Assembly (NCBI GenBank): GCA_046597175.1
Contig: JBKJKY010000003.1
Coordinates: forward strand, 1 to 55,267
Length of the DNA: 55,267 bases
Reading direction: 5' to 3'
From: Parcubacteria group bacterium
Lineage (GTDB): Bacteria; Patescibacteriota; Minisyncoccia; Phycocordibacterales; Zambryskibacteraceae
Part shown: one piece after another, positions 1 through 55,267 of the stretch
Layout: each line of letters opens with the position of its first letter
Position numbering within the stretch: the stretch's first letter is position 1
Notes under the pieces: model-generated
Told to the model about the DNA's origin: nothing
The model's database searches: none
What the model saw: only the letters and a program-made list of their open reading frames with translations
Program-made: the position numbers and the translations under genes

Positions 1-1
1 C

Positions 2-814
2 AACAATGGCACAACACTTATCCCGCACATTGAATTTGTCGCGATAGTGTATGACGGATCAGGAAATGCTATTGGAGCCTCGAAAACATTCGTCGACGAT
101 TTGGTAAAAGGCAGTACGAAGTCTCTTGTGTTTACCTGGCCACAACCCTTTACCACGAAGTCAGACTCATGCGATCAACCTGTCGATGTTGCGCTCGTGC
201 TGGATCGCTCTGGCAGTATGGCAAGTCTTGGCGAGAATCCTCCTCAGCCGTTATCTGATGTAAAGTCCGCTGCAACGTTTTTTGTTGGTAAACTTCGCTC
301 AACCGATCAAGCTTCCCTCGTTTCATTTGCAAATGAAGCTAGTAACCCGATTGATAGTGCACTCTCTTCAAATTTCAAAGATGTTACTACCGCTATTAAT
401 GCTCTCAGTATTAGTAAAAGTGGACTCCAAAACACCAACATTGCAGACGCGATTGCTAAAGCAAGAGAAGAGCTTTTGTCAGAGAGACATAAAAATAATT
501 CCCTTAAGGTGATGATTACGCTCACCGATGGTATAGCCAATCGTCCGGAGCTTAAGGGTAACAGTGCTTATGCAGAAACTGTAGCGCAAAGTGAAGCAGA
601 GATAGCAAAGCAAAATGGAATTAGTATGTACAGCATCGGTCTTGGGAAAGATATCAATGCAAACTTCTTAGCAAGCATTGCATCAAGTACGGATGAGTTT
701 TATCTGGCTCCCACAACTGAGACACTGACCAATATCTACTCACAAATCGCAACAAAAATCTGTAAACGTCGCCCAGCTGTGATTGAGGTGTTGCCCCGTG
801 TACTTCCTAAGTAA
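2..814 (+). CDS. von Willebrand factor type A (vWA) domain protein, 5' end outside the window
   Basis: The frame stays open from nt 2, so the track's GTG at 47 is probably internal. MIDAS-type DVALVLDRSGSM (DxSxS) and a downstream ITLTDG. TAA stop at 812-814. Confidence 0.8.
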   Translation, partial: NNGTTLIPHIEFVAIVYDGSGNAIGASKTFVDDLVKGSTKSLVFTWPQPFTTKSDSCDQPVDVALVLDRSGSMASLGENPPQPLSDVKSAATFFVGKLRSTDQASLVSFANEASNPIDSALSSNFKDVTTAINALSISKSGLQNTNIADAIAKAREELLSERHKNNSLKVMITLTDGIANRPELKGNSAYAETVAQSEAEIAKQNGISMYSIGLGKDINANFLASIASSTDEFYLAPTTETLTNIYSQIATKICKRRPAVIEVLPRVLPK

Positions 815-820
815 TCCGCC

Positions 821-2002
821 GTGACTGATCTCCTTCATTATTTCTGGAAACGAACGACGTCCGTAATGCCATCCCTACAGGGTATGGATTGGATTCTTTT
901 TTTCTCTGCTCTTCTTATTTCTCTTGCTGGGCTTGTGACAATGAATTCGTTCCAAGTGGGTGACGTATCCGCAGGACAAAGTTATTACTTCAATCGTCAG
1001 ATTATTTGGCTTTCGATTACTGTTGGAGTGTTCTTCCTTGCCAGTATAATTGACTGGAGGTTTTTGCGCAGAACGAGTGTGATTGTGGGACTCTTTTCAT
1101 TTTCATGCGGGATGCTCGCTTTGCTTTTTGTAGTAGGGCATGTAGCAAAAGGTGCTCAGAGTTGGTTCAATTTTGGAGGATTTTCATTCCAGCCTTCTGA
1201 CCCTATTAAGATTGTGCTTATTCTGCTCCTCGCAAAATATTTTAGTCGCAGACATGTGGAGATTCGTCATATCAGGCATCTTCTTGTTTCGGGAGCGTAT
1301 GCGTTCATCCTTTGTTTTCTTGTTCTTATTGAGCCAGACTTCGGATCATCAATCATTCTTTTTGCGGTTTGGTTTGGCATGGTGCTTGTCTCTGGGATTT
1401 CGAAAAAACATCTCTTAGCAGTAATTTTGATTGGCGCAGTGACATTTGGCGCGCTCTGGCTCTTTGCATTTAAGCCATACCAGAAGCAAAGAATTCTTAC
1501 CTTTATCCATCCACTGGCTGATACAAGGGGAGCAGGGTACAACGCATACCAGTCTACAATCGCAGTAGGATCAGGAAGGGTTCTCGGAAAAGGAATCGGG
1601 TATGGAACTCAAAGTAAACTTCAATTTTTACCTGAGTTTGAAACAGATTTTATTTTTGCCGCCTTTGCAGAAGAGTGGGGATTTGTTGGTGTAACTCTTA
1701 TCTTTATTTTATATGGGCTTCTTATTTGGCGAATACTCGCAAATGCCGAGCTCGGTGCGAGCAACTTCGAGACACTTTTTGGTCTCGGACTCGCCATTCT
1801 TTTTATGGTTCATATCATCATCCACGTAGGAATGAATATCGGACTCTTACCGGTAACGGGTACCACAATTCCGCTCATGAGTTATGGAGGAAGTCACCTT
1901 ATTGGTGAGTATTTAGGACTCGGAATTCTGATGGGTATGCGCAGATATAATCGTTCTGCAAGTAGAGAAATGATGGGCAATGAGATGCTGGGAATGCAGT
2001 AG
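821..2002 (+). CDS. SEDS-family cell-wall polymerase (FtsW/RodA/SpoVE)
   Basis: 393 aa with about 10 TM segments. Family motifs PEFETDFIFAAFAEEWGF and PLMSYGGSH. GTG start 7 nt after the vWA stop. Confidence 0.85.
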   Translation: MTDLLHYFWKRTTSVMPSLQGMDWILFFSALLISLAGLVTMNSFQVGDVSAGQSYYFNRQIIWLSITVGVFFLASIIDWRFLRRTSVIVGLFSFSCGMLALLFVVGHVAKGAQSWFNFGGFSFQPSDPIKIVLILLLAKYFSRRHVEIRHIRHLLVSGAYAFILCFLVLIEPDFGSSIILFAVWFGMVLVSGISKKHLLAVILIGAVTFGALWLFAFKPYQKQRILTFIHPLADTRGAGYNAYQSTIAVGSGRVLGKGIGYGTQSKLQFLPEFETDFIFAAFAEEWGFVGVTLIFILYGLLIWRILANAELGASNFETLFGLGLAILFMVHIIIHVGMNIGLLPVTGTTIPLMSYGGSHLIGEYLGLGILMGMRRYNRSASREMMGNEMLGMQ

Positions 2003-2055
2003 GGAATAGAGAATCTGAATAAGCAGGGAATATTCTCGGTTCGTGAATCCAAGAA

Positions 2056-3204
2056 TTAGTAGAGGTCAATGGTTTTTTCTACCATTTGTTTTAGTGAAAA
2101 TTTTTCCTCAACGGTATGTTTAAGTGCTATTCCATACTGCTCTAGCATATCTCTACTTGCAAGCAGTTCCTGGAGCGCGTATTCAATCTGAGATATATTT
2201 CCAGCTTCTACGAGTATTCCGTTTCGTTTGTGTTCGATAGCTTCAGGAATACCACCAACCCGGCTTGCTATTACGGGGAGCGATGCGAGCCCCGCTTCGA
2301 GTGGTGCGTAGGGGAATGCTTCAGTACGAGAGGTGAGGGTGAAGATATCAAAGGCATTAAGGTACTCTGACGCATTTTCTTTGAATCCTACGAGGTGTAC
2401 CTTTTCGCTCAGATTAAGCGTTTGAATAAGTGTTTGAAGATTTTTGCCCTCCTCTCCACCGCCAATAATGACGAGTGCAGTATCAGGTACCGCTTTCACT
2501 GTGTTTGCAAACGCTCGAATAATAAAGTCGAGGCCTTTGTTCTTGTGGAGTTCTGAAATCGTACCAATCCAGAGCGCCTCTTTAAAATTCCCCAAATTAC
2601 TTCGCGCATCAGCTTTTTGTAAAAGTGGAATCGTACCAATGCCGTTATAGATGAGTGTTATTTTCTTGCTTACAAGTGGGAAGCGAGAAATTTGATCCGC
2701 TACTTTCTTTGAAACAGCAATGGTATCGTGGGAAAGTACGATGGTGAGAAAATGGAGGAAGGCAAGGATAATTTTTGAAACAATATTTCTTTTTTCATTA
2801 AACGCCCAGCCGTGCCCGGTAAATATGGCTCTGGTATAGGTGGTGGAGTAGTTCAGTATTGAACGAATATTCATAAAACGAACAGCAAGAGCTCCCAGCC
2901 CACCTGCTTTTGAACTATTGAGGTGAACTACATCAGGGTTTTCATCTTTCAGAATTTTGAGGAAGGCAATGAGTGATCGAATATCAGAAATTACACCGAT
3001 GTCACGCTTCAGACTCTCAATTCGGAGTACTCGAATTCCTTTTTCGATTAGTTTCTTTTCAAGCGTATCACCTTCGCCGAGAACAACGAGTACCTCGAAG
3101 TTATCTTTCGGAAGGTTCGTAGCTAGGTCAAAGACGTATCGTTGGGCGCCTCCAAAGTTACCCTTTGTTATAAAATATAAAATTTTTTTTGTTTTATTCT
3201 GCAT
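2056..3204 (-). CDS. glycosyltransferase family 4 (GT-B fold)
   Basis: 382 aa. C-terminal SRTEAFPYAPLEAGLASLPVIASRVGGIPEAIEHKRNGILVE is typical of the GT4 donor-binding region. The N-terminus KILYFITKGNFGG lies in a duplicated 41-bp segment. Confidence 0.85.
   Translation of the reverse strand: MQNKTKKILYFITKGNFGGAQRYVFDLATNLPKDNFEVLVVLGEGDTLEKKLIEKGIRVLRIESLKRDIGVISDIRSLIAFLKILKDENPDVVHLNSSKAGGLGALAVRFMNIRSILNYSTTYTRAIFTGHGWAFNEKRNIVSKIILAFLHFLTIVLSHDTIAVSKKVADQISRFPLVSKKITLIYNGIGTIPLLQKADARSNLGNFKEALWIGTISELHKNKGLDFIIRAFANTVKAVPDTALVIIGGGEEGKNLQTLIQTLNLSEKVHLVGFKENASEYLNAFDIFTLTSRTEAFPYAPLEAGLASLPVIASRVGGIPEAIEHKRNGILVEAGNISQIEYALQELLASRDMLEQYGIALKHTVEEKFSLKQMVEKTIDLY
3149..3189. repeat. 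41-bp direct repeat, copy 1 (encodes residues 6-19 of the current glycosyltransferase)
   Basis: cctccaaagttaccctttgttataaaatataaaattttttt is identical to 3330-3370. Confidence 0.95.
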
Positions 3205-3239
3205 AGTCTGTTTTTTTGATTGCTACAGGCTTCACGGAT

Positions 3240-3303
3240 ATTTTCTTGCTAGAAAATTCCGCGACCCCACCTCACTCGCCTGCGCTCGCTCCGGTCTTGC
3301 GCC
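3240..3303 (-). repeat. bipartite interspersed repeat, copy A (AT hairpin plus GC-rich module)
   Basis: Hairpin ATTTTCT-tgct-AGAAAAT (3240-3257) next to ccgcgaccccacctcactcgcctgcgctcgctccggtcttgcgcc. The reverse complement aligns at roughly 85% with 13684-13724. Confidence 0.8.
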
Positions 3304-3379
3304 AACGGGTCCCTTCCCGATGGCTCACACCTCCAAAGTTACCCTTTGTTATAAAATATAAAATTTTTTTCTTGTCCAT
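3272..3379 (-). pseudogene. fossil 5' end of the glycosyltransferase gene, displaced by a ~140-bp insertion
   Basis: The minus strand reads ATG GAC AAG AAA AAA ATT ..., giving MDKKKILYFITKGNFGGVSHREGTRWRKTGASAGE*. The first 17 aa match the live gene's N-terminus, then the frame runs into repeat copy A and stops. The ATG sits in a TAATATG junction with the upstream EamA stop. Confidence 0.6.
3330..3370. repeat. 41-bp direct repeat, copy 2
   Basis: Identical to 3149-3189. The two copies are separated by 140 bp that contain repeat copy A. Confidence 0.95.
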
Positions 3380-3380
3380 A

Positions 3381-3803
3381 TTATTTTATTGCAAAGAGAA
3401 TTGCTCCTGAGAGTATGAGAACTGAGCCAAGCCCCGTTTTCCAGGTAATCCCTTCACCGAGGAATAGCGCTGCGAGAATAACTACAAATACAATGCTGAG
3501 TCGATCGAGAGCAGCAACTCCTCCTGCAGGACCATTTTTTAGACTAAAGAAATAAAAGAGCCATGAGGTAGCCCCGGCAATGCCTGAGAGTGCGATGAAA
3601 AGGAAGGTTCTTCCATCAATAGAACTCAGGGTTTTGTATTTTCCGAGTGCAAGGGAAGTGAGTACAAGGAACCCAGCCATAACAACTGAACGAACAGTGG
3701 TCGCTAAGGTACTATCAACATTTTTGAGTCCAATCTTGCCGAAGATAGAGACGAGGGATGCAAAAACTGCAGAAAGTGAAGCGTAGAGTATCCAACTAGG
3801 CAT
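3381..3803 (-). CDS. small EamA/DMT-superfamily membrane transporter
   Basis: 140 aa from MPSWILY. 4-5 TM segments and a single EamA-like repeat (FGKIGLKNVDSTLATTVRS). The longer track ORF (to 3866) overlaps the upstream gene, so the shorter start is preferred. Confidence 0.6.
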   Translation of the reverse strand: MPSWILYASLSAVFASLVSIFGKIGLKNVDSTLATTVRSVVMAGFLVLTSLALGKYKTLSSIDGRTFLFIALSGIAGATSWLFYFFSLKNGPAGGVAALDRLSIVFVVILAALFLGEGITWKTGLGSVLILSGAILFAIK

Positions 3804-4278
3804 GGCGGTTTTTGTGACGCATTCGCATTGGATGGAGGTGCGCCGCGAGCGAGAGTGCGAGTGCAATAATGACTACGTTTTTGATGATGTACTGACCTTC
3901 AAGAGTCGGTACGAGGAATGATTGCCAAGTAATACTTGGAAGTAAGATAAGTGGCATTACTGTTGTAATCATATGGGGAAGGAGGAGGGCAATTGCAACT
4001 CGCTCAAGTCCGGGGATGAGAAATGTAATCCCAATAATCATTTCGTAGATACCAAAAAGGAGAATGAATTGGTCAAAGGTGATGAAGGGGAGTGTTTTCT
4101 CAAGGAGACTTGATACGAGGGGATTAGCTGGGCTCTCACCAAACACTTTCAGTATTCCAAACCAAAAAAATACGATAAAGATTGCAATGTGAGCCATTGG
4201 CAAACTGATTTTTCGGAAGAAGTGAATAATCGAACTGTCAACCGCTTCCATTTCACCTTGTATATTATGAGTATTCAT
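3796..4278 (-). CDS. DoxX/DUF417-like integral membrane protein
   Basis: 160 aa with 4 TM segments. The C-terminal EGQYIIKNVVIIALALSL resembles DoxX-family ends. The family assignment is tentative. Confidence 0.5.
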   Translation of the reverse strand: MNTHNIQGEMEAVDSSIIHFFRKISLPMAHIAIFIVFFWFGILKVFGESPANPLVSSLLEKTLPFITFDQFILLFGIYEMIIGITFLIPGLERVAIALLLPHMITTVMPLILLPSITWQSFLVPTLEGQYIIKNVVIIALALSLAAHLHPMRMRHKNRHA

Positions 4279-4284
4279 TCCTTC

Positions 4285-4290
4285 ATTCTA
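4285..4290 (-). promoter_or_regulatory. -10 hexamer TAGAAT, 6 nt upstream of the ATG at 4278 (leaderless-type promoter)
   Basis: The minus strand reads cgcggTAGAATgaaggaATG. Confidence 0.5.
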
Positions 4291-4293
4291 CCG

Positions 4294-4331
4294 CGTGATT
4301 TTACTCATGGCTAGCAATGAGTAAAATCACG
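4294..4331. promoter_or_regulatory. 38-bp near-perfect palindrome (candidate operator) abutting the -10 box
   Basis: cgtgattttactcat (4294-4308) and atgagtaaaatcacg (4317-4331) are perfect 15-bp inverted arms around ggctagca. Confidence 0.55.
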
Positions 4332-4506
4332 AAAAACGGATATCGAAAGACGAAAATCGAGGAGAACAAAAACTTACTAACTGGCCATGTCGCTCTAGGT
4401 ATACATTCCAATAATATTTGTCGATTTTTGTTATCCGAGTTTCGACCAACCGCACCTCAGTCTGTGGGTTGAAAAAAGCCTGTTTTTCTATAGTATTACC
4501 CTTGTT

Positions 4507-5853
4507 ATGACTATGATGAGCAAAAAAGAGCCATTTATCCTCGTTTTGGGGGATATTATTGCCTTTTACATGGGCCTATGGCTTATGCTCTTCTTGCGAT
4601 ACGCAGAACTTCCCTCAAAGGCTAACCTAACGCTACACCTTGTGCCATTTTCTATTTTGTTCGTGATTTGGTTCGGGGTCTTTTTTATCGCAGGCCTCTA
4701 TGAGAAACACACGCTCCTTATCAAGGAAAAGATTGCAGGAACAATCTTGCGTGCACAGATTACAAATAGCATTCTGGCAGTACTCTTCTTTTACTTCATT
4801 CCATTTTTTGGTATTGCTCCAAAAACAAATCTTTTTCTGACACTCCTAACTTCGTTTGGTTTTGTGATGGTCTGGAGGTTGTTTATATTTGCCGGTTTTG
4901 AGACTAGAACAAAAGAGAAAGCCCTGCTCATTGGTTCTGGCCCTGAGATGGCTGAGCTTGAAATGGAAGTGAACAATAACTCACGCTATGATGTGCAGTT
5001 CGTCTCATCACTTGACGTAAGTAATGCAAGTGCAGATGGTGTGCAAGCGGAGATGCAACAAAAAATATATACCGAAGGCATTTCAGTCATCGTTGCAGAC
5101 TTTCGCGATGAGAAAGTAGAGCCAGTACTACCAACGCTCTATAATCTTATTTTCTCTGATGTTCGGTTTGTTGATATGTATAAGCTGTATGAAGATATCT
5201 TCGATCGCATTCCGCTCTCTCTGGTGCGGTATAACTGGTTCCTCGAACACATAGCTGGATCGGCTGAAAGGGGGTATGATTTTTTGAAACGGACAATGGA
5301 CTTCACCGTCTCACTTCTGCTCGGTGTTGTTTCTCTGTTTTTCTATCCGTTTGTTTACCTCGCAATCAAACTGGAAGATGGCGGCCCAATTTTCTTTACG
5401 CAAGAACGCATTGGCAAAAATAATGAACTCATCGCAGTGAAAAAGTTTCGAAGTTTGGCTGTCCATAATAATCCAAATGGCATCGCTCTGAATCCGTTAC
5501 CGACAAAAGTAGGAGCATTTCTTCGTCGCACCCGAATCGATGAATTACCACAACTCTGGAGTGTTCTTATCGGAGATTTGTCGCTCATCGGTCCACGTCC
5601 CGAAATCCCGGCGCTCGTCGAGGTATATGAAAAAGAAATTCCGTATTACAACGTCAGGCATCTCATCAAACCAGGACTTTCAGGGTGGGCACAGCTCTAT
5701 CAATATGCACCGCCAAAGTTTTCGGCAAAGCTCGATGAAACCCGCATTAAGCTTTCGTATGATTTGTATTACATAAAACATCGCTCACTTGGACTCGATC
5801 TCAAAGTTGCTCTCCGAACTATCAAAACTCTTCTTTCACGGGAGGGAATTTAG
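4507..5853 (+). CDS. polyprenyl-phosphate sugar phosphotransferase (bacterial sugar transferase, WbaP/EpsL-like)
   Basis: 448 aa. N-terminal TM block plus a C-terminal domain with the hallmark DELPQLWSVLIGDLSLIGPRPE. Confidence 0.9.
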   Translation: MTMMSKKEPFILVLGDIIAFYMGLWLMLFLRYAELPSKANLTLHLVPFSILFVIWFGVFFIAGLYEKHTLLIKEKIAGTILRAQITNSILAVLFFYFIPFFGIAPKTNLFLTLLTSFGFVMVWRLFIFAGFETRTKEKALLIGSGPEMAELEMEVNNNSRYDVQFVSSLDVSNASADGVQAEMQQKIYTEGISVIVADFRDEKVEPVLPTLYNLIFSDVRFVDMYKLYEDIFDRIPLSLVRYNWFLEHIAGSAERGYDFLKRTMDFTVSLLLGVVSLFFYPFVYLAIKLEDGGPIFFTQERIGKNNELIAVKKFRSLAVHNNPNGIALNPLPTKVGAFLRRTRIDELPQLWSVLIGDLSLIGPRPEIPALVEVYEKEIPYYNVRHLIKPGLSGWAQLYQYAPPKFSAKLDETRIKLSYDLYYIKHRSLGLDLKVALRTIKTLLSREGI

Positions 5854-5994
5854 ACCCAGTTTTAAGTGGTCAGTGTTAAGTTTTAAGTAAGTTACTTCTC
5901 GCTTGTCTGATAATAGTTTTTGTGGTATTTTGCATTCGAAATCGTTCTTATTTGGCCTGGCATTCCAGGAACACAAAAAAGAGAGAGGTGCATC

Positions 5995-6537
5995 ATGAAT
6001 GCGAATGATTATCGGTTTCTATACACTTTCGCTTGTTTTTGCTCAGACCTCAGAAAGCTTTGCTTTCCTCCAATTGGAAGCGAAGCTTTCATCAGCCCGA
6101 ATCTCGACACTGTCGAAGCAAAAAAAATGGTCGCATACGCTGTAGAACACGATTCCTATCTACATCTCACTGATTTCAGTGTGGGGAAGATGGAAGAATG
6201 GTTACATCTCTGGTGTTCCACCGAAAATGATTCACAAGATCTTGGTCAAGAAGCACACGAATGGGTTGCAAGATGGGCATTTGCAGTCTGTGCACCTTTT
6301 GTTCCGTATCTTGATGCAAGTATCGTTTTGACTGGCTGGGGTTTTCACTCGAGTGAAGAAGAGGTTTTGTATGTCTTCCTCTCTTTACCTGAAGAAGCGG
6401 ATGGATACTCTCAGTCAACTTTGGTAACGAACCGACCAGAGGATTGGCAGGCGTTCCTCCGCGACCCTGTCGGATTCCTGACAAGTGGTAAACCAAAACC
6501 AGTTTTCTTTGGTCCGGACGGCCAGATCAACCTGTAG
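5995..6537 (+). CDS. hypothetical protein
   Basis: ATG at 5995 within the track ORF 5920-6537. Followed by an intrinsic terminator. No recognisable motif. Confidence 0.45.
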   Translation: MNANDYRFLYTFACFCSDLRKLCFPPIGSEAFISPNLDTVEAKKMVAYAVEHDSYLHLTDFSVGKMEEWLHLWCSTENDSQDLGQEAHEWVARWAFAVCAPFVPYLDASIVLTGWGFHSSEEEVLYVFLSLPEEADGYSQSTLVTNRPEDWQAFLRDPVGFLTSGKPKPVFFGPDGQINL

Positions 6538-6552
6538 GCCCAAGTGTTTTAT

Positions 6553-6585
6553 AACCCCTCGCGTATCCGCGAGGGGTTATTTGTT
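6553..6585 (+). terminator. intrinsic terminator
   Basis: aacccctcgcg-tatc-cgcgaggggtt followed by a T-rich tract. Confidence 0.75.
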
Positions 6586-6612
6586 TGATTTTCCTCTTAA
6601 AATCCCTATACT
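6585..6612 (+). promoter_or_regulatory. sigma70-like promoter, leaderless geometry for secD
   Basis: TTGATT, a 16-nt spacer, TATACT, then 6 nt (gttccc) to the ATG at 6619. Confidence 0.55.
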
Positions 6613-6618
6613 GTTCCC

Positions 6619-7941
6619 ATGACTAAATACCGAATTGGAAGCTTTTTCCTCATTATTTGCGGGCTATTATTGGCTTTTTTCCTCAACGCTTCGCTCAAAC
6701 CGAATGCAAAACATCCCTTCAAGCTCGGGCTCGACCTTGTAGGTGGCACTGAACTTATCTACCGGGCAGATCTTTCTCGTATCGATACGCAGGACGTCTC
6801 TACTTCCATGGATGCGCTTCGGGAGGTTATCGAAAGGCGAGTAAACGTCTTTGGTGTATCTGAACCAATTATCCAAGTAGAACAAGCTGGACTTGTATCA
6901 GGGAATACCGATCATAGACTCATTGTTGAGCTTCCTGGTATCAGTAATACCGATGAGGCGATTGCCATGATTGGAAAAACTCCCGTGCTCGAATTTCGCC
7001 TTGAAAAAGAAGGACTTCAAAATTTGAAAGAAGAAGATATCAAGAATCTTTCGATTGATGATATCTATTCTCCTACAGGACTCGATGGAAGACTTCTAAA
7101 AAACGCACAACTTCAGTTTGACTCAACAACGCAAAAGCCGATGGTGGTACTTAACTTCAATGATGAAGGGAAGGCTCTCTTTGCAAAAGTAACGGGTGAA
7201 AATGTTGGACGGACACTTGCTATTTTCCTCGATGGAAAGATGATTCAAGCGCCACGAATTCAAGAATCGATTGATAATGGGACCGCTCGTATCACTGGAG
7301 GCTTCGACGCAAATACCGCAAAAGAAGCAGTAAAACAACTGAACTATGGTGCGCTTCCAGTACCTATCGAGCTCATTAGCCAGCAAACCATTGGTCCATC
7401 ACTCGGACAAGTCGCGCTCCACGCAGGACTCAGGGCTGGTGTTGTAGGATTTATACTACTCTCAATCTTTCTTATCCTCTGGTACCGTCTTCCTGGAATT
7501 GTTGCAACAATTGCGCTCGTGCTCTATGTTCTTATCTCACTTTCACTTTTCCTTATTATTCCGGTGACGCTTACTGCCGCTGGCCTTGCAGGGTTCATCC
7601 TTTCGATTGGTATGGCGGTTGATGCGAACGTGCTTATCTTCGAACGCATGAAAGAAGAGCTCCGCGCAGGAAAAAATCTTCACGATGCAATGCATGAAGG
7701 ATTCCACCGCGCATGGCTTTCGATTCGTGACTCAAACATCTCATCAATTATTACCGCAATTGTGCTCTTCTGGCTTGGAACATCAGCGATAAAAGGATTC
7801 GCACTCACGCTCGGTCTTGGAGTGGCTGTTTCAATGTTTACCGCAATCACTGCATCTCGAACATTCCTTTTCGCACTCCAGTCAAAGACCCTCGGAAAGG
7901 TTGCACGATTCTTATTCGGATCTGGTATTTCTAACGCTTAA
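6619..7941 (+). CDS. secD: protein translocase subunit SecD
   Basis: 440 aa. LGLDLVGGTELIY motif, a periplasmic-type domain and a C-terminal 6-TM block. Confidence 0.9.
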   Translation: MTKYRIGSFFLIICGLLLAFFLNASLKPNAKHPFKLGLDLVGGTELIYRADLSRIDTQDVSTSMDALREVIERRVNVFGVSEPIIQVEQAGLVSGNTDHRLIVELPGISNTDEAIAMIGKTPVLEFRLEKEGLQNLKEEDIKNLSIDDIYSPTGLDGRLLKNAQLQFDSTTQKPMVVLNFNDEGKALFAKVTGENVGRTLAIFLDGKMIQAPRIQESIDNGTARITGGFDANTAKEAVKQLNYGALPVPIELISQQTIGPSLGQVALHAGLRAGVVGFILLSIFLILWYRLPGIVATIALVLYVLISLSLFLIIPVTLTAAGLAGFILSIGMAVDANVLIFERMKEELRAGKNLHDAMHEGFHRAWLSIRDSNISSIITAIVLFWLGTSAIKGFALTLGLGVAVSMFTAITASRTFLFALQSKTLGKVARFLFGSGISNA

Positions 7942-7945
7942 TATT

Positions 7946-8857
7946 ATGCCTATCATCACTCACAGAAAAATTTTCTTCGCTCTCTCAGCAATTCTTATGC
8001 TTGGATCGGTTGTTGCAATATCGGTATTTGGACTCCACTTCAGTTCTGACTTTGTAGGAGGTTCGCTCCTTGAGGTTTCGTACGAAAAAAGTGCTGATGT
8101 TCCAACTCTTGATACTGCAAAGACTGTCCTTGCACCACTCTCGCTTGGCGAATATTCACTTCGTCCATCAGGTGATACGCACCTCGTGCTTCGATCGAAA
8201 GAATTAACCCAAGTGCAAAAAGAAACGGTTGTGAGTGCACTTTCAAGTAACGGAGCAGTACCTACCAAAATTGAACGCTTCAATACGGTTGGTCCAATCG
8301 TTGGAGAGAGTCTCAAGAAGAAGTCGTACATCGCAATTGCGCTCGTTGTGCTTTGTATCATGCTTTTCATTACCTTTGTATTTCGCAAAGTGTCAGAGCC
8401 AGTTGCTTCATGGAAGTTCGGGTTAGCGACAGTAATTGCTCTTGTTCATGATGTGCTTATTCCAACAGGAATATACGTTGTCTACGGACATTACTTTGGA
8501 GCGGAAATTGACTTACTCTTTGTAACAGCGCTCCTCGCGATCCTCGGATACTCAGTGCATGACACAATTGTGGTATTCGACCGAACTCGCGAGAACCTTC
8601 TGCACAATCTCGGAGGACGTTCAAAAGAAACATTTGACGTAACAGTGGGGAAGAGTCTTTCACAAACAATGGCTCGTTCGATCAATACATCACTCACCAT
8701 CTTCATTACCCTCATGGCTCTCTACTTTGTAGGAAGTGATGCAACTCGAAACTTCGCATTCACGCTACTTGTCGGAGTTATTGTGGGAACGTACTCATCA
8801 ATCTGTGTGGCGTCTCCACTCCTCGTGACTCTCGAAAAACTTCAAAAGAAAAACTAA
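7946..8857 (+). CDS. secF: protein translocase subunit SecF
   Basis: ATG at 7946 lies 4 nt after the secD stop; the track's 7817 start overlaps secD. SSDFVGGSLLEV motif and 6 TM segments. Confidence 0.9.
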   Translation: MPIITHRKIFFALSAILMLGSVVAISVFGLHFSSDFVGGSLLEVSYEKSADVPTLDTAKTVLAPLSLGEYSLRPSGDTHLVLRSKELTQVQKETVVSALSSNGAVPTKIERFNTVGPIVGESLKKKSYIAIALVVLCIMLFITFVFRKVSEPVASWKFGLATVIALVHDVLIPTGIYVVYGHYFGAEIDLLFVTALLAILGYSVHDTIVVFDRTRENLLHNLGGRSKETFDVTVGKSLSQTMARSINTSLTIFITLMALYFVGSDATRNFAFTLLVGVIVGTYSSICVASPLLVTLEKLQKKN

Positions 8858-8858
8858 G

Positions 8859-8887
8859 AAAAAAACCGGCTTATGCCGGTTTTTTTA
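8859..8887 (+). terminator. intrinsic terminator
   Basis: A-tract, ccggc-ttat-gccgg, then a T-tract. Confidence 0.75.
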
Positions 8888-8901
8888 TAGAGTATTCGGT
8901 A

Positions 8902-8907
8902 TATAAT
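8902..8907 (+). promoter_or_regulatory. -10 hexamer TATAAT, 6 nt upstream of the ATG at 8914
   Basis: gtaTATAATgactagATG. Confidence 0.5.
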
Positions 8908-8913
8908 GACTAG

Positions 8914-9459
8914 ATGAAGAAAACACTTTCATTCATCGCTGTAGCTGTGTTGCTGGTATTCGGAATGTACTTCCTGATTCATGGAAAGAAAACTGAGTAT
9001 GTAGCTCCGGAGCAAACCCCTTCAATGTTTCAGATTGAGGAGCCTTCTAAGCAATCAATGCCCGCAGGGGTAAAAGGCGAGTTTGGCGATGGAGAAACAC
9101 AAGCTATGCCGAGCCCAAAAGTAACACCGCCAAAAATTATTACTATCACCGGAAATTATTTTTATAGTGAAGATGTAAAGTCGGATTTTGTGGGAAAAAT
9201 TTGTTTTGAGCCAAGTACCGCAACTGCAGGAGTAGGGAAACGATTTTGTTTTGATAATGCTGATGAGGTCTTTGCTATTATTGGTATCACAAAAGGATTC
9301 AGTAATGGGAATACGCAGTGTACACAAACAGGCCCAGCCACAGTAACGGTAAAGAATTACACAAAGCTCACGGGGGATGCGGGCGGATATGACAGTGCAA
9401 CTTTGACCAAGTTTACCGATACCGGTAAGTCATCGTATCTTGCGTGTGGAAAGTATTAA
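8914..9459 (+). CDS. hypothetical membrane-anchored/secreted protein
   Basis: 181 aa. N-terminal hydrophobic anchor (FIAVAVLLVFGMYFLI) and a Cys-containing C-terminal domain. Confidence 0.5.
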   Translation: MKKTLSFIAVAVLLVFGMYFLIHGKKTEYVAPEQTPSMFQIEEPSKQSMPAGVKGEFGDGETQAMPSPKVTPPKIITITGNYFYSEDVKSDFVGKICFEPSTATAGVGKRFCFDNADEVFAIIGITKGFSNGNTQCTQTGPATVTVKNYTKLTGDAGGYDSATLTKFTDTGKSSYLACGKY

Positions 9460-9480
9460 AAGAGGTTATGTACATGGTTG

Positions 9481-9508
9481 TTGCGGGAATAGAAAACTAG
9501 AATATACT
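9481..9508 (+). promoter_or_regulatory. sigma70-like promoter
   Basis: TTGCGG, a 16-nt spacer, TATACT, then 8 nt to the ATG at 9517. Confidence 0.5.
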
Positions 9509-9516
9509 GTATCTAT

Positions 9517-10131
9517 ATGGCAATTGAATCACCGGTATTTGAAGTAAAGGCTGAAAGGGCAAAACGTGAGCCAACACCCCTCGAGGCTAAATCATTTCAT
9601 GAACTTACCGAAAAAGGTGCAGAGCGTGTAGAAATGGTAAAACAAGGTTTTGTAAACTTAAGAGATTCTGTCAAAGGTGGCATATCTCGCTTATGGTCAA
9701 AGGCAAAAGGGGTGGGAGAAACTCTTACGGAAGGAGCTTTCTCACTTCCCGAAGTTATTGCATCTACTCCAGAAATCGCTTCGCACCTCTTTGCAATGAG
9801 CAGACTAAAATTGCAGGATGGATACGAAAGTGTGGGTGATTTTGCAAATGGAAAAATGGCAGAAGCACGCTTTGGTATTGAAAAAACAAAGCTCGGTATC
9901 CTCGATGCTGCGAAAGATAAATACAATTCTATTGAAAATCGTGGTCTCGATGTACTTTCGAATTTTAATAATAGGGTAGCAGACATTAGTAATGGAGTCA
10001 GGGATAGGGTAGACACATATAGGGGTGATATCAATACCGAAAGAAGAGATCAGCAAATCGAAACCCTTAGAGACTTAATTGCAAAAGCGCAGGAGCTTGG
10101 ACTTAATGTGAATGTGCCTGGTATGGCTTAA
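9517..10131 (+). CDS. hypothetical protein (predicted helical)
   Basis: 204-aa ORF in an operon-like array. No recognisable motif. Confidence 0.45.
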   Translation: MAIESPVFEVKAERAKREPTPLEAKSFHELTEKGAERVEMVKQGFVNLRDSVKGGISRLWSKAKGVGETLTEGAFSLPEVIASTPEIASHLFAMSRLKLQDGYESVGDFANGKMAEARFGIEKTKLGILDAAKDKYNSIENRGLDVLSNFNNRVADISNGVRDRVDTYRGDINTERRDQQIETLRDLIAKAQELGLNVNVPGMA

Positions 10132-10135
10132 GAGT

Positions 10136-10456
10136 ATGCAACCTGATATTTCAAAATTTATACAATTCATCAAAGATTCAGACTTGTCTCCTGATGATAA
10201 GTCGTTGGTTGAGTCTCATCTTTCTGACCCAGCAACTTCTATCGAAGTAAAAGAAGCTTTTTTGGTAGATTTTTTCCATACACGAATCTTAGTATTACAA
10301 AAACAAGAAGAAGGCGATTTGAAAAAAATTATTGATGATGGCAATCTTGAAATTGCTAACGCGCAACAAGACACGAATCGTGAGCTCGAGCAATTACAAA
10401 ACGAAGCGCAGCAAGTAACTGCGGATACCGAAAAAGAATTAGAGGCCGTCGTATAA
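10136..10456 (+). CDS. hypothetical acidic coiled-coil-like protein
   Basis: ATG at 10136 lies just after the upstream stop (10129-10131); the track start at 10112 overlaps the previous gene. Confidence 0.45.
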   Translation: MQPDISKFIQFIKDSDLSPDDKSLVESHLSDPATSIEVKEAFLVDFFHTRILVLQKQEEGDLKKIIDDGNLEIANAQQDTNRELEQLQNEAQQVTADTEKELEAVV

Positions 10457-10465
10457 AAAGTAAGC

Positions 10466-10493
10466 AACCCCGGAACGAAGTTCCGGGGTTTGT
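10466..10493 (+). terminator. intrinsic terminator
   Basis: aaccccggaac-gaa-gttccggggtt followed by tgtgtg. Confidence 0.75.
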
Positions 10494-10535
10494 GTGTAAG
10501 GCGAGACGTCCGTCTGTTGTTTTTAGTAAAAAAAT

Positions 10536-10899
10536 CGGGTCCACGAAGCGAAGCTTCGTGGACCCGAAAGTCTGGTCTCTATTCCCTTGAACACTCAAGG
10601 TGTTCTCTTTGGTCACCCAGACCGAAGTTCACACTCAGGTGTAGTGTTGCGATCCTTGCTCAGGGGATCACTACGAAAGTGGTCAAACTCGCGGAGCCAG
10701 TGTCTGTGCTGGCTTTTGCGACACAGGATTCACGCAGTGCGTAAGGGGTCCCTGTCCACACAGGTTTCCTTATCACACCAAGCTTCACCAAGGAGAAAGA
10801 GACCATGAATACGTTCTGCTACTTATAGTGCGCCTGCTGAGAAGGGATGTCAATGGAGTATATTCTAGGCCGTGGATTACGTGTTTTCGGGCCTATTTT
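10536..10899 (+). ncRNA. candidate structured RNA, unclassified (weak RNase P-like motifs)
   Basis: No credible ORF. 14-bp hairpin at 10536-10566 followed by GAAAGTC. Long-range pairing of GGTCTCT (10574-80) with AGAGACC (10798-804). Several local hairpins, one with a GAAA tetraloop. Ends in a taggcc...ggccta-tttt hairpin at 10866-10899. Confidence 0.35.
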
Positions 10900-10939
10900 G
10901 AAGCCTAATCTGAGTATCTAAAAAAAGCCCATAAAACGC

Positions 10940-10967
10940 TTGACTCCTGCCTTCACATCTATATAAT
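10940..10967 (+). promoter_or_regulatory. rRNA promoter (consensus-like sigma70)
   Basis: TTGACT (10940-45), a 16-nt spacer, TATAAT (10962-67), about 295 nt upstream of the 16S 5' end. Confidence 0.7.
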
Positions 10968-11011
10968 ACAGGCCTGCTTCTAAGGTTTTCTTAGGAGCCG
11001 TTTTGAAAGAG

Positions 11012-11022
11012 TACTTTGACAA
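11012..11022 (+). promoter_or_regulatory. boxA-like antitermination element in the rRNA leader
   Basis: TACTTTGACAA compared with the E. coli boxA core GCTCTTTAACAA. Followed by a 9-bp leader hairpin at 11047-11075. Confidence 0.35.
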
Positions 11023-11261
11023 CTTGTTACATAAAAAATTTGAGAACGCCTAAGGTTTTAAAGACACCTTAGGCTAGCAAGTCTCAAGAATTCTAATAAT
11101 GTGATTCCTTTCCGCTACATGCACCTTCGGTGGTGAACGTACAAGCAATACGGTGTAGTTGGAAGAAGTGAGTTAGAAATCAAATTCTTAACCGGATCAA
11201 ACCGAAGTCTAATATTCTTTGTTTTGTTCCGTTCCAAATGAAATGTTCAAACACATCATTT

Positions 11262-12724
<1,463 letters not shown>

Positions 12725-12906
12725 GAAAAACCCTTCTTTAAATTTATTTAAAGATTGAGTGCGTCGATATTGTGAATCTCGATCGAGTTCGCAATGGATG
12801 ATGATTATGAATCCAAAAACTAATTTGACTCATGGAAAGACATGCGCAGGTAATGCTCGAAAGGGTAATACTGAAGGGAACGGAGCAAAATAAAGAATAG
12901 TAGATC

Positions 12907-12936
12907 AAAACCACCCCGCTCACGCGGGGTGGTTTT
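12907..12936 (+). terminator. intrinsic (bidirectional-type) terminator about 190 nt after the 16S
   Basis: caaaa-ccaccccgc-tcac-gcggggtgg-tttt. Confidence 0.75.
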
Positions 12937-12963
12937 GCGTATGTAGGGTGTGAATAGTCACTA

Positions 12964-12992
12964 TTGACATAGTAGTATACTGTATGATAATA
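12964..12992 (+). promoter_or_regulatory. sigma70-like promoter
   Basis: TTGACA (12964-69), a 16-17 nt spacer, then GATAAT/ATAATA (12986-92). Confidence 0.6.
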
Positions 12993-12997
12993 TATAC

Positions 12998-13439
12998 ACC
13001 GTAACACTCACGAATACTCGGAGGAGAGATGAAGCGTCATTTGCTTTTGTCGATCGCGGGGTTGAAGCGTGTGGTGTGTCTGCTCTTTGTATCAACGGGT
13101 ATCCTGGAGGTGAACGTCCGGTATGGTTCACACCGTGCGGGATTCCCAATTTCGCTCGAACCGAAGAAGGTAGAGCTGTGCTGGTTGATGCGCCCTGGCG
13201 ATGCAGTTTGCGCGCTGGTGCTCTCAGCCCAGCTCTACTTCATTCTTTCAATTGTCTTCGTAAACGCTGGTCACTCAAACGATTTCTTTGATTGGCCGGT
13301 CAAAATGATGGTGCAGTTGCAGGGCCAGCTTCGAGGTTGGCGGTAGGGTAGTTGAGCGGAGTTAGCGAAGTGAGTGGTATCAGCAGTTTGCTGGGCCAGA
13401 GCTGGGGTCGGACAGAACATGTCCGGCCCCTTTCTATTT
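12998..13439 (+). ncRNA. promoter-to-terminator unit of unknown nature: GC-enriched structured RNA, or an atypical 105-aa ORF (13029-13346)
   Basis: Bounded by the 12964 promoter and the 13404 terminator. GC content and third-codon-position G/C bias differ from neighbouring genes. Long-range stem TAGAGCTG (13171-78) with CAGCTCTA (13230-37), plus many local hairpins. Confidence 0.3.
13404..13439 (+). terminator. intrinsic terminator
   Basis: ggggtcggac-agaacat-gtccggcccc (10 bp) followed by tttctattt. Confidence 0.75.
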
Positions 13440-13450
13440 GAAATGTTTTT

Positions 13451-13459
13451 TGGTATATT
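13451..13459 (+). promoter_or_regulatory. extended -10 promoter (TGgTATATT) upstream of the tRNA region
   Basis: ttttTGgTATATTctc. No clear -35 element. Confidence 0.4.
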
Positions 13460-13545
13460 CTCAGACTAGTCGCTTGTGACTAGTGGCCAGAAACTAGTAG
13501 AACGCGCGTAACTGTTTTGGTAGGTATAAAGGTAGAAAAAGTAAT

Positions 13546-13569
13546 GCGCGTGTAGCTCAGCTGATAGAG
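13546..13569 (+). pseudogene. tRNA-Ile 5' fragment (acceptor strand plus D-arm only)
   Basis: gcgcgtgtagctcagctgatagag matches 13826-13849 of the intact tRNA at 23 of 24 positions. It continues into a non-tRNA hairpin (gaccggg-atgaga-cccggtc). Confidence 0.7.
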
Positions 13570-13592
13570 TGAGACCGGGATGAGACCCGGTC

Positions 13593-13653
13593 GCAAGGTC
13601 GGAATCTGTGGAGGCAGATGAGACTGGGTCGCAGAAAATTTCAACAGAAATTT
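13593..13653 (+). repeat. bipartite interspersed repeat, copy D (most diverged)
   Basis: gcaaggtcggaatctgtggaggcagatgagactgggtcgcag followed by hairpin AAATTTC-aaca-GAAATTT. Confidence 0.6.
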
Positions 13654-13683
13654 ATTTGTGACAGAGAGTGCTGGGATACTTGT

Positions 13684-13745
13684 GCAAGGCCGGACCGAGC
13701 GAAGGCGAGGGAGGTGGGGTCGCGACTTTTCTCAGCAGAGAAAAA
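13684..13745 (+). repeat. bipartite interspersed repeat, copy B
   Basis: gcaaggccggaccgagcgaaggcgagggaggtggggtcgcg followed by hairpin TTTTCTC-agca-GAGAAAA. Confidence 0.8.
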
Positions 13746-13782
13746 GTTGTGATAGCGACTGACTTCTTATAGGGGCGGTTCG

Positions 13783-13936
13783 TTTTTTAGATTCTTTTCG
13801 ATAATTTCATTGTAATTTGTTTAGTGCGCGTGTAGCTCAGCTGGTAGAGCAATCGACTGATACTCGGTAGGTCCCAGGTTCGAACCCTGGCACGCGCACT
13901 AAGCACGGTACAAATTATCGAAAAGAATCTAAAAGA
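13783..13936. repeat. 25-bp inverted repeat pair (13783-13807 and 13912-13936) enclosing tRNA-Ile
   Basis: agattcttttcgataattt and aaattatcgaaaagaatct are a perfect 19-bp pair, extended by T/A pairs. The acceptor stem is also extended by 5 bp (ttagt/actaa). Confidence 0.85.
13826..13898 (+). tRNA. tRNA-Ile (anticodon GAU)
   Basis: Manual cloverleaf: acceptor GCGCGTG/CACGCGC, D-arm GCTC-AGCTGGTA-GAGC, anticodon arm ATCGA-CTGATAC-TCGGT, T-arm CCAGG-TTCGAAC-CCTGG, discriminator A. No CCA is encoded. Confidence 0.9.
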
Positions 13937-14056
13937 TTTTGTTGAAGCTATATTTTCCCGTCTGTATCACGGATAAAACTTTGCTAAGTTTTTCCGCGAT
14001 TCTTACAGAATCTGTACACCTTTCACATTTTGATTACAAAACGTTCAAGGTCTTGC

Positions 14057-14118
14057 AAAAACTCAAGGTGTTCGTTTTTTCACCCACCTCGGCTCGTCAG
14101 CCTCCGGTCTTGCAGAGC
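14057..14118 (-). repeat. bipartite interspersed repeat, copy C (partial GC module)
   Basis: Hairpin AAAAAC...GTTTTT followed by cacccacctcggctcgtcagcctccggtcttgcagagc. It shares ccacctc...ctccggtcttgc with copy A. Confidence 0.6.
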
Positions 14119-14136
14119 TCCAGGTATTCGCTCTTC

Positions 14137-14164
14137 ACTCGGTAGGTCCCAGGTTCGAACCCTG
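14137..14164 (+). pseudogene. tRNA-Ile 3' fragment (anticodon 3' stem, variable loop, T-arm)
   Basis: actcggtaggtcccaggttcgaaccctg is 28 of 28 identical to 13862-13889. The acceptor 3' strand is not conserved. Followed by a long hairpin and a second T-arm-like cagggttcgaagcctg (14190-14205). Confidence 0.75.
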
Positions 14165-14352
14165 AACGTAAACCGTGGGACGGTCTACGTTCAGGGTTCG
14201 AAGCCTGTTTGACTATTTTTCTAAGCTTTAAAAAAGCGACAGAAAAATCCAAACAGGGTACTGATTCTGTAAGAATCGAACTGACCAGATAAAGCTCTCT
14301 CCCAGCCCTCCAATTTCTTGCTATACTATGGACACACTAATAATTATTATTT

Positions 14353-15033
14353 ATGAAAACAGATACATTCGTGGCGAAAGATGCTATTAAATTTGGTTGG
14401 CAGAAAACGAAAGAGCATTTCTGGTTCCTCTTGTTGGTTATGGCTGGGAGCACGGTTATTTCCGGTATTTTGAAATCCATGAGCCACGGAAATGGTGATA
14501 TGGGATTTGCTGGAGTCATTTCTTTTCTATTTCAAGTTGTGGTTTCAGTGGGAACGATAGCAATCGCACTCAAGATTGTTCGAGGAAAAGAATTTGGATT
14601 TTCTGATTTCCGAGTTTCGTTTGAAGTATTTTGGAAGTACATTGTTACTTCTATTCTTCTCGGACTTCTCGTGGGAGCAGGAATGATCCTTCTCATTATT
14701 CCAGGGATATATTTTGCCATTCGATACGGACTTGCTACATATCTTGTGGTCGATAAGCATCTCGGTCCACTTGAGGCCATGAAGCGAAGCGCTCTCATTA
14801 CCGGCGGTAACAAATGGAAACTTTTTGAGTTCCTTCTTATTGTTATTGGAGTAAATATTCTCGGTGCACTCGCTCTCTTAGTTGGACTTGTTGTTTCAAT
14901 TCCTACTACATTTATTGCCGGAGTGTGGGTCTATAACGAACTTCTCAAGAAATCTGAAATGGATGGTGGGGAGTCAGCTCCAGTCTCTGTTCCCGTAGAA
15001 CTTGCAACATCTCCTATCGCCACAGCGGTATAA
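14353..15033 (+). CDS. hypothetical polytopic membrane protein
   Basis: 226 aa with 5-6 TM segments. No family is recognisable by eye. Confidence 0.55.
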   Translation: MKTDTFVAKDAIKFGWQKTKEHFWFLLLVMAGSTVISGILKSMSHGNGDMGFAGVISFLFQVVVSVGTIAIALKIVRGKEFGFSDFRVSFEVFWKYIVTSILLGLLVGAGMILLIIPGIYFAIRYGLATYLVVDKHLGPLEAMKRSALITGGNKWKLFEFLLIVIGVNILGALALLVGLVVSIPTTFIAGVWVYNELLKKSEMDGGESAPVSVPVELATSPIATAV

Positions 15034-15039
15034 TTTACT

Positions 15040-15642
15040 GTGCTTCCAAACCACCTCGCACATCAAATACAGTATCTTGAGCAGTTTTCGTACTTTGGGA
15101 TTTTTATCGGAGTACTTCTCTCAGGCCATGTCATTCCTATTCCAGAGGATGTACTCCTTCTTATTGCAGGATATTTAGCTGCAGGGGGATTTGGAAAACT
15201 CCGTTACATGCTCCTTATTGGGGTGATTGCACCAATTGTAACGGATACTATCTTTTATTTTCTTGCGAGAACAGGAAGCCGATTTGCAACATCACTTGAG
15301 CATCGTATCCGTGGCAGTGTATTTGAGCGGTATGTTGTTCTCATGAAAGAGAAGACCTTTCTTGTCGTGTTTATATCACGGTTTCTCCCAGGATTTCGAT
15401 TTGCGAGCCCGCTTGTTGCTGGCTTCGCGAAAATTTCATGGCCACGCTTTGCGCTCTACAATGCGTTTGGGGCGCTTTTTTATGGGCCGCTCTTTATTAC
15501 CTTAGGCTTCGTTTTTCACAATAAAATTGCTCCATTTATTACGACTATTGAGGCGCTCAGGCACGTGTTGTTCGTGGTATTGCTTGTTGCTCTATCAGTT
15601 ACCGCAGGGTACGTCTTATCCCGGAAGTTTTTCCAAAAATAG
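15040..15642 (+). CDS. DedA/VTT-domain membrane protein
   Basis: 200 aa. FGIFIGVLLSGHVIPIPEDVLLLIAGYLAA and ISRFLPGFRF are typical of DedA. GTG start. Confidence 0.75.
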   Translation: MLPNHLAHQIQYLEQFSYFGIFIGVLLSGHVIPIPEDVLLLIAGYLAAGGFGKLRYMLLIGVIAPIVTDTIFYFLARTGSRFATSLEHRIRGSVFERYVVLMKEKTFLVVFISRFLPGFRFASPLVAGFAKISWPRFALYNAFGALFYGPLFITLGFVFHNKIAPFITTIEALRHVLFVVLLVALSVTAGYVLSRKFFQK

Positions 15643-15662
15643 TTTTCGGGGTATACTAGGAT

Positions 15663-15992
15663 ATGTCGAAAAATACCGCTATTTTAGGGATTGGAGTCAT
15701 CTTTCTCCTCATGCCATTTTTGGGCTTTCCAACCACATGGAAAAATTTTTTTGATGTGGTATTTGGAGTTAGCCTCATAGCGCTTTCATTTTCTGTTGCG
15801 ATAAAACGTCGCTCTTCAGTAAAGAAATCTGTTCGAAGAAAGAAAGAGGGAATGAACCCTATGTTCGTCGACGCAATGGCAGTCCGGAATACAGAATCAA
15901 GAAACATTGAAACCTCTGGAAGAAGGTCAACCGACGCAAATCACACTGGAAACTTAGAGAGTGTTTTGGATATGCGAAATACCTCACTGTAG
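15663..15992 (+). CDS. small membrane protein, hypothetical
   Basis: 109 aa with two N-terminal TM segments and a basic tail. TATACT lies 5 nt upstream of the ATG. Confidence 0.45.
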   Translation: MSKNTAILGIGVIFLLMPFLGFPTTWKNFFDVVFGVSLIALSFSVAIKRRSSVKKSVRRKKEGMNPMFVDAMAVRNTESRNIETSGRRSTDANHTGNLESVLDMRNTSL

Positions 15993-16017
15993 TTGCTTTA
16001 TTTGAATATAATAAAAA

Positions 16018-16052
16018 TTTGCTCACTTTCTATTGAGGTGAGTAAATTTTTT
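16018..16052 (+). terminator. intrinsic terminator
   Basis: tttgctcac ... gtgagtaaa (9 bp) followed by tttttt. Confidence 0.6.
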
Positions 16053-16125
16053 GCTATCCGAACTTTTATTGGGGCACTCTCATAAAAGAAGTATTTTTGT
16101 TGTATAATGAACTTTGAAATTCTTC

Positions 16126-18150
16126 ATGAATCCTGAAAAAGTAACTTATTTTGCGGAAACTGATTCTCGTAATAAACGAGTGGGTTTTGGTATCAAAGCA
16201 AAAGACCGTACACGCCATGTGTATGTCATTGGAAAGACGGGAATGGGTAAATCTACCATTCTTGAAAATATGGCTGTGCAGGATATTCAAAACGGTGAGG
16301 GAATGGCCTTTGTTGACCCACACGGAAAGAGTGCTGACCTCCTTCTCGAGTATGTACCGCAAGAGCGCATTAAGGATGTTATTTATTTTGCGCCATTTGA
16401 TACCGACTATCCGATCTCATTTAATGTGATGGAAGATGTGGGAACAGATAAGCGACACTTGGTGGCCAACGGTCTCATGTCTGCGTTTAAAAAGATTTGG
16501 GTAGATGCGTGGAGTGCTCGTATGGAATATATTCTGAACAACATCCTCCTCGCGCTTCTTGAGTTTCCTGATTCAACACTGGTTGGAGTAAACCGTATGC
16601 TTTCTGATAAAGCATACCGAAAGCTTGTTGTAGCAAATATCTCTGACCCTTCTGTAAAAGCGTTTTGGGTTGATGAATTTGAAAAATATGGAGAACGCTA
16701 TATGCAAGAGGCTGGTGCTGCGATTCAAAACAAAATTGGTCAATTCGTATCAAACCCACTTGTGCGCAATATTATTGGTCAACCAAAATCAAACTTCGAT
16801 CTTCGCGAAGTAATGGATGAACGAAAGATTGTTATTGTGAACCTTTCAAAGGGAAGAGTGGGAGAACAAAATGCCAACCTACTTGGGAGTATGCTTATTA
16901 CCAAGATCTATCTCTCCGCCATGTCTCGCGCAGATGCTTCAGAAAGTGCCCTCAAAAATCTCCCGAACTTTTACCTCTATGTGGATGAATTTCAATCTTT
17001 TGCAAACGAATCATTTGCCGACATTCTTTCTGAGGCACGAAAATATAAATTAAATCTTACCATTGCTCACCAATATATTGAGCAGATGTCGGAAGAGGTG
17101 CGAGCAGCGGTGTTTGGAAACGTTGGAACGATGATTACGTTCCGCGTGGGTGCGTATGATGCAGAAGTGCTCGAGAAAGAGTTTATGCCCGTCTTTACTG
17201 CAGAGGATTTGGTGAACCTTGGATCATTCCAGATTTATCTCAAGCTCATGATCGACGGGGTGTCCTCCGCTCCATTTTCTGCTGCGACCCAAGCTCCAAT
17301 TCCAAAACCACCAATTTCCTTTAAGCATGATGTTATTGAACTTTCTCGAGAAGCATATGCAACTCCGCGCAAAGATGTTGAAGAGGCTATTAAGAAATGG
17401 CACGAGGATGGAACAAAAAAAGAGGAGGTAAAACCACGGGAGTTTAAACCTACCGAAGGGCAAAGCGCCTCGCCAGACCGAGGACCGAGACAATCAGCAC
17501 CTGCAAAGCCTGAGTACGGGAAAGGACAGACATTTACACCCCGCTCTGAAACTGACCGCAGATCTTCTGAACCGATACCTGCTTCATTTGTCAAAAAAAA
17601 CCCACACTTTACTCCACGATCAGAATCTGACCGAAGAGCTTTTGGGTCAGTGCAAGAGCAATTTGAAAAAAGGGAGTATCCTTCTGATGAGAAGAAACAA
17701 AAAAAAGAAATCTTTGAGTCTATTATGGCTGAAGAAAAGAGAAAGGATGAAATTCAGACTACTCCGAAGGCTCTCACCCTTGAGCAATTAAAGCCCGATG
17801 CAAAAAAGAATGACAAAAACGCAACACCCCAGCATGTTTCAGAGCTTCGAAGGGCACTTGAGGCGCTCACGGTTCCCAAAAAGAGTGATGCTCCTGAAGC
17901 TACTGCCCAACCAAAACCTACACCAAACGCTCCAGTGCAAAAGAGGGAAGAAGCTTCAAAGTCTGCACCTACCTCTAAGCAAGAGCAAGTGAATCAACCT
18001 ACAAGAGAGAATCCACAAAGGAATCAGGAAGTCCCGCGGGCAAGTGGACAGCCGGTAAAACAAAATACCCAACCCGAAGAGAAGCCAGAGAAAAAGCTCA
18101 ACGAAATTCCAGAAGCAGAACTCCGTGATTTCCTCAAAGTCGAACTCTAG
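16126..18150 (+). CDS. TraD/VirD4-like (type IV coupling protein-like) P-loop ATPase with a long disordered C-terminal tail
   Basis: Walker A VIGKTGMGKST; Walker B region FYLYVDEFQSF; LSEARKYKLNLTIAHQYIEQM (TraG/TraD C-terminal-type). No N-terminal TM. The last ~270 aa are K/E/P/Q-rich low complexity. ATG at 16126 is preferred over the track's TTG at 16114. Confidence 0.8.
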   Translation: MNPEKVTYFAETDSRNKRVGFGIKAKDRTRHVYVIGKTGMGKSTILENMAVQDIQNGEGMAFVDPHGKSADLLLEYVPQERIKDVIYFAPFDTDYPISFNVMEDVGTDKRHLVANGLMSAFKKIWVDAWSARMEYILNNILLALLEFPDSTLVGVNRMLSDKAYRKLVVANISDPSVKAFWVDEFEKYGERYMQEAGAAIQNKIGQFVSNPLVRNIIGQPKSNFDLREVMDERKIVIVNLSKGRVGEQNANLLGSMLITKIYLSAMSRADASESALKNLPNFYLYVDEFQSFANESFADILSEARKYKLNLTIAHQYIEQMSEEVRAAVFGNVGTMITFRVGAYDAEVLEKEFMPVFTAEDLVNLGSFQIYLKLMIDGVSSAPFSAATQAPIPKPPISFKHDVIELSREAYATPRKDVEEAIKKWHEDGTKKEEVKPREFKPTEGQSASPDRGPRQSAPAKPEYGKGQTFTPRSETDRRSSEPIPASFVKKNPHFTPRSESDRRAFGSVQEQFEKREYPSDEKKQKKEIFESIMAEEKRKDEIQTTPKALTLEQLKPDAKKNDKNATPQHVSELRRALEALTVPKKSDAPEATAQPKPTPNAPVQKREEASKSAPTSKQEQVNQPTRENPQRNQEVPRASGQPVKQNTQPEEKPEKKLNEIPEAELRDFLKVEL

Positions 18151-18194
18151 AGAAGAGAGATAATCTGTGATAAAATCTCGCTCTCATAAATTGT

Positions 18195-19337
18195 ATGAAA
18201 AAAATACTGATATTTTCAACCGCCTACATTCCATTTATTGGAGGTGCAGAAATTGCTGTGAAAGAAATCACCGACAGACTCGCTGGTAATTTTGAGTTCC
18301 ACATGATTACACTTAATCTTGATGGTACACAAAAAGGAGAAGAGCAGGTGGGGGCTGTCAAAGTTCATAGAGTTCTTGGACAAGGAAAATTTTCAAAACT
18401 CCTCTTTCCCTTTGTTGCATATCAAAAAGCAGTCAATCTCCACAGAAAAGAGACTTTTGATATGACCTGGAGTATTATGGCTTCGTTTGGTGGATTCGCA
18501 GCGCGGTTTTTCAAAAAGAAATTTCCGAGTGTCCCATTTGTACTCACGCTCCAAGAAGGAGATCCGATTCCAGAAATCGAACACAAGGTTCGTTTTGTAA
18601 AAAAATGGTTTCTGGAGATATTCACCCTTGCTGACAAAGTCCAAGTGATATCAAAGTATCTCGGTGAGTGGGCTAAGGGGATGGGAACTCAAAAACCAAT
18701 CATCCTTGTTCCAAATGGTGTTGATACTCTGTTGTTTGATAATGACAAAAATCCAATCTCTCCTGATCTAAGGAAAGAGTTCTGGAGTCAAAAAGGAGTA
18801 CCGAGTGACGCAACAATCCTCATTACCACTTCAAGGTTGGTGCATAAAAATGCAGTTGATGTAGTCATTCAATCGCTCCCGTCGTTATCGAATACTCATT
18901 TCGTAATACTTGGTGAAGGAGCGAAACTCACTTCGCTTAAAGCACTCGCGGTGGATCTTGGAGTAGATACTCGAGTTCATTTTGAAGGGTTAATTCCGAG
19001 TACTGATATTGTCCAATATCTCCATCACTCAGATATTTTTATCAGACCTTCAAGGTCTGAAGGGATGGGGAATTCATTTGTAGAGGCGATGGTTGCTGAG
19101 CTTGCGGTCATCGCTACTCCTGTTGGAGGAATTGTCGACTTCCTCATCGATAGCAAGACGGGGCTTTTTTGTGCTGTGGATGATCCCCAGAGCATTGCTA
19201 AATGTGTGGAAAGATATATGAACAACCGAGAGGAAAGAAGCACCATTATCCAGAATGCAAAAAAGATGGCACTTGAAAAGTATGATTGGAATTTAATTGC
19301 AGAGAGTATGAAAGAAAAGGTGTTTTCTGATTTGTAA
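18195..19337 (+). CDS. glycosyltransferase family 4
   Basis: 380 aa. PSRSEGMGNSFVEAMVAELAVIATPVGGIVDFLIDSKTGLF. Confidence 0.85.
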   Translation: MKKILIFSTAYIPFIGGAEIAVKEITDRLAGNFEFHMITLNLDGTQKGEEQVGAVKVHRVLGQGKFSKLLFPFVAYQKAVNLHRKETFDMTWSIMASFGGFAARFFKKKFPSVPFVLTLQEGDPIPEIEHKVRFVKKWFLEIFTLADKVQVISKYLGEWAKGMGTQKPIILVPNGVDTLLFDNDKNPISPDLRKEFWSQKGVPSDATILITTSRLVHKNAVDVVIQSLPSLSNTHFVILGEGAKLTSLKALAVDLGVDTRVHFEGLIPSTDIVQYLHHSDIFIRPSRSEGMGNSFVEAMVAELAVIATPVGGIVDFLIDSKTGLFCAVDDPQSIAKCVERYMNNREERSTIIQNAKKMALEKYDWNLIAESMKEKVFSDL

Positions 19338-19338
19338 T

Positions 19339-20748
19339 ATGAAAGGGAAAAAAGTATTACTTGTAGGACTTGGAATTTTAGGCGGTGGTGTTGCAACCGC
19401 ACGCTTTCTTTTGAAAAAGGGAGCTAAGCTTAGAGTTACCGATAAAAGGGATAGAGAGATCTTAAATTCATCTATTGCAAAACTCCCGAAAGAAATTATC
19501 TATACGATTGGCAGTCACAAGAAAGAAGATTTCAAATGGGCAGATATTGTTGTTGCGAACCCTGCAGTTCCACGTTTTGGTGAATGGATTGTATATGCAG
19601 AGAAATTAGGCAAAATTGTGTACAACGATCTTACACTCTTTCTTACTTTTTTCGCACAGGAAAAGAGAGAGTATATCGCAGTTACCGGAACTCGAGGCAA
19701 AACAACAAGCAGTTTATGGATCAATTATTTTCTTACGGACTCAGTGCTTGGTGGTAACATTCCAGAAAAAGCACTTCTGAAAATTCTGGGAAAACGGGGA
19801 GATCCATTTGTACTTGAAACTTCCTCATTTCAGCTCGAATACATGACTAAAGGACTGCTTCCTCCCACAGTTGCGCTTATTACGAACCTCTATCAAGACC
19901 ACCTGAATCGTCATGGAAGTATGGAGGAGTATGCGAGAGTGAAAGCAAATATCTTTCTGAATCAAACAGAAAAAGACTTCTTAATAGTAAATAACGATAA
20001 TGAGTCGACTGAAACATTCCTTAGTTTAAACCCAAAGTCTGCAGTGTACCGTGTTTCCACAAAGAAACTTCGGGGTAAGCAAAATGGACTATATGTATTC
20101 GATCGCGCAATCTTTTTTCAGGAAAACGGCCAAACGGTAAAGGTGGCGAAAACTCCATATAATACTGATTTTGAAAATCACAATCTACTCGGAGCAATGC
20201 TCGCAAGCTTTCTCTATCTGCGTGGAAGAGATCAAAAAAACAATTCAGGTATTTGGAAACATCTTGCGGGAAAAATATCAAAGCTGCCACAAGCTCATAT
20301 GAGGAGGGAAGTGATTCTCAAAAAGAAAAATCTTGTGGTAGTCAATGATAGTGCAGGCACAAGTCCGGAAGCTACCATTGCACTTCTCGATTCGTACCGC
20401 GCTGTTCCAAAAAAAGAACTCTATGTAATTACAGGGGGTACTGATAAGCAACTTGATTTTAAGCAGTGGGCAAATGTGGTAGCGGATTCTGTGTTACCCA
20501 CTAATCTCTATTTTGTATCGGGAAGCGCAACAGAAAAAATGAAGGATGAGTTGCAAAAAAGAACACACAAAGGTAAGCAGTCTTGGAATGAATTTTCAAA
20601 TTTACAAAGCGTGCTCGAAGCTATTTCACAGGCGTCCGGCGCAAAAACAATCCTCTTCTCTCCGAGCAGTGCGAGCTTTGAAAAGTATAAGAACGAGTTT
20701 GACCGAGGGAGAGTGTTTGAGAGGCAGATCTCAAAATACTTCAAATAA
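19339..20748 (+). CDS. murD: UDP-N-acetylmuramoylalanine--D-glutamate ligase
   Basis: 469 aa. N-terminal Rossmann-like VGLGILGGGVATARFLLKKGAKLRVTD and the Mur-ligase P-loop IAVTGTRGKTTSS. The MurD call rests on the N-terminal domain type. Confidence 0.8.
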   Translation: MKGKKVLLVGLGILGGGVATARFLLKKGAKLRVTDKRDREILNSSIAKLPKEIIYTIGSHKKEDFKWADIVVANPAVPRFGEWIVYAEKLGKIVYNDLTLFLTFFAQEKREYIAVTGTRGKTTSSLWINYFLTDSVLGGNIPEKALLKILGKRGDPFVLETSSFQLEYMTKGLLPPTVALITNLYQDHLNRHGSMEEYARVKANIFLNQTEKDFLIVNNDNESTETFLSLNPKSAVYRVSTKKLRGKQNGLYVFDRAIFFQENGQTVKVAKTPYNTDFENHNLLGAMLASFLYLRGRDQKNNSGIWKHLAGKISKLPQAHMRREVILKKKNLVVVNDSAGTSPEATIALLDSYRAVPKKELYVITGGTDKQLDFKQWANVVADSVLPTNLYFVSGSATEKMKDELQKRTHKGKQSWNEFSNLQSVLEAISQASGAKTILFSPSSASFEKYKNEFDRGRVFERQISKYFK

Positions 20749-20803
20749 GGTGCATAGGGGTAATAATTCGATTTAGCCCACATTCTCAGGTATTATAAGG
20801 GGC

Positions 20804-21955
20804 ATGAATAGGAGTCCTCAAAGTGGGAAAACACCCAAAATACTCATCGCTACAGGCATTTTTCCGCCCCAGGAGGGTGGTCCAGCTACCTATAGTGCTC
20901 TCCTACTATCGAAGCTCCCAGAACTCGGTTTTGAGGTTGGTGTGGTCAATTTTGGGGACGTACTCAAATTTCCAAAAATCATCCGACATGTAGTGTATAC
21001 TGCCCGACTCATACAAGCGGGTATTGGTGTCGAGCTTATCTATGCCCAAGATCCGGTATCTGTTGGGCTGCCCGCTCTCATTGTGGCAAAGCTCCTTCGG
21101 AAGAAACTCGTGGTAAAAATTGTTGGCGATTATGCATGGGAGCAGGGAGTTCAAAGAAGTGGAGTAACGGATTTGCTCGATGAATTTTCAATGAAAAATT
21201 CGTACGGTATGTTTGTGAGAATATTAAAAGCGGTAGAATTACGCGTTGCGCGTGGCGCCAGCACGATCATTGTTCCCAGTAATTATCTTAAAAAAATTGT
21301 TTCGAATTGGGGAGTTGATGGAGAAAAAATTACCGTAATTTATAATGCATTCGACGTGCCAGAAATTACCGAGTCAAAAGCAGAGCTTCGAGTAAATTTT
21401 GGATATCGAACACCAATAATCGTAAGTGCAGGCAGGCTTGTTCCATGGAAGGGATTTCGAACACTCATTCGAATTATGCCTGAGATTATCAAATTAGTTC
21501 CTGATGCAAAACTTCTTATTGTGGGGAGTGGGCCAGATGAAAGTCTGATCAGAAAAGATATTACCGATAACAACTTAGAAAATTCTGTGAGCCTGCTTGG
21601 AAAACTTTCCCATAATGATTTGCTCAAAGTAATGAAGGCGTCGGACGTGTTTGCACTCAATACTTCCTATGAAGGGTTTTCACATCTCATATTAGAGGCA
21701 CTCGCGGTCGAAACTCCGATTGTCACAACAAGAGTGGGGGGGAATGTTGAGATTGTTGAGGACTCAAAAAACGGTCACTTAGTTTTGTATAATAATGAAG
21801 AAGAACTTGTGAAGGCAATCAGTCACTTACTACTCCAGAAAGGAGATGCGTATGTATATGGGAAAGAAGGAGCGCGGAGTGTGTCCGCCTTTACCACAGA
21901 GCGGATGCTTATCGAATTAACAGCTGTATTACACAGAGAACTATGCGCGTCATAA
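20804..21955 (+). CDS. glycosyltransferase family 4
   Basis: 383 aa. TSYEGFSHLILEALAVETPIVTTRVGGNVEIVEDSKNGHLV. Confidence 0.85.
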   Translation: MNRSPQSGKTPKILIATGIFPPQEGGPATYSALLLSKLPELGFEVGVVNFGDVLKFPKIIRHVVYTARLIQAGIGVELIYAQDPVSVGLPALIVAKLLRKKLVVKIVGDYAWEQGVQRSGVTDLLDEFSMKNSYGMFVRILKAVELRVARGASTIIVPSNYLKKIVSNWGVDGEKITVIYNAFDVPEITESKAELRVNFGYRTPIIVSAGRLVPWKGFRTLIRIMPEIIKLVPDAKLLIVGSGPDESLIRKDITDNNLENSVSLLGKLSHNDLLKVMKASDVFALNTSYEGFSHLILEALAVETPIVTTRVGGNVEIVEDSKNGHLVLYNNEEELVKAISHLLLQKGDAYVYGKEGARSVSAFTTERMLIELTAVLHRELCAS

Positions 21956-23085
21956 TGCTCTCGACTGATCGAAATGTGTTTACTCCAGATTCGCAAATGG
22001 CGAATCGAATGATTTCGTATGGCGAAAGTTTTGGAGAGCTCCATGTGATCGTGTTCTCACTGGCATCGCTGGGGTATGTGCCAGTCGAGCTTTCACCGAA
22101 GGTATTTGTATATCCAACCACTTCGAGTAATAAGCTCATGTATATTTGGGATACTCTCAAAATTGCTGGGCAAATTTCTCGTATGCTCTATTTCGGTCAA
22201 ACGGTTATTAGTACTCAAGATCCATTTGAAAAAGGAATTGTAGGATTACTCCTAAAGTGGAAAACAAAGTTTCCGCTTCAAATGCAAATTCATACGGATT
22301 TGTTTGCAAAGAACTTTTACGATGGTCAATTGCTCAACTGGCTTCGTTTCCAAATAGCACGCTACACTCTTAAAAGAGCGAATGGTATTCGTGTGGTACG
22401 AGAAAAAATTAAAAACGATTTGGTGAAAAACCTTTTTATCAAACCGAGCAAAATCGTCGTACTCCCCATTTTTGTGGATATCGAAGCGATTCGACAAAAG
22501 CCTACCGTGCGGAGTTTGAAAGAATTGTACCCAGAATTTTCGTATACCATTCTCATGGTATCGAGACTGACCGAAGAGAAGCGAGTTACGCTTGGCATTG
22601 AAATATTTGCAGAGGTTCTCAAAAAGATTCCTGGCATTGGACTTATCATCGTTGGGTCGGGGAGTGACCAGGAGAAACTTCAAAGGAATATTGCAAAGCT
22701 TGGTATCGTGCAGTCTGTTCGATTTGAGGGTTGGCAACCTGAAGTTGCTTCATATTACAAAACAGCGGATGTGTTTTTAAATACATCTGACTTCGAAGGG
22801 TATGGACTCACTCTCGTTGAATCTGCAAGTATCGGCTGTCCGATTGTCACTTCACACGTTGGTATTGCCCAAGATATTCTAAAGAATGGTGCTAGCGTTC
22901 TTACGTGTGAAAACGAGTCAGTTGAATGCTTCGTAAACAATATCATTCGACTTCTCACCACACCGGAACTGCGGAAGGAAATTGCTGATAATGCATTTGT
23001 TGCTATGTCAGAAATGGCTACAACCGAAGCAGAATACTTAGAAAAGTATCGCGTATCGCTTGAATCACTCCTTGCGATAAAATAG
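21943..23085 (+). CDS. glycosyltransferase family 4
   Basis: 380 aa. TSDFEGYGLTLVESASIGCPIVTSHVGIAQDIL. A 13-nt overlap with the upstream gene (an alternative ATG at 21955 sits in a TAATG junction). Confidence 0.85.
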   Translation: MRVIMLSTDRNVFTPDSQMANRMISYGESFGELHVIVFSLASLGYVPVELSPKVFVYPTTSSNKLMYIWDTLKIAGQISRMLYFGQTVISTQDPFEKGIVGLLLKWKTKFPLQMQIHTDLFAKNFYDGQLLNWLRFQIARYTLKRANGIRVVREKIKNDLVKNLFIKPSKIVVLPIFVDIEAIRQKPTVRSLKELYPEFSYTILMVSRLTEEKRVTLGIEIFAEVLKKIPGIGLIIVGSGSDQEKLQRNIAKLGIVQSVRFEGWQPEVASYYKTADVFLNTSDFEGYGLTLVESASIGCPIVTSHVGIAQDILKNGASVLTCENESVECFVNNIIRLLTTPELRKEIADNAFVAMSEMATTEAEYLEKYRVSLESLLAIK

Positions 23086-23089
23086 TTAT

Positions 23090-24136
23090 ATGAAACTGCT
23101 CATTATTACCCAAAAGGTCGATAAAAATGATTCCGTTCTTGGTTTTTTTCATCGTTGGATTGAAGAATTTGCAAAGCGTGCCGAAAAGATCACCGTTATC
23201 TGTCTTGAAGAGGGGATTCATGCCCTGCCAGCAAACGTGAAAGTGTATTCGCTCGGCAAAAAAAAAGGGAATTCAAAACTTCACCAGGTAGTCCGTTTTT
23301 ATTCACTCATCATTTCACAAAGAGCGCAGTACGACAGTGTGTTCGTGCATATGAATCAGATTTACGTACTTCTCGGCGGATTGCTGTGGAAGATATGGAG
23401 TAAAAAGACTGCTCTCTGGTATGTACACAGACAAATAAGCTTCTCACTCTGGCTAGCGGAAAAACTGGTGGATGTCATTTTCACCTCATCAAAAGAGAGT
23501 TTCCGAGTACCCAGTAATAAAGTTCAATATGTGGGACATGGAATAGACTCTCAGAATTTTGCGCACGCACATGACTCACGGGATATTATTAAAACCGGCA
23601 TTTTGTATGTGGGAAGAATTACACCGATTAAAAACTTAGAAACGCTCATCGACGCAACGGAGATACTACACGGAAAAATTCCAGAACTTTCCGTCACCTG
23701 CATTGGTGAACCTGTGACGGTTACCGATATAAATTATTTTGAAACATTAAAAAAAACCATACGAGAAAAGAATCTGGGAAGCGTTGTAATGTTTGTCGGT
23801 CGCGTGCAGAACTCTGACATTGCACATGAATATAGCAAAGCGACTCTCTCGGTGAACCTCTCTCCGACAGGGGGGTGGGATAAGTCAGTACTCGAATCAC
23901 TCATGGCCGGGTGCCCCGTATTTGCCTCAAATAAGGCACTTTCTCCTGTATTTGGTGAATATGCAGATACCTTTGTATTTGAACAGGGTAATGCGCAAGA
24001 CCTCGCGAGCAAAATAGAGGTATTTCTCCAAAATAGAGATAAGGATATAATCGTACACACGCTTTCAGAGAATGCGATGAAAAAATATGATTTAAGGAAT
24101 TTGGTTTTGAACATTATTGATCAACTAGAACCGTAA
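23090..24136 (+). CDS. glycosyltransferase (GT-B, GT4-like)
   Basis: 348 aa. PTGGWDKSVLESLMAGCPVFASN. Confidence 0.8.
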   Translation: MKLLIITQKVDKNDSVLGFFHRWIEEFAKRAEKITVICLEEGIHALPANVKVYSLGKKKGNSKLHQVVRFYSLIISQRAQYDSVFVHMNQIYVLLGGLLWKIWSKKTALWYVHRQISFSLWLAEKLVDVIFTSSKESFRVPSNKVQYVGHGIDSQNFAHAHDSRDIIKTGILYVGRITPIKNLETLIDATEILHGKIPELSVTCIGEPVTVTDINYFETLKKTIREKNLGSVVMFVGRVQNSDIAHEYSKATLSVNLSPTGGWDKSVLESLMAGCPVFASNKALSPVFGEYADTFVFEQGNAQDLASKIEVFLQNRDKDIIVHTLSENAMKKYDLRNLVLNIIDQLEP

Positions 24137-24137
24137 T

Positions 24138-25226
24138 ATGAAAAAGGAGGCAATGCATTACAGTGTTTATTTTATTCCTTTTGATATTAAGGGTCCGGTA
24201 TATTTAGAGTTGTTAAAATCAAATATCAATGGTGCCTCGAACGATGGTTCGTCATATCAGGTGCATCGATTCTCTTGGAAACATCTTTTTTTCTCTCCAC
24301 TTACATCTCATGAACATCGAATCGTGCATATCCATTGGGAATCAAACGTGTATGGAAGTAAGTACATCGCCGTATCACTCGTAAAAATACTTCTTAGGTT
24401 TCCAGGTTTCTGGTTACTAAAAAAACTTCGAGGGGTAAAAATTATTTGGACCATGCACAACCTCCATTCGCACGACTATCCGCATCCAAGAATTGATACC
24501 TTTGGCAGATCACTCATGTGGAAACTTGCAGATAAAGTCTTACTTCATGAAAAATCATTTGCACAATTGGAATCTCAAAAAAGAAAAGATGTTGAAGTAG
24601 AATGTATTCCTCCGGGGAATTACATTGGTGCATACGGACCCGTATGGAGTGGTGATAAGTATGCGCTTCGTAGAGAATATGGAATCCCTGATTCTAGTAT
24701 AGTGCTTCTTTCGCTAGGAAGCGTTAGGCCATACAAAGCTCTTCCTGAGCTCATTTCTTGCGTTCAAACTATTACAAAAAAAGGAGTACCCATTTGTCTG
24801 TTCATTGCAGGCCAGGCAAGCGCTCTATATGGAGCAGAAATCAAAGCTTTGGTAGGTGATGATCCATCTATTATTCTCTATTTACAGTATGTTGATGATC
24901 AAGATATTCCAAAGCTCCATGGATTAGCCGACTATTCAGCATTTTATTATGGAGATTCAGCCTTGGGATCTGCCGCGATCTTACTGTCGCTTTCATATGG
25001 TGTGCCAGTCATTTCTCGTGATTTCGCAGTTTCTGAGCTTGTGGTAGAAGGGAAAAATGGCTTCAAGTTTCATGACAATGCTGGTTTAACAAAAATTTTA
25101 GAGAATTTACCGAACGTGCCAGCGGTGGATCGCTCTACCGTCATAGGGACTGTGTCAGATTGGGATTGGAAAAAAATGGGTGAAGCGACCCGACTAGCAT
25201 ATAATAGTCTCTATATTCATGAGTAA
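24138..25226 (+). CDS. glycosyltransferase-like protein (GT-B)
   Basis: 362 aa, sitting in the glycosyltransferase array. C-terminal GSAAILLSLSYGVPVISRDFAVSELVVEGKNGF. The family assignment is less certain. Confidence 0.65.
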   Translation: MKKEAMHYSVYFIPFDIKGPVYLELLKSNINGASNDGSSYQVHRFSWKHLFFSPLTSHEHRIVHIHWESNVYGSKYIAVSLVKILLRFPGFWLLKKLRGVKIIWTMHNLHSHDYPHPRIDTFGRSLMWKLADKVLLHEKSFAQLESQKRKDVEVECIPPGNYIGAYGPVWSGDKYALRREYGIPDSSIVLLSLGSVRPYKALPELISCVQTITKKGVPICLFIAGQASALYGAEIKALVGDDPSIILYLQYVDDQDIPKLHGLADYSAFYYGDSALGSAAILLSLSYGVPVISRDFAVSELVVEGKNGFKFHDNAGLTKILENLPNVPAVDRSTVIGTVSDWDWKKMGEATRLAYNSLYIHE

Positions 25227-25884
25227 ACTGACATTAAAAAAAATAATTCCATTTATAAAAGCCCGGTATGCCCCAAGAGGAGGTAGGGTTACATTTTCTC
25301 AGTATGGAGAAGATCTAATTATGATGGATATTCTTAAGAAACGGGGGTTACCTTTGACCTATGTGGATATTGGTGCTCATCATCCGTATTTTGGTAATAA
25401 TACGTACTTACTGTATAGAAATGGTGGAAAGGGAGTTTTAGTAGAACCAAACAGTGCGCTGTGCAAAGTAATAGAGTCAAAAAGGCCAAAAGATACCTGC
25501 TTAAACGTTGGAGCTGGTAAAGTAGATGGTGAAGCTAATTTTTATGAATTCAAGCAGTCAACTCGGAGTACTTTTTCAAAAGATCAGGCAGATGTATTTA
25601 CAAAAAAAACAGGGCACAAGCCAAAAGTCGAACAAAAGAAAATACTTTCTTTAGATTCGATCATTCATGAATCTTTTGCTGGAGAAGTTCCTTCACTTAT
25701 TTCTATTGATGCGGAAGGTCTCGATATTCAGATTTTGTCGGGATATAGTTTTACTATTAGACCTGCAATCTTTTGCATTGAAACGGAGGAAACAAATGGT
25801 GAAGTAGAAGCCTTGATGCAAAAAGAGGGGTACTCAGTGCAAGCGAAAATCCTCCAAAACACCATTTTTGTTGATATCCGATAA
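25219..25884 (+). CDS. FkbM-family SAM-dependent methyltransferase
   Basis: 221 aa. YVDIGAHHPYFGNNTY ... GGKGVLVEPN ... SLISIDAEG. ATGAGTAA overlap with the upstream gene. Confidence 0.8.
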   Translation: MSKLTLKKIIPFIKARYAPRGGRVTFSQYGEDLIMMDILKKRGLPLTYVDIGAHHPYFGNNTYLLYRNGGKGVLVEPNSALCKVIESKRPKDTCLNVGAGKVDGEANFYEFKQSTRSTFSKDQADVFTKKTGHKPKVEQKKILSLDSIIHESFAGEVPSLISIDAEGLDIQILSGYSFTIRPAIFCIETEETNGEVEALMQKEGYSVQAKILQNTIFVDIR

Positions 25885-25885
25885 T

Positions 25886-26653
25886 ATGAAATTAGTTGCA
25901 ATTCTTCGAATAAAAAATCAGATAGACACGATTGACGAGTGCATTACAAAACTCGCTTCGTTTACTGATGAAATTATTGTGCTCGATAATGGATCAACCG
26001 ACGGCACACTCGAAGCGTATGCTCGCCACAGCAAGATTGTAACTATTCTGAAAACAGAAGGGTTTGATGAGGGAAGAGATAAGATCATGCTACTTGAAGA
26101 GGCGAAACGGAGAAATCCTGATTGGATACTGTGGTGTGACGCAGATGAAGTATTTGAAAATCATTTCACAAGAAGTGTAGTAGAAAAGTACATGCGCTCG
26201 TCATATAACCGCGTCACTTTCCGCATGTGTAATTTCTGGCTCAGTCGCGAGCGATGTAGGTACGATAGTGAGTATTTTCTATACACACTGCACCCCCAAA
26301 GAAGTATGTGGAGAAATATGGAGAGTGCCTATTTCAAGAATCTCGTTATCCATAATGGAGACATCTTAGGTGTCAGGGGAAAAACACTCCTTTCGCCCTA
26401 TCGAATAAAGCACTATGGGTACGTCGATAAAAAGAAGATTGAAGAAAAGCTCGCAATCTATCGAGCAGCTGACAAGAGTGACAAACGTGATTATGATAAG
26501 ACAAGCCCTGACCTTCCCTACAAAACCTTTCGGTTTTACGAATTCAATAATTGCTTGGTCAACTTTGCGTATATTCTGATTTACAAATATACTGCTAATT
26601 CAATTTGGATTACGTTCAGAATCTTTCAGAAGTTAAAGAAGCTATGTTCATGA
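25886..26653 (+). CDS. glycosyltransferase family 2
   Basis: MKLVAILRIKNQ...DEIIVLDNGSTDGT and a DADE motif. ATG at 25886 sits in a TAATATG junction. Confidence 0.85.
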   Translation: MKLVAILRIKNQIDTIDECITKLASFTDEIIVLDNGSTDGTLEAYARHSKIVTILKTEGFDEGRDKIMLLEEAKRRNPDWILWCDADEVFENHFTRSVVEKYMRSSYNRVTFRMCNFWLSRERCRYDSEYFLYTLHPQRSMWRNMESAYFKNLVIHNGDILGVRGKTLLSPYRIKHYGYVDKKKIEEKLAIYRAADKSDKRDYDKTSPDLPYKTFRFYEFNNCLVNFAYILIYKYTANSIWITFRIFQKLKKLCS

Positions 26654-27567
26654 ATACTAATCCCCCTTGTCATATTTGTGGCACTTCCTCAGCATTTTTT
26701 ATGTCAAAAGATGGTTTCGACGAGTACCTATGCCCGAAATGTCATCTCTCATTTGTCTTTCCTCAGCCGAGTGCGCAGTGGCTTGCCGAGGAAATATATT
26801 CACTCGAATCTGGATACCAGAGAAATAAAAGTTCGGATCTTTCTCGTGAAAATGAGGGCCTACGGTTTGGAAGGGTCCTTGATTATGTAGCAAAAACCAA
26901 GCCAGGAGGTAGGTTTCTTGATGTTGGCTGTTCAAGTGGGCAGGTAATGTACTGGGCAAGAAAGAGGGGGCTTGTACCATCCGGTGTTGAGATAAACAAA
27001 CGCACCGCAGATATAGCGCTTGCAAATGGTTTCCCGGTGTTTAATGGCTTTCTCGAGAATGCACCATTTGAAAAAAAATCATTCGATGTGGTGTTTTTAG
27101 GTGACGTGATTGAGCATGTCAATAACCCCCGAGAATTTATCTCCGAAGTTGTGTCTTTTTTGAAACCAAATGGAATCATTGCAATCTCTACCCCAAATGT
27201 AGATTGTGCTTGGTCACACGTAACATTGTGGTTTAGTAAGGTGTTTAATATCCCGTGGACTTCAGCGACACCCCCGTATCATTTGTTTCAGTTCAACCAT
27301 AAGACTCTCTCGATGCTTATGGACGAGTTTGGTATGAGTACCCAAAAAGCTTTTTTCTTGCCACCGCCAAGTCTTCGGTATGAACTTGGCTCACTCCATC
27401 TTTTAAAAAGATACAAAAAAGAGAAAACATTCGGTAGCGCTCTCTCTATGATTTTTGCTTTTTCAGTATATATTTTAGTATACGGAGTAAATTTCATACT
27501 GCACCCAATCCTAAAAAAAGACTTCCAAATGTCTGTGGTGTATGGGGGAGTAAGTAAATTATCATAA
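26644..27567 (+). CDS. class I SAM-dependent methyltransferase with an N-terminal Cys4 zinc-ribbon
   Basis: CHICG...CPKCH followed by FLDVGCSSGQ and GDVIEHVNNPREF. The start could be 26644 or 26650 (ATGA overlap). Confidence 0.8.
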   Translation: MFMNTNPPCHICGTSSAFFMSKDGFDEYLCPKCHLSFVFPQPSAQWLAEEIYSLESGYQRNKSSDLSRENEGLRFGRVLDYVAKTKPGGRFLDVGCSSGQVMYWARKRGLVPSGVEINKRTADIALANGFPVFNGFLENAPFEKKSFDVVFLGDVIEHVNNPREFISEVVSFLKPNGIIAISTPNVDCAWSHVTLWFSKVFNIPWTSATPPYHLFQFNHKTLSMLMDEFGMSTQKAFFLPPPSLRYELGSLHLLKRYKKEKTFGSALSMIFAFSVYILVYGVNFILHPILKKDFQMSVVYGGVSKLS

Positions 27568-27575
27568 CAACTTAT

Positions 27576-28259
27576 ATGAACGAACATTCCAAACGATTTG
27601 AAACGGTGGAGAAATCTCGAACTTTCGCACATATCTGCGAATTATTTGGCCTGAAATCAAAAAACGTTGTCGACATTGGATGCGGGCATGGTCACTACCT
27701 TACACATTTTGGAGAGGGTAGTGTAGGGCTTACGACAGCGAATGATGAAGTTGCATATGGCAAAGAACATAACCTCAACATCATTTTTGGCAACGCAGAA
27801 TATCTTGATGAGTATATAGGGGAGAAAAAATATAACGCTTTTTGGGCAAACAATCTGTTTGAGCACCTGCTCTCGCCTCATGCGTTTTTAATGAAGCTCA
27901 AAAAAAATGCAACGGGTACCTCTATACTTATTCTCGGTGTTCCGGTGATTCCCAAAATTGTTTCTTTGGTTCATCTCAAGTTGTTTCGGGGAATGCTTGC
28001 GAGCAATCACATTAATTTCTTTACAGCGGACTCACTGTCCCTGACGGTAGCGAGGGCAGGATGGAAAGTTAATCATGTCAGACCGTTCATATTCAAAAAT
28101 GCGCTCCTTGATCGATGTGTTCGTCCTTTTGCTCCTCACCTCTATGTAGTGGCTACTAATGATGAGTCCTTCAAGTACCCTCCAAAAAAAATAGGGGAAT
28201 GGAAAGATGACAGTCGATACAAGGATCTTCTTTCTATTACCCATCAGCATGAACAGTAA
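27576..28259 (+). CDS. class I SAM-dependent methyltransferase
   Basis: VVDIGCGHGHY (motif I) and NNLFEHLLSPHAF. Confidence 0.75.
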   Translation: MNEHSKRFETVEKSRTFAHICELFGLKSKNVVDIGCGHGHYLTHFGEGSVGLTTANDEVAYGKEHNLNIIFGNAEYLDEYIGEKKYNAFWANNLFEHLLSPHAFLMKLKKNATGTSILILGVPVIPKIVSLVHLKLFRGMLASNHINFFTADSLSLTVARAGWKVNHVRPFIFKNALLDRCVRPFAPHLYVVATNDESFKYPPKKIGEWKDDSRYKDLLSITHQHEQ

Positions 28260-29367
28260 ACTGATCTACATTGCAGATATTCGGTTACCAACAGACAAGG
28301 CACATGGTATTCAGATAATGAAGATGTGTGAAGCGTTTGCTTCACAAGAACAAAAAGTCGAACTCTGGGTTCCAAGGAGGCACACTCCAATCACTGAGAG
28401 TCCTTTTTTGTATTACCAAGTAAAGCATAATTTTGAAATACAATACTTGAGATGCCTTGACCTCACTCGCTTTGGGAGGCTGGGATTTTTTTTCCAAACA
28501 AGCACGTTTGCACTCCATGCCTTACTCAGGTCCTTTTTTCAGAATTCTACTGTGTTCTTTACTCGCGATCCAAACCTCGCACTACTCCTGCGTTTTGCTC
28601 GTAAAGAAGTTACCTGGGAGTCCCATATGGGACAATTGAATATTGCAACAAAGCTTTTGATCAAAACGAAAGTAAAAATGGTGCATATCAGCCAAGGTTT
28701 GTTTGATGTATACAAAAAACATGGAGCACTTCCAAAGCGTATGATTGTTGCGTCAGATGCAGTTGATATTGATCAATTCCACATATCACTTACAAAAAAT
28801 GAAGCGAGAGAAAAAATTGGACTGAAAAAAGATCAACATATAGTTTTGTACACAGGTCATTTGTATTCATGGAAGGGAGCAGATGTTCTTGCGGAAGCAA
28901 CAAGGATTTTGCCGAGTACTATCCATACAGTATTTGTCGGTGGCACCGACCATGACATCCAGAATTTTAAACACAGATATGGAGCGGTTGAGAACATTTC
29001 TATTATCGGCAAGAAGCCCCATAGTGAAATGCCTCTGTATATGAGAGCCGCGGATGTACTGGTGATTCCAAATAGCGCGAAAGAAGATATATCAAGGCTC
29101 TATACATCTCCTATGAAGCTTTTTGAATACATGGCAAGTGGTACTCCAATCGTTGCGTCAAATCTTCCGTCACTTCGTGAAGTTGTAGGCGGAGGAACCA
29201 GTTTTTTGTTTGAGTCGGATGATGCGGTAAGCTTAGCTAAGGAAATAGAAACAGTATTTCAAAGCCCTGAAGTTGCTGAGCAAAAAGCGCAATTAGCGTT
29301 TGAGAAAGTCCAAGCGTATTCTTGGAATAATCGTGCGAAGCAGATACTTACTTTTTTAAATATGTAA
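28249..29367 (+). CDS. glycosyltransferase family 4
   Basis: Starts at MNSKLIYIADI. TSPMKLFEYMASGTPIVASNLPSLREVV. An 11-nt overlap with the upstream gene. Confidence 0.85.
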   Translation: MNSKLIYIADIRLPTDKAHGIQIMKMCEAFASQEQKVELWVPRRHTPITESPFLYYQVKHNFEIQYLRCLDLTRFGRLGFFFQTSTFALHALLRSFFQNSTVFFTRDPNLALLLRFARKEVTWESHMGQLNIATKLLIKTKVKMVHISQGLFDVYKKHGALPKRMIVASDAVDIDQFHISLTKNEAREKIGLKKDQHIVLYTGHLYSWKGADVLAEATRILPSTIHTVFVGGTDHDIQNFKHRYGAVENISIIGKKPHSEMPLYMRAADVLVIPNSAKEDISRLYTSPMKLFEYMASGTPIVASNLPSLREVVGGGTSFLFESDDAVSLAKEIETVFQSPEVAEQKAQLAFEKVQAYSWNNRAKQILTFLNM

Positions 29368-29368
29368 T

Positions 29369-30013
29369 ATGAATTTACGAGCAAAAATTGCGAGAAGAAA
29401 ACTTGATGAAAAAGTAGCGCCCCACGCAAGTGGAGCGAAGACTCTTGAGGTGGGAGCATATGGAAGGTCAAGTTATGGAAGATTTTTTCCCAACCGTATT
29501 GGACTTGATGTCCGGCCTGGGGTGGGGGTTGATATCGTGGGAAGTGTATACGAGCTTCCATTTGAAGATGAAAGTTTTGATATTGTTCTCTGTATGGTAG
29601 TCATGGAGCACCTTGAAGATCCGCAGTCTGCAATACGAGAAATGAAACGAGTATTAAAGCCTGGAGGAAAAATACTTGTCTCAGTTCCTTTTCTTTTTCC
29701 TATTCATGACTCACCGGGAGATTATTGGAGATTTACGAAATATGGTTTCAAAGTATTATTTAAAGATTGGAATATTGTTGAACTATCTGCTGAAACAAAT
29801 TTTAACGAGACCTTTGCAGTGCTACTTCAGCGAGTTGGGTATCAGTCAAAATTTCGCTTCAATGCAGTTGCGAAAATCTTGATATTCTCACTCGCATGGC
29901 TACTTACTAAGTTGCCGGTGTTACCAACACAAGTCTATGGAGATATCGGAAAAACTGTCGAAGAGCCAGAGGCTTTCGCTAGTTCATTTTTTCTTGTGGC
30001 GGAAAAGATTTAG
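29369..30013 (+). CDS. SAM-dependent methyltransferase (type 11)
   Basis: VMEHLEDPQSAIREMKRVLKPGGKILVSVP. TAATATG junction with the upstream gene. Confidence 0.8.
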   Translation: MNLRAKIARRKLDEKVAPHASGAKTLEVGAYGRSSYGRFFPNRIGLDVRPGVGVDIVGSVYELPFEDESFDIVLCMVVMEHLEDPQSAIREMKRVLKPGGKILVSVPFLFPIHDSPGDYWRFTKYGFKVLFKDWNIVELSAETNFNETFAVLLQRVGYQSKFRFNAVAKILIFSLAWLLTKLPVLPTQVYGDIGKTVEEPEAFASSFFLVAEKI

Positions 30014-31574
30014 ATGATAAGTGATCTGCAAGGCGAATTGCGAGTGCACATATGGTATAGGTGGGGTTTGCACAGCCACTTGTAGGGAATACAGATCCAC
30101 TACACACGTAGAGGTTATCCGCGCTGTGTACTCTCAGGTTGGTATTTACAACGGAGGTGCGCACGTCCGTACCCATAACCGTACCACCAAGGTGGTGACT
30201 GGCGTCAAAATTAATTGGCCATGGGTCTGTATGCTCTAAGTTACCCTCATATACGCCGAGTTTCGATCTCTCAACTTCTTTTCTTAAAAGTTCATGGAGA
30301 GTTATCATAGACTTTCTATCAAGCTCTGTAGTCGTCAGATTCACAACTGGGAAAGGGTTCCCGTATATATCGAGTTCGGTACTCAGTGTCATGCAGTTTT
30401 TCTCACTCGGCTCCATTTCCATAAAGTTCCGTATCCGTATTCGCGTAATAGCAATTTCTTTTTTATCTTGAATTCGGTGTAAAGCGTAGTGGGCCACTGC
30501 TCGTATATCATGGAGTACGTGAATGAGTGACTCAGACATGTTCGGTACATTTTTTGCTACAACATCGTTGTCGTCACCGGTCTCGTTGTAATCTTTCAAG
30601 TGCATGAGTCCTTTCTGTTTCAGCTTCCAGTAGTTCAGAATATTCTTTGCGCGTTTTGTAAGCGTAATAAGTGAGTACACCCCGACGCTGTCGGTCCATG
30701 GGAACATGGGTTCAAATCGTATGTAGCTGTTTAGGATTCCAAGTTCCTCCTGGAGGGGTTCTTGTATTCGCAGACCCGTATATCCGGCAAATCCTGATTC
30801 AAGATACCCAAATAGATAGGGGAGTTTCTCGATTGGTTTGTGGAGGGTTATCATCCCAAAATTATTTTTTGGATGATTCATAAGGTATTTCCCGACTTGG
30901 TTTGTGTTATTTCCGATATTTGCGTTGAGGAGGAGGCGAGTAGACTCAAGTCCGCCTGCGCAGATGATAAATATTTTTGCCCGAATCTCGCGTACGTTAT
31001 TGTTGATATCAGCAATTTTGACAGAGGTTATGTTCTTGTCAGTGTCTTGAAGAATGTGAGTAACAGTAGAATCGAGGAGTACGGTAATATTTTTTTTAGT
31101 TAATAAGTCGTCATATCTTTTGCCAAAATGTACTGCTGGATCAGAAGCAAGAAATATTTTTTCCTCAAGATTTTTAAGTTCGAGTACAAAATCTCCCTGT
31201 TTTTTTACCGCATCAAATTGTGACTCCTCAAAATTTTCATAGGGAGCGAATCCGTACTCGTCTAATCTCTTATAGTATGGTTCGACATCTTGAAGTGTAA
31301 TGGGCCACTTCTTAAAATCAACAGGATCAAGTGGTGCTGAGAGCCCCGCCCAGGTATGCGAGGTGCCACCCCAGACTCTTTCCCTCGACTTCTCTTTGAT
31401 GACAATCTCACCAACACTCAGAACCTTTTTCACACCACTAAAATCTTGTATAAGTTTTCTCGACCCACTTTCAATGAGGCAAATAGATTCGTGTGTTTTT
31501 GAGAGTTCGTGTGCAAGGGTGATTCCAGCAGGTCCAGTGCCTATAATGCAATATGTATACATTAATAAAATCAT
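29979..31574 (-). CDS. GMC-family FAD-dependent oxidoreductase
   Basis: N-terminal CIIGTGPAGITLAHELS (dinucleotide fold). C-terminal HHLGGTVMG...NLYVCSGSVFPTSGCANPT. The start is ambiguous (31610, 31574 or 31562). The 3' end overlaps the convergent methyltransferase gene by 35 nt. Confidence 0.8.
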   Translation of the reverse strand: MILLMYTYCIIGTGPAGITLAHELSKTHESICLIESGSRKLIQDFSGVKKVLSVGEIVIKEKSRERVWGGTSHTWAGLSAPLDPVDFKKWPITLQDVEPYYKRLDEYGFAPYENFEESQFDAVKKQGDFVLELKNLEEKIFLASDPAVHFGKRYDDLLTKKNITVLLDSTVTHILQDTDKNITSVKIADINNNVREIRAKIFIICAGGLESTRLLLNANIGNNTNQVGKYLMNHPKNNFGMITLHKPIEKLPYLFGYLESGFAGYTGLRIQEPLQEELGILNSYIRFEPMFPWTDSVGVYSLITLTKRAKNILNYWKLKQKGLMHLKDYNETGDDNDVVAKNVPNMSESLIHVLHDIRAVAHYALHRIQDKKEIAITRIRIRNFMEMEPSEKNCMTLSTELDIYGNPFPVVNLTTTELDRKSMITLHELLRKEVERSKLGVYEGNLEHTDPWPINFDASHHLGGTVMGTDVRTSVVNTNLRVHSADNLYVCSGSVFPTSGCANPTYTICALAIRLADHLSSKSFPPQEKMN

Positions 31575-31615
31575 AGCATCCAAGGGTCTTTTCGGGTAGA
31601 ATTGGCTCAAAATAT

Positions 31616-32671
31616 ATGAAAATCGGGTTTTTAGTTAAAACAGTGAACCCCAAAAATGGGGCTGGGAGATATGCTTCAGATATCATTGAGGGCTTACGAG
31701 TCAAAGGTCATACTGTGATTGTCCTTAAGGAAGAAGATGATGGATATGAAGGAGAGGTTGTGCTCAAAAGAGGGATACAGATTTTCTCTGGAGTTCGGGG
31801 GCTGGCAAAAAAACTCGAAGACTGCGATGTCATTCACGCCATTGATGGATACCCGTATGGCATCATTGGTTGGCTCATAAACAGAAAGTTACAAAAAAAG
31901 TTAGTGATTAGTGCACTCGGAACATATGCAGTCGCTCCGCTCTATAGATGGCAAACAGCGTTTATGCTAAAGCAAGCATATAAAAAGGCACATAGGGTTA
32001 TTGCAATTAGCACACTGACCAAAAATAAAATTTTAGAAAAAATAACACTGAGTAATATTGTAGTAGTAAATCCTGGTATCAAAATTGAGAAGCATTCTGA
32101 GAGTAGAGAGTTAGACGAGCAATACATACTAGGGGTCGGAGCTCTCAAAGAAAGAAAGGGGTATCACATTGCACTCTCTGCCTTTGCAGAAATTGCGCAA
32201 GAGTTTCCAGAGTTACGATACAAAATAGTAGCTGACCCTGACCGAGCATATAAAGTTATTTTGGAAGCATTTCTCAAAGACCGAGGGCTGTTTGATCGTG
32301 TAGATTTTTTGAGCTTCATTCCTGAGGAGTCGCTCGCTGATTTATATGAAAAGGCTTCAATCTTTGTATTAACTCCAATTAATACCACAGACAATCATTT
32401 TGAAGGATTTGGTATAGTGTATCTTGAGGCAGCTTCCTATGGCTTGCCAGTCATTGGAACTCTCGGGTCTGGGGGGGAGGATGCGATACAAGACGGAGTA
32501 AATGGAATATTAGTTCAGCAAGGTGATGTGAAAGAAACAGCTGAGGCAATGAGGAAAATTCTTTTAGATGTAGGTGTAAGAAATGCTATGATAGAAAAAA
32601 GTTTTGGGTGGGCACAATGCAACACCGTAGAGATGGAGGTAAATGCCGTATTAAAAGTGTATCAATCATAA
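31616..32671 (+). CDS. glycosyltransferase family 4
   Basis: 351 aa. NHFEGFGIVYLEAASYGLPVIGTLGSGGEDAIQDGVNGILV. Confidence 0.85.
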   Translation: MKIGFLVKTVNPKNGAGRYASDIIEGLRVKGHTVIVLKEEDDGYEGEVVLKRGIQIFSGVRGLAKKLEDCDVIHAIDGYPYGIIGWLINRKLQKKLVISALGTYAVAPLYRWQTAFMLKQAYKKAHRVIAISTLTKNKILEKITLSNIVVVNPGIKIEKHSESRELDEQYILGVGALKERKGYHIALSAFAEIAQEFPELRYKIVADPDRAYKVILEAFLKDRGLFDRVDFLSFIPEESLADLYEKASIFVLTPINTTDNHFEGFGIVYLEAASYGLPVIGTLGSGGEDAIQDGVNGILVQQGDVKETAEAMRKILLDVGVRNAMIEKSFGWAQCNTVEMEVNAVLKVYQS

Positions 32672-32673
32672 TT

Positions 32674-33321
32674 ATGTATATTTTTCAGCCAGACAGATAC
32701 ATTTTAGATTTGCAGATAAAAGAAGCGAGTAAATTTATTCGCGGTAACGTATTAGATGTTGGTGCTGGGGAGGTCAATCGATATAGTAAATATTTTACCT
32801 ACGACAAATATGTAAGGATGGATTTAAACCATGGTGAAAAGGTTGATTTGATCGGAAGTGCAGATAATATCCCCATGCCGGATGGAAGTTTTGATTCAGT
32901 AATCTGCACGCAAGTTTTTGAACACTTAAAGGATCCAGATAAGAGTGCGAAAGAGATATATCGCGTACTAAAACCTGGCGGAACTCTTTTGGTTACAGTG
33001 CCACAAATGAATGAACTTCATGAAGAACCTCATGATTATTGGAGGTATACAAAATTTGGTTTAGAAGAATTGTTCGGGGCAGTGGGTTTTAAGACGATAC
33101 ATATTGACCAGAGGGGTGGATTTTTCTCAACGATGGCACAGATGGCTATTCGGTACATGATCGACCGTTTTGCCTTGTATAAGAAACCAAGCGTTATGGG
33201 GAAAATCATCGCTCTTTTCTGTAAACTTATTGGTAAAGTTTCTATGAAAATTGATGCCTGGGATAGGAGTGTCGCAAACAGAAAACATACTATCGGATGG
33301 TGCTTCGTTTTTAGGAAATAA
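32674..33321 (+). CDS. SAM-dependent methyltransferase (type 11)
   Basis: Starts at MYIFQPD. VLDVGAGE and TQVFEHLKDPDKSAKEIYRVLKPGGTLLVTVP. Confidence 0.8.
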   Translation: MYIFQPDRYILDLQIKEASKFIRGNVLDVGAGEVNRYSKYFTYDKYVRMDLNHGEKVDLIGSADNIPMPDGSFDSVICTQVFEHLKDPDKSAKEIYRVLKPGGTLLVTVPQMNELHEEPHDYWRYTKFGLEELFGAVGFKTIHIDQRGGFFSTMAQMAIRYMIDRFALYKKPSVMGKIIALFCKLIGKVSMKIDAWDRSVANRKHTIGWCFVFRK

Positions 33322-33329
33322 ACATAACC

Positions 33330-34568
33330 ATGAAGATTGTAATCCTTTCTGATGATTTCCCCCCGAAAAGTTTAGGTGGGGCAGGAATAGTGGCTTATAT
33401 GCAGGCCAAAGAACTCTCACGCAGAGGTCATTCGGTTTCAGTTGTTACTACTTTCCAAGATAAAGGAGTCGACGAGAAGATGGATGTTGAGGGCCTGACT
33501 GTTTATAGAATTCGGACAAACTACAGTATGTTTTTTAGGGCCTATATAGGGCTCTATAATCCAACCGTTGTTTTCAAAGTGAAAAAAATTTTAGGGGATA
33601 TATGTCCTGATGTAGTGCATGCCCATAATGTTCATCAGTTCCTGTCGTACAAAGTTTTGGACTATGCAAAGCGATATGCAAAAAAAGTATACATCACTTT
33701 TCATGACGGCATGTCGGTGCACTATACAAAGCTATATCCGAAAGTGGGCCAGGCGCAAGGGAGAGCTTTTGACTATCAGATTTCATGGCTTTCTCAATTA
33801 CGAAATTTTAGGCTCCAGTACAATCCATTTCGAAATACTGTTATCAAACACTATTTGAAGAATGCAGACCATTTATTTTCAGTGAGCCACGCGCTCAAGC
33901 AGGCATTAGAGCAAAATGGGTTAAAAAATATTGAAGTGTTGCACAATGGAATCGATTTGAAAGATTTTGTATACGATGAAGATGCGGTTGCTCACTTTAA
34001 AGCTAAGAATCATTTAGTTAATAAAAAAGTACTATTTTTTTCAGGACGCATCAGTAAAGCGAAGGGTGTCGATGTGTGCCTTCGGTTACTCAAAGAACTT
34101 TCTTTGACCATTCCCGAAGTGAGACTACTCATTGCGGGAAAGAAAAATACATATGTTGAGAAAATTTTACAAAGAGAAGACACGCAAGGACTTGCCTCAA
34201 AAGTTATTTTTGCTGGATGGCTCGGCAGAGAGGATGTAATTTCAGCATATTTTGCATCAGATTTGATTCCTGTCCTTTCGACCTATCTTGATCCATTTCC
34301 GACTACTAATCTCGAAGCGATGGCTGCAAAAAAGCCAGTTCTCGGCACGTGTTTCGGAGGCACCCCAGAGATAGTGGTGGATGAACAAACTGGCTACATC
34401 GTTGACCCGAACAATTTTGAAGATGTCCTTAAAATAGCTTTACGAGTATTGCGTGATGAAGGTCTAGCAAAAAAGCTCGGAGAGGCTGGGTATGAAAGAG
34501 TTGTGAAAAACTTTCCTTTGAGATCACAAGTTGATTGTCTAGAAAGAATATATAACTCAAGTCAATAG
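33330..34568 (+). CDS. glycosyltransferase family 4
   Basis: 412 aa. MKIVILSDDFPPKSLGGAGIV at the N-terminus and DPFPTTNLEAMAAKKPVLGTCFGGTPEIVVDEQTGYIV. Confidence 0.85.
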   Translation: MKIVILSDDFPPKSLGGAGIVAYMQAKELSRRGHSVSVVTTFQDKGVDEKMDVEGLTVYRIRTNYSMFFRAYIGLYNPTVVFKVKKILGDICPDVVHAHNVHQFLSYKVLDYAKRYAKKVYITFHDGMSVHYTKLYPKVGQAQGRAFDYQISWLSQLRNFRLQYNPFRNTVIKHYLKNADHLFSVSHALKQALEQNGLKNIEVLHNGIDLKDFVYDEDAVAHFKAKNHLVNKKVLFFSGRISKAKGVDVCLRLLKELSLTIPEVRLLIAGKKNTYVEKILQREDTQGLASKVIFAGWLGREDVISAYFASDLIPVLSTYLDPFPTTNLEAMAAKKPVLGTCFGGTPEIVVDEQTGYIVDPNNFEDVLKIALRVLRDEGLAKKLGEAGYERVVKNFPLRSQVDCLERIYNSSQ

Positions 34569-34740
34569 TCAAACCAAAAAAAATATCGAGATTGCCAAAC
34601 TATCGTTTGCTGTACACAAATCATAAAATTTACTAAGCTAACTTGGGTGGATGTATGGCTTTGTGGCGAAAAGGTTTTGCTTTGCAAATTACATGCAGGA
34701 AGTAATATATTATTTTCTTAAGCTGTGTTAGAGTCATTTT

Positions 34741-35454
34741 ATGAAAGACGAAACAATTAACTTTTATGATAAAGAAAGTGGTATCTATACTGCCAAAAGA
34801 TACCCGAATCATGTAGAGAGTTATACTCAATACATTTTCCGCACACGACTAAATATCCTCCTCTCTTTTTTAAAGAAAAGTAAGCAGGTGATACCTATAA
34901 ACTCCTCTGTTTTTGAGATTGGTTGCGCTGATGGGGTTGTGTTTAAGTCTCTTGAGGGGAGCTTTCCTCATCGATTCTCAAAACTAGTTGGTGTCGACAT
35001 TTCACCAGGAATGATTGCTGAAGCTACGAAGCAAAATACGAACAAAAATACTTCGTTCACTTTGAGAGATGCTGCGCCTGCTGACCAGTACGACATAGTT
35101 CTTGAGATTGGTGTCCATGTATACAATCTTGATGCAGAGCTTGCCTATGTTTCGCAATTTCTGAAACCTAACGGCTACTTTGTATTCTCTGCTGCGGGGG
35201 GAAAGTCTTTGTACAAGAAAATAAAAATGAGAGATAAAGAATATTCCAAAGACTACCTTGTTTATTCGTCACTTGAGAAAGTGTTACAAAGATATTTTAC
35301 TATAGAAGACTCTGCTGTGTACGGGCTTTTTGTACCGAAACTTTGGCAAGTTGGAGCACTGGGAAGGTTTTTACAGCCAATCTTTGATGGAGTATTCCAG
35401 TTTATTCCAGAGTTATTCCACGAAAAGATATATCTTTTAAGAAAGTTAGACTAA
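34741..35454 (+). CDS. class I SAM-dependent methyltransferase
   Basis: VFEIGCADGV (motif I). TGtTAGAGT lies 6 nt upstream of the ATG. Confidence 0.75.
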   Translation: MKDETINFYDKESGIYTAKRYPNHVESYTQYIFRTRLNILLSFLKKSKQVIPINSSVFEIGCADGVVFKSLEGSFPHRFSKLVGVDISPGMIAEATKQNTNKNTSFTLRDAAPADQYDIVLEIGVHVYNLDAELAYVSQFLKPNGYFVFSAAGGKSLYKKIKMRDKEYSKDYLVYSSLEKVLQRYFTIEDSAVYGLFVPKLWQVGALGRFLQPIFDGVFQFIPELFHEKIYLLRKLD

Positions 35455-36720
35455 TACCGTTTCGGAATTTTTCTCTTTCACAAAGTACCACCAGTGCGCA
35501 ATGAGCATGATGAGCCAAGAAACTCCGTTCGCAACCACGGCACCTTCTAAACCGAATTTATAAATACATATAAAAGTTACAATCAGTGTAGAAATATTTC
35601 CGATGAGGTTTAGCTCGTACATCTTCCTCGTGGCTTTTTTGAGTTGAAAATATATTGCAAACAGAGAGATACCAGGAATGGTAATCATCCCGAGCATGTA
35701 GATTTCCGAGTAGAATACTGCTTCAAGATATTTTGGAAAAAGAATAGCAAAGATGTGTTGCGCAGTAAGAATATAGAACAAAATTGCGAGTGCAGTGAGT
35801 CCTGTTAACTGGAAAAACTTTTTTGTAATACTCACCCTCAACTCTTTCTCAGAGAGCTCAGCATATTTCGGAAGTGCTAGTCCAAAGATATTTTTGAGCA
35901 CCCCTTTGAGTTGATCCGGGATTGCTTGGGCAAAAGCATAAATTGCGAGCTCGAGTGCACCAAGATAGTGGAACACTAAAATCTTATCGAACTGATTCGC
36001 TACGGTCCCCAGGAGTCCCATGATACTTAAATGTTTCCCATAAGGTATAAGCGTGTGGTCCTGCTCAGTATTTATAGAAAAACTGTTGAGTGTTCGTCTG
36101 TATGCAAAGATGGTAGAAAGTGTGTTTACAGTAAAGTAGGTCAGCACCATGAGTGTAATATTTTTTGTCAGTACCGCAACAATAATGATGCCTACAGTAT
36201 TCAAGAGTTGAGTTATCAGTGAATAGAGGGTAACCTTCTTAAAATCCTTTTTCCCCACTAGATAGTTGCCATAGAGCGTGAAGGCTTGGCTGAGGGGGAG
36301 GGCTACTCCGGCAATGAGCATCGAAAAGCCGAGTGTCGGGTTTCCTTGTAAAAAGTAGTAAGTCGAAGCGCATAGAGCAGCGAGCGTAATGAGAGATCCC
36401 CATCTGAGTGTCGATCGTACTGCGGTTTTCAAGATTCCTTCAAAACCCTGCGAGACTCCTTGAGCCACTACTGACCCCATACCTGTTAGTGAGAGTGCTC
36501 CTAAAATGCTTGTGGTGGCAATGATAAATTTATAATTACCATATATATCTTTTGAGATAAGGTTTGCAAAAAATAGTGAACTCGCAAACGCGATACCTGC
36601 AGAGAGTACTTGCCCAATACCGAGCCAGCTACCACCCTTTGTGAGGTATACCATATCGGTTTTGGTGTACTGTTCGCTCCATCTAATTGCTCGGTATGCT
36701 TTTTGTCGTACGGTTTCCAT
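35446..36720 (-). CDS. Wzx-like polysaccharide flippase (MOP superfamily)
   Basis: 424 aa with about 12 TM segments, in a glycan cluster. A 9-nt convergent overlap with the preceding gene. Confidence 0.7.
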   Translation of the reverse strand: METVRQKAYRAIRWSEQYTKTDMVYLTKGGSWLGIGQVLSAGIAFASSLFFANLISKDIYGNYKFIIATTSILGALSLTGMGSVVAQGVSQGFEGILKTAVRSTLRWGSLITLAALCASTYYFLQGNPTLGFSMLIAGVALPLSQAFTLYGNYLVGKKDFKKVTLYSLITQLLNTVGIIIVAVLTKNITLMVLTYFTVNTLSTIFAYRRTLNSFSINTEQDHTLIPYGKHLSIMGLLGTVANQFDKILVFHYLGALELAIYAFAQAIPDQLKGVLKNIFGLALPKYAELSEKELRVSITKKFFQLTGLTALAILFYILTAQHIFAILFPKYLEAVFYSEIYMLGMITIPGISLFAIYFQLKKATRKMYELNLIGNISTLIVTFICIYKFGLEGAVVANGVSWLIMLIAHWWYFVKEKNSETVLV

Positions 36721-36773
36721 TTGTATTCACAATGATAGAATAAGCGGTACTAATAAACAAATAATGGCATTTC

Positions 36774-37523
36774 ATGAATGATCTTACCCCGTATAGTCCG
36801 CAGTGGTTTCAAAAACAAAAAATAGGGTCATTAAAGTCAGCAGAAGTAGTATTGCCTGTAGTATTCGATCTTGTCTCTCCAAAGTCAGTAGTTGATGTGG
36901 GCTGTGGTGTGGGTATGTGGCTTGAAGCGTGCATAAAGCTCGGAGTTAAAGATGTGCTCGGGGTCGATGGTGAGTATGTAACTAGGACCGATCTCCATAT
37001 CCCTAAAGAGAATTTTATCGTAAAAGATTTAAATAAAACTTTCAGTATCGAGAAAACCTCAGATTTAGCGTTGTGCCTTGAGGTGGGGGAGCATCTCCCG
37101 CATGAGTCTGCGCCAATGTTGGTAAAAAGTTTAATTGATATTGCACCAGTCATTTTATTTTCAGCAGCGATCCCAAAGCAGGGAGGAACAAATCATGTAA
37201 ATGAGCAATGGCCTGATTATTGGGCTAATCTCTTTAAGCAAAAAGGGTACATACCAGTTGATTGTGTGAGACGTCGAGTGTGGCTTAACCCCAATGTGGA
37301 ATATTGGTATGCGCAGAATTGTATTCTCTTTGTCAAAGAATCTGAACTTACTGCATATCCGAAGTTACAAAAGGAAGTTGAGTATGGTTACTCGAGTGCG
37401 TTACCACTCGTACACCCCCGAAAGTATTTTTACGCACTCATTCCTCCTCCATCTTTTCTGTTTCGGGTAAAGAGAAAGGCTAAAACGCTCTTGAAAAAGA
37501 TTTTTATGCCAAAAAATTCTTAA
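36774..37523 (+). CDS. class I SAM-dependent methyltransferase
   Basis: VVDVGCGVGMW and LCLEVGEHLP. Confidence 0.75.
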   Translation: MNDLTPYSPQWFQKQKIGSLKSAEVVLPVVFDLVSPKSVVDVGCGVGMWLEACIKLGVKDVLGVDGEYVTRTDLHIPKENFIVKDLNKTFSIEKTSDLALCLEVGEHLPHESAPMLVKSLIDIAPVILFSAAIPKQGGTNHVNEQWPDYWANLFKQKGYIPVDCVRRRVWLNPNVEYWYAQNCILFVKESELTAYPKLQKEVEYGYSSALPLVHPRKYFYALIPPPSFLFRVKRKAKTLLKKIFMPKNS

Positions 37524-37652
37524 GGAACGGCGAATTGGCACTAGAAAACCGTGCATGGTATAGTTTTTTGCAAGTGTTCTCCAGTATGAGAATAAGAGGT
37601 CATATTAATCAATAATTACAAGACCGAATAGCTACGGTCCGCAACTAACAGA

Positions 37653-39839
37653 ATGAATACAAATTTAAAATGGGGAATTTTGGGAGGATTGTTTTTGATC
37701 CCCGTTATCCCTTTCATCATTTCTGGAAGCATCCTATTTCCTTTTATTACGGGCAAGAACTTCCTCTTTCGAGTTCTGGTTGAGATTGTATTTGCACTTT
37801 GGCTTATTCTTATTGTCAGGGATTCTGAGTACCGACCGAAGTTTTCTTGGCTTCTTGGATCGTTTGCGATCTTTACTCTCGTGATGGGGATTGCGGATGT
37901 ATTTGCGCAAAATCCATCAAAAGCACTGTGGAGTAACTTTGAGCGAATGGAAGGCTTCATAGCTCTCATTCATTTCTTCCTCTATTTTCTTGTTGCCTCA
38001 TCAGTATTTCACACCATGAAACAGTGGGTGCGGTATTTGTATGTCTGGATGGCCTCAAGTGTCATCATGTGTGTATACGGACTTCTACAGCTTGCAGGGA
38101 AGATAACTATCAATCAGGGAGGTGTGCGTGTTGACGGAACACTCGGGAATGCCAACTATTTGGCAGTGTTCCTCATGTTTAATATTTTTTTCGGACTCTT
38201 CCTATTTCTACGCTCTCAGAATAAGAAAACCGTTGCATGGATTGTGTTTCCTGCTGTTTTGCTCCAATCGATTATTCTCTACTATACCGCGACGAGAGGT
38301 TCTGTTCTTGGTTTAATCGGTGGTCTTTTTGTAGCGGTTTTACTCACTGCACTTTTTGAAAAGCAAAATCCAAAACTTCGAAAAGTGGCCATTGGTGCTG
38401 TCGTCGCGCTAGTATTGTTTGTTGGTGGCTTTGTTGCACTTCGAAACACCTCTTTTGTTACAAGTAGTCCGGTGCTTTCACGCTTCTCTTCACTTTCACT
38501 CTCTGAAATCAAAACTCAAGGAAGATTCTATATTTGGCCGATGGCAATTGAAGGGTTTAAGGAGCGTCCGATTCTTGGTTGGGGCCAGGAGGGATTCAGC
38601 TATGTGTTCAACGAGCACTACAATCCAAAGATGTACGCGCAAGAGCAGTGGTTTGATCGCGCTCACAACATGTTTCTTGATTGGCTTGTCGCTGGAGGAC
38701 TCCTCGGTTTACTTAGTTTTCTATCAATTCTATTTTTTGCATTCTGGTATGTATGGAAAGATGCAAATGCTACGTTCTCATTTGCAGAAAAGAGTCTCAT
38801 TACTGGGCTCCTGTCCGCTTACATATTTCAAGGACTCTTTGTGTTCGACAACCTAATCGGATACATCCTCTTCTTCTCACTCATGGCATTTATCCACGCT
38901 ATGCACGGAGGCAGTCACATGCCAATTCCGAAAGCCCTAGAAAAGGAGGGACCGCGAAATACTTTTGCTGGAGTTGTCGTGGTAGCTCTCTGTGCTGGTC
39001 TGTATTTCACAGTTTGGATTCCGGTAGAGGCTGGGCAGTCGCTTATCGACAGTCTCCGAGCAATCCAGTCTGCCGACCCTGTCTCAGCACTTTCTCAGTT
39101 TAAAAAAGCACTGAGTTACAATACATTTGGAAATCCCGAAATCAGAGAACAACTCATAAATGCTCAGGGTGCGTTTTTGCAGGACAAAGTTCCAGAAAAA
39201 ATAAGAGGCGAGTTCGCAGATCTTGTGCGCACAGAGTACACCAAACAATTTGAAAACGCTCCGAAAGACGCTCGCTACTATCTATTTTACGGGACATTCC
39301 TTCGTTCTGTTGGACTTGGAGACATGGCAATAGAAAATTTCAAAAAAGCTCAAGAGCTCTCGCCTCTGAAGCAAACTATTATGATTGAGATTGGCCTCAC
39401 ATACATGCAAGGGAAGGATTATGTGCACGCTCTCGAATATCTCAAAAAAGCATCAGACTTAGATCCAACGTATGTACAAGCGAAGGTGTACTATGCAATT
39501 GCAGCGCTCTATGCAAACAACCTCGACCTTGCAAATACTTTGTTCAACTCCATTCCAGTTGATCAATTAGTCCATGATGAAAAAGTTGTTCAAGCGTTTG
39601 CACAAACTGGGAGATATCAAGAGTTAATAAAAATATTTACCCGCAGGATTACCGAGGGTGCTGATACATTCGAAAATTCCACAAACCTCGCTGTGTCATA
39701 TCTTGAGTCCGGAGATAGGGTAAATTCTGTTGCAGTGCTTCAGAGATTCTTAGATAAGGATGAAACACAAAAAAACATACAGCAGAAAGCTCAACTCGAG
39801 TATTTCATAAAGGAGATAAAAGCAGGGAGGAACCCGTAA
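37653..39839 (+). CDS. O-antigen ligase/polymerase-like (Wzy_C-type) membrane protein fused to C-terminal TPR repeats
   Basis: 728 aa with about 12 TM segments. YYTATRGSVLGLIGG loop region. The C-terminal ~270 aa carry TPR-like repeats (AIENFKKAQELSP..., ALEYLKKASDLDP...). Confidence 0.7.
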   Translation: MNTNLKWGILGGLFLIPVIPFIISGSILFPFITGKNFLFRVLVEIVFALWLILIVRDSEYRPKFSWLLGSFAIFTLVMGIADVFAQNPSKALWSNFERMEGFIALIHFFLYFLVASSVFHTMKQWVRYLYVWMASSVIMCVYGLLQLAGKITINQGGVRVDGTLGNANYLAVFLMFNIFFGLFLFLRSQNKKTVAWIVFPAVLLQSIILYYTATRGSVLGLIGGLFVAVLLTALFEKQNPKLRKVAIGAVVALVLFVGGFVALRNTSFVTSSPVLSRFSSLSLSEIKTQGRFYIWPMAIEGFKERPILGWGQEGFSYVFNEHYNPKMYAQEQWFDRAHNMFLDWLVAGGLLGLLSFLSILFFAFWYVWKDANATFSFAEKSLITGLLSAYIFQGLFVFDNLIGYILFFSLMAFIHAMHGGSHMPIPKALEKEGPRNTFAGVVVVALCAGLYFTVWIPVEAGQSLIDSLRAIQSADPVSALSQFKKALSYNTFGNPEIREQLINAQGAFLQDKVPEKIRGEFADLVRTEYTKQFENAPKDARYYLFYGTFLRSVGLGDMAIENFKKAQELSPLKQTIMIEIGLTYMQGKDYVHALEYLKKASDLDPTYVQAKVYYAIAALYANNLDLANTLFNSIPVDQLVHDEKVVQAFAQTGRYQELIKIFTRRITEGADTFENSTNLAVSYLESGDRVNSVAVLQRFLDKDETQKNIQQKAQLEYFIKEIKAGRNP

Positions 39840-39844
39840 GAGGG

Positions 39845-39857
39845 ACGAAATACGAAA
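39845..39857 (+). repeat. ACGAAATACGAAA direct repeat, left copy
   Basis: Same 13-mer as within 40268-40288. Confidence 0.7.
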
Positions 39858-39908
39858 CTCGAAATACTGATTACGAAAAACAGATAATGAAATTCAAACA
39901 GGAAGAAC

Positions 39909-39933
39909 AAAAAAACCGCATATGCGGTTTTTT
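39909..39933 (+). terminator. intrinsic terminator
   Basis: aaaaaaa-ccgcatatgcgg-tttttt. Confidence 0.8.
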
Positions 39934-39962
39934 GATATATACAGTGGACAGGAGAAGTGCAC

Positions 39963-39991
39963 TTGACTTTTATCTGATATTTTGCTATTAT
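39963..39991 (+). promoter_or_regulatory. sigma70-like promoter of a non-coding unit
   Basis: TTGACT, a 17-nt spacer, TATTAT. The predicted TSS near 39998 coincides with the first base of the closing stem. Confidence 0.65.
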
Positions 39992-39997
39992 ACCTTT

Positions 39998-40247
39998 GTG
40001 AGTGCGAATCGAAAGATTCAGCTCTAAAAACAGATGTCTGTGCAGCCCCGCTAACTCCGCAAGGAATAGGCGGGGTTTGCATTTATGTCACTATTTCAAT
40101 ACTATTGTATATGCGTCTTCTTTCCAGTTGTGGTTAGCGGACGCACTCACAAAGACATTTGTTCTGGAGCCTGCCCCGCTAACCGCGGATGGACGGAAGA
40201 ATGAACAAAATCAAAACCCTCGACGTTAGTCGAGGGTTTTGATTTTG
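39998..40247 (+). ncRNA. candidate ~250-nt structured RNA, unclassified
   Basis: The 5' GTGAGTGCG (39998-40006) pairs with CGCACTCAC (40142-50). GAAA-tetraloop hairpin at 40007-18. GCAA-tetraloop hairpin with a 4x4 internal loop at 40046-75. A duplicated CCCCGCTAAC (40046, 40174) is complementary to GTTAGCGG (40133-40). Ends in a 19-bp terminator. No credible ORF. Confidence 0.5.
40206..40247 (+). terminator. intrinsic terminator (19-bp stem)
   Basis: caaaatcaaaaccctcgac-gtta-gtcgagggttttgattttg. Confidence 0.8.
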
Positions 40248-40267
40248 TGAATTAATATTAGTCGAAT

Positions 40268-40288
40268 ACGAAATACGAAATACGAAAT
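40268..40288 (+). repeat. tandem heptamer (ACGAAAT x3) containing the right copy of ACGAAATACGAAA
   Basis: acgaaatacgaaatacgaaat. Confidence 0.8.
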
Positions 40289-40407
40289 TTAAAATACAAA
40301 CAAAGGTACATGCAGATTTTAAATTTTCTTATTCTTACACTAATGAGCGAAAAGTATTTCCATGAGACTGCGCAGATGGAAAATCGTATAAGCATCTACA
40401 CTAATGA

Positions 40408-40503
40408 GCGAGAATTATTTTTCAAAGACTTGTGAGTTTGTCGAAACGAGCACGAGGAATTTTTTAGCAAAAAAATATCCGTGCTTTGAAAAATAATTCT
40501 CGC
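40408..40503. repeat. perfect 20-bp inverted repeat separated by 56 nt
   Basis: gcgagaattatttttcaaag (40408-27) and ctttgaaaaataattctcgc (40484-503). The left arm overlaps a 15-bp direct repeat, tacactaatgagcga (40336 and 40396). Confidence 0.85.
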
Positions 40504-40695
40504 GAATACTTATCCACACATTTTTGCAAAAAAATATTGTATGCACATCGCATATGCATCATAATAATTGCAAGGTCGAATAATTATTTTCTGTGTCGCG
40601 TGTCGTGATGCAAAAATAAATTATTGAGAACATTTAAAAATAATTTTCAAAATATTTTTCTAACGGTGTTCGCATCGCAAGAAAGAAAAAATACT

Positions 40696-40794
40696 ATGGC
40701 AGCAAAAAAGAAAAAGGTAGCGAAGAAGAAAGCTCCTGCTCGAAAGACAAAGAAGAAGGCCGCTCCAAAGCGAAAAGCTTCAAAGCGAGCGTAG
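40696..40794 (+). CDS. 32-aa Lys/Ala-rich highly basic microprotein (histone H1-tail-like composition)
   Basis: ATG GCA GCA AAA AAG ... TAG translates to MAAKKKKVAKKKAPARKTKKKAAPKRKASKRA. Followed directly by a strong terminator. Below the 60-aa cut-off of the ORF track. Confidence 0.5.
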   Translation: MAAKKKKVAKKKAPARKTKKKAAPKRKASKRA

Positions 40795-40800
40795 TCTCAC

Positions 40801-40833
40801 AAAAATACCTCGACGAAAGTCGAGGTATTTTTT
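40801..40833 (+). terminator. intrinsic terminator
   Basis: aaaaatacctcgac-gaaa-gtcgaggtattttt. Confidence 0.8.
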
Positions 40834-40907
40834 GCTTATATATCTTTAATCTCACTCAAAATTTCCCAGGTGCGAGGGGAGGTGTGTTGTGGTAGAATAG
40901 CTTCCTA

Positions 40908-43409
40908 ATGAAATGGAATTTTCTACCCAATATTTTTAAAGATACCGCAAGTGCCGAGCTAGATAGGATAGCTCCTATTGTGGCAAAGGTAAACGCTTTT
41001 GAGCCTCATATGAAGGCGCTGAGTGATGCTGATTGTAAAAACCAAACTCTTCTTCTCAAAGAAAGACTATCAAAAGGGGAGTCTCTCGACGATATTTTGC
41101 CTGAGGCATTTGCACTTGTCCGTGAAGCATCATTACGCACACTTGGGCAAAGACATTTTGATGTACAAATCATTGGAGGAATTGTTATGCATGAAGGCAA
41201 AATTGCGGAGATGCGTACGGGTGAGGGAAAAACTCTTGTTGCTACACTTCCTGCATACCTCAATGCTCTTACTGGGAGCGGTGTCCACGTGATTACTGTG
41301 AACGACTATCTATCGAAACGCGATGCGGTGTGGATGGGTCAGATTTATGATTTTCTCGGTCTTTCAGTGGGTATTGTGAATCATGACGCATCGTTTGTGT
41401 ACGACAATACTGCCCTCGAAGTGGATGCTGAGCGCGATGTTGTGGGAGGGTTTGAAGTAAAGAAAGAATTCCTCCGTCCTGTTTCTCGTAGAGATGCGTA
41501 CGCAGCTGACATAACCTATGGAGTGAACAGTGAATACGGATTTGATTATCTTCGTGACAACATTGAATACGAAGAGAGAAATCTTCGTCAGAGAGAGCAC
41601 GCATACGCAATTGTTGATGAAATCGATTCTATTTTGATTGATGAAGCTCGTACTCCGCTTATTATTTCTGCTCCCACTGCTGACTCTGAGAGTTTGTACA
41701 AAACATTTGCGAGTATTGCACTCAAGCTAAAACAAGAAACAGACTTTACCGTTGATGAAAAACTTAAAACAATCAGTTTGACCGATAGTGGTATTGATAC
41801 CGCAGAAAAATTACTTGGAGTAGAAAATATTTATACCGATGGTGGAATCAAGTACGTTCATCACCTAGAAACTGCTGTGCGGGCACAAGCGCTTTTCCAT
41901 ATCGATAAAGATTACGTCATTCGTGACGGTGAGGTAGTTATCGTAGATAGTTTTACGGGAAGACTTCAGCCGGGCCGTCGTTGGTCAGAGGGACTCCACC
42001 AGGCCATAGAAGCAAAAGAAGGGGTTGATGTGCAAAAGGAATCCCGTACCTATGCTTCGATAACCTATCAAAATTACTTCAGGCTCTACAAAAAACTCTC
42101 TGGTATGACCGGTACCGCCTCAACTTCTGCTGAGGAGTTCTATAAAGTGTATGGACTCGGTACAGTAACAATTCCACCCCACAGAACTATTGCACGTATT
42201 GATCACGATGATCTTATTTTCCAAACAGAAGCAGGAAAGTTTAAAGCCATTGCCCGTAAGGTGAAAGAATTAAATGAAAAGGGCCAGCCAGTTCTTATTG
42301 GTACCGTTTCGATTGAAAAGAATGAGCTTTTAAGTAGCTATCTTATTACAGAAGGGGTGCGTCATGAGATGTTGAATGCCAAAAACCACGAACGTGAAGG
42401 TGAAATTGTTGCTCAGGCTGGAAGTGAAAAAGCAGTGACTATTGCTACCAACATGGCAGGGCGCGGAGTAGACATCAAGCTCGGTGGTAATCCCGGCACA
42501 GAGCATTCCTATGAAGACATAAAAACTACCGGAGGACTCTTTGTTCTTGGAACTGAGCGTCATGATGCACGGCGCATTGATAATCAGCTTCGTGGTCGCG
42601 CAGGCCGCCAGGGTGATCCAGGAGAAACTCAGTTTTTTGTCTCTCTTGAAGATGATCTTATGCGCGTTTTTGCGTCAGATACTATCAAAAAAATGATGGG
42701 ACGCTTCGGTATTCCAGAAGATCAGCCAATTGAAAATAGACTTATTACGAATGCGCTCGAAAAAGCACAAGAAAGAATTGAGGGATTTAACTTCGATGCC
42801 CGTAAACACGTTCTTGAGTTTGATGACGTTCTCAACTTTCAAAGAAAGGTGGTGTATGAACGACGACGAGTACTCCTCGTCGGAGGTGAGGCTGGAGGAG
42901 AGCAATATCTCGAAACAGTACTCCTTTCGGCGGATGAAGAGACGCGTACTCAAATTGAAAACAAAAAAACGGAGCTTGGCAGTGAGGTGTTTCTGCGGAA
43001 TGTACGCACAGTTGGTCTTCAGGCGATCGATATGTTTTGGGTTGAGCACTTAGAAATGATGGATCATCTTCGAGGTACAGTAAATCTTCGTGCATATGGT
43101 CAACGTGAGCCACTTGTTGAATACAAACGTGAGGGCCTTACACTGTTTAAAGAAATGGAATCTGCAGCGGTAGCGGAGGTTTTGAGTCTCTTACCCCACC
43201 TTGGGGAGACGAAGGTTGGGCTAGGAACTATCGAGCTCAGTGAAATTCAGTCTGGTGCGGAGTCTATTACCAAACAAGGCAGTATGAGTCCTACTGACCG
43301 TGAGCCAGAGCGTAATGGTCCCTGCCCATGTGGATCAGGAAAAAAATGGAAGAAGTGCGGGATGATCGATACAAAGGAGCATCGCGAGTTTCTCGCAAAG
43401 AACGGATAA
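40908..43409 (+). CDS. secA: preprotein translocase ATPase SecA
   Basis: 833 aa. MRTGEGKTLVATLPAYLNAL, DEIDSILIDEARTPLIIS, TNMAGRGVDIKLGG and the C-terminal zinc motif CPCGSGKKWKKCG. Confidence 0.95.
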   Translation: MKWNFLPNIFKDTASAELDRIAPIVAKVNAFEPHMKALSDADCKNQTLLLKERLSKGESLDDILPEAFALVREASLRTLGQRHFDVQIIGGIVMHEGKIAEMRTGEGKTLVATLPAYLNALTGSGVHVITVNDYLSKRDAVWMGQIYDFLGLSVGIVNHDASFVYDNTALEVDAERDVVGGFEVKKEFLRPVSRRDAYAADITYGVNSEYGFDYLRDNIEYEERNLRQREHAYAIVDEIDSILIDEARTPLIISAPTADSESLYKTFASIALKLKQETDFTVDEKLKTISLTDSGIDTAEKLLGVENIYTDGGIKYVHHLETAVRAQALFHIDKDYVIRDGEVVIVDSFTGRLQPGRRWSEGLHQAIEAKEGVDVQKESRTYASITYQNYFRLYKKLSGMTGTASTSAEEFYKVYGLGTVTIPPHRTIARIDHDDLIFQTEAGKFKAIARKVKELNEKGQPVLIGTVSIEKNELLSSYLITEGVRHEMLNAKNHEREGEIVAQAGSEKAVTIATNMAGRGVDIKLGGNPGTEHSYEDIKTTGGLFVLGTERHDARRIDNQLRGRAGRQGDPGETQFFVSLEDDLMRVFASDTIKKMMGRFGIPEDQPIENRLITNALEKAQERIEGFNFDARKHVLEFDDVLNFQRKVVYERRRVLLVGGEAGGEQYLETVLLSADEETRTQIENKKTELGSEVFLRNVRTVGLQAIDMFWVEHLEMMDHLRGTVNLRAYGQREPLVEYKREGLTLFKEMESAAVAEVLSLLPHLGETKVGLGTIELSEIQSGAESITKQGSMSPTDREPERNGPCPCGSGKKWKKCGMIDTKEHREFLAKNG

Positions 43410-43410
43410 T

Positions 43411-43992
43411 ATGCAAAGCCCGGAAACAATAGTTTCTCTCCTTACGCATTACGGGTATCTTGCCGTTTTTATTCTAAATTTTTTTGAAGGATCTATTGTG
43501 GTACTTTCGGCAGGATTCCTTTCATCGCAGGGATATCTGAGTCCGCTTGTTCTTATCGTGGTTGTTGCCCTCAGTGACCTCGCAGGTGATTTTTTATACT
43601 ACTCTCTCGGACGTTGGGGGAGAAAATTTTCTTTTACTCACACGGAAGGACTTATTGCTCGGGCGCGGAATTCGAGTGATCGCATCCATACAAATCCGAA
43701 AAGATTTTTACTGCTTTCAAAAGTTACATATTCCGTGGGTTTCTTAATTCAAATTGGTGCCGGTCTCTCTCGTGTCAAGATAGCAACATTTATTTTCTAT
43801 AACGTAATTGGCACTCTGTGTAAGACAATTATCCTGGTATCTTTTGGGTACTTCTTTGGATCTGCGTTTCTTCGAATCGACTCCATCATTGGTAAAGTTT
43901 CAATTGGAGTTCTATTTGTGTGTATTGTGGTTGGAGTAATTTCTTATGTGAAAAGAGTAGAAAAGAAGACAAACATGCTATCGAGTGATTAG
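43411..43992 (+). CDS. DedA/VTT-domain membrane protein
   Basis: 193 aa. LTHYGYLAVFILNFFEGSIVVLSAGFLSSQG. TAATATG junction with secA. Confidence 0.75.
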   Translation: MQSPETIVSLLTHYGYLAVFILNFFEGSIVVLSAGFLSSQGYLSPLVLIVVVALSDLAGDFLYYSLGRWGRKFSFTHTEGLIARARNSSDRIHTNPKRFLLLSKVTYSVGFLIQIGAGLSRVKIATFIFYNVIGTLCKTIILVSFGYFFGSAFLRIDSIIGKVSIGVLFVCIVVGVISYVKRVEKKTNMLSSD

Positions 43993-44016
43993 TGTGCATG
44001 ATAATATTATAGATAT

Positions 44017-44787
44017 ATGAGTGATGTTGAGAAAAAAAATGACGATAAAAAAGAAAAGAAACTCAGCTTCTTTGAACGTCTTATCGTTGGTAATGGAGTT
44101 CCAAAAACCCACACAAACAAATCCGTCCACCCCGTCATTTCGGAGGTTATTGAGGTTCGAAATTCGGAAGTGGTACCCCTTTCAAGCGACTCTCTTTCCG
44201 TACCAGAAGTCTCAGTCGCTTTGCGAGCAGAGGTAATTATTCCAGAGCATATTCTCCCGGATCCTGTTTTTCAGGGCACCCCAAAACTAGAAGTGGCAGA
44301 GTCACATATTGAGAAAGAAAAAGTCCCCGAGCCAGTAATAAAAAAACTCGCTATTACCGTTGTTGAAGATGCAGTGGAACAAGCTCTTGAAATCAAAGAA
44401 GAAAAGGGTGCTTTAAGAGAAACTACTTCGAAAGTTCATGAACCTGTTCCATTTGATGAGAGTGCGCTATTCGTACCACTGCGCAGTGTAAGAGTAGAGA
44501 CAAATCCGACCTCAGTGCGGGCTGAGATCTCTTCAGAAGGGCTTCTTTCGGAGGCGGAGTATTTTTATCTGGGTAATGGGAAAGCTCTTACATCGCTCGC
44601 TGACTTTCTTGTCTACATCGAATCTTTGTCAGATGGCGAGTGGAAAGACTCAGTACAAGATAGGAAATCTCATTTTGTTATATGGATTGAGACAGTGTTT
44701 GGTACGGGTAAGCTCGCACGGCTTATTGAATTGGCAGACTCACAAAAGGAAGCGGTGCTCTATATCCGCTCTTTTTTGGGAAAATAG
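44017..44787 (+). CDS. hypothetical protein (acidic/low-complexity N-terminal part, conserved-looking C-terminal ~80 aa)
   Basis: 256-aa ORF. TATTAT lies 6 nt upstream of the ATG. The C-terminal FYLGNGKALTSLADFLVYIESLSDGEWKDSV..HFVIWIETVF resembles a small domain I cannot name. Confidence 0.5.
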   Translation: MSDVEKKNDDKKEKKLSFFERLIVGNGVPKTHTNKSVHPVISEVIEVRNSEVVPLSSDSLSVPEVSVALRAEVIIPEHILPDPVFQGTPKLEVAESHIEKEKVPEPVIKKLAITVVEDAVEQALEIKEEKGALRETTSKVHEPVPFDESALFVPLRSVRVETNPTSVRAEISSEGLLSEAEYFYLGNGKALTSLADFLVYIESLSDGEWKDSVQDRKSHFVIWIETVFGTGKLARLIELADSQKEAVLYIRSFLGK

Positions 44788-45046
44788 TGGTTTCTGTACT
44801 CTAAAAAGCTTCATTAACCTTACTAAAAGTTTTGCCTGTATCCTCCTGTAATTAAAAATATAGTAAGATTTTGATTATTTTTTGTACTTCAATACTACAG
44901 TGCCATTTGCCAAGAGTTCACTCTCACAGTAAAGTGGAAAGGTAGTGTACATATCGGTAATGCTACATCAACCTTACAAGTATTTTATTTTTTGATTTAA
45001 AATTCTGACACCCCTATCTTTGAGGGGAGGGGATAGAAATTCTTTT

Positions 45047-45940
45047 ATGACAACACAAACGATTGTGACTCACAGTGGTGGTTTTCATGCGGATGACGTT
45101 TTTGCAGTTGCGACAGTATTATTGTCATTTCCCGAAGGAACAGAGTATTCGATAGTTCGCAGTCGAGAAGTTGAAGTTGCGAATTCAGCTGATGTTGTTG
45201 TAGATGTTGGGGGCGTCTATGATCCCTCTCTTAAACGATTTGACCATCATCAGCGTGGTGGTGCGGGCAGTCACGGTAATGCTATTCCATATGCATCATT
45301 TGGTCTTGTGTGGAAAGAGTATGGAGAGAAAATTTGTGGAAGTACCGAGATTGCAAAAAGTATTGAAGAGAAAATTGTTATGCCTATTGATGCGCTTGAT
45401 AATGGAGTGGAAATATCTAAATCAAATTTTGGGGGAATTCGGCCATTTAGTATTTCTGACTATCTCTATTCGTACTGGATAGACGATGACTCAGGTGATC
45501 TTGGTGCACAAATTATTTTTGAAGAAGTAGTGCTCCTTGCAAAAAATTTACTTCTGAGATTAATTGATAATGAACGTCGAGTCGCAATTGAGGAAGCAGA
45601 GGTACTAAAGCTTTATAACGAAGCAGTGGATAAACGAGTGATTGTTCTTCCGCGTTCCATGGCGTGTAGTCGTGTGCTTACATCAAAGGCTGAACCGCTC
45701 TACACTATATATCCTTCTGCTGGGGGTTCTCGGTATCAGGTAAAGTGTGTAAAAGTCTCATGTGATTCCTTTGAGCAGAGGCGCCCACTTCCTGCTTCGT
45801 GGGCGGGAAAAGTTGATTCTGAGCTTGCATCTGTGACCGGTGTCGACGATGCGGTCTTTTGCCACAATGCCCGTTTCCTAGTTGTTACTAAAAGCTTGGA
45901 CGGCGCTCTGTTACTCGTGAGAAAGGCATTAGAGGAATAA
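45047..45940 (+). CDS. MYG1/UPF0160-family metal-dependent hydrolase
   Basis: MTTQTIVTHSGGFHADDVFAV ... DVGGVYDP ... RFDHHQRG is diagnostic for MYG1. ATG at 45047 is preferred over the track's TTG at 45020. Confidence 0.85.
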   Translation: MTTQTIVTHSGGFHADDVFAVATVLLSFPEGTEYSIVRSREVEVANSADVVVDVGGVYDPSLKRFDHHQRGGAGSHGNAIPYASFGLVWKEYGEKICGSTEIAKSIEEKIVMPIDALDNGVEISKSNFGGIRPFSISDYLYSYWIDDDSGDLGAQIIFEEVVLLAKNLLLRLIDNERRVAIEEAEVLKLYNEAVDKRVIVLPRSMACSRVLTSKAEPLYTIYPSAGGSRYQVKCVKVSCDSFEQRRPLPASWAGKVDSELASVTGVDDAVFCHNARFLVVTKSLDGALLLVRKALEE

Positions 45941-45963
45941 TGTGCTAGAGTAGTCCCACAAAC

Positions 45964-46947
45964 ATGTTTGTCGATGAAATAACTATTAAAGCTCGGGCAG
46001 GAAACGGCGGAAACGGCGTTGTATTGTGGCGCCATGAAAAGGGCAAAGATATGGCTGGACCTGCGGGAGGTGACGGGGGTAAGGGCGGCAGTATCTACAT
46101 TGTCGCAGTGAGAGACCTTGGTCTCCTTGTCCGATACCGAACGGTGAAAGAGTTCACCGCAACCGGAGGGGAAGACGGTCAGAAAAAAAGCCAAAAAGGA
46201 AAAGATGGAGATGATCTCGATATCGCACTTCCGCTTGGTAGTATTGTTATCAATCAAACAACAAAGGAACGCTTTGTACTTGAAACGGAGGGGCAGAGAC
46301 TTCTTGTTCTAAATGGTGGGAGGGGTGGAATGGGGAATGAACATTTTAAGTCTTCGACTAATCGATCTCCAAAACAATCGACTGATGGTAAGCAAGGTGA
46401 AGAAGCTGAATTTTATATTGAACTTGAGCTTGTTGTTGATGCGGGGCTCATTGGACTTCCGAACGCCGGCAAGTCGAGCCTCGTAAATGCACTTACCAAT
46501 GCAAAAGCAAAAGTGGGAAGTTTTGAGTTTACCACTCTCGAACCAAACCTCGGAGCTTTTTATGGATTTGTGTTAGCAGATATTCCTGGACTCATTGAAG
46601 GTGCTTCAGAAGGAAAAGGTCTTGGATATAAATTCTTAAGACATATCAAGCGTACCAAAATGTTGCTCCACTGCGTTTCCGCAGAAAATGAAGATGTGCT
46701 TTCTGCATACGATGTTGTACGCGGTGAACTTTCTACATACAACACAGAACTTTTGCAAAAAAAAGAAATCATTATTTTGACAAAAATAGACCTTTTAACT
46801 GAAGAAGAGGTTACCGAAAAAATGCGATTACTCAAAACTCGAGGAGAGTTTGTCTTTTCAATCTCTACCATTGATGATGATTCAGTGCTCCAGATTTCCA
46901 AAGAGCTTTCATTGGCTTTGCAGGCAGAAGTAAAAAAAGAGCTCTAA
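45964..46947 (+). CDS. obg: GTPase Obg/CgtA (short form without a C-terminal extension)
   Basis: MFVDEITIKARAGNGGNGVV..GGDGGKGGSIY (Obg fold), GLPNAGKSSL (G1), DIPGLIEGA (G3), TKID (G4). Confidence 0.9.
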   Translation: MFVDEITIKARAGNGGNGVVLWRHEKGKDMAGPAGGDGGKGGSIYIVAVRDLGLLVRYRTVKEFTATGGEDGQKKSQKGKDGDDLDIALPLGSIVINQTTKERFVLETEGQRLLVLNGGRGGMGNEHFKSSTNRSPKQSTDGKQGEEAEFYIELELVVDAGLIGLPNAGKSSLVNALTNAKAKVGSFEFTTLEPNLGAFYGFVLADIPGLIEGASEGKGLGYKFLRHIKRTKMLLHCVSAENEDVLSAYDVVRGELSTYNTELLQKKEIIILTKIDLLTEEEVTEKMRLLKTRGEFVFSISTIDDDSVLQISKELSLALQAEVKKEL

Positions 46948-46986
46948 AAGTTCACAAATGCGCACTCTCTTGGTAGTATGAGGAAT

Positions 46987-48423
46987 ATGGCACGAGAAGA
47001 CTATATGCTCACCGTTGGACTTGAGGTCCATGCAGAGCTCAAAACCAGGACAAAGATGTTCTGTAACTCAAAGAATGATCCCGACGAAAAGCGCCCAAAC
47101 GTCAATATTTGCCCTGTTTGTATGGGTTATCCGGGGACCCTTCCAACCATTAACAAAGAGGCCGTTGCTCATGTAATCCGCATGGGTATCGCAATTGGCG
47201 GAACAATCGCTGATTTCACCGAATTTGACCGTAAAAACTACTTCTACCCAGATATTCCGAAGGGATACCAAATTTCACAGCTCAAATATCCTCTTGTGAC
47301 TGGTGGTACCTTAGCTGGCATTGCCATTACTCGGATACACCTTGAAGAGGATACTGCACGTTCAAGTCACTCGCAGGGGGATTTTAGCCTCGTAGACTAC
47401 AATAGAGCTGGCATTCCGCTTATGGAACTCGTTACTGAACCAGTCATTCGTTCTGCTACGGAAGCAACAACGTTTGCGAAAGAACTCCAGCTTCTCCTTC
47501 AAACTCTCAGTGCGGGTGATGCAAATATGGAAAAAGGAGAAATGCGTGTTGAGGCAAATATTTCTGTTTCAAAAACATCAGAATTTGGGACCAAAGTAGA
47601 AGTCAAAAACCTCAACTCATTTCGTGCTGTAGAGCGAGCTATCGCTTTTGAAATAGAACGCCACATTGATATTCTCGAAAAAGGGGAAAAGGTAATGCAA
47701 GAAACACGGGGCTGGGATGAGACCAAAGAGGTCACGTTTTCACAGCGGGCAAAAGAAGACTCACATGACTATCGATACTTTCCGGACCCTGACTTACCAA
47801 AAATTTGGATTTCAAAGTCTTCTGATTTAAACACTACAGTACTTGGACACGGTATGCCTGAATTACCATGGAATATGCGTGTTCGGTATGAATCAGAGTT
47901 AGGACTCAAAAAAGATGACATAGAATTTTTTGTTCGAGAAGGGGGGTGGAAGATGTATTTCGAAAGAATCATCGGCCACTCGAAAGATCGTACATTCGTA
48001 CAAACGGTAGCGAATTACCTTACTTCAGATTTAGCAGGCTTACTCAAAGCTGGAGGAAAAGGTAATGGAGAGGTAGATCTTTTTTCTCTTATCTCAACAG
48101 AAGACTTTCTTGCGCTTATGCATATGGTGACAAGTGGGGCGGTTTCTTCACGCGGCGCAAAAGACATTTTGAAGTTTATGTATGAAGGAGAAAAGAATCC
48201 AGAAAAGATTGCTACAGAAAAAGGTCTTATACAAAAAAATGATGAAGGGGAGATAACCCGTATCGCAGAAGAAATTATTGTTGCTAACCCGGGAGTTGTG
48301 GCAGAGTACAAAAATGGAAAAGTCTCAGTCATACAGTTCTTCGTGGGGCAGGGGATGAAAGCAATGAAAGGAGCAGGCAATCCGGCGGTGCTCAAAACAG
48401 TGTTTGAAAAACTTTTGAGTTAA
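46987..48423 (+). CDS. gatB: Asp-tRNA(Asn)/Glu-tRNA(Gln) amidotransferase subunit B
   Basis: VGLEVHAELKT...CPVCMGYPGTLP...RIHLEEDTA...VEVKNLNSF. The start could be 46978 or 46987; the latter lies 7 nt after TGgTAGTAT. Confidence 0.9.
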   Translation: MAREDYMLTVGLEVHAELKTRTKMFCNSKNDPDEKRPNVNICPVCMGYPGTLPTINKEAVAHVIRMGIAIGGTIADFTEFDRKNYFYPDIPKGYQISQLKYPLVTGGTLAGIAITRIHLEEDTARSSHSQGDFSLVDYNRAGIPLMELVTEPVIRSATEATTFAKELQLLLQTLSAGDANMEKGEMRVEANISVSKTSEFGTKVEVKNLNSFRAVERAIAFEIERHIDILEKGEKVMQETRGWDETKEVTFSQRAKEDSHDYRYFPDPDLPKIWISKSSDLNTTVLGHGMPELPWNMRVRYESELGLKKDDIEFFVREGGWKMYFERIIGHSKDRTFVQTVANYLTSDLAGLLKAGGKGNGEVDLFSLISTEDFLALMHMVTSGAVSSRGAKDILKFMYEGEKNPEKIATEKGLIQKNDEGEITRIAEEIIVANPGVVAEYKNGKVSVIQFFVGQGMKAMKGAGNPAVLKTVFEKLLS

Positions 48424-48430
48424 TTATACA

Positions 48431-48466
48431 AAAACAAAACCTCCCAAATTTGGGAGGTTTTGTTTT
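48431..48466. terminator. bidirectional intrinsic terminator between convergent genes
   Basis: aaaacaaaacctccca-aatt-tgggaggttttgtttt (perfect palindrome). Confidence 0.8.
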
Positions 48467-48480
48467 ACCTAAAAAGGTGC

Positions 48481-49113
48481 TTAGAACTCCTCAACCGATC
48501 CTTCAGTCATTATTCTAAATTCGATGCCGTCCTTTTCTAATAGTAGTTTGGGTAGGGTGTGAGCAGAGCCAAATCGAGTACCATCGTGGACCGGGAATGC
48601 AACCTTTGGTTTTAGATGGAGAGCATAATCAATAGCATCTCCAATTTTCATCCACGGACCTGAAACAGGAAGTGCAAGAATTTCGACTGGTCTTTGTGGA
48701 TCAGTAAATGCATCCCCAGGATACCAAAGCCTATTATCAATTAAAAAGCCGGTATTCAAAGAAAGGGGAATGGAACTATGCATTTGTGCATGAGTCTCTC
48801 CAAATACTAATAAAGAAACATTTCGAATCTGCTTGGTTTCTAAGTGGGAGATTTTTATGTGATCAATATTTTCAGCTAAAAGCAGGGAGCTAACTGAGTC
48901 ATTACAGATAATTACCAAGTCAGGATTTTTAATCATGAGTTCTCTGAGCGACTCAAGGTGGTAGTGGTCCTGATGTTCATGGGTGAATAGACAAAAGTCG
49001 ATAGCGGAAAGCATACTATGCTCGAGGACACTATAGCTACCAGGGTCAGTCAAAATACGGACACCTTTGGTTTCAATGAGGAGGCAGCAATGGCCAAGTT
49101 TCGTAATCTTCAT
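48481..49113 (-). CDS. MBL-fold metallo-hydrolase
   Basis: Starts at MKITKLGHCCLLIE. HxHxDH motif (FTHEHQDHYH). The track's longer start at 49191 adds a non-homologous hydrophobic leader. Confidence 0.8.
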   Translation of the reverse strand: MKITKLGHCCLLIETKGVRILTDPGSYSVLEHSMLSAIDFCLFTHEHQDHYHLESLRELMIKNPDLVIICNDSVSSLLLAENIDHIKISHLETKQIRNVSLLVFGETHAQMHSSIPLSLNTGFLIDNRLWYPGDAFTDPQRPVEILALPVSGPWMKIGDAIDYALHLKPKVAFPVHDGTRFGSAHTLPKLLLEKDGIEFRIMTEGSVEEF

Positions 49114-49305
49114 ATGCGCATAGTATACCAAATAAGATAGTAAAATGAGCATCAATCTGATGCTCATTTTACCGTATAAAAAGTGTTTCACAGATTTATT
49201 AGTATTTTTTCTCGTTCATCCGAGATGATATGGAAGAATATAGGTTTTAAGAGATTATTAGTACAAAAACAAACAGTAATGGATCGTTACGTATGCAGGC
49301 TTTGT

Positions 49306-49569
49306 CTACTCTTCATCTTCTAAATGCTTTACTACTAATTTTTTCATTCTACTTCGGGCGTTACTACCAGATTGACCACCATTTTCTATATCCTCTATGA
49401 TTTTAAGGAGGTTTTCAGCTTTGTATACACGATAATTGTTCATTGGATGTCTCTGTGCAGGGAACTTGCCATTCTTATCCCAATTTCGTAGAGTAAGAGG
49501 AGAAACGCCGAGTACGTACGCCGCTTCTTTAATTGTCACATATTTTTTGTATTCCATATTATTAGCCAT
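49306..49569 (-). CDS. MerR/excisionase-type helix-turn-helix DNA-binding protein
   Basis: 87 aa. YVTIKEAAYVLGVSPLTLRNWDKNGKFPAQRHPMNNYRVY. Confidence 0.75.
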   Translation of the reverse strand: MANNMEYKKYVTIKEAAYVLGVSPLTLRNWDKNGKFPAQRHPMNNYRVYKAENLLKIIEDIENGGQSGSNARSRMKKLVVKHLEDEE

Positions 49570-49731
49570 TTATTCTTTAATAAACCTTAATAAACTTATA
49601 CATAGAATTGTATATTCTTATGTGGAATTATCAATGTTTACATGTGTATATCTTTTAAACTTTTAAATTTTATTTTGTATAAATTTGGGTAGTTTTTTCT
49701 TTGTGGCTAAGTCAGCAGTTAGTGCCTTGAT

Positions 49732-49760
49732 AAATTCAAAATATTTATTATTTTGAATTT
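49732..49760. promoter_or_regulatory. palindrome with 12-bp arms in the divergent intergenic region (candidate operator)
   Basis: aaattcaaaata-tttat-tattttgaattt. Confidence 0.5.
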
Positions 49761-49887
49761 TATTTCATCTTTTTCATTGAAACATGCTAGTAATCGAGTT
49801 TTTTTGACAAGGGGAGTGATTAGATTTTTAGTAAAAATGATTTTGTTTTATCCACAGAAATTCATATCTAAAAAAACACCACAAATC

Positions 49888-49893
49888 TATAAT
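49888..49893 (+). promoter_or_regulatory. -10 hexamer TATAAT, 7 nt upstream of the ATG at 49901
   Basis: tcTATAATgtatgtaATGaat. Confidence 0.5.
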
Positions 49894-49900
49894 GTATGTA

Positions 49901-51142
49901 ATGAATTCTGATCTTTATTTCGACGGAAAAAAGTATATCTCGTCTAGCCGAGCTGCAAAAATAAGTGGCTATGTTAATGACTATATTGGTCAACTCTGCC
50001 GAGATGGAAAGCTCGACTGTCGAATGATCGGACGCTCTTGGTATGTATCTTTCGATTCCCTTATTGCTCATAAAAATTCAAACGGAAGTGGTTCAAAAAA
50101 TAAGTCTCAAAGATTAGTTAAAACAGAGGTAACTCCTACGGTAAATAAAGAAGAGGCTTTACTGGTCAATTTTGAGCCTCAGATTTCTGTGGTCCCCGCT
50201 CCCCCTGTTGTTGCGGAAGTGGCACTGCCTCAATTACTTGAAATGAAGAAAGAGGTCAGAGTTGTGGACTCTGCTTCAACTGGAGCTCTTCTCGAAAAGG
50301 TAAGCCCTGAATCTGAGGATCTTCCACTCTTTGCTTTTGACCTCAAGGCTCCACTTCTTGAAGAAAAAACTTTGAGTGATATTTCACTCATTTCGCCTGA
50401 GATAGAGGTGACACCCGAAGTTGTTCATAGGATTCCGATTAAGGCTGTGGGAGAAGTCGTACAAGTTTCCGAAAAGCAAGTTGATGAAATTAAAAATTCT
50501 GCACCCACCTCAGAACCAATTGTTTCTGAGTATTTTGCTGATGCGAAATTTATTACACCTATCCTCTCTACGGTTACTACGGTTACCATGCCTTCTACTC
50601 ATCACCAAGTGTTTGGAAAAAGATTTCCTACAGTTGCGCTCGGTGTGGTGGCGGTACTTATATCATTCCTTGTATTTAATCTCATGACAGAAACGGGTGT
50701 TAGTAATCGTGAGACTGTTGCGGTAGAGCGCCCTGCCCCCGCTGCATATCAGGGTGTGGATCTCACCGCAAGCGTTGTAAGCGGAGCTTGGAACGTTCTT
50801 GATACTGTCTCAGAGAAAATATATTTGACAGTAAATGATTGGACAGGTGGAGCGCAGAAAACAATTCTTGCATTCGTAAAGAGCAGAGGTTCACCGCCGA
50901 AATTATATACGAACGATCCTCCAACTCTTGTCGCTGATGAGAGGCCAAGTGAAGGAATGATCGTAGTGCCAGTTACCGCGAAGACTGATAAGGAAGCGAC
51001 AATTGCAAAAATTAAAAGTACGTTCTCTGATGAAGTTACCGTGGAGCCAGGAGCAGATGGGTCAGATGGTGTCATAAAGCCAGTGTTTAAAAGAAGTAAG
51101 GGCGACGACTATCTCTATGTGCTCGTGCCGATTAAAAACTAA
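49901..51142 (+). CDS. membrane-tethered protein: N-terminal excisionase/MerR-like HTH, one TM segment, extracytoplasmic C-terminal domain
   Basis: YISSSRAAKISGYVNDYIGQLCRDGKLDCRMIGRSWYVSFDSL (HTH). TM segment FPTVALGVVAVLISFLVFNLM about 240 aa in. About 150 aa lie outside the membrane. The start could be 49892 or 49901. Confidence 0.6.
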   Translation: MNSDLYFDGKKYISSSRAAKISGYVNDYIGQLCRDGKLDCRMIGRSWYVSFDSLIAHKNSNGSGSKNKSQRLVKTEVTPTVNKEEALLVNFEPQISVVPAPPVVAEVALPQLLEMKKEVRVVDSASTGALLEKVSPESEDLPLFAFDLKAPLLEEKTLSDISLISPEIEVTPEVVHRIPIKAVGEVVQVSEKQVDEIKNSAPTSEPIVSEYFADAKFITPILSTVTTVTMPSTHHQVFGKRFPTVALGVVAVLISFLVFNLMTETGVSNRETVAVERPAPAAYQGVDLTASVVSGAWNVLDTVSEKIYLTVNDWTGGAQKTILAFVKSRGSPPKLYTNDPPTLVADERPSEGMIVVPVTAKTDKEATIAKIKSTFSDEVTVEPGADGSDGVIKPVFKRSKGDDYLYVLVPIKN

Positions 51143-51195
51143 TTCTTCCCATACGTTTGTGACGAAAATATTGGTCACAATCGCATGGGAAGAAT
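51142..51195 (+). other. long imperfect intercistronic hairpin (about 20 bp)
   Basis: attcttcccat...atgggaagaat (11 bp) enclosing ttgtgac...gtcacaa (7 bp). No T-tract follows. Confidence 0.6.
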
Positions 51196-51248
51196 CCCAT
51201 GAAAACGGTCTGTAAAAATAAAGGTCGAAAATTAATAACAAAAACAAC

Positions 51249-52199
51249 ATGAAAAAAATACTCATCACCCTCATTCTTGTACTCATAAGCTTCGCACGTG
51301 TGACGACACTCGAAGCTTTGACTATTGAGAAACATGAAGGTGTGCCAGTAGAAAAAAACTTTGTTGTTGGTCCTGCAAAAATTGAAAGCGAAGTAAACGC
51401 AGGCGAAGTGAAAACAGTAAATCTTGTGATTGATAACAAGACCGGTCGAACACAATCATTTACCGTTCATTTCGAAGATTTTACTTCTGGAGCAACTGAG
51501 GGCCAGGTGGTTCAACTTCTTGGATCAGGCCAGAGCGAGACAAGTTTGAAAAAATTCTTGAGTGTTACCGAGAATCAATTTGTGCTTGAGCACGGTGATC
51601 GAGCGATACTGCCGGTAACTATCTCAATTCCCGTTGGAGAAAAAAGTGGTGGCAAGTTCGGCTCAGTTATAGTCAGTGCTGTTGCAAAGAGAAATGCTAT
51701 CACTACAGAGGGAGATGCCAACACCGGTGCAGTGGTGATTGGAAATGTTGCAGCACTTCTTTTTGTAACAGTTCCAGGAGACGTGAAGTATGATGGGTCA
51801 CTTCTTTCAGTAAAAACGAAAAATGGTGCATCACTATTTTTTGAAAACTCTGTGCCACTGCGATTTCAATTTCAGAATTCTGGGAATGTGAGTATAAACC
51901 CCTACGGACTTGTTGTGATTAAAAATATGTTTGGTCATGAGGTCCTAAGGACTGTACTCGATCCCTGGTTTGTTCTTCCTGGTTCTGTGCGAACTCGCGA
52001 CCTCCTCGCCGAGGTTCCTCAAGGGTTTGGATACTATCGTGCTGTTGTGCAGATGAACCGTGGGTATGAAAATATTGTTGATGAAAGAGTAGTTTCATTT
52101 GTTCTTATTCCAAAAGTTGCGGGCGTGGGGATTCTTGTGGTGATGTTCTTTTTTGGGTTTGTTGTGGTAAAGAAAGTGCGAGCTAAAAAGTATGTCTAA
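51249..52199 (+). CDS. cell-surface protein with CscA-like (DUF916/DUF3324-like) architecture
   Basis: Signal peptide MKKILITLILVLISF. Two beta-sandwich-sized segments (NFVVGPAKIESEVNAGEVKTVNLVIDN...). C-terminal TM segment plus a KKVRAKKY stop-transfer. Confidence 0.5.
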   Translation: MKKILITLILVLISFARVTTLEALTIEKHEGVPVEKNFVVGPAKIESEVNAGEVKTVNLVIDNKTGRTQSFTVHFEDFTSGATEGQVVQLLGSGQSETSLKKFLSVTENQFVLEHGDRAILPVTISIPVGEKSGGKFGSVIVSAVAKRNAITTEGDANTGAVVIGNVAALLFVTVPGDVKYDGSLLSVKTKNGASLFFENSVPLRFQFQNSGNVSINPYGLVVIKNMFGHEVLRTVLDPWFVLPGSVRTRDLLAEVPQGFGYYRAVVQMNRGYENIVDERVVSFVLIPKVAGVGILVVMFFFGFVVVKKVRAKKYV

Positions 52200-52200
52200 T

Positions 52201-52944
52201 ATGAAGTCAGTCCTGATCATTGTGATCTTAATAAGTTTTGTATTCGCACAGCCTGCGCTCGCTACGGTGATGTCGAGTTCAAATTATCGATTGCAGAGTG
52301 ACTCAGTTAACTTTGGTGGAGGAAATTCATCATCAACAAGTTACGTGAGTGAAAGCACCTTCGGTGAGATTGCAACAGGAAATTCTGGAAGTACAAACTT
52401 CAACATTAAAGCTGGTTACCAGCAGATGCAGGAAGTGTACTTAGCAATCAGCACGGTAGCTGATGTGACCCTCACGCCCTCTATTAATGGGAACTCAGGT
52501 GGTATTGCAAATGGTTCAACTCTTGTGACCGTGCTTACCGATAATCCTGCAGGGTACGAGCTCTATGTAAGTGCGAGCTCTTCGCCCGCTCTTATCTCCG
52601 GGGTTAATTCATTTGCTGACTACACGCCTGTAGGGGTTGTGCCAGACTTCACCTTTACTGTCGCTTCAACAACTGCTGAGTTCGGATTTTCTCCAGAGGG
52701 AACGGCAATTGTAAGTAATTACAAGGATAATGGAACAGTGTGTGGAAGTGGTGTTCTCGATACGGTAGATAGTTGCTGGAGCAATCTGACGACATCAAAT
52801 GTTCTTATCGCAAAAGAGGTTGTGCCAAACTTTCCGGCAGGCACAGGAACAACACTGAAGTTTAGAGTAGAGTCAGGAATTGCAAATATTCAGCCTGCAG
52901 GAGCGTACAGTGCAACAAGTACGGTAACTGCCGTAGCGCTCTAA
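52201..52944 (+). CDS. secreted Ser/Thr/Gly/Asn-rich beta-type protein, candidate fibre/surface subunit
   Basis: Signal peptide with an ALA-TV cleavage site. SSNYRLQSDSVNFGGG...STNFNIKAGY repeats. C-terminal QPAGAYSATSTVTAVAL strand. ATG at 52201 sits in a TAATATG junction (the track start is 52192). Confidence 0.5.
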   Translation: MKSVLIIVILISFVFAQPALATVMSSSNYRLQSDSVNFGGGNSSSTSYVSESTFGEIATGNSGSTNFNIKAGYQQMQEVYLAISTVADVTLTPSINGNSGGIANGSTLVTVLTDNPAGYELYVSASSSPALISGVNSFADYTPVGVVPDFTFTVASTTAEFGFSPEGTAIVSNYKDNGTVCGSGVLDTVDSCWSNLTTSNVLIAKEVVPNFPAGTGTTLKFRVESGIANIQPAGAYSATSTVTAVAL

Positions 52945-52950
52945 TATTCC

Positions 52951-54525
52951 ATGTTTCGAAATACCGTCACAGTCAAAAGTATCGCTCTCTCTCTTGTGTT
53001 CCTTTGCTCTTTCACAAATCTCATCGCAGCAACAGATCAGTTCAACATTAACCTTTCGGTTACTGCTGGCGCTGACACAATTGCACCATCTGTGCCAACT
53101 GCACTTTCTGCAACTGCAGTCTCAGCGTCACAAATTGATCTTGTGTGGAGTGCATCGACAGACAATGTGGCGGTAACTGGGTATCGTGTCTATCGTGATA
53201 GTGCTTTGGTAGGGACTTCGGTCAGTACTACATATTCTGATACTGGCCTCAGCGCTTCCACACTCTATACGTATACAGTTTCAGCAATTGACGCAGCACT
53301 CAATGAATCAGTTCAGTCTGCAAGTTCTACTGCAACAACGCTACCCGCTCCTGTCAGTACAAATTCCGGAGGAGGTGGGGGAAAAAGCCAGACTTCAGTG
53401 CCACAGATTTACAATTTAGTGGTAACCCCGAATCAAAGTGGCGCAGTCATATCGTGGAATACGTCGGTGCCAGTGCAAAGCACACTCTCTTGGGGGCTTA
53501 CCTCGAATCTTGAGAAAGGAAATGTATCTGAAACATTTTTCACTACTTTTCACAGTGTTACGCTTCCAAATTTACTCTCTGGAACAAATTATCAATTTCT
53601 TATCCAGGTAGTGAGTGGATACGGAGGGTATAACGAACTTCGGAGTCAATTTGCAACGGTAGGAATTCCGCAAGGAAATGTAAATGCGCGAAATTTTACT
53701 GCCACCGCTGGAGTAGATCGGATTCTCCTTAAGTGGAAAAATCCAACAGTGAATTTTGCTGAAGAGAGGATTGTCCGAAGTGAATCATTTTATCCAGCAG
53801 ATCCAAGTGATGGAGAAGTTGTGTATGAAGGAGGAGGTGAAGTGAGTGAAGATGCCAGCGTAACGATTGGCACACGGTATTACTACACACTCTTTACCAA
53901 AGATACTGATGGAAATTACTCGTCTGGATTACTCGCTACCGCACGGATCCCTGTTCCAGGTGAGCCAGTAGGGGCGAACCCCGACACTCTCGGGAATCTA
54001 CCCGATGCACCAAACGTAGATCCGATCATTCGTGCACTAACATTCCTCGATTTTGATTTCATCCAGCATGGAAAAAAGATACAGGCCGATGGGAGTGGCG
54101 CGGGGGTTTCGATCGATGGACTTGAAAATCTCACTGTGTCACTTGATTACAAGAAGGTTCCAGAGGTGCTAAAAAGCATAGCAATCACACTCACTCACCC
54201 GACTGATCCTTCGAAAACATTTTCCTTCCTCCTTCGGATAAACAAAGAAAAGACTGCATACACCGCAACAATTGGAGCACTCGGGGATTCGGGAACATAC
54301 GGGGTTCATATCGCAATTGTTGATTACAAAAATAGAGGACTAAAAAATATTTTTGGAAATCTCCTTGCAAGTGCTGAAAATGCTATCGATTCACGAAACA
54401 CCTTCTTCCTTCTCCTCCTGCAGACTCTTGAGAATAATCTTTTCACAATCGTCCTTATTCTCATCCTTCTCATAATCCTCGGCAGCGTAGTCAAAAAAAC
54501 ATTTGAATTGAAACGTAAAAAATAG
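52951..54525 (+). CDS. fibronectin type III domain surface protein with a C-terminal membrane anchor
   Basis: Signal peptide. APSVPTALSATAVSASQIDLVWSASTDNVAVTGYRVYRD...YTYTVSAID (canonical FN3) plus two further FN3-like modules. C-terminal TM segment followed by KKTFELKRKK. Confidence 0.75.
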   Translation: MFRNTVTVKSIALSLVFLCSFTNLIAATDQFNINLSVTAGADTIAPSVPTALSATAVSASQIDLVWSASTDNVAVTGYRVYRDSALVGTSVSTTYSDTGLSASTLYTYTVSAIDAALNESVQSASSTATTLPAPVSTNSGGGGGKSQTSVPQIYNLVVTPNQSGAVISWNTSVPVQSTLSWGLTSNLEKGNVSETFFTTFHSVTLPNLLSGTNYQFLIQVVSGYGGYNELRSQFATVGIPQGNVNARNFTATAGVDRILLKWKNPTVNFAEERIVRSESFYPADPSDGEVVYEGGGEVSEDASVTIGTRYYYTLFTKDTDGNYSSGLLATARIPVPGEPVGANPDTLGNLPDAPNVDPIIRALTFLDFDFIQHGKKIQADGSGAGVSIDGLENLTVSLDYKKVPEVLKSIAITLTHPTDPSKTFSFLLRINKEKTAYTATIGALGDSGTYGVHIAIVDYKNRGLKNIFGNLLASAENAIDSRNTFFLLLLQTLENNLFTIVLILILLIILGSVVKKTFELKRKK

Positions 54526-54532
54526 TTCTCTC

Positions 54533-55267
54533 ATGTGGAAATTAATTGAAAAAATAATAGCATCAACACTTATCCTTATCGTATTCTTTACGATTCCAGG
54601 ATTATTTCCTGCTCTTGAAGTTTTTTCATTTGCTCCAAAGATTGCAGAGGCAGCTTTTAATAAACAAATAAATTATCAAGGAAAGCTTACAACGCCCCTT
54701 AACGTTGCAGCTGCAGATGGTGTCTATCATATGCGCTTTGCGCTGTATACATCAGCAAGCGGTGGGGTCCCTGTTTGGCAAGAAGATCGTAGTACCGCTC
54801 CTGGCGACCGCGTGACGCTTTCAAATGGACTTTTCAGTGTTATGCTCGGAAGTTCTACTGTGCTCACATCAGTAAATTTCGCTCAGACACTGTACCTTGG
54901 GGTTGAGGTGGGAGGATCAACTGGATCACCTACCTGGGACGGAGAAATGACTCCACGCAAAGTTCTCGGCGCGGTTCCCACTGCGTTTGTGGCAGAAAAT
55001 GTTGAAGGAGGTACTATTGAGAATGTTACAATCGGTGCAACTACTCCTGGTACAGCGCGATTTACAAACTCGACAACAACGAACGCAACTTCCACCAATC
55101 TCTTTTCAACGGATGCAAATATCGGTTCTGCAAGTGTTGGAAGTCTAACCACAACCAACGCCACCACCACCTCTTTCGCCATCTCAAACACCGCCTCATC
55201 ACTCCTCAAGACAAACAGTAATGGTTCAGTTCTCGCAGCAATCGCAGGAACAGACTACGAAAACGCT
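54533..55267 (+). CDS. large surface/adhesin-like protein, 3' end outside the window
   Basis: Not in the ORF track because it has no stop in the window. I translated it by hand: ATG at 54533, open for 245 codons to the window end. N-terminal anchor, then INYQGKLT..DGVYHMRFALYTS..GGVPVWQE..NGLFSVMLG..LYLGVEVGG, then T/N/S-rich repeats. Confidence 0.6.
   Translation, partial: MWKLIEKIIASTLILIVFFTIPGLFPALEVFSFAPKIAEAAFNKQINYQGKLTTPLNVAAADGVYHMRFALYTSASGGVPVWQEDRSTAPGDRVTLSNGLFSVMLGSSTVLTSVNFAQTLYLGVEVGGSTGSPTWDGEMTPRKVLGAVPTAFVAENVEGGTIENVTIGATTPGTARFTNSTTTNATSTNLFSTDANIGSASVGSLTTTNATTTSFAISNTASSLLKTNSNGSVLAAIAGTDYENA

What the first reader, a model, noticed from the sequence alone, without database searches (positions are those of the whole stretch)
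3149..3379. An insertion with a 41-bp duplication rebuilt the 5' end of a glycosyltransferase gene and left the old start codon as a fossil
The 41 bp at 3149-3189 equal those at 3330-3370 and encode KILYFITKGNFGG. They flank 140 bp that carry repeat copy A. Upstream (minus strand) the original start survives as MDKKKILYFITKGNFGG. It is still coupled to the EamA stop by TAATATG, but it now reads into the insert and terminates at a TGA at 3272-3274. The live gene starts at a new ATG (3204, MQNKTKKILYF...) supplied just inside the insert. The element has therefore uncoupled the glycosyltransferase from the upstream operon without destroying it. That is an unusual outcome, and the duplication is unusually long for a target-site duplication.
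Basis: seen in the sequence. Interest (0 to 1): 0.65.

Follow-up and report, generated by a model that had tools for sequence, protein, structure and literature searches.

The report
Mobile structured element rebuilt a gene start
A ~97-base folded mobile element, found so far only in ultrasmall (CPR/Patescibacteria) bacteria, landed in the first codons of a cell-wall glycosyltransferase gene and copied the gene's 5' end to its far side. The gene therefore survives with a new start codon, and the same element does this repeatedly to tRNA, 5S rRNA and other protein genes in related genomes.

Summary
3149-3189 and 3330-3370 are identical 41-mers (42/43 if extended) flanking 140 bp.

Five syntenic orthologous loci have an uninterrupted site. 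The two closest start MDKKKILYFITKGNFGGAQRY directly on the EamA stop (TAATATG).

The insert is not anonymous. Bases 3231-3327 (minus strand) are a copy of a conserved ~95-nt three-hairpin element, which I call E. E has strong compensatory covariation and no Rfam match. A core pattern hit 31 stretches among 185,579 species genomes, all titled or inferred as Patescibacteria. The window holds five more copies around tRNA-Ile and at 40.4 kb.

E recurrently sits between a gene fragment and an intact copy of the same gene: the same GT4 site in two other lineages, a GH1 gene in three loci, at least nine tRNA genes, and one 5S rRNA. In one locus it lies in frame inside an ATP-citrate-lyase-like ORF.

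The insert's 41-nt A-rich tail supplies the only usable ATG (3204). No promoter-like site lies in the insert, so "uncoupled from the operon" is shown only for translation.

The enzymology of insertion and duplication is unresolved. I favour staggered-break or target-primed insertion; recombinational import is the main rival.

The parts
2056..3204 (-). Live GT4 glycosyltransferase gene, 382 aa, MQNKTKKILYFITKGNFGGAQRY...
   Evidence: ORF. Pfam Glycos_transf_1 and Glyco_transf_4, with thousands of Patescibacteria homologues. 74% nt identity to L001 along the whole gene, with no mosaic.
3147..3189 (-). Downstream copy (D) of the duplicated gene 5' end. 3149-3189 is the exact 41-mer. It is part of the live gene (codons 6-19).
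3190..3230 (-). 41-nt A-rich tail of the insert (GCCTGTAGCAATCAAAAAAACAGACTATGCAGAATAAAACA). It carries the new start ATG 3202-3204 and codons QNKT. An in-frame TAG lies at 3223-3225.
   Evidence: The tail is not significantly similar to the tails of L154 or L025. No promoter-like site.
3231..3327 (-). Element E: TGAG, hairpin H1, GCAAG, hairpin H2 (tandem G.A), GGG, hairpin H3 (bulged A, loop AGCA), GTGAA. GC 0.59 against about 0.40 in the flanks.
   Evidence: The covariance-model hit 3230-3330(-), 89.5 bits, E 2.8e-18, covers E plus three flanking bases (3328-3330) and 3230. Structure and covariation. Composition.
3328..3370 (-). Upstream copy (U) of the duplicated segment. 3330-3370 is the exact 41-mer. 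It is continuous with the original start codon.
3272..3379 (-). Fossil ORF. It keeps the original start ATG 3377-3379 coupled to the EamA stop (TAATATG), encodes MDKKKILYFITKGNFGG, then reads into E and stops at TGA 3272-3274 inside hairpin H2.
   Evidence: The identical N-terminus is used by orthologues P0002 and P0003.
3381..3803 (-). EamA-family gene (140 aa from ATG 3803), upstream operon partner of the GT.
   Evidence: Orthologous 140-aa EamA genes occupy the same position in L001, L002, L154 and L156.
13542..13569 (+). 5' fragment of tRNA-Ile (leader plus positions 1-24, ending TAGAG), abutting an E copy. This is the tRNA counterpart of the 'fossil start'.
   Evidence: The empty-site allele in a co-occurring strain is X1 contig 3, with a homologous upstream flank joined to an uninterrupted tRNA.
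13567..13663 (+). E copy B1.
   Evidence: 90.5 bits, E 1.7e-18.
13666..13754 (+). E copy B2 (H1 degenerate).
   Evidence: 76.9 bits, E 1.7e-15.
13826..13899 (+). Intact tRNA-Ile(GAU).
   Evidence: ARAGORN. Rfam tRNA, 71 bits.
13965..14140 (-). Two degenerate E copies on the minus strand (13965-14046 and 14053-14140).
   Evidence: 30.9 and 32.1 bits, E about 2e-5.
14137..14164 (+). Internal tRNA-Ile fragment, 28/28 identical to 13862-13889. It abuts the 5' end of the minus-strand E copy and is followed by a 23-nt palindrome.
40406..40486 (+). Degenerate E in which only the H3 module is well preserved. It sits in the loop of a long inverted repeat.
   Evidence: 24.4 bits, E 8e-4. Fold.

Best explanation
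What it is. Bases 3190-3329 are a recent insertion of a small, non-autonomous mobile element. It consists of a 97-nt three-hairpin core (E, 3231-3327, minus strand) plus a 41-nt A-rich tail. It sits in codon 18 of the GT4 gene, right after GGAGGCG.

The duplication. The insertion came with a direct duplication of the 41-43 bp of target immediately upstream of the insertion point.

Consequences, read directly from the sequence. The upstream copy stays fused to the original start codon, which overlaps the EamA stop. It now forms a 35-codon ORF that terminates at a TGA inside E. The downstream copy, joined in frame to an ATG in the tail, restores a full-length enzyme. Its first residues are MQNKT in place of MDK.

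Inferred steps. The GT is probably still transcribed from the operon promoter through E. It must now be translated by independent initiation (or re-initiation) at ATG 3204, which has no obvious Shine-Dalgarno sequence.

How the duplication arose (my favoured mechanism, inferred, about 40% likely). I think it was made at insertion by breaks in the two DNA strands about 43 bp apart. The 5' end of E joined at a G-run by microhomology. The A-rich 3' tail joined at the run of A/T that begins the duplicated block. This is the geometry of target-primed (LINE/SINE-like) insertion, with long, variable target duplications.

Why the arrangement persists. CPR genomes carry single copies of these genes, so only insertions that leave an intact copy survive. 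The long direct repeats also allow scarless loss of the insert.
For: Derived insertion.
- Five syntenic empty-site loci.
- Alignment A1 shows 181 extra bases.

Recent event.
- U equals D at 41/41 (42/43), while the gene is only 74% identical in DNA to its nearest orthologue.
- U still encodes the exact N-terminus used by P0002 and P0003.

E is a conserved, strand-specific folded element.
- 27 copies: 96.9% of cells paired, against 34-47% when the partners are slid.
- 19 of 29 pairs show double compensatory changes.
- An invariant G.U pair is present.

E is multi-copy and restricted to one lineage.
- 31 stretches, all in genomes titled or inferred as Patescibacteria, among 185,579 species genomes.
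- 45 covariance-model hits in 37 loci, up to 4 per 2.4-8 kb, and none in the five empty-site loci.
- Six copies in the window.

The same architecture recurs.
- GT4 at the identical site in L025 and L154.
- GH1 in L003, L006 and L028, with a different E subtype in L028, so at least two independent hits.
- tRNA genes in L008, L010, L014, L020, L026, L029, L032 and the window, on both strands.
- 5S rRNA in L004.

Support for a breakage/microhomology model.
- Duplication lengths vary from 19 to 57 bp.
- The three bases before TGAG co-vary with the target (GGG, GAG, GTG, GCG, TGG).
- The downstream copy starts at an A-run in the window, L154, L028 and L014.

Other.
- An empty tRNA-Ile site exists in a co-occurring strain.
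- Both junctions are confirmed by an independent assembly.
Against: - No reverse transcriptase, transposase or recombinase recurs within 3.5 kb of E, and none is evident in the window.
- In several tRNA loci the broken copy continues 12-20 nt past E (L014, L008, L032). A plain TSD predicts this only if flanking sequence is co-mobilised.
- In L025, L003, L006 and L028, U and D differ at 21 of 25 sites in third codon positions (17 synonymous against 4 non-synonymous codons, P about 1e-4). That is not how a dead TSD copy decays.
- Stand-alone copies of the H3 module are discrete units rather than random 5' truncations.
- There are no RNA data, so transcription through E, the true N-terminus and any RNA intermediate are untested.
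- The A-run at the boundary is not universal. It is absent at the window's tRNA-Ile and at L032.
Confidence: 0.6

Rival explanations
1. Recombinational import. The unit that moves is E together with a piece of the host gene it last sat in. It moves either as a small circle [gene piece + E + tail], or as taken-up linear DNA with one homologous arm. It integrates by a crossover inside the homologous coding stretch (Campbell-type or homology-facilitated recombination). This by construction leaves the resident 5' end upstream of E and a donor-derived 5' end, with its own start codon, downstream.
For: - U and D differ almost only at synonymous sites in L025, L003, L006 and L028, as expected if they come from two working alleles.
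- In L025 the identical stretch, a possible crossover zone, is the 22 nt next to E.
- D has a different but family-typical N-terminus: MQNKT in the window and MSNRS in L154, compared with MNPSK or MNQSK in P0006 and P0008.
- The same site and the same E subtype (GTGAGCC...GTGAAGCC) occur in GT4 genes of distant lineages.
- Both arrangements exist, with the intact copy downstream or upstream of E.
Against: - In the window U and D are identical at 41/41. They share four synonymous differences from L001, so the donor would have to be the same species yet carry a different N-terminus.
- The window GT shows no mosaic.
- The tails of the three GT4 inserts are not detectably homologous.
- Recombination over 20-40 nt between 80%-identical arms is inefficient (established knowledge).
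- This model does not explain how E reaches a new gene in the first place.
Confidence: 0.25
2. Selection only. E inserts simply, without any duplication, as it does in L013. In indispensable genes only those cells survive that happened to carry a spontaneous tandem duplication of the locus. Deletions later eroded the redundant broken copy down to what is seen today.
For: - A simple in-frame insertion without duplication exists. In L013, 93 nt (31 codons) sit in a loop of an ATP-citrate-lyase-like protein. The PDB homologue has 11 residues where L013 has 39.
- The amount of target retained after E varies (0-20 nt), which looks like erosion.
- tRNA fragments and palindromic scars surround tRNA-Ile.
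Against: - It needs several independent steps to end with E plus tail abutting a perfect 41-mer and an in-frame ATG.
- Identical 28- and 41-nt repeats indicate young events with no time for erosion.
- The pattern recurs in about 20 of about 50 copies examined.
Confidence: 0.1
3. E is mainly a host-useful RNA device rather than a parasite. It could be a processing or cleavage site, an intron-like RNA removed in trans, or a reversible switch. In this view both U and D are kept by selection because both are used.
For: - E is far better conserved than its surroundings. The L003 and L006 copies are 94% identical, with changes in the loops, while the adjoining GH1 codons are about 80% identical.
- Junction nucleotides are invariant across phyla.
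- U evolves like coding sequence, both between L003 and L006 and within loci.
- There is a conserved 3' hairpin with a bulged A 8 nt before the end, and a 5' (G)UGAG. This is a group-II-like look and is only a lead.
- E is mostly co-oriented with the downstream gene.
Against: - tRNA copies upstream of E are truncated and cannot function.
- In L154 both U and E have decayed while the gene is intact.
- E also occurs antisense to tRNA-Ile and to 5S rRNA.
- There is no Rfam match, including to the group II domain V-VI model and to self-cleaving ribozymes.
- No mechanism is known that would place a 3' splice or landing site at the end of D.
Confidence: 0.07
4. Assembly or amplification artefact (a chimeric join creating the repeat).
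For: CPR bins are often fragmentary, and palindromic junctions occur near tRNA-Ile.
Against: - An independent k-mer assembly of run X1 reproduces both junctions, with the 41-mer at double depth.
- The same architecture appears in unrelated assemblies (L025, L154).
Confidence: 0.01

Closest known systems
Non-LTR retroposons / SINEs inserted by target-primed reverse transcription
   Same: Small, non-coding and structured. Flanked by target duplications of variable length that can be long. A-rich 3' tail abutting the downstream duplicate. Fuzzy microhomology at the 5' junction. Flanking sequence sometimes carried along. A conserved 3' hairpin that could be a polymerase recognition site.
   Different: This class is unknown in bacteria. 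No partner reverse transcriptase was found. Duplications of 19-57 bp are at the long end of the range. Shortened copies are discrete modules rather than random 5' truncations. An RNA intermediate is not shown.
Rickettsia palindromic elements (RPE) and other bacterial MITE/REP-like repeats (Correia, BIME)
   Same: High-copy folded repeats of about 100 nt in small genomes. They can sit in frame inside protein genes (L013) and inside RNA genes without killing them.
   Different: No sequence relation. E has no terminal inverted repeats and no short fixed TSD. Rebuilding a gene end by a long duplication is, to my knowledge, not a described feature of those families.
Integrative elements (phages, ICEs, CIMEs) that integrate into the end of a tRNA or protein gene and carry a replacement gene end in attP
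   Same: The target gene stays intact. A partial copy of the gene marks the other end of the insert. tRNA genes are preferred targets. A donor-derived gene end would explain the synonymous differences.
   Different: Those elements are kilobases long and encode an integrase. They usually replace the 3' end, and the repeat is a fixed att core. Here the insert is 140 bp with no gene, and repeat lengths and positions vary with the target.
Group II introns
   Same: 5' (G)UGAG resembles GUGYG. The last hairpin has a bulged A 8 nt before a 3' end ...AC. A 3-nt linker lies between the last two hairpins. Mobility into structured RNA genes and coding genes.
   Different: E is 97 nt, against at least 400 nt. 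It has no domain I and no ORF, and no match to Rfam's domain V-VI model. The first G is target-derived. Genes need a duplicate to survive, which argues against efficient splicing.

Membership tests
Group II intron | Domains V and VI recognisable (Rfam Intron_gpII RF00029) | tested here: not met
   cmscan at E<=10 on window 3100-3420 and on L016 330-500 gives no group II hit.
Group II intron | Six-domain RNA of at least 400 nt, usually with a reverse-transcriptase ORF | tested here: not met
   E is 93-99 nt with three hairpins. No recurrent ORF lies nearby.
Group II intron | Bulged branch-point A in the last hairpin, 7-8 nt from the 3' end; 5' GUGYG | tested here: inconclusive
   A bulged A (column 94) lies 8 nt before C102 in all copies. 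However, the 5' end is UGAG, and the preceding base varies with the target.
Group II intron | Precise splicing from the host RNA | not testable with these tools
   No RNA runs hold this sequence.
MITE (DDE-transposon derivative) | Terminal inverted repeats | tested here: not met
   The ends TGAG... and ...GTGAC are not reverse complements of each other (alignment A2).
MITE (DDE-transposon derivative) | Short TSD of fixed length (2-10 bp) | tested here: not met
   Flanking duplications of 19, 28, 41-43 and 57 bp and longer. None at L013.
SINE-like retroposon (target-primed reverse transcription) | Variable-length target duplications flanking the insert | tested here: met
SINE-like retroposon (target-primed reverse transcription) | A-rich 3' end adjoining the downstream duplicate | tested here: inconclusive
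   The window tail is 51% A and ends AAAACA|AAAAAAA. A-runs also mark the boundary in L154, L028 and L014, but not at the window's tRNA-Ile or at L032.
SINE-like retroposon (target-primed reverse transcription) | A partner element encoding a reverse transcriptase that shares the 3' end | tested here: not met
   None within 3.5 kb of 31 loci, and none evident in the window. Whole genomes could not be searched.
Site-specific integrative element (tyrosine/serine recombinase) | Integrase gene and a fixed att core repeat | tested here: not met
   The insert is 140 bp with no gene. Repeat length and sequence change with the target.
REP/BIME mobilised by a RAYT transposase | Extragenic 20-40-nt imperfect palindrome with a conserved tetranucleotide, and a RAYT gene in the genome | not tested
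   The H3 module (hairpin plus GTGAC) occurs alone and in tandem, which resembles REPs. The genomes could not be searched for a RAYT. Insertion within genes is atypical for REPs.
Any described RNA family (Rfam 15) | Covariance-model match | tested here: not met
   Only 16S rRNA and tRNA pass gathering thresholds in the window. Nothing credible at E<=10 on two E copies.

The most novel reading that the evidence does not exclude
E is a bacterial counterpart of a SINE: a small structured RNA copied into DNA at staggered breaks by a reverse transcriptase supplied in trans. That would make it the first retroposon-like element with long target duplications described in bacteria. It would colonise single-copy essential genes (tRNA, 5S rRNA, cell-wall enzymes) of ultrasmall CPR bacteria by regenerating the gene end it interrupts. 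A still bolder variant is that its group-II-like ends mark a miniaturised intron processed in trans.
Probability: 0.2. Interest if true: 0.9.

Novelty: new variant of a known kind. Interest (0 to 1): 0.72.

Why it matters
CPR/Patescibacteria have tiny genomes in which tRNA, 5S rRNA and many enzyme genes are single-copy. An element that can enter such genes and still leave a working copy shows a way for selfish DNA to persist where almost every insertion should be lethal.

It has several practical consequences:
- It creates new protein N-termini.
- It breaks translational coupling inside operons.
- It leaves translated fossil starts.
- It misleads annotation. Examples are pseudo-tRNA fragments and the 414-aa call P0023, which starts inside E.

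The long direct repeats make the insertion precisely reversible, so filled and empty sites may be useful strain markers.

The element is a strongly conserved, undescribed three-hairpin RNA or ssDNA structure. The protein that binds or moves it is unknown. Finding that protein could uncover a new insertion chemistry.

Tried and rejected
- Metagenome scan with the junction pattern AAYTTYGGNGGNGTGAGCC. The pattern was too unspecific: none of the matches in the stored loci has the E core downstream.
- Protein search with the fossil ORF. The 35-aa ORF was too short, and a read-through version found nothing.
- Homology between the tails of the three GT4 inserts. Not significant (p 0.22-0.84), so I do not claim that the new start codon is carried by the element family.
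- Recombination mosaic in the window GT. None found: L001 is the nearest relative along the whole gene.
- Promoter in the insert. None at consensus level.
- RNA-seq. No run holds the locus.
- Phage origin. No match in viral contigs.
- A conserved mobility gene near E. None.
- Random 5' truncation as support for retrotransposition. Rejected, because the short copies are discrete H3 modules.
- Sense-only orientation, which would point to insertion at the RNA level. Rejected, because E lies antisense to tRNA-Ile and to 5S rRNA.
- Literature searches found no description of such an element. This is weak evidence of absence.
Full report
**1. The observation**

On the minus strand the region reads as follows:
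- the EamA stop and an ATG (TAATATG);
- GACAAG;
- a 41-mer (3370 to 3330);
- 140 bp;
- the same 41-mer (3189 to 3149);
- CGCCCAACG... .

The two 41-mers are identical. With two more bases the repeat is 42/43 (T at 3329 against C at 3148).

- a 35-codon ORF, MDKKKILYFITKGNFGG-VSHREGTRWRKTGASAGE, ending at TGA 3272-3274;
- a 382-aa GT4 glycosyltransferase starting at ATG 3204 (MQNKTKKILYF...).

An in-frame TAG at 3223-3225, with no other start codon after it, makes ATG 3204 the only possible start.

Independent Logan contigs of soil run X1 cross both junctions. They give the 41-mer twice the depth of the flanks (44 against 22.8 and 25). The structure is therefore real.

**2. It is a derived insertion**

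The window comes from a Patescibacteria (CPR) genome. All close GT homologues that carry a taxonomic name are named Patescibacteria, Parcubacteria or Paceibacterota.

The two nearest orthologues are P0002 (79% aa) and P0003 (76% aa). Both begin MDKKKILYFITKGNFGGAQRY. Both lie in the same gene order: Bac_transf, a 160-aa gene, EamA, GT, FtsW, VWA.

The DNA alignment shows an uninterrupted ...AAATAATATGGACAAGAAAAAAATT...GGNGGCGCCCA... in both orthologues. The window has 181 extra bases.

Three further orthologous loci are also empty (L155, L156/157, L158/159).

Its reading stands.

**3. What the insert is**

The GC-rich core of the insert (GC 0.59 against about 0.40) has diverged relatives next to tRNA-Ile and at 40.4 kb.

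A 40-nt core pattern found 31 stretches among 185,579 species genomes. Most are titled Patescibacteria lineages: Kaiserbacteria, Paceibacterota, Minisyncoccia and MAGs labelled Saccharibacteria. Two carry uninformative titles ('bacterium', 'uncultured bacterium'). Some labels look unreliable, because L011 is nearly identical to a Parcubacteria contig.

An alignment of 27 copies gives the consensus TGAG-[H1]-GCAAG-[H2: 3 bp, internal loop, 6 bp with tandem G.A, tetraloop]-GGG-[H3]-GTGAC. H3 is a 15-bp hairpin. Its invariant base pairs GUCGC with GUGAC and includes a G.U pair. It carries a bulged A 8 nt from the end and a loop AGCA.

The structure is strongly supported:
- 96.9% of cells are paired, against 34-47% when the partners are slid;
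- 19 of 29 pairs show changes on both sides;
- the covariation score is 0.576, against at most 0.136 for the slid controls.

The G.U pairs make the GTGAG-to-GTGAC strand the meaningful one, whether as RNA or as single-stranded DNA.

Rfam 15 has no match, including the group II domain V-VI model and the self-cleaving ribozymes.

A covariance model finds six copies in the window. It finds 45 in 37 related loci, up to four per 2.4-8 kb, and none in the five empty-site loci. E is thus a high-copy element that appears to be CPR-specific and has no match in Rfam 15.

The three bases before TGAG vary with the target. E proper therefore runs from 3327 to 3231. The remaining 41 nt (3230 to 3190) are an A-rich tail holding the new ATG.

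**4. The pattern recurs**

E is found again and again between a fragment of a gene and an intact copy of the same gene.

*GT4.* L025 and L154 (the 62% orthologue P0004, syntenic) have E at exactly the same point, after GGNGGCG. In each, the original start is still on the EamA stop and a new ATG lies after a tail.

*GH1.* L003, L006 and L028 have E after the codons for F-P-x-G-F-x-W-G, followed by a second copy of these codons. L028 has a different E subtype, so the site was hit at least twice.

*tRNA genes.* Targets are tRNA-Gln, -Glu, -Ala, -Ile and -Leu (L014, L010, L032, L008, L029, L026, L020). E lies in the D-loop (after TAGAG), the variable loop or the T-loop of a truncated copy. That copy stands beside an intact tRNA, either upstream or downstream of it.

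*5S rRNA.* L004, with E antisense to the gene.

*The window's own tRNA-Ile* is flanked on both sides.
- Upstream: a 5' fragment (13542-13569) plus two E copies.
- Downstream: two degenerate minus-strand E copies abutting a 28/28 identical internal fragment (14137-14164).
- A co-occurring strain in run X1 has the homologous upstream flank joined directly to an uninterrupted tRNA. This is an empty site for that insertion too.

*E can also insert simply.* In L013, 93 nt (31 codons, no stop) lie in frame within an ATP-citrate-lyase-like ORF. The solved homologue has 11 residues where L013 has 39.

About 20 of roughly 50 copies examined show a flanking duplicate.

**5. How it works here**

*Shown by sequence:*
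- The original start is retained and still overlaps the EamA stop.
- Ribosomes entering there would stop at a TGA in hairpin H2.
- The enzyme frame reopens at ATG 3204, in the tail.
- The product differs from its orthologues only in its first residues. N-termini in this family are naturally variable.

*Inferred:*
- Transcription still comes from the operon promoter region at 4285-4325, because the insert has no promoter-like site.
- Translation of the GT is now uncoupled from EamA.

**6. How the duplication arose is unresolved**

For the window, a duplication generated at insertion is the simplest reading. The supporting points are:
- the copies are perfect;
- E's 5' end abuts U, and the tail abuts D;
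- D begins at a run of seven A, preceded by the tail's ...AAAACA;
- the 5' junction lies at a G-run.

Duplication lengths across the family vary from 19 to 57 bp. This geometry matches target-primed insertion. However, no reverse transcriptase or other mobility gene was found.

Two observations point elsewhere.

First, in L014, L008 and L032 the broken tRNA continues 12-20 nt beyond E.

Second, in L025, L003, L006 and L028 the two copies differ at 21 of 25 sites in third codon positions (17 synonymous against 4 non-synonymous codons). This gives P about 1e-4 against a model in which the upstream copy decays neutrally. In those loci the upstream copy has therefore spent most of its history as a working gene start. 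Three things could explain that:
- import of E together with a foreign gene end, by recombination;
- repeated recombination with empty-site alleles;
- frequent scarless loss and regain of the insert.

L154 shows the other fate. There U has three second-position changes and E has a deletion in H2, so it is a true fossil.

The window GT shows no mosaic. The three GT4 tails are not demonstrably homologous. For the window I therefore keep the insertion-coupled duplication as most likely (about 0.4). Recombinational import is second (about 0.25), and 'selection plus erosion' third (about 0.1).

**7. Comparison with known systems**

E works like a small non-autonomous mobile repeat, comparable to Rickettsia palindromic elements, Correia elements and REPs. 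Its footprints resemble those of SINEs. Its effect on the target resembles that of integrative elements that bring a replacement gene end.

It fails the defining tests for MITEs (no terminal inverted repeats, no short fixed TSD). It also fails those for group II introns (size, domains, Rfam) and for integrase-borne islands.

The group-II-like 5' (G)UGAG and bulged-A 3' hairpin are noted only as a lead.

**8. Verdict**

The finding is real and correctly interpreted. It is one young member of an undescribed CPR element family whose hallmark is the regeneration of the gene end it interrupts.

Noticed in passing
window 13785-13934: The intact tRNA-Ile sits inside a near-perfect inverted repeat (13785-13807 / 13912-13934, 23 nt, 100% complementary, extended by 13810-13832 / 13891-13913). 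The sequence that precedes the rebuilt tRNA is thus an inverted copy of its own downstream flank. This could be a fold-back or template-switch scar, or a processing stem.
   Followed up: partly
window 14154-14202: A 23-nt palindrome (96% complementary, 3-nt loop) made of the T-arm of the tRNA fragment and its inverted copy. It lies directly beside the minus-strand E copies.
   Followed up: no
window 11261-14400: The 16S rRNA gene (11261-12724) is followed about 1.1 kb later by tRNA-Ile, but no tRNA-Ala or 23S rRNA occurs in the remaining 41 kb. The rRNA genes therefore appear unlinked. A GC-rich, possibly structured stretch lies at 13040-13430.
   Followed up: no
window 39845-39894 and 40268-40303: Runs of the heptamer ACGAAAT (ACGAAATACGAAAT...) on either side of a terminator-like hairpin, just upstream of the degenerate E copy. 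A direct repeat CTACACTAATGAGCGA occurs at about 40338 and 40398.
   Followed up: no
L013 (JBAQPT010000066.1), E at 1487-1583 (-): E lies in frame (93 nt, no stop) inside an ATP-citrate-lyase / citrate-synthase-like ORF, adding about 31 residues in a surface loop, with no flanking duplicate.
   Followed up: yes
L025 / protein P0023: The public gene call for this GT (414 aa, MGRDPLAQGRSERRRV...) starts inside element E. This is an annotation error caused by the insert.
   Followed up: partly
L018, L019, L020, L026, L033, L007 (5' of E): One E subfamily carries an additional conserved 5' module (CGGAG-hairpin-CGAG-NC) before GGGTGAG, and extra H3-like hairpin modules after GTGAC. The short form in the window may therefore be a reduced version of a longer, modular element.
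   Followed up: no
run X1 and X4, window 3218-3291: K-mer depth over the H3 part of E is 5-12 times the genome depth. It is high even in a sample (X4) that lacks this organism. Nearly identical H3 modules are therefore shared by many organisms in that soil.
   Followed up: no
L010 (tRNA-Glu locus): The broken upstream tRNA copy has the anticodon loop TTTTGGA where the intact gene has TTCTCAA. The fragment therefore differs precisely in the anticodon.
   Followed up: no

Follow-up and report, generated by a model that had tools for sequence, protein, structure and literature searches.

Members of an apparently undescribed family of ~90-nt folded elements at a tRNA-Ile and a glycosyltransferase locus of a Parcubacteria group bacterium

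Repeat copies and their targets in the window

The window, a stretch of 55,267 nt from a Parcubacteria group bacterium, carries a glycosyltransferase (GT4) gene and, about 10 kb away, an intact tRNA-Ile(GAT) gene, and both are accompanied by copies of one short repeat (Table 1). A first-pass annotation had described these as a four-member family of ~60-nt units; a 40-nt core pattern and a covariance model built from relatives together recover the four copies in the same places and orientations. With up to 3 mismatches allowed, the core pattern matches only copies A (3261-3300, minus strand), D (13593-13632, plus) and B (13684-13723, plus), and 100 shuffles yielded no match. The likeness of A and B, estimated earlier at about 85% over ~55 nt, is 82% identity over 61 nt in alignment (E = 1e-10), and that of A and D is lower (65% over 88 nt). 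Three of the four copies lie less than 600 nt apart, which could point to chance similarity or to purely local duplication around tRNA-Ile. This explanation is refuted, and has next to no probability left, in view of the empty shuffles, the position of copy A 10 kb from the others and the hundreds of covarying copies present in other genomes.

Table 1. Repeat copies and target sequences in the window (CM, covariance model)
Feature	Position	Strand	Evidence and remarks
Right 41-nt target copy	3149-3189	-	Now within functional GT4 gene
Insertion A, 3' tail	3190-3231	-	Sequence reading; no counterpart in empty-site L053, L054
Copy A, complete (TGAG...GTGA; P1, P2 arm, P3)	3232-3327	-	CM match 3224-3331, 93.2 bits
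Left 41-nt target copy	3330-3370	-	Codons 4-17 of ancestral GT4 gene; 41/41 repeat of 3149-3189; ancestral arrangement in L053, L054
Extra partial tRNA-Ile copy, positions -4 to 24	13542-13569	+	26/28 identical to 13822-13849
Copy D, complete	13570-13661	+	CM match 13566-13669, 95 bits
Copy B, tandem behind D	~13663-13753	+	CM match 13672-13760, 79.5 bits, P1 skipped
Diverged rest of extra tRNA-Ile copy	13754-13784	+	Weak alignment to tRNA positions 29-57
Intact tRNA-Ile(GAT), target gene	13826-13899	+	ARAGORN; Rfam tRNA 71.2 bits
Copy C, antisense to tRNA-Ile, composite/interrupted	13959-14141	-	CM matches 14141 to 14076 (P1-P2 half, 23.2 bits) and 14051 to 13959 (38.3 bits)
Extra partial tRNA-Ile copy, positions 37-64	14137-14164	+	28/28 identical to 13862-13889
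Fifth copy, decayed	40405-40492	+	CM match 24 bits, E = 1.7e-4; BLAST 90% over 31 nt to A

At ~91 nt (5'-TGAG...GTGAC-3'), the unit exceeds the annotated length; it has no gene of its own and forms three helices, of which the 5' hairpin P1 had been missed. P1 is free in sequence and is followed by an invariant linker GCAAG; a 3-bp helix (RYC/GRY) then closes an arm that holds the invariant motif GGA...GAG and hairpin P2, and a GGG linker leads to P3. P3 forms a hairpin of 15 bp whose base, GUCGC/GUGAC with a G.U pair in it, is invariant and which has a conserved bulged A; the 7-bp A/T hairpin of the first-pass annotation does exist, but is merely its tip. The minimum free energy fold of copy A shows all three helices (-36.1 kcal/mol, opposite strand -28.3), and copy D reaches -39.0 kcal/mol (z = -5.9). 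Copy B retains P2 and P3 next to a degenerate P1. Copy C is interrupted or composite, since its P1-P2 half and its P3 fall in separate covariance-model matches, the second of which comprises an AT-rich P1-like hairpin and the true P3 (GCGGAAAAACUUAGCAAAGUUUUAUCCGUGA, 13959-13995); the minus-strand copy previously placed at 14057-14118 is thus real, but only as the P1-P2 half. Its simple-P2 variant (GGCUGACGAGCC) recurs in a repeat of locus L005. The decayed fifth copy, which brings the count above the four reported, has lost P2 and retains TGTGAG and the P3 hairpin GGAAUUUUUUAGCAAAAAAAUAUCCGUG.

Compared with the closest homologous loci, positions 3190-3370 of the GT4 locus are a 181-nt insertion bracketed by a perfect 41-nt duplication, in keeping with the earlier proposal that an insertion carrying copy A had remodelled this gene. 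The old GT4 ATG lies at 3377, and the tail of the insertion provides a new start codon (ATG at 3204, ORF 2056-3204). Presence or absence of the element varies at orthologous sites: the three closest element-free GT4 loci (L053, L054 and L056) represent the empty site, whereas the window and L040 have a filled site, as does L055 with a decayed copy, and the identical site in L024 is occupied in the opposite orientation.

Around tRNA-Ile, the two better-preserved partial copies of the gene abut elements without a gap, one at the 5' end of copy D and the other at the 5' end of copy C as read on C's strand. Between copy B and the intact gene, an anticodon-arm-like CGACTGAC and a T-arm-like GGGGCGGTTCG can tentatively be read by eye. 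These partial duplications, and the seat of the elements inside truncated tRNA copies, had gone unnoticed. The filler also contains a hairpin (14154-14202) that is an inverted copy of nearby target sequence.

Fold and occurrence of the family

The identity of the element is the single-stranded fold of one specific strand. In a first set of sequences, 92.3% of cells are paired, as opposed to 35-45% in slid controls, the covariation score is 0.608 against at most 0.165, and compensatory double changes occur at 22 of the 29 pairs; a second, model-aligned set gives 94.7% paired cells, a score of 0.627 against at most 0.103 and compensatory changes at 27 of 29 pairs, with slid controls over both sets at 31-48% paired. 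The element strand folds 8-10 kcal/mol more stably than its complement, and the fold displays the RNA-type features of tandem G.A pairs, GNNG loops and the near-invariant G.U pair of P3 (kept in 104 of 110 sequences). Of the roles proposed at first, an sRNA family agrees with such a structured fold of one strand, although the sRNA itself is putative, and a double-stranded protein-binding site is unlikely given the free sequence covariation of the helix arms.

Among 185,579 species, each represented by one genome, a strict-pattern scan found the family in 36 loci of Patescibacteria (CPR) genomes of GTDB. Its carriers include Saccharibacteria and Paceibacteria-type groups (Kaiserbacteria, Nomurabacteria, Paceibacterota), and the taxonomic range in these searches is confined to Patescibacteria. 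At least 120 further contigs, and in fact more, carry it among the metagenome matches listed, and the first 100 metagenome loci contain 119 covariance-model matches. A search of IMG/VR returned no match, and neither did any Rfam 15 model, ribozyme and intron models included, so that the first-pass failure to recognise an RNA family holds. The four window repeats are members of a widespread family of ~90-nt elements that is apparently undescribed so far. Copies outside the pattern-selected set score from 93 down to 20 bits, a spread expected of a repeat that turns over. Copies are no more alike inside one genome (medians 0.57-0.64) than between genomes (0.61-0.63). P3-like hairpins also stand alone as repeats in L010, L041 and L051. 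Recurrent locations across genomes are found downstream of rplL and ahead of particular tRNAs, and in three GH1 loci a frame read through the unit closes in an ATGA overlap with a new start codon.

Target sites and insertion architecture

Landing points follow G-rich ends (..GGG/ and ..GAG/, with the stroke at the junction) within highly conserved sequences, and G occupies left-flank positions -1, -2 and -3 in 94%, 71% and 79% of units. Targets include the tRNA D arm (GGTAGAG/) and T loop (GGGG/TT/CGA), either strand of 5S rRNA and, in GT4 and GH1 genes, conserved N-terminal motifs. In the loci read in detail, the element lies within a truncated extra copy of its target, with the intact gene alongside: the truncated copy starts at the gene boundary, reaches the insertion point and continues for only ~12-26 nt past the element, followed by 0-200 nt of filler and the intact gene, and the mirror-image layout is found as well. 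At the recurrent tRNA insertion points, position 24 and the T loop, the target likewise continues for 12-26 nt beyond the element, and the tRNA junctions read in detail lack 1-2 target bases and show microhomology. Insertions in 5S rRNA have this architecture in either orientation. Flanking target duplications of 19-62 nt accompany 45 of 124 testable units (~64% have none detectable), the left duplicate ending within a few nt of the element 5' end in 27 of the 45 and flush with it in 22. Because the target carries on beyond the element within the left copy, this differs from an ordinary target-site duplication. Nearby target sequence recurs in inverted copies in the fillers of L092, L161, L009 and L024. 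The left target copy of L075 is not contiguous with native upstream sequence.

The choice of highly conserved motifs resembles that of homing introns and inteins, as do the repeated, independent occupation of one conserved site in orthologous genes and the coexistence of empty and filled alleles in close relatives. The unit might accordingly be a degenerate relic of a small self-splicing or protein-spliced intron that formerly homed into tRNA, rRNA and protein-gene sites, and its 5' GUGAG, its terminal AC and a bulged A 8 nt before the 3' end may loosely resemble the ends of group II or group III introns. However, removal of the unit, with 0-3 filler bases returned, rebuilds a tRNA across the junction in 0 of 137 cases, and the element is therefore not a functional intron. 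Unlike a homing intron, it is not removable, gene function being held by a duplicated intact copy: at every tRNA, 5S and GT4 locus detailed, the interrupted copy is truncated and a unit-free one lies beside it. The unit also matches no Rfam intron model and is much too small for the catalytic core of a group I or group II intron, so that this origin is largely refuted and very improbable.

Defined ends, insertion in both orientations at one site and variable duplications would also suit a derivative of a DNA transposon (MITE-, PATE- or REP-like) whose hairpins are read as single-stranded DNA by an unlinked transposase acting in trans; this could be of the HUH/Y1 type, or a DDE type with long variable duplications as in the IS1634 group. 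The solo P3-like hairpins point the same way, and a single-stranded DNA fold would explain the covariation equally well. Bacterial MITEs, REP/BIME and PATE elements (e.g., Correia, RUP, REP-RAYT and IS200/IS605-derived PATEs) are likewise small, multi-copy, non-autonomous and hairpin-forming, with possible co-transcription with neighbouring genes. Yet the element lacks terminal inverted repeats (TGAG... versus ...GTGAC) and a short, fixed target-site duplication, enters conserved genes and not merely intergenic sites, and keeps its core sequence across CPR classes with RNA-type non-canonical pairs. The overrunning left copy, its discontinuity in L075 and the junction microhomology with loss of 1-2 nt are equally at odds with a DNA transposon, and neither a transposase near any of ~150 loci nor RAYT, TnpA or TnpB near the element was seen. 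IS1634-group elements share duplications of tens of bp, but are 1.5-2 kb long, encode a transposase and have inverted-repeat ends, whereas the element has neither an ORF nor inverted ends. We regard such a derivation as improbable.

A stronger, though still unlikely, candidate is a cis-acting RNA of benefit to the host, transcribed together with tRNAs, rRNA and some mRNAs. It might act as a new self-cleaving ribozyme, or as a module for processing or insulation that parts an upstream junk transcript from the downstream gene, and its mobility would be a secondary or ancient trait. A tRNA gene is found within 250 nt of 47 of the 137 units (34%); 41 of these units share its orientation and 6 oppose it, and this bias favours such a role, as do the old and divergent copies within single genomes, the recurrent spots near rplL and tRNAs and the ATGA overlaps in GH1 loci. 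The combination of invariant junction nucleotides and stems that covary freely across CPR groups is a pattern of small ribozymes, and the repeat-borne ones (hammerhead, twister, HDV-like at retroelement 5' ends) also share a three-helix architecture and many copies per genome in varied gene contexts; the element nevertheless matches no Rfam ribozyme model in sequence or structure and is larger than most. L092 and L161 occupy one tRNA site in two genomes and are set apart by several compensatory pairs; the fold was thus kept, which fits long-term selection in place for a host or cis function as well as repeated site-specific insertion. A cis-acting role is harder to reconcile with the empty sites of the closest relatives, with the decayed copies (L055, copy C and the 40405 copy), with antisense insertions in GT4, 5S rRNA and tRNA-Ile, and with the ~50:50 orientation relative to adjacent protein-coding ORFs. 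Every tRNA, 5S and GT4 locus detailed presents a broken extra target and no clean leader position. The unit is, moreover, seemingly not universal in CPR, since the strict-pattern scan gave only 36 loci there.

A possible copy-in mechanism

The empty and filled sites, the target duplications and the hundreds of copies in related genomes uphold the mobile-element option among those first considered, and the G-rich junctions and the frequent placement near tRNA genes also count in its favour. With about even confidence, we interpret the window repeats as a non-autonomous, structure-dependent small mobile element that would enter by a copy-in or template-switching process. A polymerase copying the target, either a reverse transcriptase or a repair or replication polymerase, would jump via G-rich microhomology onto a discrete folded copy of the element, most likely its RNA, read this template from end to end and go back to the target. 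Re-initiation upstream soon after the return would then duplicate part of the target. The RNA intermediate, like the switch of template, is an inference.

Among known systems, eukaryotic SINEs and processed small-RNA retro-copies (non-LTR; U6/L1-type template-switch chimeras) are likewise short and non-coding and arise from, or depend on, a folded RNA, and they share full-length units with defined ends, variable target duplications, 5'-junction microhomology and a proximity to tRNA genes reminiscent of Dictyostelium TRE elements. They differ in their A-rich tails, partner reverse transcriptase and plain target-site duplications, as well as in their hosts, the element being bacterial; to our knowledge, bacteria have so far yielded no SINE-like retroposon. 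The element also lacks two hallmarks of target-primed retroposition in its classical form: the 3' tails are not A-rich (31-34% A versus 30-33% T) and 5'-truncated copies are atypical. Neither the loci nor the Pfam-scanned ORFs of the window have a recurrent reverse transcriptase or transposase, and no mobilising enzyme or partner reverse transcriptase was found there. The copy-in reading is further weakened by the many units without a duplication and by copies that are as divergent within genomes as between them.

Under copy-in, the conserved fold would be needed by a trans-acting machinery, or for the stability or processing of the template. In essential genes, the survivors would be only those events that spared an intact copy.

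A structured repeat and its conserved fold

The first-pass annotation described four related repeats of about 60 nt, each ending in a 7-bp A/T hairpin, and related sequence is indeed present at all four places in the orientations that it gave. The likeness of copies A and B, put at some 85% over about 55 nt, is borne out by a BLAST-type comparison (82% identity over 61 nt, E = 1e-10), and copies A and D share 65% identity over 88 nt. A core pattern of 40 nt, GCAAGRYCGGA-N8-AGGC-N4-GAG-N3-GGGTCGC with at most three mismatches allowed, matches A, D and B in the window, while 0 of 100 dinucleotide-preserving shuffles gave a match. The real unit is longer than proposed, at about 91 nt, with TGAG and the P1 hairpin at its start and P3 at its end; the A/T hairpin exists, but is merely the tip of a 15-bp P3 closed by GTCGC...GTGAC. 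Copy C likewise holds related sequence, but is broken, with about 77 nt between its P1-P2 half and its true P3. Nor does the family stop at four members, as a decayed fifth copy, enclosed by a stem of roughly 20 bp, was found 5' of secA. This intergenic region is rich in repeats, with tandem CGAAATA units, two direct repeats of about 33 nt and an additional GCAAGGTCG...GTCGCG...GTGA-like stretch.

Coordinates of the repeat copies and associated features (window positions unless a compared locus is named)
Feature	Position	Remark
41-nt direct repeats	3149-3189, 3330-3370	perfect; enclose copy A
Insertion in GT4 glycosyltransferase gene	3190-3370	181 nt; new ATG 3204, old ATG 3377
Copy A	3232-3327	minus
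16S rRNA gene	11261-12724	
105-aa ORF	13029-13346	no Pfam match
Partial tRNA-Ile copy	13542-13569	tRNA positions -4 to 24
Copy D	13570-13661	plus; flush against partial tRNA-Ile copy
Copy B	13663-13753	plus; in tandem with D
Diverged remnant of tRNA-Ile copy		between copy B and intact tRNA-Ile
Stem around tRNA-Ile	13785-13807/13912-13934	extended form 13785-13832/13891-13934
Intact tRNA-Ile(GAT)	13826-13899	
Copy C	13959-14141	minus; P1-P2 half 14141->14076, P3 13959-13995
Copy of tRNA positions 37-64	14137-14164	28/28
Hairpin	14154-14202	
678-aa ORF	16114-18150	
Repeat-rich region	40250-40620	
Direct repeats of about 33 nt	about 40336, 40398	
Decayed fifth copy	40405-40492	plus
Stem enclosing fifth copy	about 40407-40428/40484-40503	
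GCAAGGTCG...GTCGCG...GTGA-like stretch	near 40570	
secA	40908-43409	
Large serine recombinase, L049	78-1604	Resolvase + Recombinase + Zn_ribbon_recom
Large serine recombinase, L105	9953-11542	Resolvase + Recombinase + Zn_ribbon_recom
Large serine recombinase, L116	3794-5371	Resolvase + Recombinase + Zn_ribbon_recom
Large serine recombinase, L154 and L064		Resolvase + Recombinase + Zn_ribbon_recom

For 32 units, RNAalifold predicted P1, a 3-bp helix with the P2 arm, and P3, with compensatory changes in 19 of 26 predicted pairs. Covariation was then scored on an explicit structure in 32 units and in 110 distinct metagenome units fitted to the model, with the 3' partners slid as controls. Paired cells amounted to 92.3% and 94.7%, respectively, against 35-45% and 31-48% in the slid controls, and the covariation scores reached 0.608 and 0.627, against 0.165 and 0.103 for the best control. 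Both sides had changed in 22/29 and 27/29 pairs, and 0 of 500 shuffles matched the observed score in either set; the check for compensatory change that the first-pass annotation had suggested thus returned strong covariation. The 3-bp helix occurs as GCC/GGC, GUC/GAC and ACC/GGU. Outside the stems lie invariant or near-invariant bases (5' UGAG, the linker GCAAG, CGGA...GAG, GGGGUCGC, a bulged A and GUGAC), and tandem G.A pairs are possible in CGGA...GAG around P2.

The given strand can be identified as the folding one, since it carries a G.U pair at the base of P3 (104/110 sequences) and folds better than its complement by 8-10 kcal/mol. This points to RNA in single-stranded form, with single-stranded DNA as the less likely option, and speaks against the duplex protein-binding site that was among the origins first considered; the mobile element also named there is backed by empty and filled sites. 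Likenesses to the K-turn, group II D5/D6 and C/D boxes were judged by eye, and none fits the defining geometry.

Occurrence of the family in Patescibacteria

An exact-pattern scan of one genome per species matched 52 loci, 36 of them from Patescibacteria (CPR; Saccharibacteria, Kaiserbacteria, Paceibacterota, Nomurabacteria, Minisyncoccia and Parcubacteria), and the full flanking architecture is present in 36/36 of these. The remaining 16 belong to high-GC non-CPR genomes, lack that architecture and were taken as chance matches. A slightly relaxed pattern returned at least 120 metagenome loci and no match in IMG/VR viral contigs, and a phage origin was rejected on this ground. The covariance model of the unit, R1, recovered 51 copies in the 36 genome loci and 119 in the first 100 of the at least 120 metagenome loci, and the additional copies, which the pattern had not selected, include everything from intact to badly decayed units.

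The maximum per contig is five copies or fragments, around a tRNA-Val gene on the 2378-bp contig JBAXIZ010000118.1 (locus L005), including a repeat of more than 45 nt of a simple-P2 subfamily. Another subfamily (loci L010, L025, L027, L041 and L051) has a second, independent P3-type hairpin 3' of the unit, for example GCGGAAAUUUUCAGCAGAAAAUUAUCCGUGAC. A P3-type hairpin is nested in P1 at L042, and the units of L024 and L029 bear a 5' extension of about 60 nt with its own hairpin.

Known RNA families were rejected, in agreement with the first-pass annotation: the gathering scan of the window with Rfam 15 (4227 models) reported 16S rRNA and tRNA only, and over the repeats, scans of 12700-14400 and 3100-3420 at E <= 10 gave just weak chance matches of miRNA or snoRNA type. 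A full-text search of the literature found no description of such an element. Within the collections searched, the unit is a CPR-restricted family of about 91 nt with a strongly constrained single-strand fold.

Insertion sites and their architecture

On the minus strand of the GT4 locus, ATGGACAAG precedes the upstream 41-nt repeat, which encodes MDKKKILYFITKGNFGG, a normal N-terminus for a GT4 glycosyltransferase; GGAGG, the element, a 42-nt tail with the new ATG, the second repeat and the rest of the gene stand in this order. The locus was compared with those of its closest homologues. The site is empty in three of these, as the gene abuts the upstream EamA gene in L053 and L054 (proteins 79% and 76% identical to that of the window) and lies just 19 nt from the upstream ORF in L056 (63%). 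It is filled in L055 (62%), with a decayed copy of 56 bits and a diverged left duplicate, and in L040 (57%). Because the empty site of L053, ...TAATATGGACAAGAAAAAAATTTTATATTTTATAACAAAAGGTAATTTCGGTGG|CGCCCAACG, equals the old start of the window gene plus a single copy of the repeat, the 181 nt are an insertion, and the earlier suspicion of a remodelled glycosyltransferase gene, here with a new start codon, is confirmed.

At L024 the unit occupies the same GG codons of GT4 in opposite orientation, and it follows GNFGG or SNWGG in at least four GT4 genes (window, L040, L055 and L024). In the GH1 beta-glucosidase genes of three genomes it follows F(L/Y)WG codons. The old N-terminal frame reads through the whole element in two of these GH1 loci (L001, L004) and ends at a stop in the 3' strand of P3 in the third (L044), whereas in the GT4 loci of the window and L040 it ends inside P2. 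As the TGA of the frame overlaps the ATG of the restored gene in all three GH1 loci (ATGA), the sequence suggests translational coupling.

Transfer RNA genes are a further target. Among the matches listed, 47 of 137 unique units (34%) lie at most 250 nt from a tRNA gene, 41 in the same and 6 in the opposite orientation. Since the two orientations are about equally common with respect to protein-coding ORFs nearby (50:46 and 53:41 among the matches listed), this tRNA bias probably reflects the orientation of G-rich target motifs or the preferential survival of expressed copies. Where the tRNA lies downstream, the left flank of the unit is the 5' part of the same tRNA, beginning 3-28 nt upstream of the gene and ending either at position 24 (GGTAGAG|; Ile, Ala, Asn, Phe) or in the T loop (GGGG|; Glu, Gln). 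Past the unit, the tRNA picks up again after a gap of 1-2 nt, with CA or TT replaced, and continues for just another 12-18 nt before filler and the intact tRNA follow. The mirror image occurs where the tRNA is upstream (L045, L090): here the intact gene comes first and is followed by filler and about 15-20 nt of target, after which come the unit and the remaining part of the gene as far as its end. The same design is found at 5S rRNA, in sense (L059, L172) and antisense (L002, L102, L112). The filler at times contains inverted copies of nearby target, as at L092, L161, L009, L024 and in the window hairpin 14154-14202.

In the window, the tRNA-Ile array begins 0.8 kb beyond the 16S rRNA gene. 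Copy C lies downstream of the tRNA in antisense and, on its own strand, is flush with the copy of tRNA positions 37-64. The hairpin beside it, with 23-nt arms (96% complementary) and a 3-nt loop, is an inverted duplication of the T-arm fragment, and similar inverted pieces occur 3' of the element in L009, L092 and L161. The intact tRNA-Ile tops a long stem of 23 perfect base pairs (extended, 48 nt at 83% complementarity); because the related locus L165 has, around its own tRNA-Ile, an equivalent stem of different sequence, a conserved processing stem of the type that RNase III cuts is suggested. No 23S rRNA occurs anywhere in the 55-kb window, though 16S rRNA and then tRNA-Ile are present (11261-14352). 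The 0.8-kb spacer contains the 105-aa ORF, and the 678-aa ORF about 2 kb downstream of the tRNA-Ile locus weakly matches coupling proteins of type IV secretion (VirD4/TraG/TrwB-like P-loop). At L102, a 43-nt palindromic insert, CCGCCCGAATCGCAAGATGAGCTTGCGAATCGTTGCGGGCGGG, interrupts an extra antisense 5S rRNA copy 5' of the element and may represent a second kind of small hairpin insertion.

Among the matches listed, 45 of 124 units testable for duplication have flanking target that is directly repeated to a significant degree, over 19-62 nt and at 76-100% identity. In 27/45 of these, no more than a few nt separate the end of the left duplicate from the element's 5' end (none in 22), and the right duplicate begins 0-223 nt past the 3' end (0-82 nt in 42/45). 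Of the three bases directly 5' of TGAG, the first is G in 79%, the second in 71% and the third in 94% of units among the matches listed. A plain staggered cut was rejected as the source of the duplication, as the target runs 12-26 nt past the element within the left copy in the loci examined in detail, and the left copy of L075 does not adjoin native upstream sequence. Units are gained at specific conserved G-rich sites and, in the loci examined in detail, lie inside a truncated target duplicate beside an intact gene.

Routes of insertion and relation to known elements

Five sequence features appear to resemble template switching rather than transposase or ribozyme chemistry, and lead us to propose it: the ends are precise, the junctions show microhomology (a run of G at the left and C at the right), 1-2 nt are missing, the target resumes only briefly, and direct and inverted duplications lie close by. 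A polymerase would leave the target at a G-run, copy a discrete folded template of the unit from end to end, return to the target and soon re-initiate upstream; where the gene is essential, an event would be seen only if it left one copy intact. The template would most likely be RNA, because of the RNA-type pairs in the fold. A chimeric target transcript as intermediate, with duplication from the transcription start of the target, is weakened by the same architecture in antisense to 5S rRNA, tRNA-Ile and GT4.

We tentatively consider, as a possible but rather doubtful extension, that a retroposon-like system of bacteria uses the unit as its template, in which a discrete folded RNA of about 91 nt is copied into DNA by template switching at G-rich sites of highly transcribed conserved genes. 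If this were true, a SINE-like element would, to our knowledge, have been described for the first time in bacteria, and its position inside a truncated target duplicate would be a novel mark of insertion; the RNA might set its own ends, possibly as a new class of ribozyme. With SINEs and non-LTR retroposons the unit shares target duplications of variable length (19-62 nt in 45/124 units among the matches listed). It differs from them in its 3' tails, which are not A-rich (31% A and 30% T; 34% A and 33% T in the last 15 nt), and poly(A)-primed retroposition was rejected on this ground. Such retroposons also have a partner reverse transcriptase and an RNA intermediate; no reverse-transcriptase ORF turned up in the recurrent ORF clusters from about 150 loci (among the matches listed) or among the window ORFs scanned.

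Descent from a DNA transposon is less likely. Those window ORFs that were scanned against Pfam have ordinary housekeeping and envelope functions of CPR bacteria, with no reverse transcriptase, transposase or Y1 transposase among them, and when ORFs from about 150 loci, each of up to ~14 kb, were clustered (among the matches listed), none of these recurred, but rather syntenic host genes. An exact-sequence look-up of window proteins gave no match, probably owing to start-codon choice. The sole recurrent mobility gene in the clusters is a large serine recombinase, whose 3' end overlaps tRNA genes on the opposite strand and which has no fixed relation to the unit; it was rejected as a linked mover, as it tracks tRNA genes and not the element. 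These recombinases probably act as integrases for integrative elements that target the tRNA genes of CPR bacteria, and have no relation to the repeat. MITEs have terminal inverted repeats and a short, fixed-length target-site duplication abutting both ends, whereas the ends of the unit, 5'-TGAG and GTGAC-3', are not reverse complements (134 units with flanks among the matches listed) and its duplications are variable (19-62 nt) and offset, with target continuing past the element. IS200/IS605 PATE elements insert 3' of a fixed tetra- or pentanucleotide without target duplication and carry subterminal hairpins; the unit also prefers a G-rich 5' target, but shows frequent partial target duplication and no TnpA/TnpB gene in the loci examined (among the matches listed). 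REP/BIME sequences are extragenic imperfect palindromes of 20-40 nt with a conserved tetranucleotide and a RAYT gene in the genome, while the unit has three helices and lies inside genes, although its P3 hairpin, which sometimes occurs alone, is REP-like in size.

An intron origin is largely excluded. Group I and II introns have a catalytic core (P3-P9 or D1-D6), and the unit measures only about 91 nt and has no Rfam intron match. Removal of tRNA introns (group I or bulge-helix-bulge) restores the tRNA, whereas excision of the unit in silico, with eight filler variants, yielded a tRNA across the junction in 0/137 units among the matches listed. The outer tRNA-like arrangement at L045 is a mirror-image partial copy and no evidence for an intron.

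On the main rival reading, the unit has a useful role as a cis-acting RNA, whether original or acquired, for instance as a processing module or a new ribozyme. Preservation of the fold at orthologous sites (L092 vs L161) would follow from such usefulness; by its sequence, the unit lacks a consensus match in Rfam to known self-cleaving ribozymes. Mobility by template switching and a cis-acting role are not mutually exclusive. Two copies from one genome differ as much as two from separate genomes, and concerted evolution or recent within-genome bursts were rejected for this reason.

By analogy, the unit would work most like a SINE or processed retro-copy and look most like a small ribozyme-type motif. 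It fails membership for MITEs, PATE elements, introns, classical SINEs and all Rfam families, and belongs among small non-autonomous structured repeats, as a variant apparently not described before. That it is categorically new, either as a bacterial retroposon-like system or as a new ribozyme class, seems to us a real possibility, though on balance unlikely.

CPR bacteria have tiny genomes that are thought to carry few repeats. Since the element repeatedly enters genes for tRNA, 5S rRNA and conserved enzymes, with remodelling of the 5' ends of these genes, a conserved, abundant and structure-dependent element of this kind would amount to a new genome parasite or RNA module for a large part of bacterial diversity. 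It accounts for tRNA fragments, gene starts in duplicate and newly gained start codons of CPR genomes that would otherwise be hard to understand, and provides a sharply defined RNA motif as a candidate for catalysis or protein binding. With the R1 model, CPR genomes can be annotated for the element at once, and the motif is a candidate entry for Rfam. Should insertion indeed be RNA-templated, the family would offer a natural bacterial system in which to study template-switch insertion.

Follow-up and report, generated by a model that had tools for sequence, protein, structure and literature searches.

Where transcripts begin, and how ribosomes then find their start codons, is the question raised by a 55,267-nucleotide stretch (hereafter the window) of contig JBKJKY010000003.1, in which hexamers resembling the -10 promoter element lie next to many ATG codons. 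About half of its transcription units appear to carry a -10 box 5–9 nt before the ATG and, because the box abuts the start codon, their mRNAs most likely begin at that codon. The sequence itself shows the geometry with its statistics, the features of promoters, conservation among relatives and in orthologues, and a lack of both the anti-SD and SD enrichment; from these we infer where transcription starts, how ribosomes are recruited and that internal genes are reached by reinitiation.

The window is a Patescibacteria/Parcubacteria contig, Paceibacteria-like, from what would be an ultrasmall bacterium. The best GatB matches are MAGs of Paceibacteria, Nomurabacteria, Zambryskiibacteria and Kaiserbacteria (52–62% identity). 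Window statistics were based on an automatic set of 48 genes with first-ATG starts, and a Pfam scan covered ~20 of the ~50 window genes; the names secD, secA and gatB agree with Pfam profiles.

A -10 hexamer next to the start codon

The original prediction listed 12 starts with this layout. Each hexamer/spacer/ATG string is present at its coordinate and strand, as are both proposed -35 elements (TTGATT-16 at 6585 and TTGCGG-16 at 9481) and all three TGn extensions (starts 34741, 40908 and 46987). On the minus strand, TAGCCA-17-TAGAAT-6-ATG (4276–4313, ATG 4278) precedes the gene for a 160-aa membrane protein, whose ATG lies three codons past an in-frame stop, with no start codon, ATG or other, between the two. 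All other listed sites are on the plus strand. A terminator hairpin lies upstream of secD (TTGATT-16-TATACT-6-ATG, 6585–6621; hairpin 6551–6580), of the gene starting at 8914 (TATAAT-6-ATG, 8902–8916; hairpin 8859–8886), where an in-frame TAG is immediately 5′ of the ATG, and of secA (TGgTAGAAT-9-ATG, 40890–40910), whose hairpin (40808–40825) is followed by a T-run. TTGCGG-16-TATACT-8-ATG occupies 9481–9519, TATTAT-7-ATG (20791–20806) precedes a GT4 glycosyltransferase gene that heads a long glycosyltransferase cluster, and TGtTAGAGT-6-ATG (34726–34743) precedes a methyltransferase gene. The gap between TTTCCA-16-TATACT-5-ATG (15630–15665) and the previous gene is only 20 nt, so this promoter would overlap that gene's 3′ end; TATTAT-6-ATG (44005–44019) is 24 nt behind its predecessor. 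The description of these genes as operon-leading is thus only partly right, in that those at 15663, 44017 and 46987 sit 20–39 nt behind a same-strand gene. The 8–9-nt spacers at 9517 and 40908 predict a leader of 2–3 nt, not a strict 5′ AUG.

Hexamer quality is uneven. Nine of the 12 are at most one middle mismatch from TATAAT; TAGAGT and TAGTAT are weaker but have a TGn extension, and TAGAAA at 45047, which lacks the conserved final T and is not a TANNNT, is a weak site. In nine cases no other start codon, of whatever type, lies between the ATG and the in-frame stop 0–9 codons before it.

Three of the starts had been moved from those of the open reading frame track, and independent evidence from Pfam profiles or orthologue alignment backs each move. 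For the MYG1/UPF0160 gene (TAGAAA-7-ATG, 45034–45049), the MYG1_exonuc profile starts at residue 5, and ATG 45047 is supported as the probable start over TTG 45020. In gatB (TTCACA-17-TGgTAGTAT-7-ATG, 46951–46989), the alternative upstream ATG 46978 falls within the -10 box; the Pfam profile starts at residue 9 from ATG 46987, and GatB orthologues have just 2–4 residues N-terminal to a conserved Tyr. The same holds for the gene of a 413-aa protein (TATAAT-7-ATG, 49888–49903), where the alternative ATG 49892 is inside the -10 box and four orthologues align from Met-1 of the 49901 product.

Two minus-strand sites had been overlooked: TGgTATACT-8-ATG (49111–49130, ATG 49113), before a gene for an MBL-fold hydrolase in which Lactamase_B_3 position 1 is residue 2, and TGcTATGAT-7-ATG (31560–31578, ATG 31562), before a gene for a GMC/FAD oxidoreductase in which Rossmann-fold profiles start at residues 3–4. 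Both starts coincide with Pfam-set N-termini. On the plus strand, obg (TGcTAGAGT-12-ATG, 45943–45966) and a sugar transferase gene (TTGAAA-16-TAGTAT-10-ATG, 4469–4509) are near-leaderless, with predicted leaders of ~5 and ~3 nt. Overall, ~30 starts in the window could have their own promoter; by curated count 13 good and two weak sites occur among them, and about half lack the geometry.

Loss of the anti-SD

The 16S rRNA gene (11261–12724, plus strand; Rfam SSU_rRNA_bacteria, 1375.8 bits, model positions 1–1533) ends in ...GGAAGCUGCUCGUGG-AGUAAUUCAAUUG. The tail 3′ of helix 45, AGUAAUUCAAUUG, has no CCUCC anti-SD, and a displaced copy (CCTCCT), sought on the plus strand over 12724–14353, is absent; the proposed loss of the anti-SD is thereby borne out. 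Among 119 metagenome contigs matching a helix-45 search pattern, 98 carry the same tail family. SD pairing is therefore unavailable in the lineage. An SD core lies 5–16 nt upstream of 4% of window genes, compared with 10% of CPR genes and 35% of non-CPR genes; no positional peak of the core was seen upstream of starts, and no gene class showed SD enrichment.

Enrichment in the window and in relatives

Of the 48 genes, 9 have a strict -10 hexamer at spacer 5–9; slid windows give an expectation of 2.05 (P = 4e-5), dinucleotide shuffles one of 1.87. The original prediction also proposed comparing the position of TANNNT hexamers with shuffled controls; in the window this comparison is positive for the strict hexamers (9 vs ~2), whereas loose TANNNT is marginal (11 vs 5.2–7.1 expected, P = 0.007–0.08). 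Scanning both strands for "-10 + 5–9 nt + ATG" triads, we found that 10 of 36 are automatic gene starts, against a baseline of only 2.7% of all window ATGs (Fisher p = 1.3e-8). A generic -35/-10 scan of the window found promoter-like sites to be no commoner than in shuffles.

The signal is lineage-wide. Before the leading genes of 42 Patescibacteria loci, strict -10 hexamers at spacer 5–9 number 55 against 18.3 expected (p = 3e-12), with a spacer peak at 6 and a range of 5–9. In the 98 independent metagenome contigs on which the anti-SD-less 16S gene itself lies there are 68 against 17.1 expected (p = 1.5e-20), or 63 against 16.0 after de-duplication (p = 5e-19), whereas 35 non-CPR control loci show no strict -10 enrichment (7 vs 9.4 expected). 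TANNNT at this spacing precedes 32–34% of all genes in relatives and 9% in non-CPR loci. The link between the signal and anti-SD loss is not exclusive (34% vs 22%, p = 0.08), because metagenome contigs with a retained anti-SD also show some signal (7 vs 3.1 expected). RNA runs were searched for the window, and no run contains it; in metatranscriptome contigs the relatives L138 and L153 are represented by rRNA only, their mRNA not being found.

The geometry is also conserved between orthologues. The secA -10 is at spacer 9 in 4/4 genomes (including L006, L012 and L011) with differing spacer sequences, the family of the 49901 protein has TATAAT or TATACT at 7–9 nt in 4/5 genomes, and roughly half of the Patescibacteria gatB orthologues, assessed by eye, have a -10 at 6–8 nt.

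Promoter or ribosome-binding site

The hexamers could alternatively be read by the ribosome. On leadered mRNAs, a TATAAT-like element might serve for ribosome binding or as an enhancer without SD pairing, with S1 or the 3′ tail that replaced the anti-SD in the 16S rRNA recognizing it, in the manner of the Bacteroidetes non-SD motif (GeneMarkS-2 group B). A distance of 5–9 nt is also the optimal spacing of a ribosome-binding site; the motif reaches its highest frequency (35%) before genes 11–39 nt behind a same-strand neighbour, where such a site would also sit; and the replacement tail is conserved over dozens of contigs and present in rRNA-derived metatranscriptome contigs. We nevertheless consider this account unlikely. 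Upstream of the ATG, pentamers complementary to the replacement tail are about as frequent as chance predicts (300 vs 298.6 expected), and the motif is rare before tightly coupled genes (7.8% vs 16–35%), with TGn in 1/13. Its surroundings are of the sort that RNA polymerase reads but a ribosome could not use: TGn accompanies 39% of ATG-proximal hexamers and 14% of other -10-like hexamers (p = 4e-6), a T/TTG signal at -35 lies 17 nt upstream of the motif (T 0.54/0.46, G 0.28), and a pyrimidine directly precedes the ATG in 76% of cases, giving Y(-1)A(+1). The ATG-proximal -10 is identical to that of the rRNA promoter; this putative 16S promoter, TTGACT-16-TATAAT (10940–10967, plus strand; 11/12 matches), shows that the host uses canonical sigma-70 promoters. 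In an unbiased 6-mer search 3–12 nt upstream of ATG, TATAAT ranked first (58 vs 13.1 expected), and decoys with a similar base content, made by rearranging or swapping letters, gave no comparable enrichment. These features support the view that ATG-proximal hexamers probably behave as sigma-70 promoters, not AT-rich filler. The modal spacer of 6 is as expected for transcription starting on the A of the ATG.

A second account accepts the -10 boxes as real but minor, the main transcripts being leadered and arising from stronger upstream promoters or read-through. No terminator separates the three listed sites 20–39 nt behind a same-strand gene from that gene, and clearly leadered promoters exist in the window (those of 36774, 37653 and 13029). 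On the plus strand, TTTCCA-16-TGaTAGAAT lies 32 nt from ATG 36774 without an SD (36714–36776), and TTGGCA-18-TGnTATAGT lies 88 nt from ATG 37653 (37535–37655), a gene for which the L012 and L011 orthologues have the leaderless layout. Against this account, which we judge similarly improbable, terminator hairpins directly precede 6619, 8914 and 40908, an mRNA with a leader could not rely on SD/anti-SD pairing for finding its AUG, and the exact geometry is conserved in orthologues, which argues for selection.

Chance, by which AT-rich intergenic DNA yields TANNNT near ATGs and favourable cases are picked, can draw on the loose count (11 vs 7.1 in shuffles, P = 0.08), the one hexamer in 12 that is not a TANNNT and two sites that fit only with a second ATG, but is rejected as very improbable, given that 0/2000 shuffles reach the strict count of 9, the positional peak at spacer 6, replication in two independent data sets and the null result in non-CPR controls.

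Initiation at leaderless sigma-70 promoters is the best explanation, and we regard it as probable; it draws support from the promoter features of the hexamers, their enrichment in relatives and anti-SD loss, leaderless transcription itself being what we infer. The hexamers would serve ordinary sigma-70-type promoters as -10 boxes; many of these promoters would be extended (TGnTATAAT) with a weak -35, and RNA polymerase would initiate from them at the A of the AUG or 1–3 nt before it. The resulting mRNAs would have neither a 5′ UTR nor a ribosome-binding site, and by analogy with leaderless mRNAs of Actinobacteria, Deinococcus and E. coli cI, a 70S ribosome or a 30S-IF2-fMet-tRNA complex may attach directly to the 5′-terminal AUG. 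Intra-operon genes are packed 1–10 nt behind, or overlap, the preceding stop, with five TAAtATG junctions, and are probably translated through termination-reinitiation.

Relation to known systems

The closest likeness is to GeneMarkS-2 group C, which comprises Mycobacterium tuberculosis, other Actinobacteria and Deinococcus deserti (Lomsadze et al. 2018, PMC6028130). There a Pribnow box (TANNNT) lies 6–8 nt from the start codon of the first genes of operons, 25–50% of operons are affected and the start codon is the mRNA 5′ end (PMC6028130). The window has the same geometry (spacer peak 6, range 5–9) at a similar fraction. Group C, however, keeps the anti-SD, and its internal and leadered genes make use of SD sites, whereas the window has no anti-SD and an SD core before 4% of genes; and its code-11 members are almost all high-GC with mapped transcription starts, whereas the window, also code 11, has 42% GC and a leaderless layout read from its sequence. 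Low-GC, code-4 Mycoplasma-type members of group C, with 30–60% of genes predicted leaderless (MetaGeneMark-2 preprint, 10.1101/2022.07.25.500264), share small, AT-rich, reduced genomes and many predicted leaderless genes; they differ in code and in that SD-type RBS models are still shown for them, whereas the window lacks an anti-SD.

Bacteroidetes/FCB group B resembles the window in making little or no use of SD and in having an AT-rich signal near the start codon. Its anti-SD is kept, and its motif is no promoter, occurring before all genes, initial and internal, on leadered mRNAs (PMC6028130). The motif of the window lineage instead has TGn, -35 and -10 architecture, and is depleted and largely without TGn before tightly coupled genes. 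Membership of this non-SD RBS type was rejected on these promoter features and that depletion.

About half of Parcubacteria have a 16S 3′ end without CCUCCU, in which SD helices are probably not formed, and loss of uL1 largely overlaps this loss (Tsurumaki et al. 2022, PMC9297842). With its tail and its Parcubacteria/Paceibacteria affiliation, the window 16S is such a case. How mRNAs then initiate is a point on which that study (PMC9297842) is silent. The leaderless layout is known from other bacteria; we found no report of it for a Parcubacteria-type group, full-text searches having returned no paper linking "leaderless" with Parcubacteria, Patescibacteria, CPR or Saccharibacteria. What this lineage appears to add is a twist on the known leaderless pattern: no SD system is left for its internal genes.

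Start-proximal hexamers and start codons

All 12 combinations of a -10 hexamer, a 5-9 nt spacer and an ATG listed in the original prediction are present where it placed them, together with both -35 hexamers and the three TGn (extended -10) motifs assigned to them. At nine sites, the ATG is the earliest start codon of any type, lying 0-9 codons past an in-frame stop. Nine hexamers carry at most one middle mismatch from TATAAT; TAGAGT and TAGTAT are weaker, yet preceded by TGn, and TAGAAA (45047) is poor. The revised starts proposed at 45047, 46987 and 49901 are supported by orthologue alignments and by the onsets of Pfam profiles, which fall at residue 5 for MYG1, residue 9 for GatB_N and residue 8 for SecA_DEAD. 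For 46987 and 49901, the alternative ATG farther upstream forms part of the -10 box and so would not be transcribed. Two minus-strand sites of the same layout had been missed and emerged from the list of all hexamer-spacer-ATG triads: TGgTATACT-8-ATG at 49113, heading an MBL-fold hydrolase, and TGcTATGAT-7-ATG at 31562, heading a GMC/FAD oxidoreductase. Pfam profiles of the two proteins begin at residues 2-4 of exactly those starts, which serves as an independent test of the -10-to-ATG rule.

The layout recurs at orthologous genes. For secA, the window and three relatives (L006, L011 and L012) all have the -10 at a distance of exactly 9 nt from the ATG; the spacer sequences differ, and TGn is present in two of the three relatives. 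The 49901 protein aligns from Met-1 with four orthologues, three of which have TATAAT or TATACT 7-9 nt upstream, and in roughly half of the patescibacterial gatB orthologues, inspected by eye, a -10 that is often extended lies at 6-8 nt. In the gene for a VirD4/TraG-type type IV coupling protein (16114-18150), TATAAT is separated by 5 nt from a TTG at 16114 and by 17 nt from the first ATG, at 16126; this may be a rare leaderless start at a non-AUG codon, or the mRNA may have a ~10-nt leader.

Enrichment in the window and in related genomes

For an automatic gene set, we took 48 long ORFs of the window that do not overlap one another and assigned each its first ATG as the start. A strict -10, meaning a well-formed hexamer, lies at 5-9 nt in nine of these genes; moving the five-position frame to 14-59 nt upstream predicts 2.05 (P = 4e-5). 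With dinucleotide-shuffled 40-nt upstream regions, the expectation is 1.87, and none of 2000 shuffles reaches nine. The predicted enrichment of hexamers over shuffled controls holds for the strict form and is marginal for the loose TANNNT pattern (11 vs 5.2-7.1, P = 0.007-0.08). Triads of -10, 5-9 nt and ATG number 36 on both strands, and 10 of the 36 coincide with automatic gene starts, which make up only 2.7% of all ATGs in the window (Fisher p = 1.3e-8).

The closest relatives of GatB (46987-48423), at 52-62% identity, are metagenome-assembled genomes (MAGs) labelled Paceibacteria, Nomurabacteria, Zambryskiibacteria and Kaiserbacteria, which identifies the organism as a Patescibacteria (CPR) bacterium of the Parcubacteria (Paceibacteria) type; a soil metagenome is the sole public run containing the window sequence. 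The GatB search supplied 42 Patescibacteria loci and 35 non-CPR loci. In leading genes of the former, strict -10s at spacer 5-9 number 55, where the rate at spacers 15-40 predicts 18.3 (p = 3e-12), and short-gap genes carry 21 against 5.2, with a spacer peak at 6. The 35 non-CPR loci have no such excess (7 vs 9.4) but show the expected Shine-Dalgarno (SD) peak. The loci of this genome-contig scan include no CPR 16S.

A second set was obtained by scanning the helix-45 sequence of the window against metagenomes, yielding 120 contigs with 16S 3' ends, in which CCUCC is missing from 98 tails, kept in 17 and variant in four. Beside the anti-SD-less 16S genes lie 346 genes with 68 strict -10s at spacer 5-9, compared with 17.1 expected (p = 1.5e-20); removal of near-duplicate proteins leaves 63 vs 16.0 (p = 5e-19). 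The share of genes preceded by an SD core at 5-16 nt is 4% in the window, 10% in CPR loci and 35% in non-CPR loci.

Promoter features of the start-proximal hexamers

The ATG-proximal hexamers bear features recognised by RNA polymerase. TGn stands before 39% of them, compared with 14% of -10-like hexamers farther upstream (p = 4e-6), and the bases 23-21 nt upstream are T, T and G/T, as expected for a -35 TTG at 17-nt spacing. A pyrimidine stands immediately before the ATG in 76%; Y(-1)R(+1) is the usual start-site rule. The modal spacer of 6 is exactly what separates the final base of a -10 from +1. In an unbiased 6-mer search 3-12 nt upstream of 871 ATGs, TATAAT ranks first (58 vs 13.1), and decoy patterns of similar base content, with letters rearranged or swapped, give no comparable enrichment. 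The 16S promoter of the same organism reads TTGACT-16-TATAAT (10940-10967), and the secD, 8914 and secA promoters are each directly preceded by a terminator hairpin. Totals from a generic two-hexamer promoter scan do not exceed shuffles (22 vs 30.6, 44 vs 44.3, 36 vs 27.5), making that scan uninformative overall; it independently recovers six of the sites. In an ungapped upstream logo, the variable spacer leaves nothing but A at -11 and T at -1.

The 16S 3' end

The anti-SD, the CCUCC tail of 16S that pairs with the SD, is missing as originally proposed: after helix 45, the window 16S ends ...GGAAGCUGCUCGUGG-AGUAAUUCAAUUG, where other bacteria have GGAUCACCUCCUUA, and the tail is free of CCUCC. 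Displacement of the anti-SD by an insertion is ruled out, as the plus strand lacks CCTCCT from the 16S end to the next gene at 14353. Tsurumaki et al. 2022 (PMC9297842) have already described anti-SD loss in about half of Parcubacteria. The sequence is not merely deleted but swapped for a conserved tail (12713-12735; loci L081-L200 among the metagenome contigs) that takes three forms, A(A/G/U)UAAUUCAAUUUGAAA, AAUAUUUCAAG.GAA and AUCAUUUUUUUAAAAA, spelled in DNA as A(A/G/T)TAATTCAA(T)TTGAAA, AATATTTCAAG.GAA and ATCATTTTTTTAAAAA. Tail variants such as TTCCAAATGGAA and TCCAATCGGA covary, suggesting a small hairpin of the UUCAA-UUUGAA type. Metatranscriptome contigs derived from the rRNA of relatives traverse the tail and end ~17 nt past helix 45.

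The 16S of a related groundwater Parcubacterium (locus L138, 4525-5467) contains a ~942-nt insertion that is absent from RNA-derived contigs in four metatranscriptomes. It could be an intervening sequence excised from the rRNA, or the contigs could stem from relatives without the insertion.

The hexamer might alternatively be a ribosome-binding-type site, perhaps paired by the new 16S tail. Its 5-9 nt spacing would also suit such a site, and the motif is commonest (35%) before genes lying 11-39 nt behind a same-strand neighbour; we therefore tested pairing between tail and motif. However, 5-mers complementary to the tail are unenriched upstream of ATGs (300 vs 298.6 expected), which rejects the tail as a replacement anti-SD. 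TGn and -35 features would be useless to a ribosome, and among tightly coupled genes, with gaps of at most 10 nt, only 7.8% have the hexamer, with TGn in 1 of 13. We consider a ribosome-binding role improbable and read the hexamers as promoter elements.

Predicted leaderless share and genes inside operons

By our curated count, ~30 starts in the window have room for their own promoter; for 13 of them, a good -10 lies 5-9 nt upstream. Two more have a weak one, TAGAAA at 45047 and TATTAA at 49569 on the minus strand, and in four (4507, obg at 45964, 31616 and 36720 on the minus strand) the -10 lies at 10-13 nt, with predicted leaders of 3-6 nt. At least four starts have a clear leader: 13029 and, each with a leader devoid of an SD, 36774 (32 nt), 37653 (88 nt) and the small ORF at 40696. 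The remaining promoter-capable starts have no clear promoter. The share of starts with a predicted leaderless layout falls within the 25-50% range reported for group C, the GeneMarkS-2 class of leaderless-rich genomes (PMC6028130).

Genes inside operons are packed very tightly, with five TAA-T-ATG junctions (gap +1; 19337, 24136, 25884, 29367 and 43409), none of which is the usual ATGA or TAATG overlap, further junctions spaced by +4 to +8, and genes overlapping by 8-20 nt. In anti-SD-less relatives, 16.5% of same-strand pairs are separated by +1 to +10 nt, vs 8% in non-CPR loci. With such packing, no space remains for an SD, which is consistent with termination-reinitiation, by which these internal genes would be translated.

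Other elements in the window

GC content is 40-46% across the 55-kb window, and the plus strand holds nearly all genes. One 16S (11261-12724) and a tRNA-Ile (13826-13899) are present and no 23S rRNA is found in the window, indicating that the rRNA genes are unlinked. About 15 consecutive same-strand genes (18195-34568), of which the three scanned encode two GT4 glycosyltransferases and one GMC oxidoreductase, probably form a cell-surface glycan cluster.

Between the 16S and the tRNA-Ile (12964-13346), a strong promoter, TTGACA-18-TGaTAATAT, is followed by a ~30-nt leader that ends in GGAGGAGAG and leaves 0 nt to the ATG of a 105-aa ORF lacking any Pfam match. This textbook SD is odd for a genome lacking the anti-SD, and the ORF may be spurious or recently acquired.

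Another strong promoter, TTGACT-17-TGcTATTAT (39963-39991), precedes ~250 nt of highly structured, ORF-free sequence. In this region (39963-40250), GUGAGUGCG and CGCACUCAC can pair over a long distance, the motif CCCCGCUAAC occurs twice and a terminator hairpin of 20 bp spans 40205-40248; the region is flanked on both sides by short tandem (A)TACGAAA repeats (39846-39880 and 40264-40290). Rfam at gathering thresholds returned only the 16S rRNA and tRNA across the window, a permissive search of the long gaps 12700-14400 and 39800-40950 gave only chance-level, sub-threshold matches, and the stretch has no match among the fetched loci; it is a candidate small RNA without a known family. Nearby, a 32-aa Lys/Ala-rich ORF (40696-40794; MAAKKKKVAKKKAPARKTKKKAAPKRKASKRA), reached via an A-rich leader without an SD and followed by its own terminator (40808-40825) and a T-run, may encode a small basic nucleic-acid-binding protein.

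The window has just two perfect DnaA boxes (TTATCCACA), at 40510-40518 and 49848-49856, each of them intergenic. The box ~45 nt upstream of the 49901 gene is kept before its orthologues in four other genomes (loci L003, L005, L012 and L015). GC skew does not switch within the window, so the conserved box looks like regulation through DnaA boxes rather than an origin.

Proposed translation initiation without the Shine-Dalgarno system

Our overall reading, held tentatively and at slightly less than an even chance, is of a lineage that initiates without any SD/anti-SD pairing. A promoter would abut the AUG at nearly every gap able to hold one; given a strict -10 at spacer 5-9 in 35% of the 11-39 nt same-strand gaps, most mRNAs would be leaderless. 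The remaining packed genes, with gaps of +1 to +10 nt and TAAtATG junctions, would be translated by termination-reinitiation, and the freed 16S 3' tail would have been taken over by the conserved small hairpin. Public RNA runs searched for the window and for the related locus L024 gave no match, and six groundwater metatranscriptomes (X4-X8 and X10) contained only rRNA-derived contigs of relatives, with no mRNA contigs for loci L138 and L153.

Within CPR, the leaderless signal is found in 34% of genes where the anti-SD is lost vs 22% where it is kept (p = 0.08, n = 63 anti-SD-bearing genes), a difference short of significance and a suggestive but not exclusive tie between anti-SD loss and leaderless use. 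Contigs keeping the anti-SD also have some signal (7 vs 3.1 in 63 genes), which suggests that dependence on leaderless initiation and coupling may have arisen earlier and relaxed selection on the anti-SD.

The layout is the same as the well-known bacterial leaderless layout of Actinobacteria, Deinococcus and some Mollicutes. The present case differs in belonging to a Parcubacteria lineage, in its moderate GC content with code 11, and in the complete absence of the SD system, which makes the dual model of group C (a promoter for first genes, an SD for the rest) inapplicable. Full-text literature searches found no paper tying leaderless mRNAs to Parcubacteria or CPR, or anti-SD loss to leaderless transcription. 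We regard the predicted leaderless layout in Parcubacteria as solid in silico.

How ribosomes find start codons without an anti-SD was left open by Tsurumaki et al. 2022 (PMC9297842), and the present data offer a concrete, testable answer. SD-trained gene callers will misplace starts in these genomes; in the window, at least five shift (45047, 46987, 49901 and, on the minus strand, 49113 and 31562). The -10-to-ATG rule provides a cheap, accurate start predictor for thousands of Parcubacteria MAGs. The sequences also yield a promoter consensus (TGnTAtAaT plus a weak -35) for a phylum that is uncultured, which helps to read regulation and to design expression constructs once hosts are cultured. 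If the overall reading is true, these organisms would be a free-standing bacterial clade whose initiation is closer to that of archaea and mitochondria than to that of textbook bacteria.

What the first reader, a model, noticed from the sequence alone, without database searches (positions are those of the whole stretch)
13546..14210. Intact tRNA-Ile flanked by a 5'-half copy upstream and a 3'-half copy downstream
The 5' 24 nt of the tRNA (acceptor strand plus D-arm) are repeated at 13546-69 with 23 of 24 identities, 280 nt upstream of the real gene. The 28 nt from the anticodon stem to the T-arm are repeated perfectly at 14137-64, 250 nt downstream. A second T-arm-like motif follows at 14190-205. 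The two halves cannot form one tRNA, because the downstream copy's acceptor strand is AACGTAA and not CACGCGC. The intact gene also sits inside a 25-bp perfect inverted repeat (13783-807 and 13912-936) that extends its acceptor stem. This pattern fits repeated integration and excision at a tRNA att site with loss of the elements. It would also fit a tRNA cassette inserted into an older, now split, tRNA gene.
Basis: seen in the sequence. Interest (0 to 1): 0.65.

Follow-up and report, generated by a model that had tools for sequence, protein, structure and literature searches.

The report
Intact tRNA-Ile nested in a broken copy
The two tRNA "halves" are the ends of a second tRNA-Ile copy broken by small hairpin-rich insertion modules, with the working tRNA at the tip of the resulting long foldback; the same design recurs in many Patescibacteria (CPR bacteria) and matched no Rfam family or paper I found.

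Summary
tRNA positions 1-24 recur at 13546-69 (23/24). Positions 37-64 recur at 14137-64 (28/28). The intact tRNA-Ile(GAU) at 13826-99 sits in a 47-pair leader/trailer stem. Chance expectation is zero, and independent Logan contigs of the source run agree.

It is not a one-off scar. Two 90-100-nt three-hairpin modules, here called E, lie between the 5' piece and the tRNA in + orientation. Two more lie between the tRNA and the 3' piece in - orientation. The whole 600 nt is therefore one foldback with the tRNA at its apex (fold z -12.5).

About 15 other distinct patescibacterial loci, from GTDB genomes and JGI metagenomes, show the same plan. A tRNA-Ile copy is interrupted after G24 and in the anticodon loop by E modules, and an intact tRNA-Ile is always nested or adjacent.

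E hairpins covary strongly. E also shows filled and empty sites: in a glycosyltransferase gene of this window versus two relatives, and at G24^C25 in a relative of L033. The window holds no integrase, transposase or phage gene, and no Rfam family matches.

Best reading (0.55): small non-coding insertion elements invaded a resident tRNA-Ile, and an internal intact copy carries the function. Main rival (0.22): a functional tRNA-like RNA.

The parts
11261..12724 (+). 16S rRNA gene (context). It has its own promoter at 10940-10967, a leader/trailer processing stem (11208-35 with 12877-904) and a terminator at 12906-37. There is no 23S in the window.
   Evidence: Rfam 1376 bits; promoter and terminator scan; inverted match
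13451..13459 (+). Extended -10 promoter-like TGGTATATT upstream of the composite unit. It lies in an 86-nt stretch that is 97.7% identical in L026. The same TTTTGGTATAnT motif precedes the unit or the tRNA in L009, L011, L015, L017 and L040.
   Evidence: Direct reading; blast. Promoter function is inferred.
13486..13545 (+). Leader of the outer (older) tRNA copy. It contains a short acceptor-like GCGCGTAACTG (13504-14) and TTTTGGTAGGTATAA. It is homologous to the leader of the only tRNA-Ile in L026 and L010.
   Evidence: Local alignment z 10.7 and 6.1; blast
13546..13569 (+). Outer 5' piece, tRNA-Ile positions 1-24 (acceptor 5' strand and D arm), 23/24 identical to the intact gene.
13566..13664 (+). 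E module copy a. Layout: AGAGTGAG, hairpin H1, CGCAAGG, hairpin H2, GGGTCGC, hairpin H3, TGTGAC.
   Evidence: Covariance model R1, 92.7 bits, E 2e-22
13665..13755 (+). E module copy b, in tandem with a. H1 is degenerate.
   Evidence: R1 66.1 bits
13754..13783 (+). Remnant of tRNA positions 28-35 (CGACTGA) followed by a degenerate small hairpin. This is the conserved motif CGACTGAC-YTCTT-RYA-GRRG-YKGT that marks the family.
13783..13825 (+). Left arm of the leader/trailer stem (perfect over 13785-13807). It resembles the promoter-leader of the plain tRNA-Ile gene of L019 and the left arms of L009 and L015.
13826..13899 (+). Intact tRNA-Ile(GAU), presumed to be the working gene.
   Evidence: ARAGORN; Rfam
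13900..13936 (+). Right arm of the leader/trailer stem (perfect over 13912-13934).
13964..14051 (-). E module copy d, inverted and 5'-truncated. It contains GCAAGACC, a hairpin, GGTGTACAG, the ATTCTGTAAGAAT hairpin, then CGCG and H3. Its + strand stretch 14000-14056 recurs at about 90-100% identity in other metagenomes and in L027.
   Evidence: R1 32.4 bits, E 9e-9
14052..14141 (-). E module copy c, inverted. Its 5' end (CGAGTGAAG on the - strand) abuts the 3' piece.
   Evidence: R1 30.5 bits, E 3e-8
14137..14164 (+). Outer 3' piece, tRNA-Ile positions 37-64, 28/28 identical to the intact gene. At 14165/14166 there is a 48-nt deletion relative to L002 that removed the acceptor 3' strand and the terminator.
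14166..14281 (+). A further E-type module. It comprises a hairpin with a TGGGA loop (14166-92), an inverted T-arm fragment (14189-14202), the hairpin 14204-57, GGTACTG and the GATTCTGTAAGAATC hairpin (14263-77). It is 91% identical to L002 212-324. The same module sits in the variable-loop region of the broken copy in L020, L030, L031 and L038.
3229..3331 (-). E module copy at an unrelated locus, inserted after codon 17 of a GT4 glycosyltransferase gene. It is flanked by a perfect 41-nt direct repeat of the gene's 5' coding sequence (3149-89 and 3330-70). The site is empty in relatives L043 and L044.
   Evidence: R1 78.4 bits
40405..40487 (+). Weak, partial E match. Only the H3-type hairpin GGAATTTTTTAGCAAAAAAATATCC is clear. 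It sits inside a local inverted repeat in a 1-kb intergenic region.
   Evidence: R1 22.2 bits, E 0.0015; sequence

Best explanation
The half copies are the two ends of an older, resident tRNA-Ile(GAU) gene that has been broken open. The break is filled by members of a family of small (about 90-130 nt) non-coding modules with three hairpins, which I call E.

In the window, two E copies in + orientation follow tRNA position 24. Two inverted copies precede position 38. Between them lies a complete tRNA-Ile gene with its own leader type, clamped by a 47-pair leader/trailer stem. The E copies on the two sides face each other, so the whole 600 nt is one long foldback with the working tRNA at its tip.

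Shown:
- the anatomy
- its recurrence in about 15 other patescibacterial loci
- the strand-specific, covarying hairpins of E
- insertion and absence of E as a unit at two kinds of site
- the outer pieces carrying the ancestral flanks

Inferred:
- E modules are non-autonomous mobile elements. They often land just 3' of a GAG, on either strand: after G24, and opposite C38-G41.
- tRNA-Ile(GAU) is indispensable and is probably a single-copy gene. Only genomes that keep an intact copy next to or inside the invaded one would then survive, which would explain why every such locus has one.
- The outer pieces stay identical to the inner gene through gene conversion or recency.
- As direct repeats, the outer pieces allow clean loss of the insert by recombination. 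This would yield the simpler loci seen in L002 and L026.
- In RNA, the long stem probably serves as a processing (RNase III-type) stem that releases the tRNA precursor.
For: Anatomy: model R1 places E at 13566-13664(+), 13665-13755(+), 13964-14051(-) and 14052-14141(-). As RNA, 13540-14170 folds at -246.6 kcal/mol, z -12.5, with the cloverleaf at the apex.

Recurrence: among GTDB species representatives, L015 has positions 1-20 at -104 and 40-75 at +140, both 100% identical to its tRNA. L020 has 1-20 and 55-76, both 100%. L009 has 43-74 at 91%. Sixteen JGI contigs carry the marker motif, and all hold tRNA-Ile-like pieces interrupted at the same points.

Long flank duplexes occur only where the tRNA is nested. 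Their z-scores run from -3 to -10, with different sequences in each locus, against about 0 in 20 plain loci.

E structure: 27 pairs, 19 with compensatory changes. 97.9% of cells are paired against 79.9% in shuffles, covariation score 0.62 against 0.26, 0/500 shuffles as high. One G-U pair is invariant in 9/9 copies.

Unit insertion and absence: the GT4 gene is filled in the window and empty in L043 and L044. A near-identical relative in run X47 has E starting exactly after ...GGCTAGAG, where L033 has none.

Polarity: the outer 5' flank matches the leaders of the sole tRNA in L026 and L010. The outer 3' flank matches the downstream region of L002.

No integrase or transposase is present. No Rfam family matches.
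Against: - No transposase or recombinase that could move E is identified, and the mechanism of movement is unknown.
- The combination E(+), CGACTGA, inverted E is itself conserved as a block across L020, L027, L030, L038 and L040. That looks more like one inherited unit than repeated independent hits.
- The H1 loop GGGA is kept in copies that lie in the tRNA's sense, but mostly not in inverted copies. This hints at selection on the transcript.
- The tRNA-like pieces are 100% identical to the local tRNA in about 15 of 17 loci, which a decaying relic would not predict without frequent gene conversion.
- The long direct repeats beside E are not explained by any known transposition chemistry: 41 nt at the GT4 gene, 20 and 28 nt in L035, 28 nt here.
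- The metagenome set was found with a motif that includes tRNA bases, so the apparent restriction to tRNA-Ile is partly due to ascertainment.
Confidence: 0.55

Rival explanations
1. The broken copy plus its modules is a functional, structured RNA gene. It would be a tRNA-Ile-shaped scaffold (acceptor, D and T arms) whose anticodon arm is replaced by a long multi-hairpin arm, co-transcribed with tRNA-Ile. The half copies would be its tRNA-like ends, perhaps processed by RNase P and RNase Z. The intact tRNA would merely be housed in one of its variable hairpins.
For: - The design is conserved in about 15 distinct loci with different tRNA-Ile sequences.
- In L015 and L009 one promoter lies just upstream of the outer 5' piece and one terminator just after the outer 3' piece.
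- The outer acceptor strands remain complementary in L015, L009, L020, L030, L033 and L038.
- Junction sequences and the GGGA loop are conserved in the sense orientation.
- The global fold brings the two pieces together.
- Read-length contigs from libraries labelled RNA-Seq span the tRNA/unit junction of an L033 relative. This is weak evidence.
Against: - The tRNA-like parts are eroded in several lineages. The window lacks the 3' acceptor strand. L027 and L031 lack the 5' acceptor strand. L009 has a mutated T loop. L032 lacks the T arm.
- The closest relatives L026 and L002 lack the arrangement.
- The position of the intact tRNA relative to the unit varies: upstream, at 26/27, or inside the hairpin.
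- E occurs in both orientations and at unrelated loci, and shows filled and empty sites.
- No Rfam family matches, and there is no RNA-level evidence of a stable product.
Confidence: 0.22
2. The repeats are classical att scars: remains of site-specific integration of genomic islands or prophages into the tRNA-Ile gene, once on each side, followed by deletion of the islands.
For: The 3' repeat starts in the anticodon loop and originally ran to the tRNA's 3' end (judged from L002), as in many integrase target sites. The displaced 3' piece keeps the ancestral downstream flank.
Against: - There is no integrase, excisionase or phage gene in the 55 kb.
- Only about 250 nt lie between the repeats, on both sides, and the same holds in at least 12 other genomes.
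- The intervening DNA is a conserved family of structured modules, not random remnants.
- A 5'-side duplication is unusual for integrases.
- Scans of viral contigs for three element-specific patterns found nothing.
Confidence: 0.05
3. There is no mobile element. Local tandem or inverted duplications of the tRNA region, template switching at palindromes and gene conversion alone built the mosaic.
For: The start-to-start spacings of the two repeats are similar (280 and 275 nt). The region is rich in inverted repeats that favour template switching. The arrangement differs between close relatives.
Against: - Apart from the tRNA pieces, the three putative units share no similarity.
- E modules occur far from the tRNA: at the GT4 gene, with empty sites in relatives, and at 40.4 kb.
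- The same modules occur in many genomes.
Confidence: 0.1
4. The repeats are an assembly artefact: a chimeric join at repeated tRNA k-mers.
For: Logan's contigs break inside the tRNA (13825-13854), where other organisms in the sample share k-mers.
Against: - Each half copy with its unique flanks lies inside a single Logan contig.
- The depths match.
- The two arms of the inverted repeat on separate contigs are perfectly complementary.
- Independent assemblies from other samples show the same architecture.
Confidence: 0.02

Closest known systems
Integrative elements (prophages, islands, ICEs) that target tRNA genes and carry a replacement tRNA end
   Same: Direct repeats of part of a tRNA flank the inserted DNA. 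The gene stays functional because the insert supplies the missing part. The displaced piece keeps the old flank.
   Different: No integrase and no cargo genes are present. The inserts are about 250 nt of structured non-coding modules. Both the 5' and the 3' parts are duplicated. The insert carries a whole tRNA gene, not only an end.
MITEs and palindromic insertion elements such as Rickettsia palindromic elements and REP/BIME (from my own knowledge; RPE literature listed)
   Same: They are small, non-coding, hairpin-forming and multi-copy. They occur in both orientations, show insertion polymorphism, and can sit inside genes.
   Different: A single E has no terminal inverted repeats and no short target-site duplication. 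Hairpins covary and keep a strand-specific G-U pair. Insertions are accompanied by long (20-41 nt) duplications of the target that keep the gene intact.
IS200/IS605-derived palindrome-associated elements (single-strand transposition; from my own knowledge)
   Same: Structure is strand-specific. There is no target-site duplication. The left end often abuts a fixed short sequence (GAG) on whichever strand the element lies.
   Different: No TnpA or TnpB gene was seen. E has three hairpins rather than subterminal left-end and right-end hairpins. The GAG rule is not universal: L026a and the copies downstream of tRNAs break it.
Mobile tRNA introns and split tRNA genes of Archaea (Fujishima et al., as summarised in PMC10714607)
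   Same: Insertions sit at fixed positions of tRNA genes, including the anticodon loop, and behave as transposable units.
   Different: This is a bacterial host. The junctions do not restore a tRNA if the inserts are removed (bases 25-26 and 36-37 are missing or altered). One insert is inverted and so cannot be spliced from the same transcript. An intact gene copy is always kept.
tRNA-like non-coding RNAs (tmRNA; bacterial Y RNA YrlA; from my own knowledge)
   Same: A tRNA-like acceptor/T/D module is combined with a long extra arm in place of the anticodon arm.
   Different: ARAGORN finds no tmRNA here. There is no G3-U70 and no tag reading frame. No Rfam family matches. The tRNA-like parts are eroded in several lineages.
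Leader/trailer processing stems of rRNA genes (RNase III substrates)
   Same: The intact tRNA is enclosed by a 25-50-bp stem that extends its acceptor stem, like the 16S stem of this same window (11208-35 with 12877-904).
   Different: Such stems are not usual around bacterial tRNA genes. Cleavage here has not been tested.

Membership tests
tRNA gene (the intact copy) | Cloverleaf with anticodon, found by tRNA detectors | tested here: met
   ARAGORN tRNA-Ile(gat) at 13826-13899; Rfam RF00005 71.2 bits
tRNA gene (the two fragments) | Each fragment, or the two together, forms a complete tRNA | tested here: not met
   Neither ARAGORN nor Rfam reports a tRNA at the fragments, even at E<=10. Positions 25-36 and 65-76 are absent.
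Integrase-mediated island at a tRNA att site | Tyrosine or serine recombinase gene next to one repeat | tested here: not met
   Pfam scans of 46 ORFs covering the window found none
Integrase-mediated island at a tRNA att site | Direct repeat covering the 3' part of the tRNA, with the displaced piece on the old flank | tested here: met
   28/28 repeat of positions 37-64; the downstream flank is 91% identical to that of L002
Integrase-mediated island at a tRNA att site | Kilobases of element DNA, or recognisable remnants, between the repeats | tested here: not met
   247 and 252 nt, made of E modules and the tRNA stem
MITE | Terminal inverted repeats and a short target-site duplication on each copy | tested here: not met
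   Single E copies start with AGAGTGAG and end with TGTGAC. No TIR or TSD is visible at the 16 copies inspected.
MITE / small non-autonomous element (broad sense) | Several copies per genome, both orientations, filled and empty sites among relatives | tested here: met
   Five clear copies and one weak partial match in the window. Empty GT4 site in L043 and L044. Filled versus empty at G24^C25.
IS200/IS605-type single-strand element | Y1 transposase (TnpA) in the genome; insertion 3' of a fixed tetra- or pentanucleotide | tested here: inconclusive
   GAG precedes most copies but not all. There is no TnpA in the window, and the rest of the genome is not available.
Group I intron in a tRNA anticodon loop | Conserved catalytic core that Rfam's Intron_gpI model would detect; exons that join into a tRNA | tested here: not met
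   No match at E<=10 in the window or E<=0.1 in seven other loci. The non-hairpin remainder is too short, and the joined exons lack bases.
Known structured RNA families (Rfam 15: T-box, hammerhead, twister, HDV-like, GOLLD, ROOL, YrlA, tmRNA and others) | Score at or near the family's gathering threshold | tested here: not met
   Only tRNA, 16S and chance hairpin matches to microRNA models were found
Conserved structured RNA (generic) | Compensatory base changes that keep helices across homologues | tested here: met
   E: 19 of 27 pairs have double changes; 0/500 shuffles reach the observed values. Stems around nested tRNAs keep pairing although their sequences differ.
Conserved structured RNA (generic) | A stable transcript with defined ends | not testable with these tools
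   No RNA run holds the window's locus. Only low-depth contigs of uncertain RNA origin cover an L033 relative.

The most novel reading that the evidence does not exclude
E and the composite unit are a previously undescribed kind of selfish element of Patescibacteria. On this reading a structured, strand-specific, non-coding module, moving as single-stranded DNA or RNA, homes into the essential tRNA-Ile gene. It escapes counter-selection because the unit carries, or forces retention of, a complete replacement tRNA at the tip of its own hairpin. Alternatively, or in addition, the unit has been domesticated as a new tRNA-shaped structured RNA.
Probability: 0.25. Interest if true: 0.85.

Novelty: new variant of a known kind. 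Interest (0 to 1): 0.62.

Why it matters
Patescibacteria have tiny genomes in which repeats and mobile DNA are thought to be scarce, and nearly all their non-coding RNA biology is unknown.

This locus shows a recurrent way of breaking an essential tRNA gene and rescuing it. The agent is a family of strongly covarying three-hairpin modules that matches no Rfam family.

If the modules are mobile, they are a new tool-like element with a defined target and an unusual way of sparing the target gene: long target duplications, or a whole replacement gene. If the unit is a functional RNA, it is a new tRNA-derived RNA class.

There is also a practical side. tRNA scanners, rRNA-operon annotation and att-site or island predictors will misread these loci in CPR genomes.

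Tried and rejected
- **Tandem triplication with a period of about 278 nt.** Self-blast shows no similarity between the three units beyond the tRNA pieces.
- **Known RNA families.** Rfam searches, both at gathering threshold and with permissive E-values, on the window and on seven other loci gave only tRNA, 16S and chance hairpin hits.
- **Hammerhead.** CTGATGAG, a stem, then CGCA in L026 resembles the hammerhead core but lacks the invariant GAAA. In other copies the motif is GAGTGAG.
- **T-box.** GGTGGGGTCGCG recalls the T-box sequence, but there is no Rfam hit and no aminoacyl-tRNA synthetase context.
- **Spliceable introns.** Removing the inserts does not restore a tRNA. Subfamily B has AGGGAGTTGG in place of TAGCTCAGTTGG, and one insert is inverted.
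- **Phage or plasmid origin.** Four viral-contig pattern scans were empty. Blastn against the phage and plasmid collections matches only the tRNA.
- **Genome scan for CAGGGTTCGAAGCCTGTTTGA.** Empty.
- **RNA evidence.** No RNA run holds L030's unit. For L033 there are only a few low-depth contigs from libraries labelled RNA-Seq, with no joints.
- **Literature.** Searches for tRNA introns, tRNA-like RNAs or MITEs in CPR found nothing that describes this.
- **Alignment A4.** Row 9 was my own artificial join of window copies c and d and is not used as evidence.
Full report
**Observation.** The window holds one tRNA gene, tRNA-Ile(GAU) at 13826-13899.
- Its first 24 bases recur at 13546-13569 with one mismatch, or 26/28 if four leader bases are included.
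- Positions 37-64 recur perfectly at 14137-14164.
- With up to three mismatches allowed, each pattern occurs exactly twice in the window, and shuffles give an expectation of zero.
- The gene sits in an inverted repeat that is perfect over 23 bp (13785-807 with 13912-934) and continues into the acceptor stem. The 70-nt flanks form 47 pairs, z -7.
- The motif at 14190-205 is the inverted complement of the T-arm region.

Only one public run, a soil metagenome, holds the locus. Its independently built Logan contigs agree base for base. They place the two arms of the inverted repeat on separate contigs, which rules out a chimeric join.

**Context.** The organism is a patescibacterium (CPR; Parcubacteria/Paceibacterota). 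Twenty-three GTDB species representatives share a 34-mer of this tRNA.
- The 16S gene at 11261-12724 is a self-contained unit with its own promoter, leader/trailer stem and terminator.
- There is no 23S gene in the 55 kb.
- The 46 ORFs encode cell-envelope, secretion and housekeeping functions. None is an integrase, transposase, reverse transcriptase or phage protein.

**What lies between the pieces.** A repeated module first showed up because 13684-13724 matches 3300-3260 on the other strand. Nine copies from the window and from relatives align well and fold into three hairpins.
- Of 27 pairs, 19 show compensatory double changes.
- 97.9% of cells are paired against 79.9% in column shuffles and about 42% with slid partners.
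- One G-U pair is invariant in all nine copies, so the structure belongs to one strand.

A covariance model built from this alignment (R1) finds five clear copies and one weak partial match in the window.
- Two lie in tandem in + orientation right after the 5' piece (13566-13664 and 13665-13755).
- Two lie in - orientation right before the 3' piece (13964-14051 and 14052-14141).
- One lies inside a glycosyltransferase gene (3229-3331, - strand).
- The partial match is at 40405-40487.

The locus therefore reads: 5' piece, E, E, a remnant of tRNA bases 28-35, left stem arm, tRNA, right stem arm, inverted E, inverted E, 3' piece. As RNA, 13540-14170 folds at -246.6 kcal/mol (z -12.5) into one long foldback with the cloverleaf at the tip. 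Downstream, 14166-14281 is a further module of a sister type.

**Relatives.**
- In L002 (neighbouring DUF975 protein 72% identical), the sole tRNA-Ile sits where the window has its 3' piece. The next 113 nt are 91% identical. The window has lost 48 nt there, including the acceptor strand and the terminator.
- In L026, whose 16S-side spacer is 91-98% identical, the sole tRNA-Ile carries the leader that in the window precedes the 5' piece. L010 has the same leader type.
- The outer pieces therefore hold the ancestral position.
- The inner gene has another leader type, shared with L009 and L015 and resembling the promoter-leader of L019.

**The same arrangement elsewhere.** Three other GTDB species have the same three-part arrangement. 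These are L015, L020 (a Zambryskibacteria genome) and L009, whose outer copy is decaying. A long flank duplex is found only in these genomes and not in the other 20.

A scan of JGI metagenomes for the conserved junction motif returned 16 contigs, about 13 of them distinct. All show a tRNA-Ile copy interrupted after the D arm and in the anticodon loop. Some are also interrupted in the D loop or the variable region.

Wherever the flanks are available there is also an intact tRNA-Ile. It lies upstream in tandem (L027, L033, L031), at position 26/27 (L035), or inside the variable hairpin of the inverted module, clamped by a long stem. The clamped form is seen in L028, L030, L031, L032, L037/L041, L038, L039 and L040.

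The tRNA-like pieces are 100% identical to the local tRNA in about 15 of 17 loci, although tRNAs differ between loci. In L031 two different tRNA-Ile genes are present, and the broken copy matches the nested one.

**Evidence that E inserts as a unit.**
- In relatives L043 (from the same run as L002) and L044, the EamA gene is followed at once by the GT4 gene.
- The window has 179 extra bases after codon 17. These are E, a new start codon, and a perfect 41-nt repeat of the 5' coding sequence, which restores the reading frame.
- A near-identical relative of L033 in a wastewater library has E beginning exactly after ...GGCTAGAG (tRNA position 24), where L033 has none.
- Most copies, on whichever strand they lie, are preceded by GAG.
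- L035 shows 20- and 28-nt direct repeats of leader plus acceptor, and of T stem plus trailer, around its inserts.

**Interpretation.** I favour (0.55) invasion of a resident tRNA-Ile gene by small non-autonomous structured elements. A complete inner gene is retained because the tRNA is needed. Gene conversion or recency would keep the pieces identical. Recombination between the direct repeats would give simpler loci such as those of L002 and L026.

The chief rival (0.22) is that the composite is a functional tRNA-shaped RNA. In its favour:
- the block E(+), CGACTGA, inverted E is conserved
- in L015 and L009 a promoter and a terminator bound the outer copy
- the GGGA loop is conserved in the sense orientation

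Against it:
- the tRNA-like parts are eroded in several lineages
- the unit is absent from the closest relatives
- the position of the intact tRNA varies
- E occurs at unrelated sites

The two readings are not exclusive. Classical island integration (0.05), duplication without mobile elements (0.10) and assembly artefact (0.02) fit poorly.

**Limits.**
- How E moves, and the origin of the long target duplications, remain unexplained.
- No RNA data of usable quality exist for these organisms.
- The metagenome set was gathered with a motif that includes tRNA bases, so the link of E to tRNA-Ile is partly a matter of ascertainment.
- Neither Rfam nor the literature searches turned up a description of this architecture.

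Noticed in passing
window 3149-3370 (- strand gene 2056-3204): An E module is inserted after codon 17 of a GT4 glycosyltransferase gene. A new ATG and a perfect 41-nt repeat of the 5' coding sequence regenerate the ORF. The orthologous site is empty in L043 and L044. The origin of the long duplication is unexplained.
   Followed up: yes
window 12690-12724: The 3' end of the 16S rRNA reads GGAGUAAUUCAAUU instead of GAUCACCUCCUUU. The anti-Shine-Dalgarno CCUCC is therefore missing. L026 has the same end. The 16S gene is unlinked from any 23S gene and has its own promoter and terminator.
   Followed up: partly
window 13029-13346: A small ORF (105 aa, preceded by GGAGGAGAG) lies between the 16S terminator and the tRNA unit. 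Its ends and flanks are 91-98% identical to L026, but the middle is unalignable. L026 has a different ORF with similar first and last residues (MKRHLL / MRRFAL at the start; QGQLRGW / QGQPRGW near the end). There is no Pfam match.
   Followed up: partly
window 39985-40245: Possible non-coding RNA gene. A TTGACT...TATTAT promoter-like site is followed by about 230 nt in which GTGAGTGCG...CGCACTCAC closes a stem and CCCCGCTAAC occurs twice, then a strong terminator. No Rfam family matches.
   Followed up: partly
window 40698-40796: A 32-codon, lysine-rich ORF (MAAKKKKVAKKKAPARKTKKKAAPKRKASKRA) with its own terminator.
   Followed up: no
window 40405-40503: An H3-type hairpin of the E family (GGAATTTTTTAGCAAAAAAATATCC) sits inside a local inverted repeat (GAGCGAGAATTATTTTTCAAAG with CTTTGAAAAATAATTCTCGC). 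The string TACACTAATGAGCGA is repeated 65 nt upstream.
   Followed up: partly
window 10580-10770: Upstream of the 16S promoter there are E-like scraps: CTTGAACACTCAAGGTGTTC resembles 14065-14085, and TAAGGGGTCCCTG resembles the H1 loop region.
   Followed up: no
L031 (= L034) 2400-3100: Two different intact tRNA-Ile(GAU) genes (93% identical over 58 nt) lie 230 nt apart. The broken copy matches the nested one, not the upstream one. A third T-arm/acceptor-like end (CTGGTTCGAATCCAGGCAGGCGCA) follows.
   Followed up: partly
L027 2294-2365 (- strand): A borderline match to group II intron domain model D1D4-1 (33.6 bits, gathering threshold 35) lies between the 16S gene and the tRNA unit.
   Followed up: no
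window 18195-37523: A long run of glycosyltransferase, methyltransferase, flippase and O-antigen-ligase-like genes: a large surface-glycan cluster next to the rRNA/tRNA locus.
   Followed up: no
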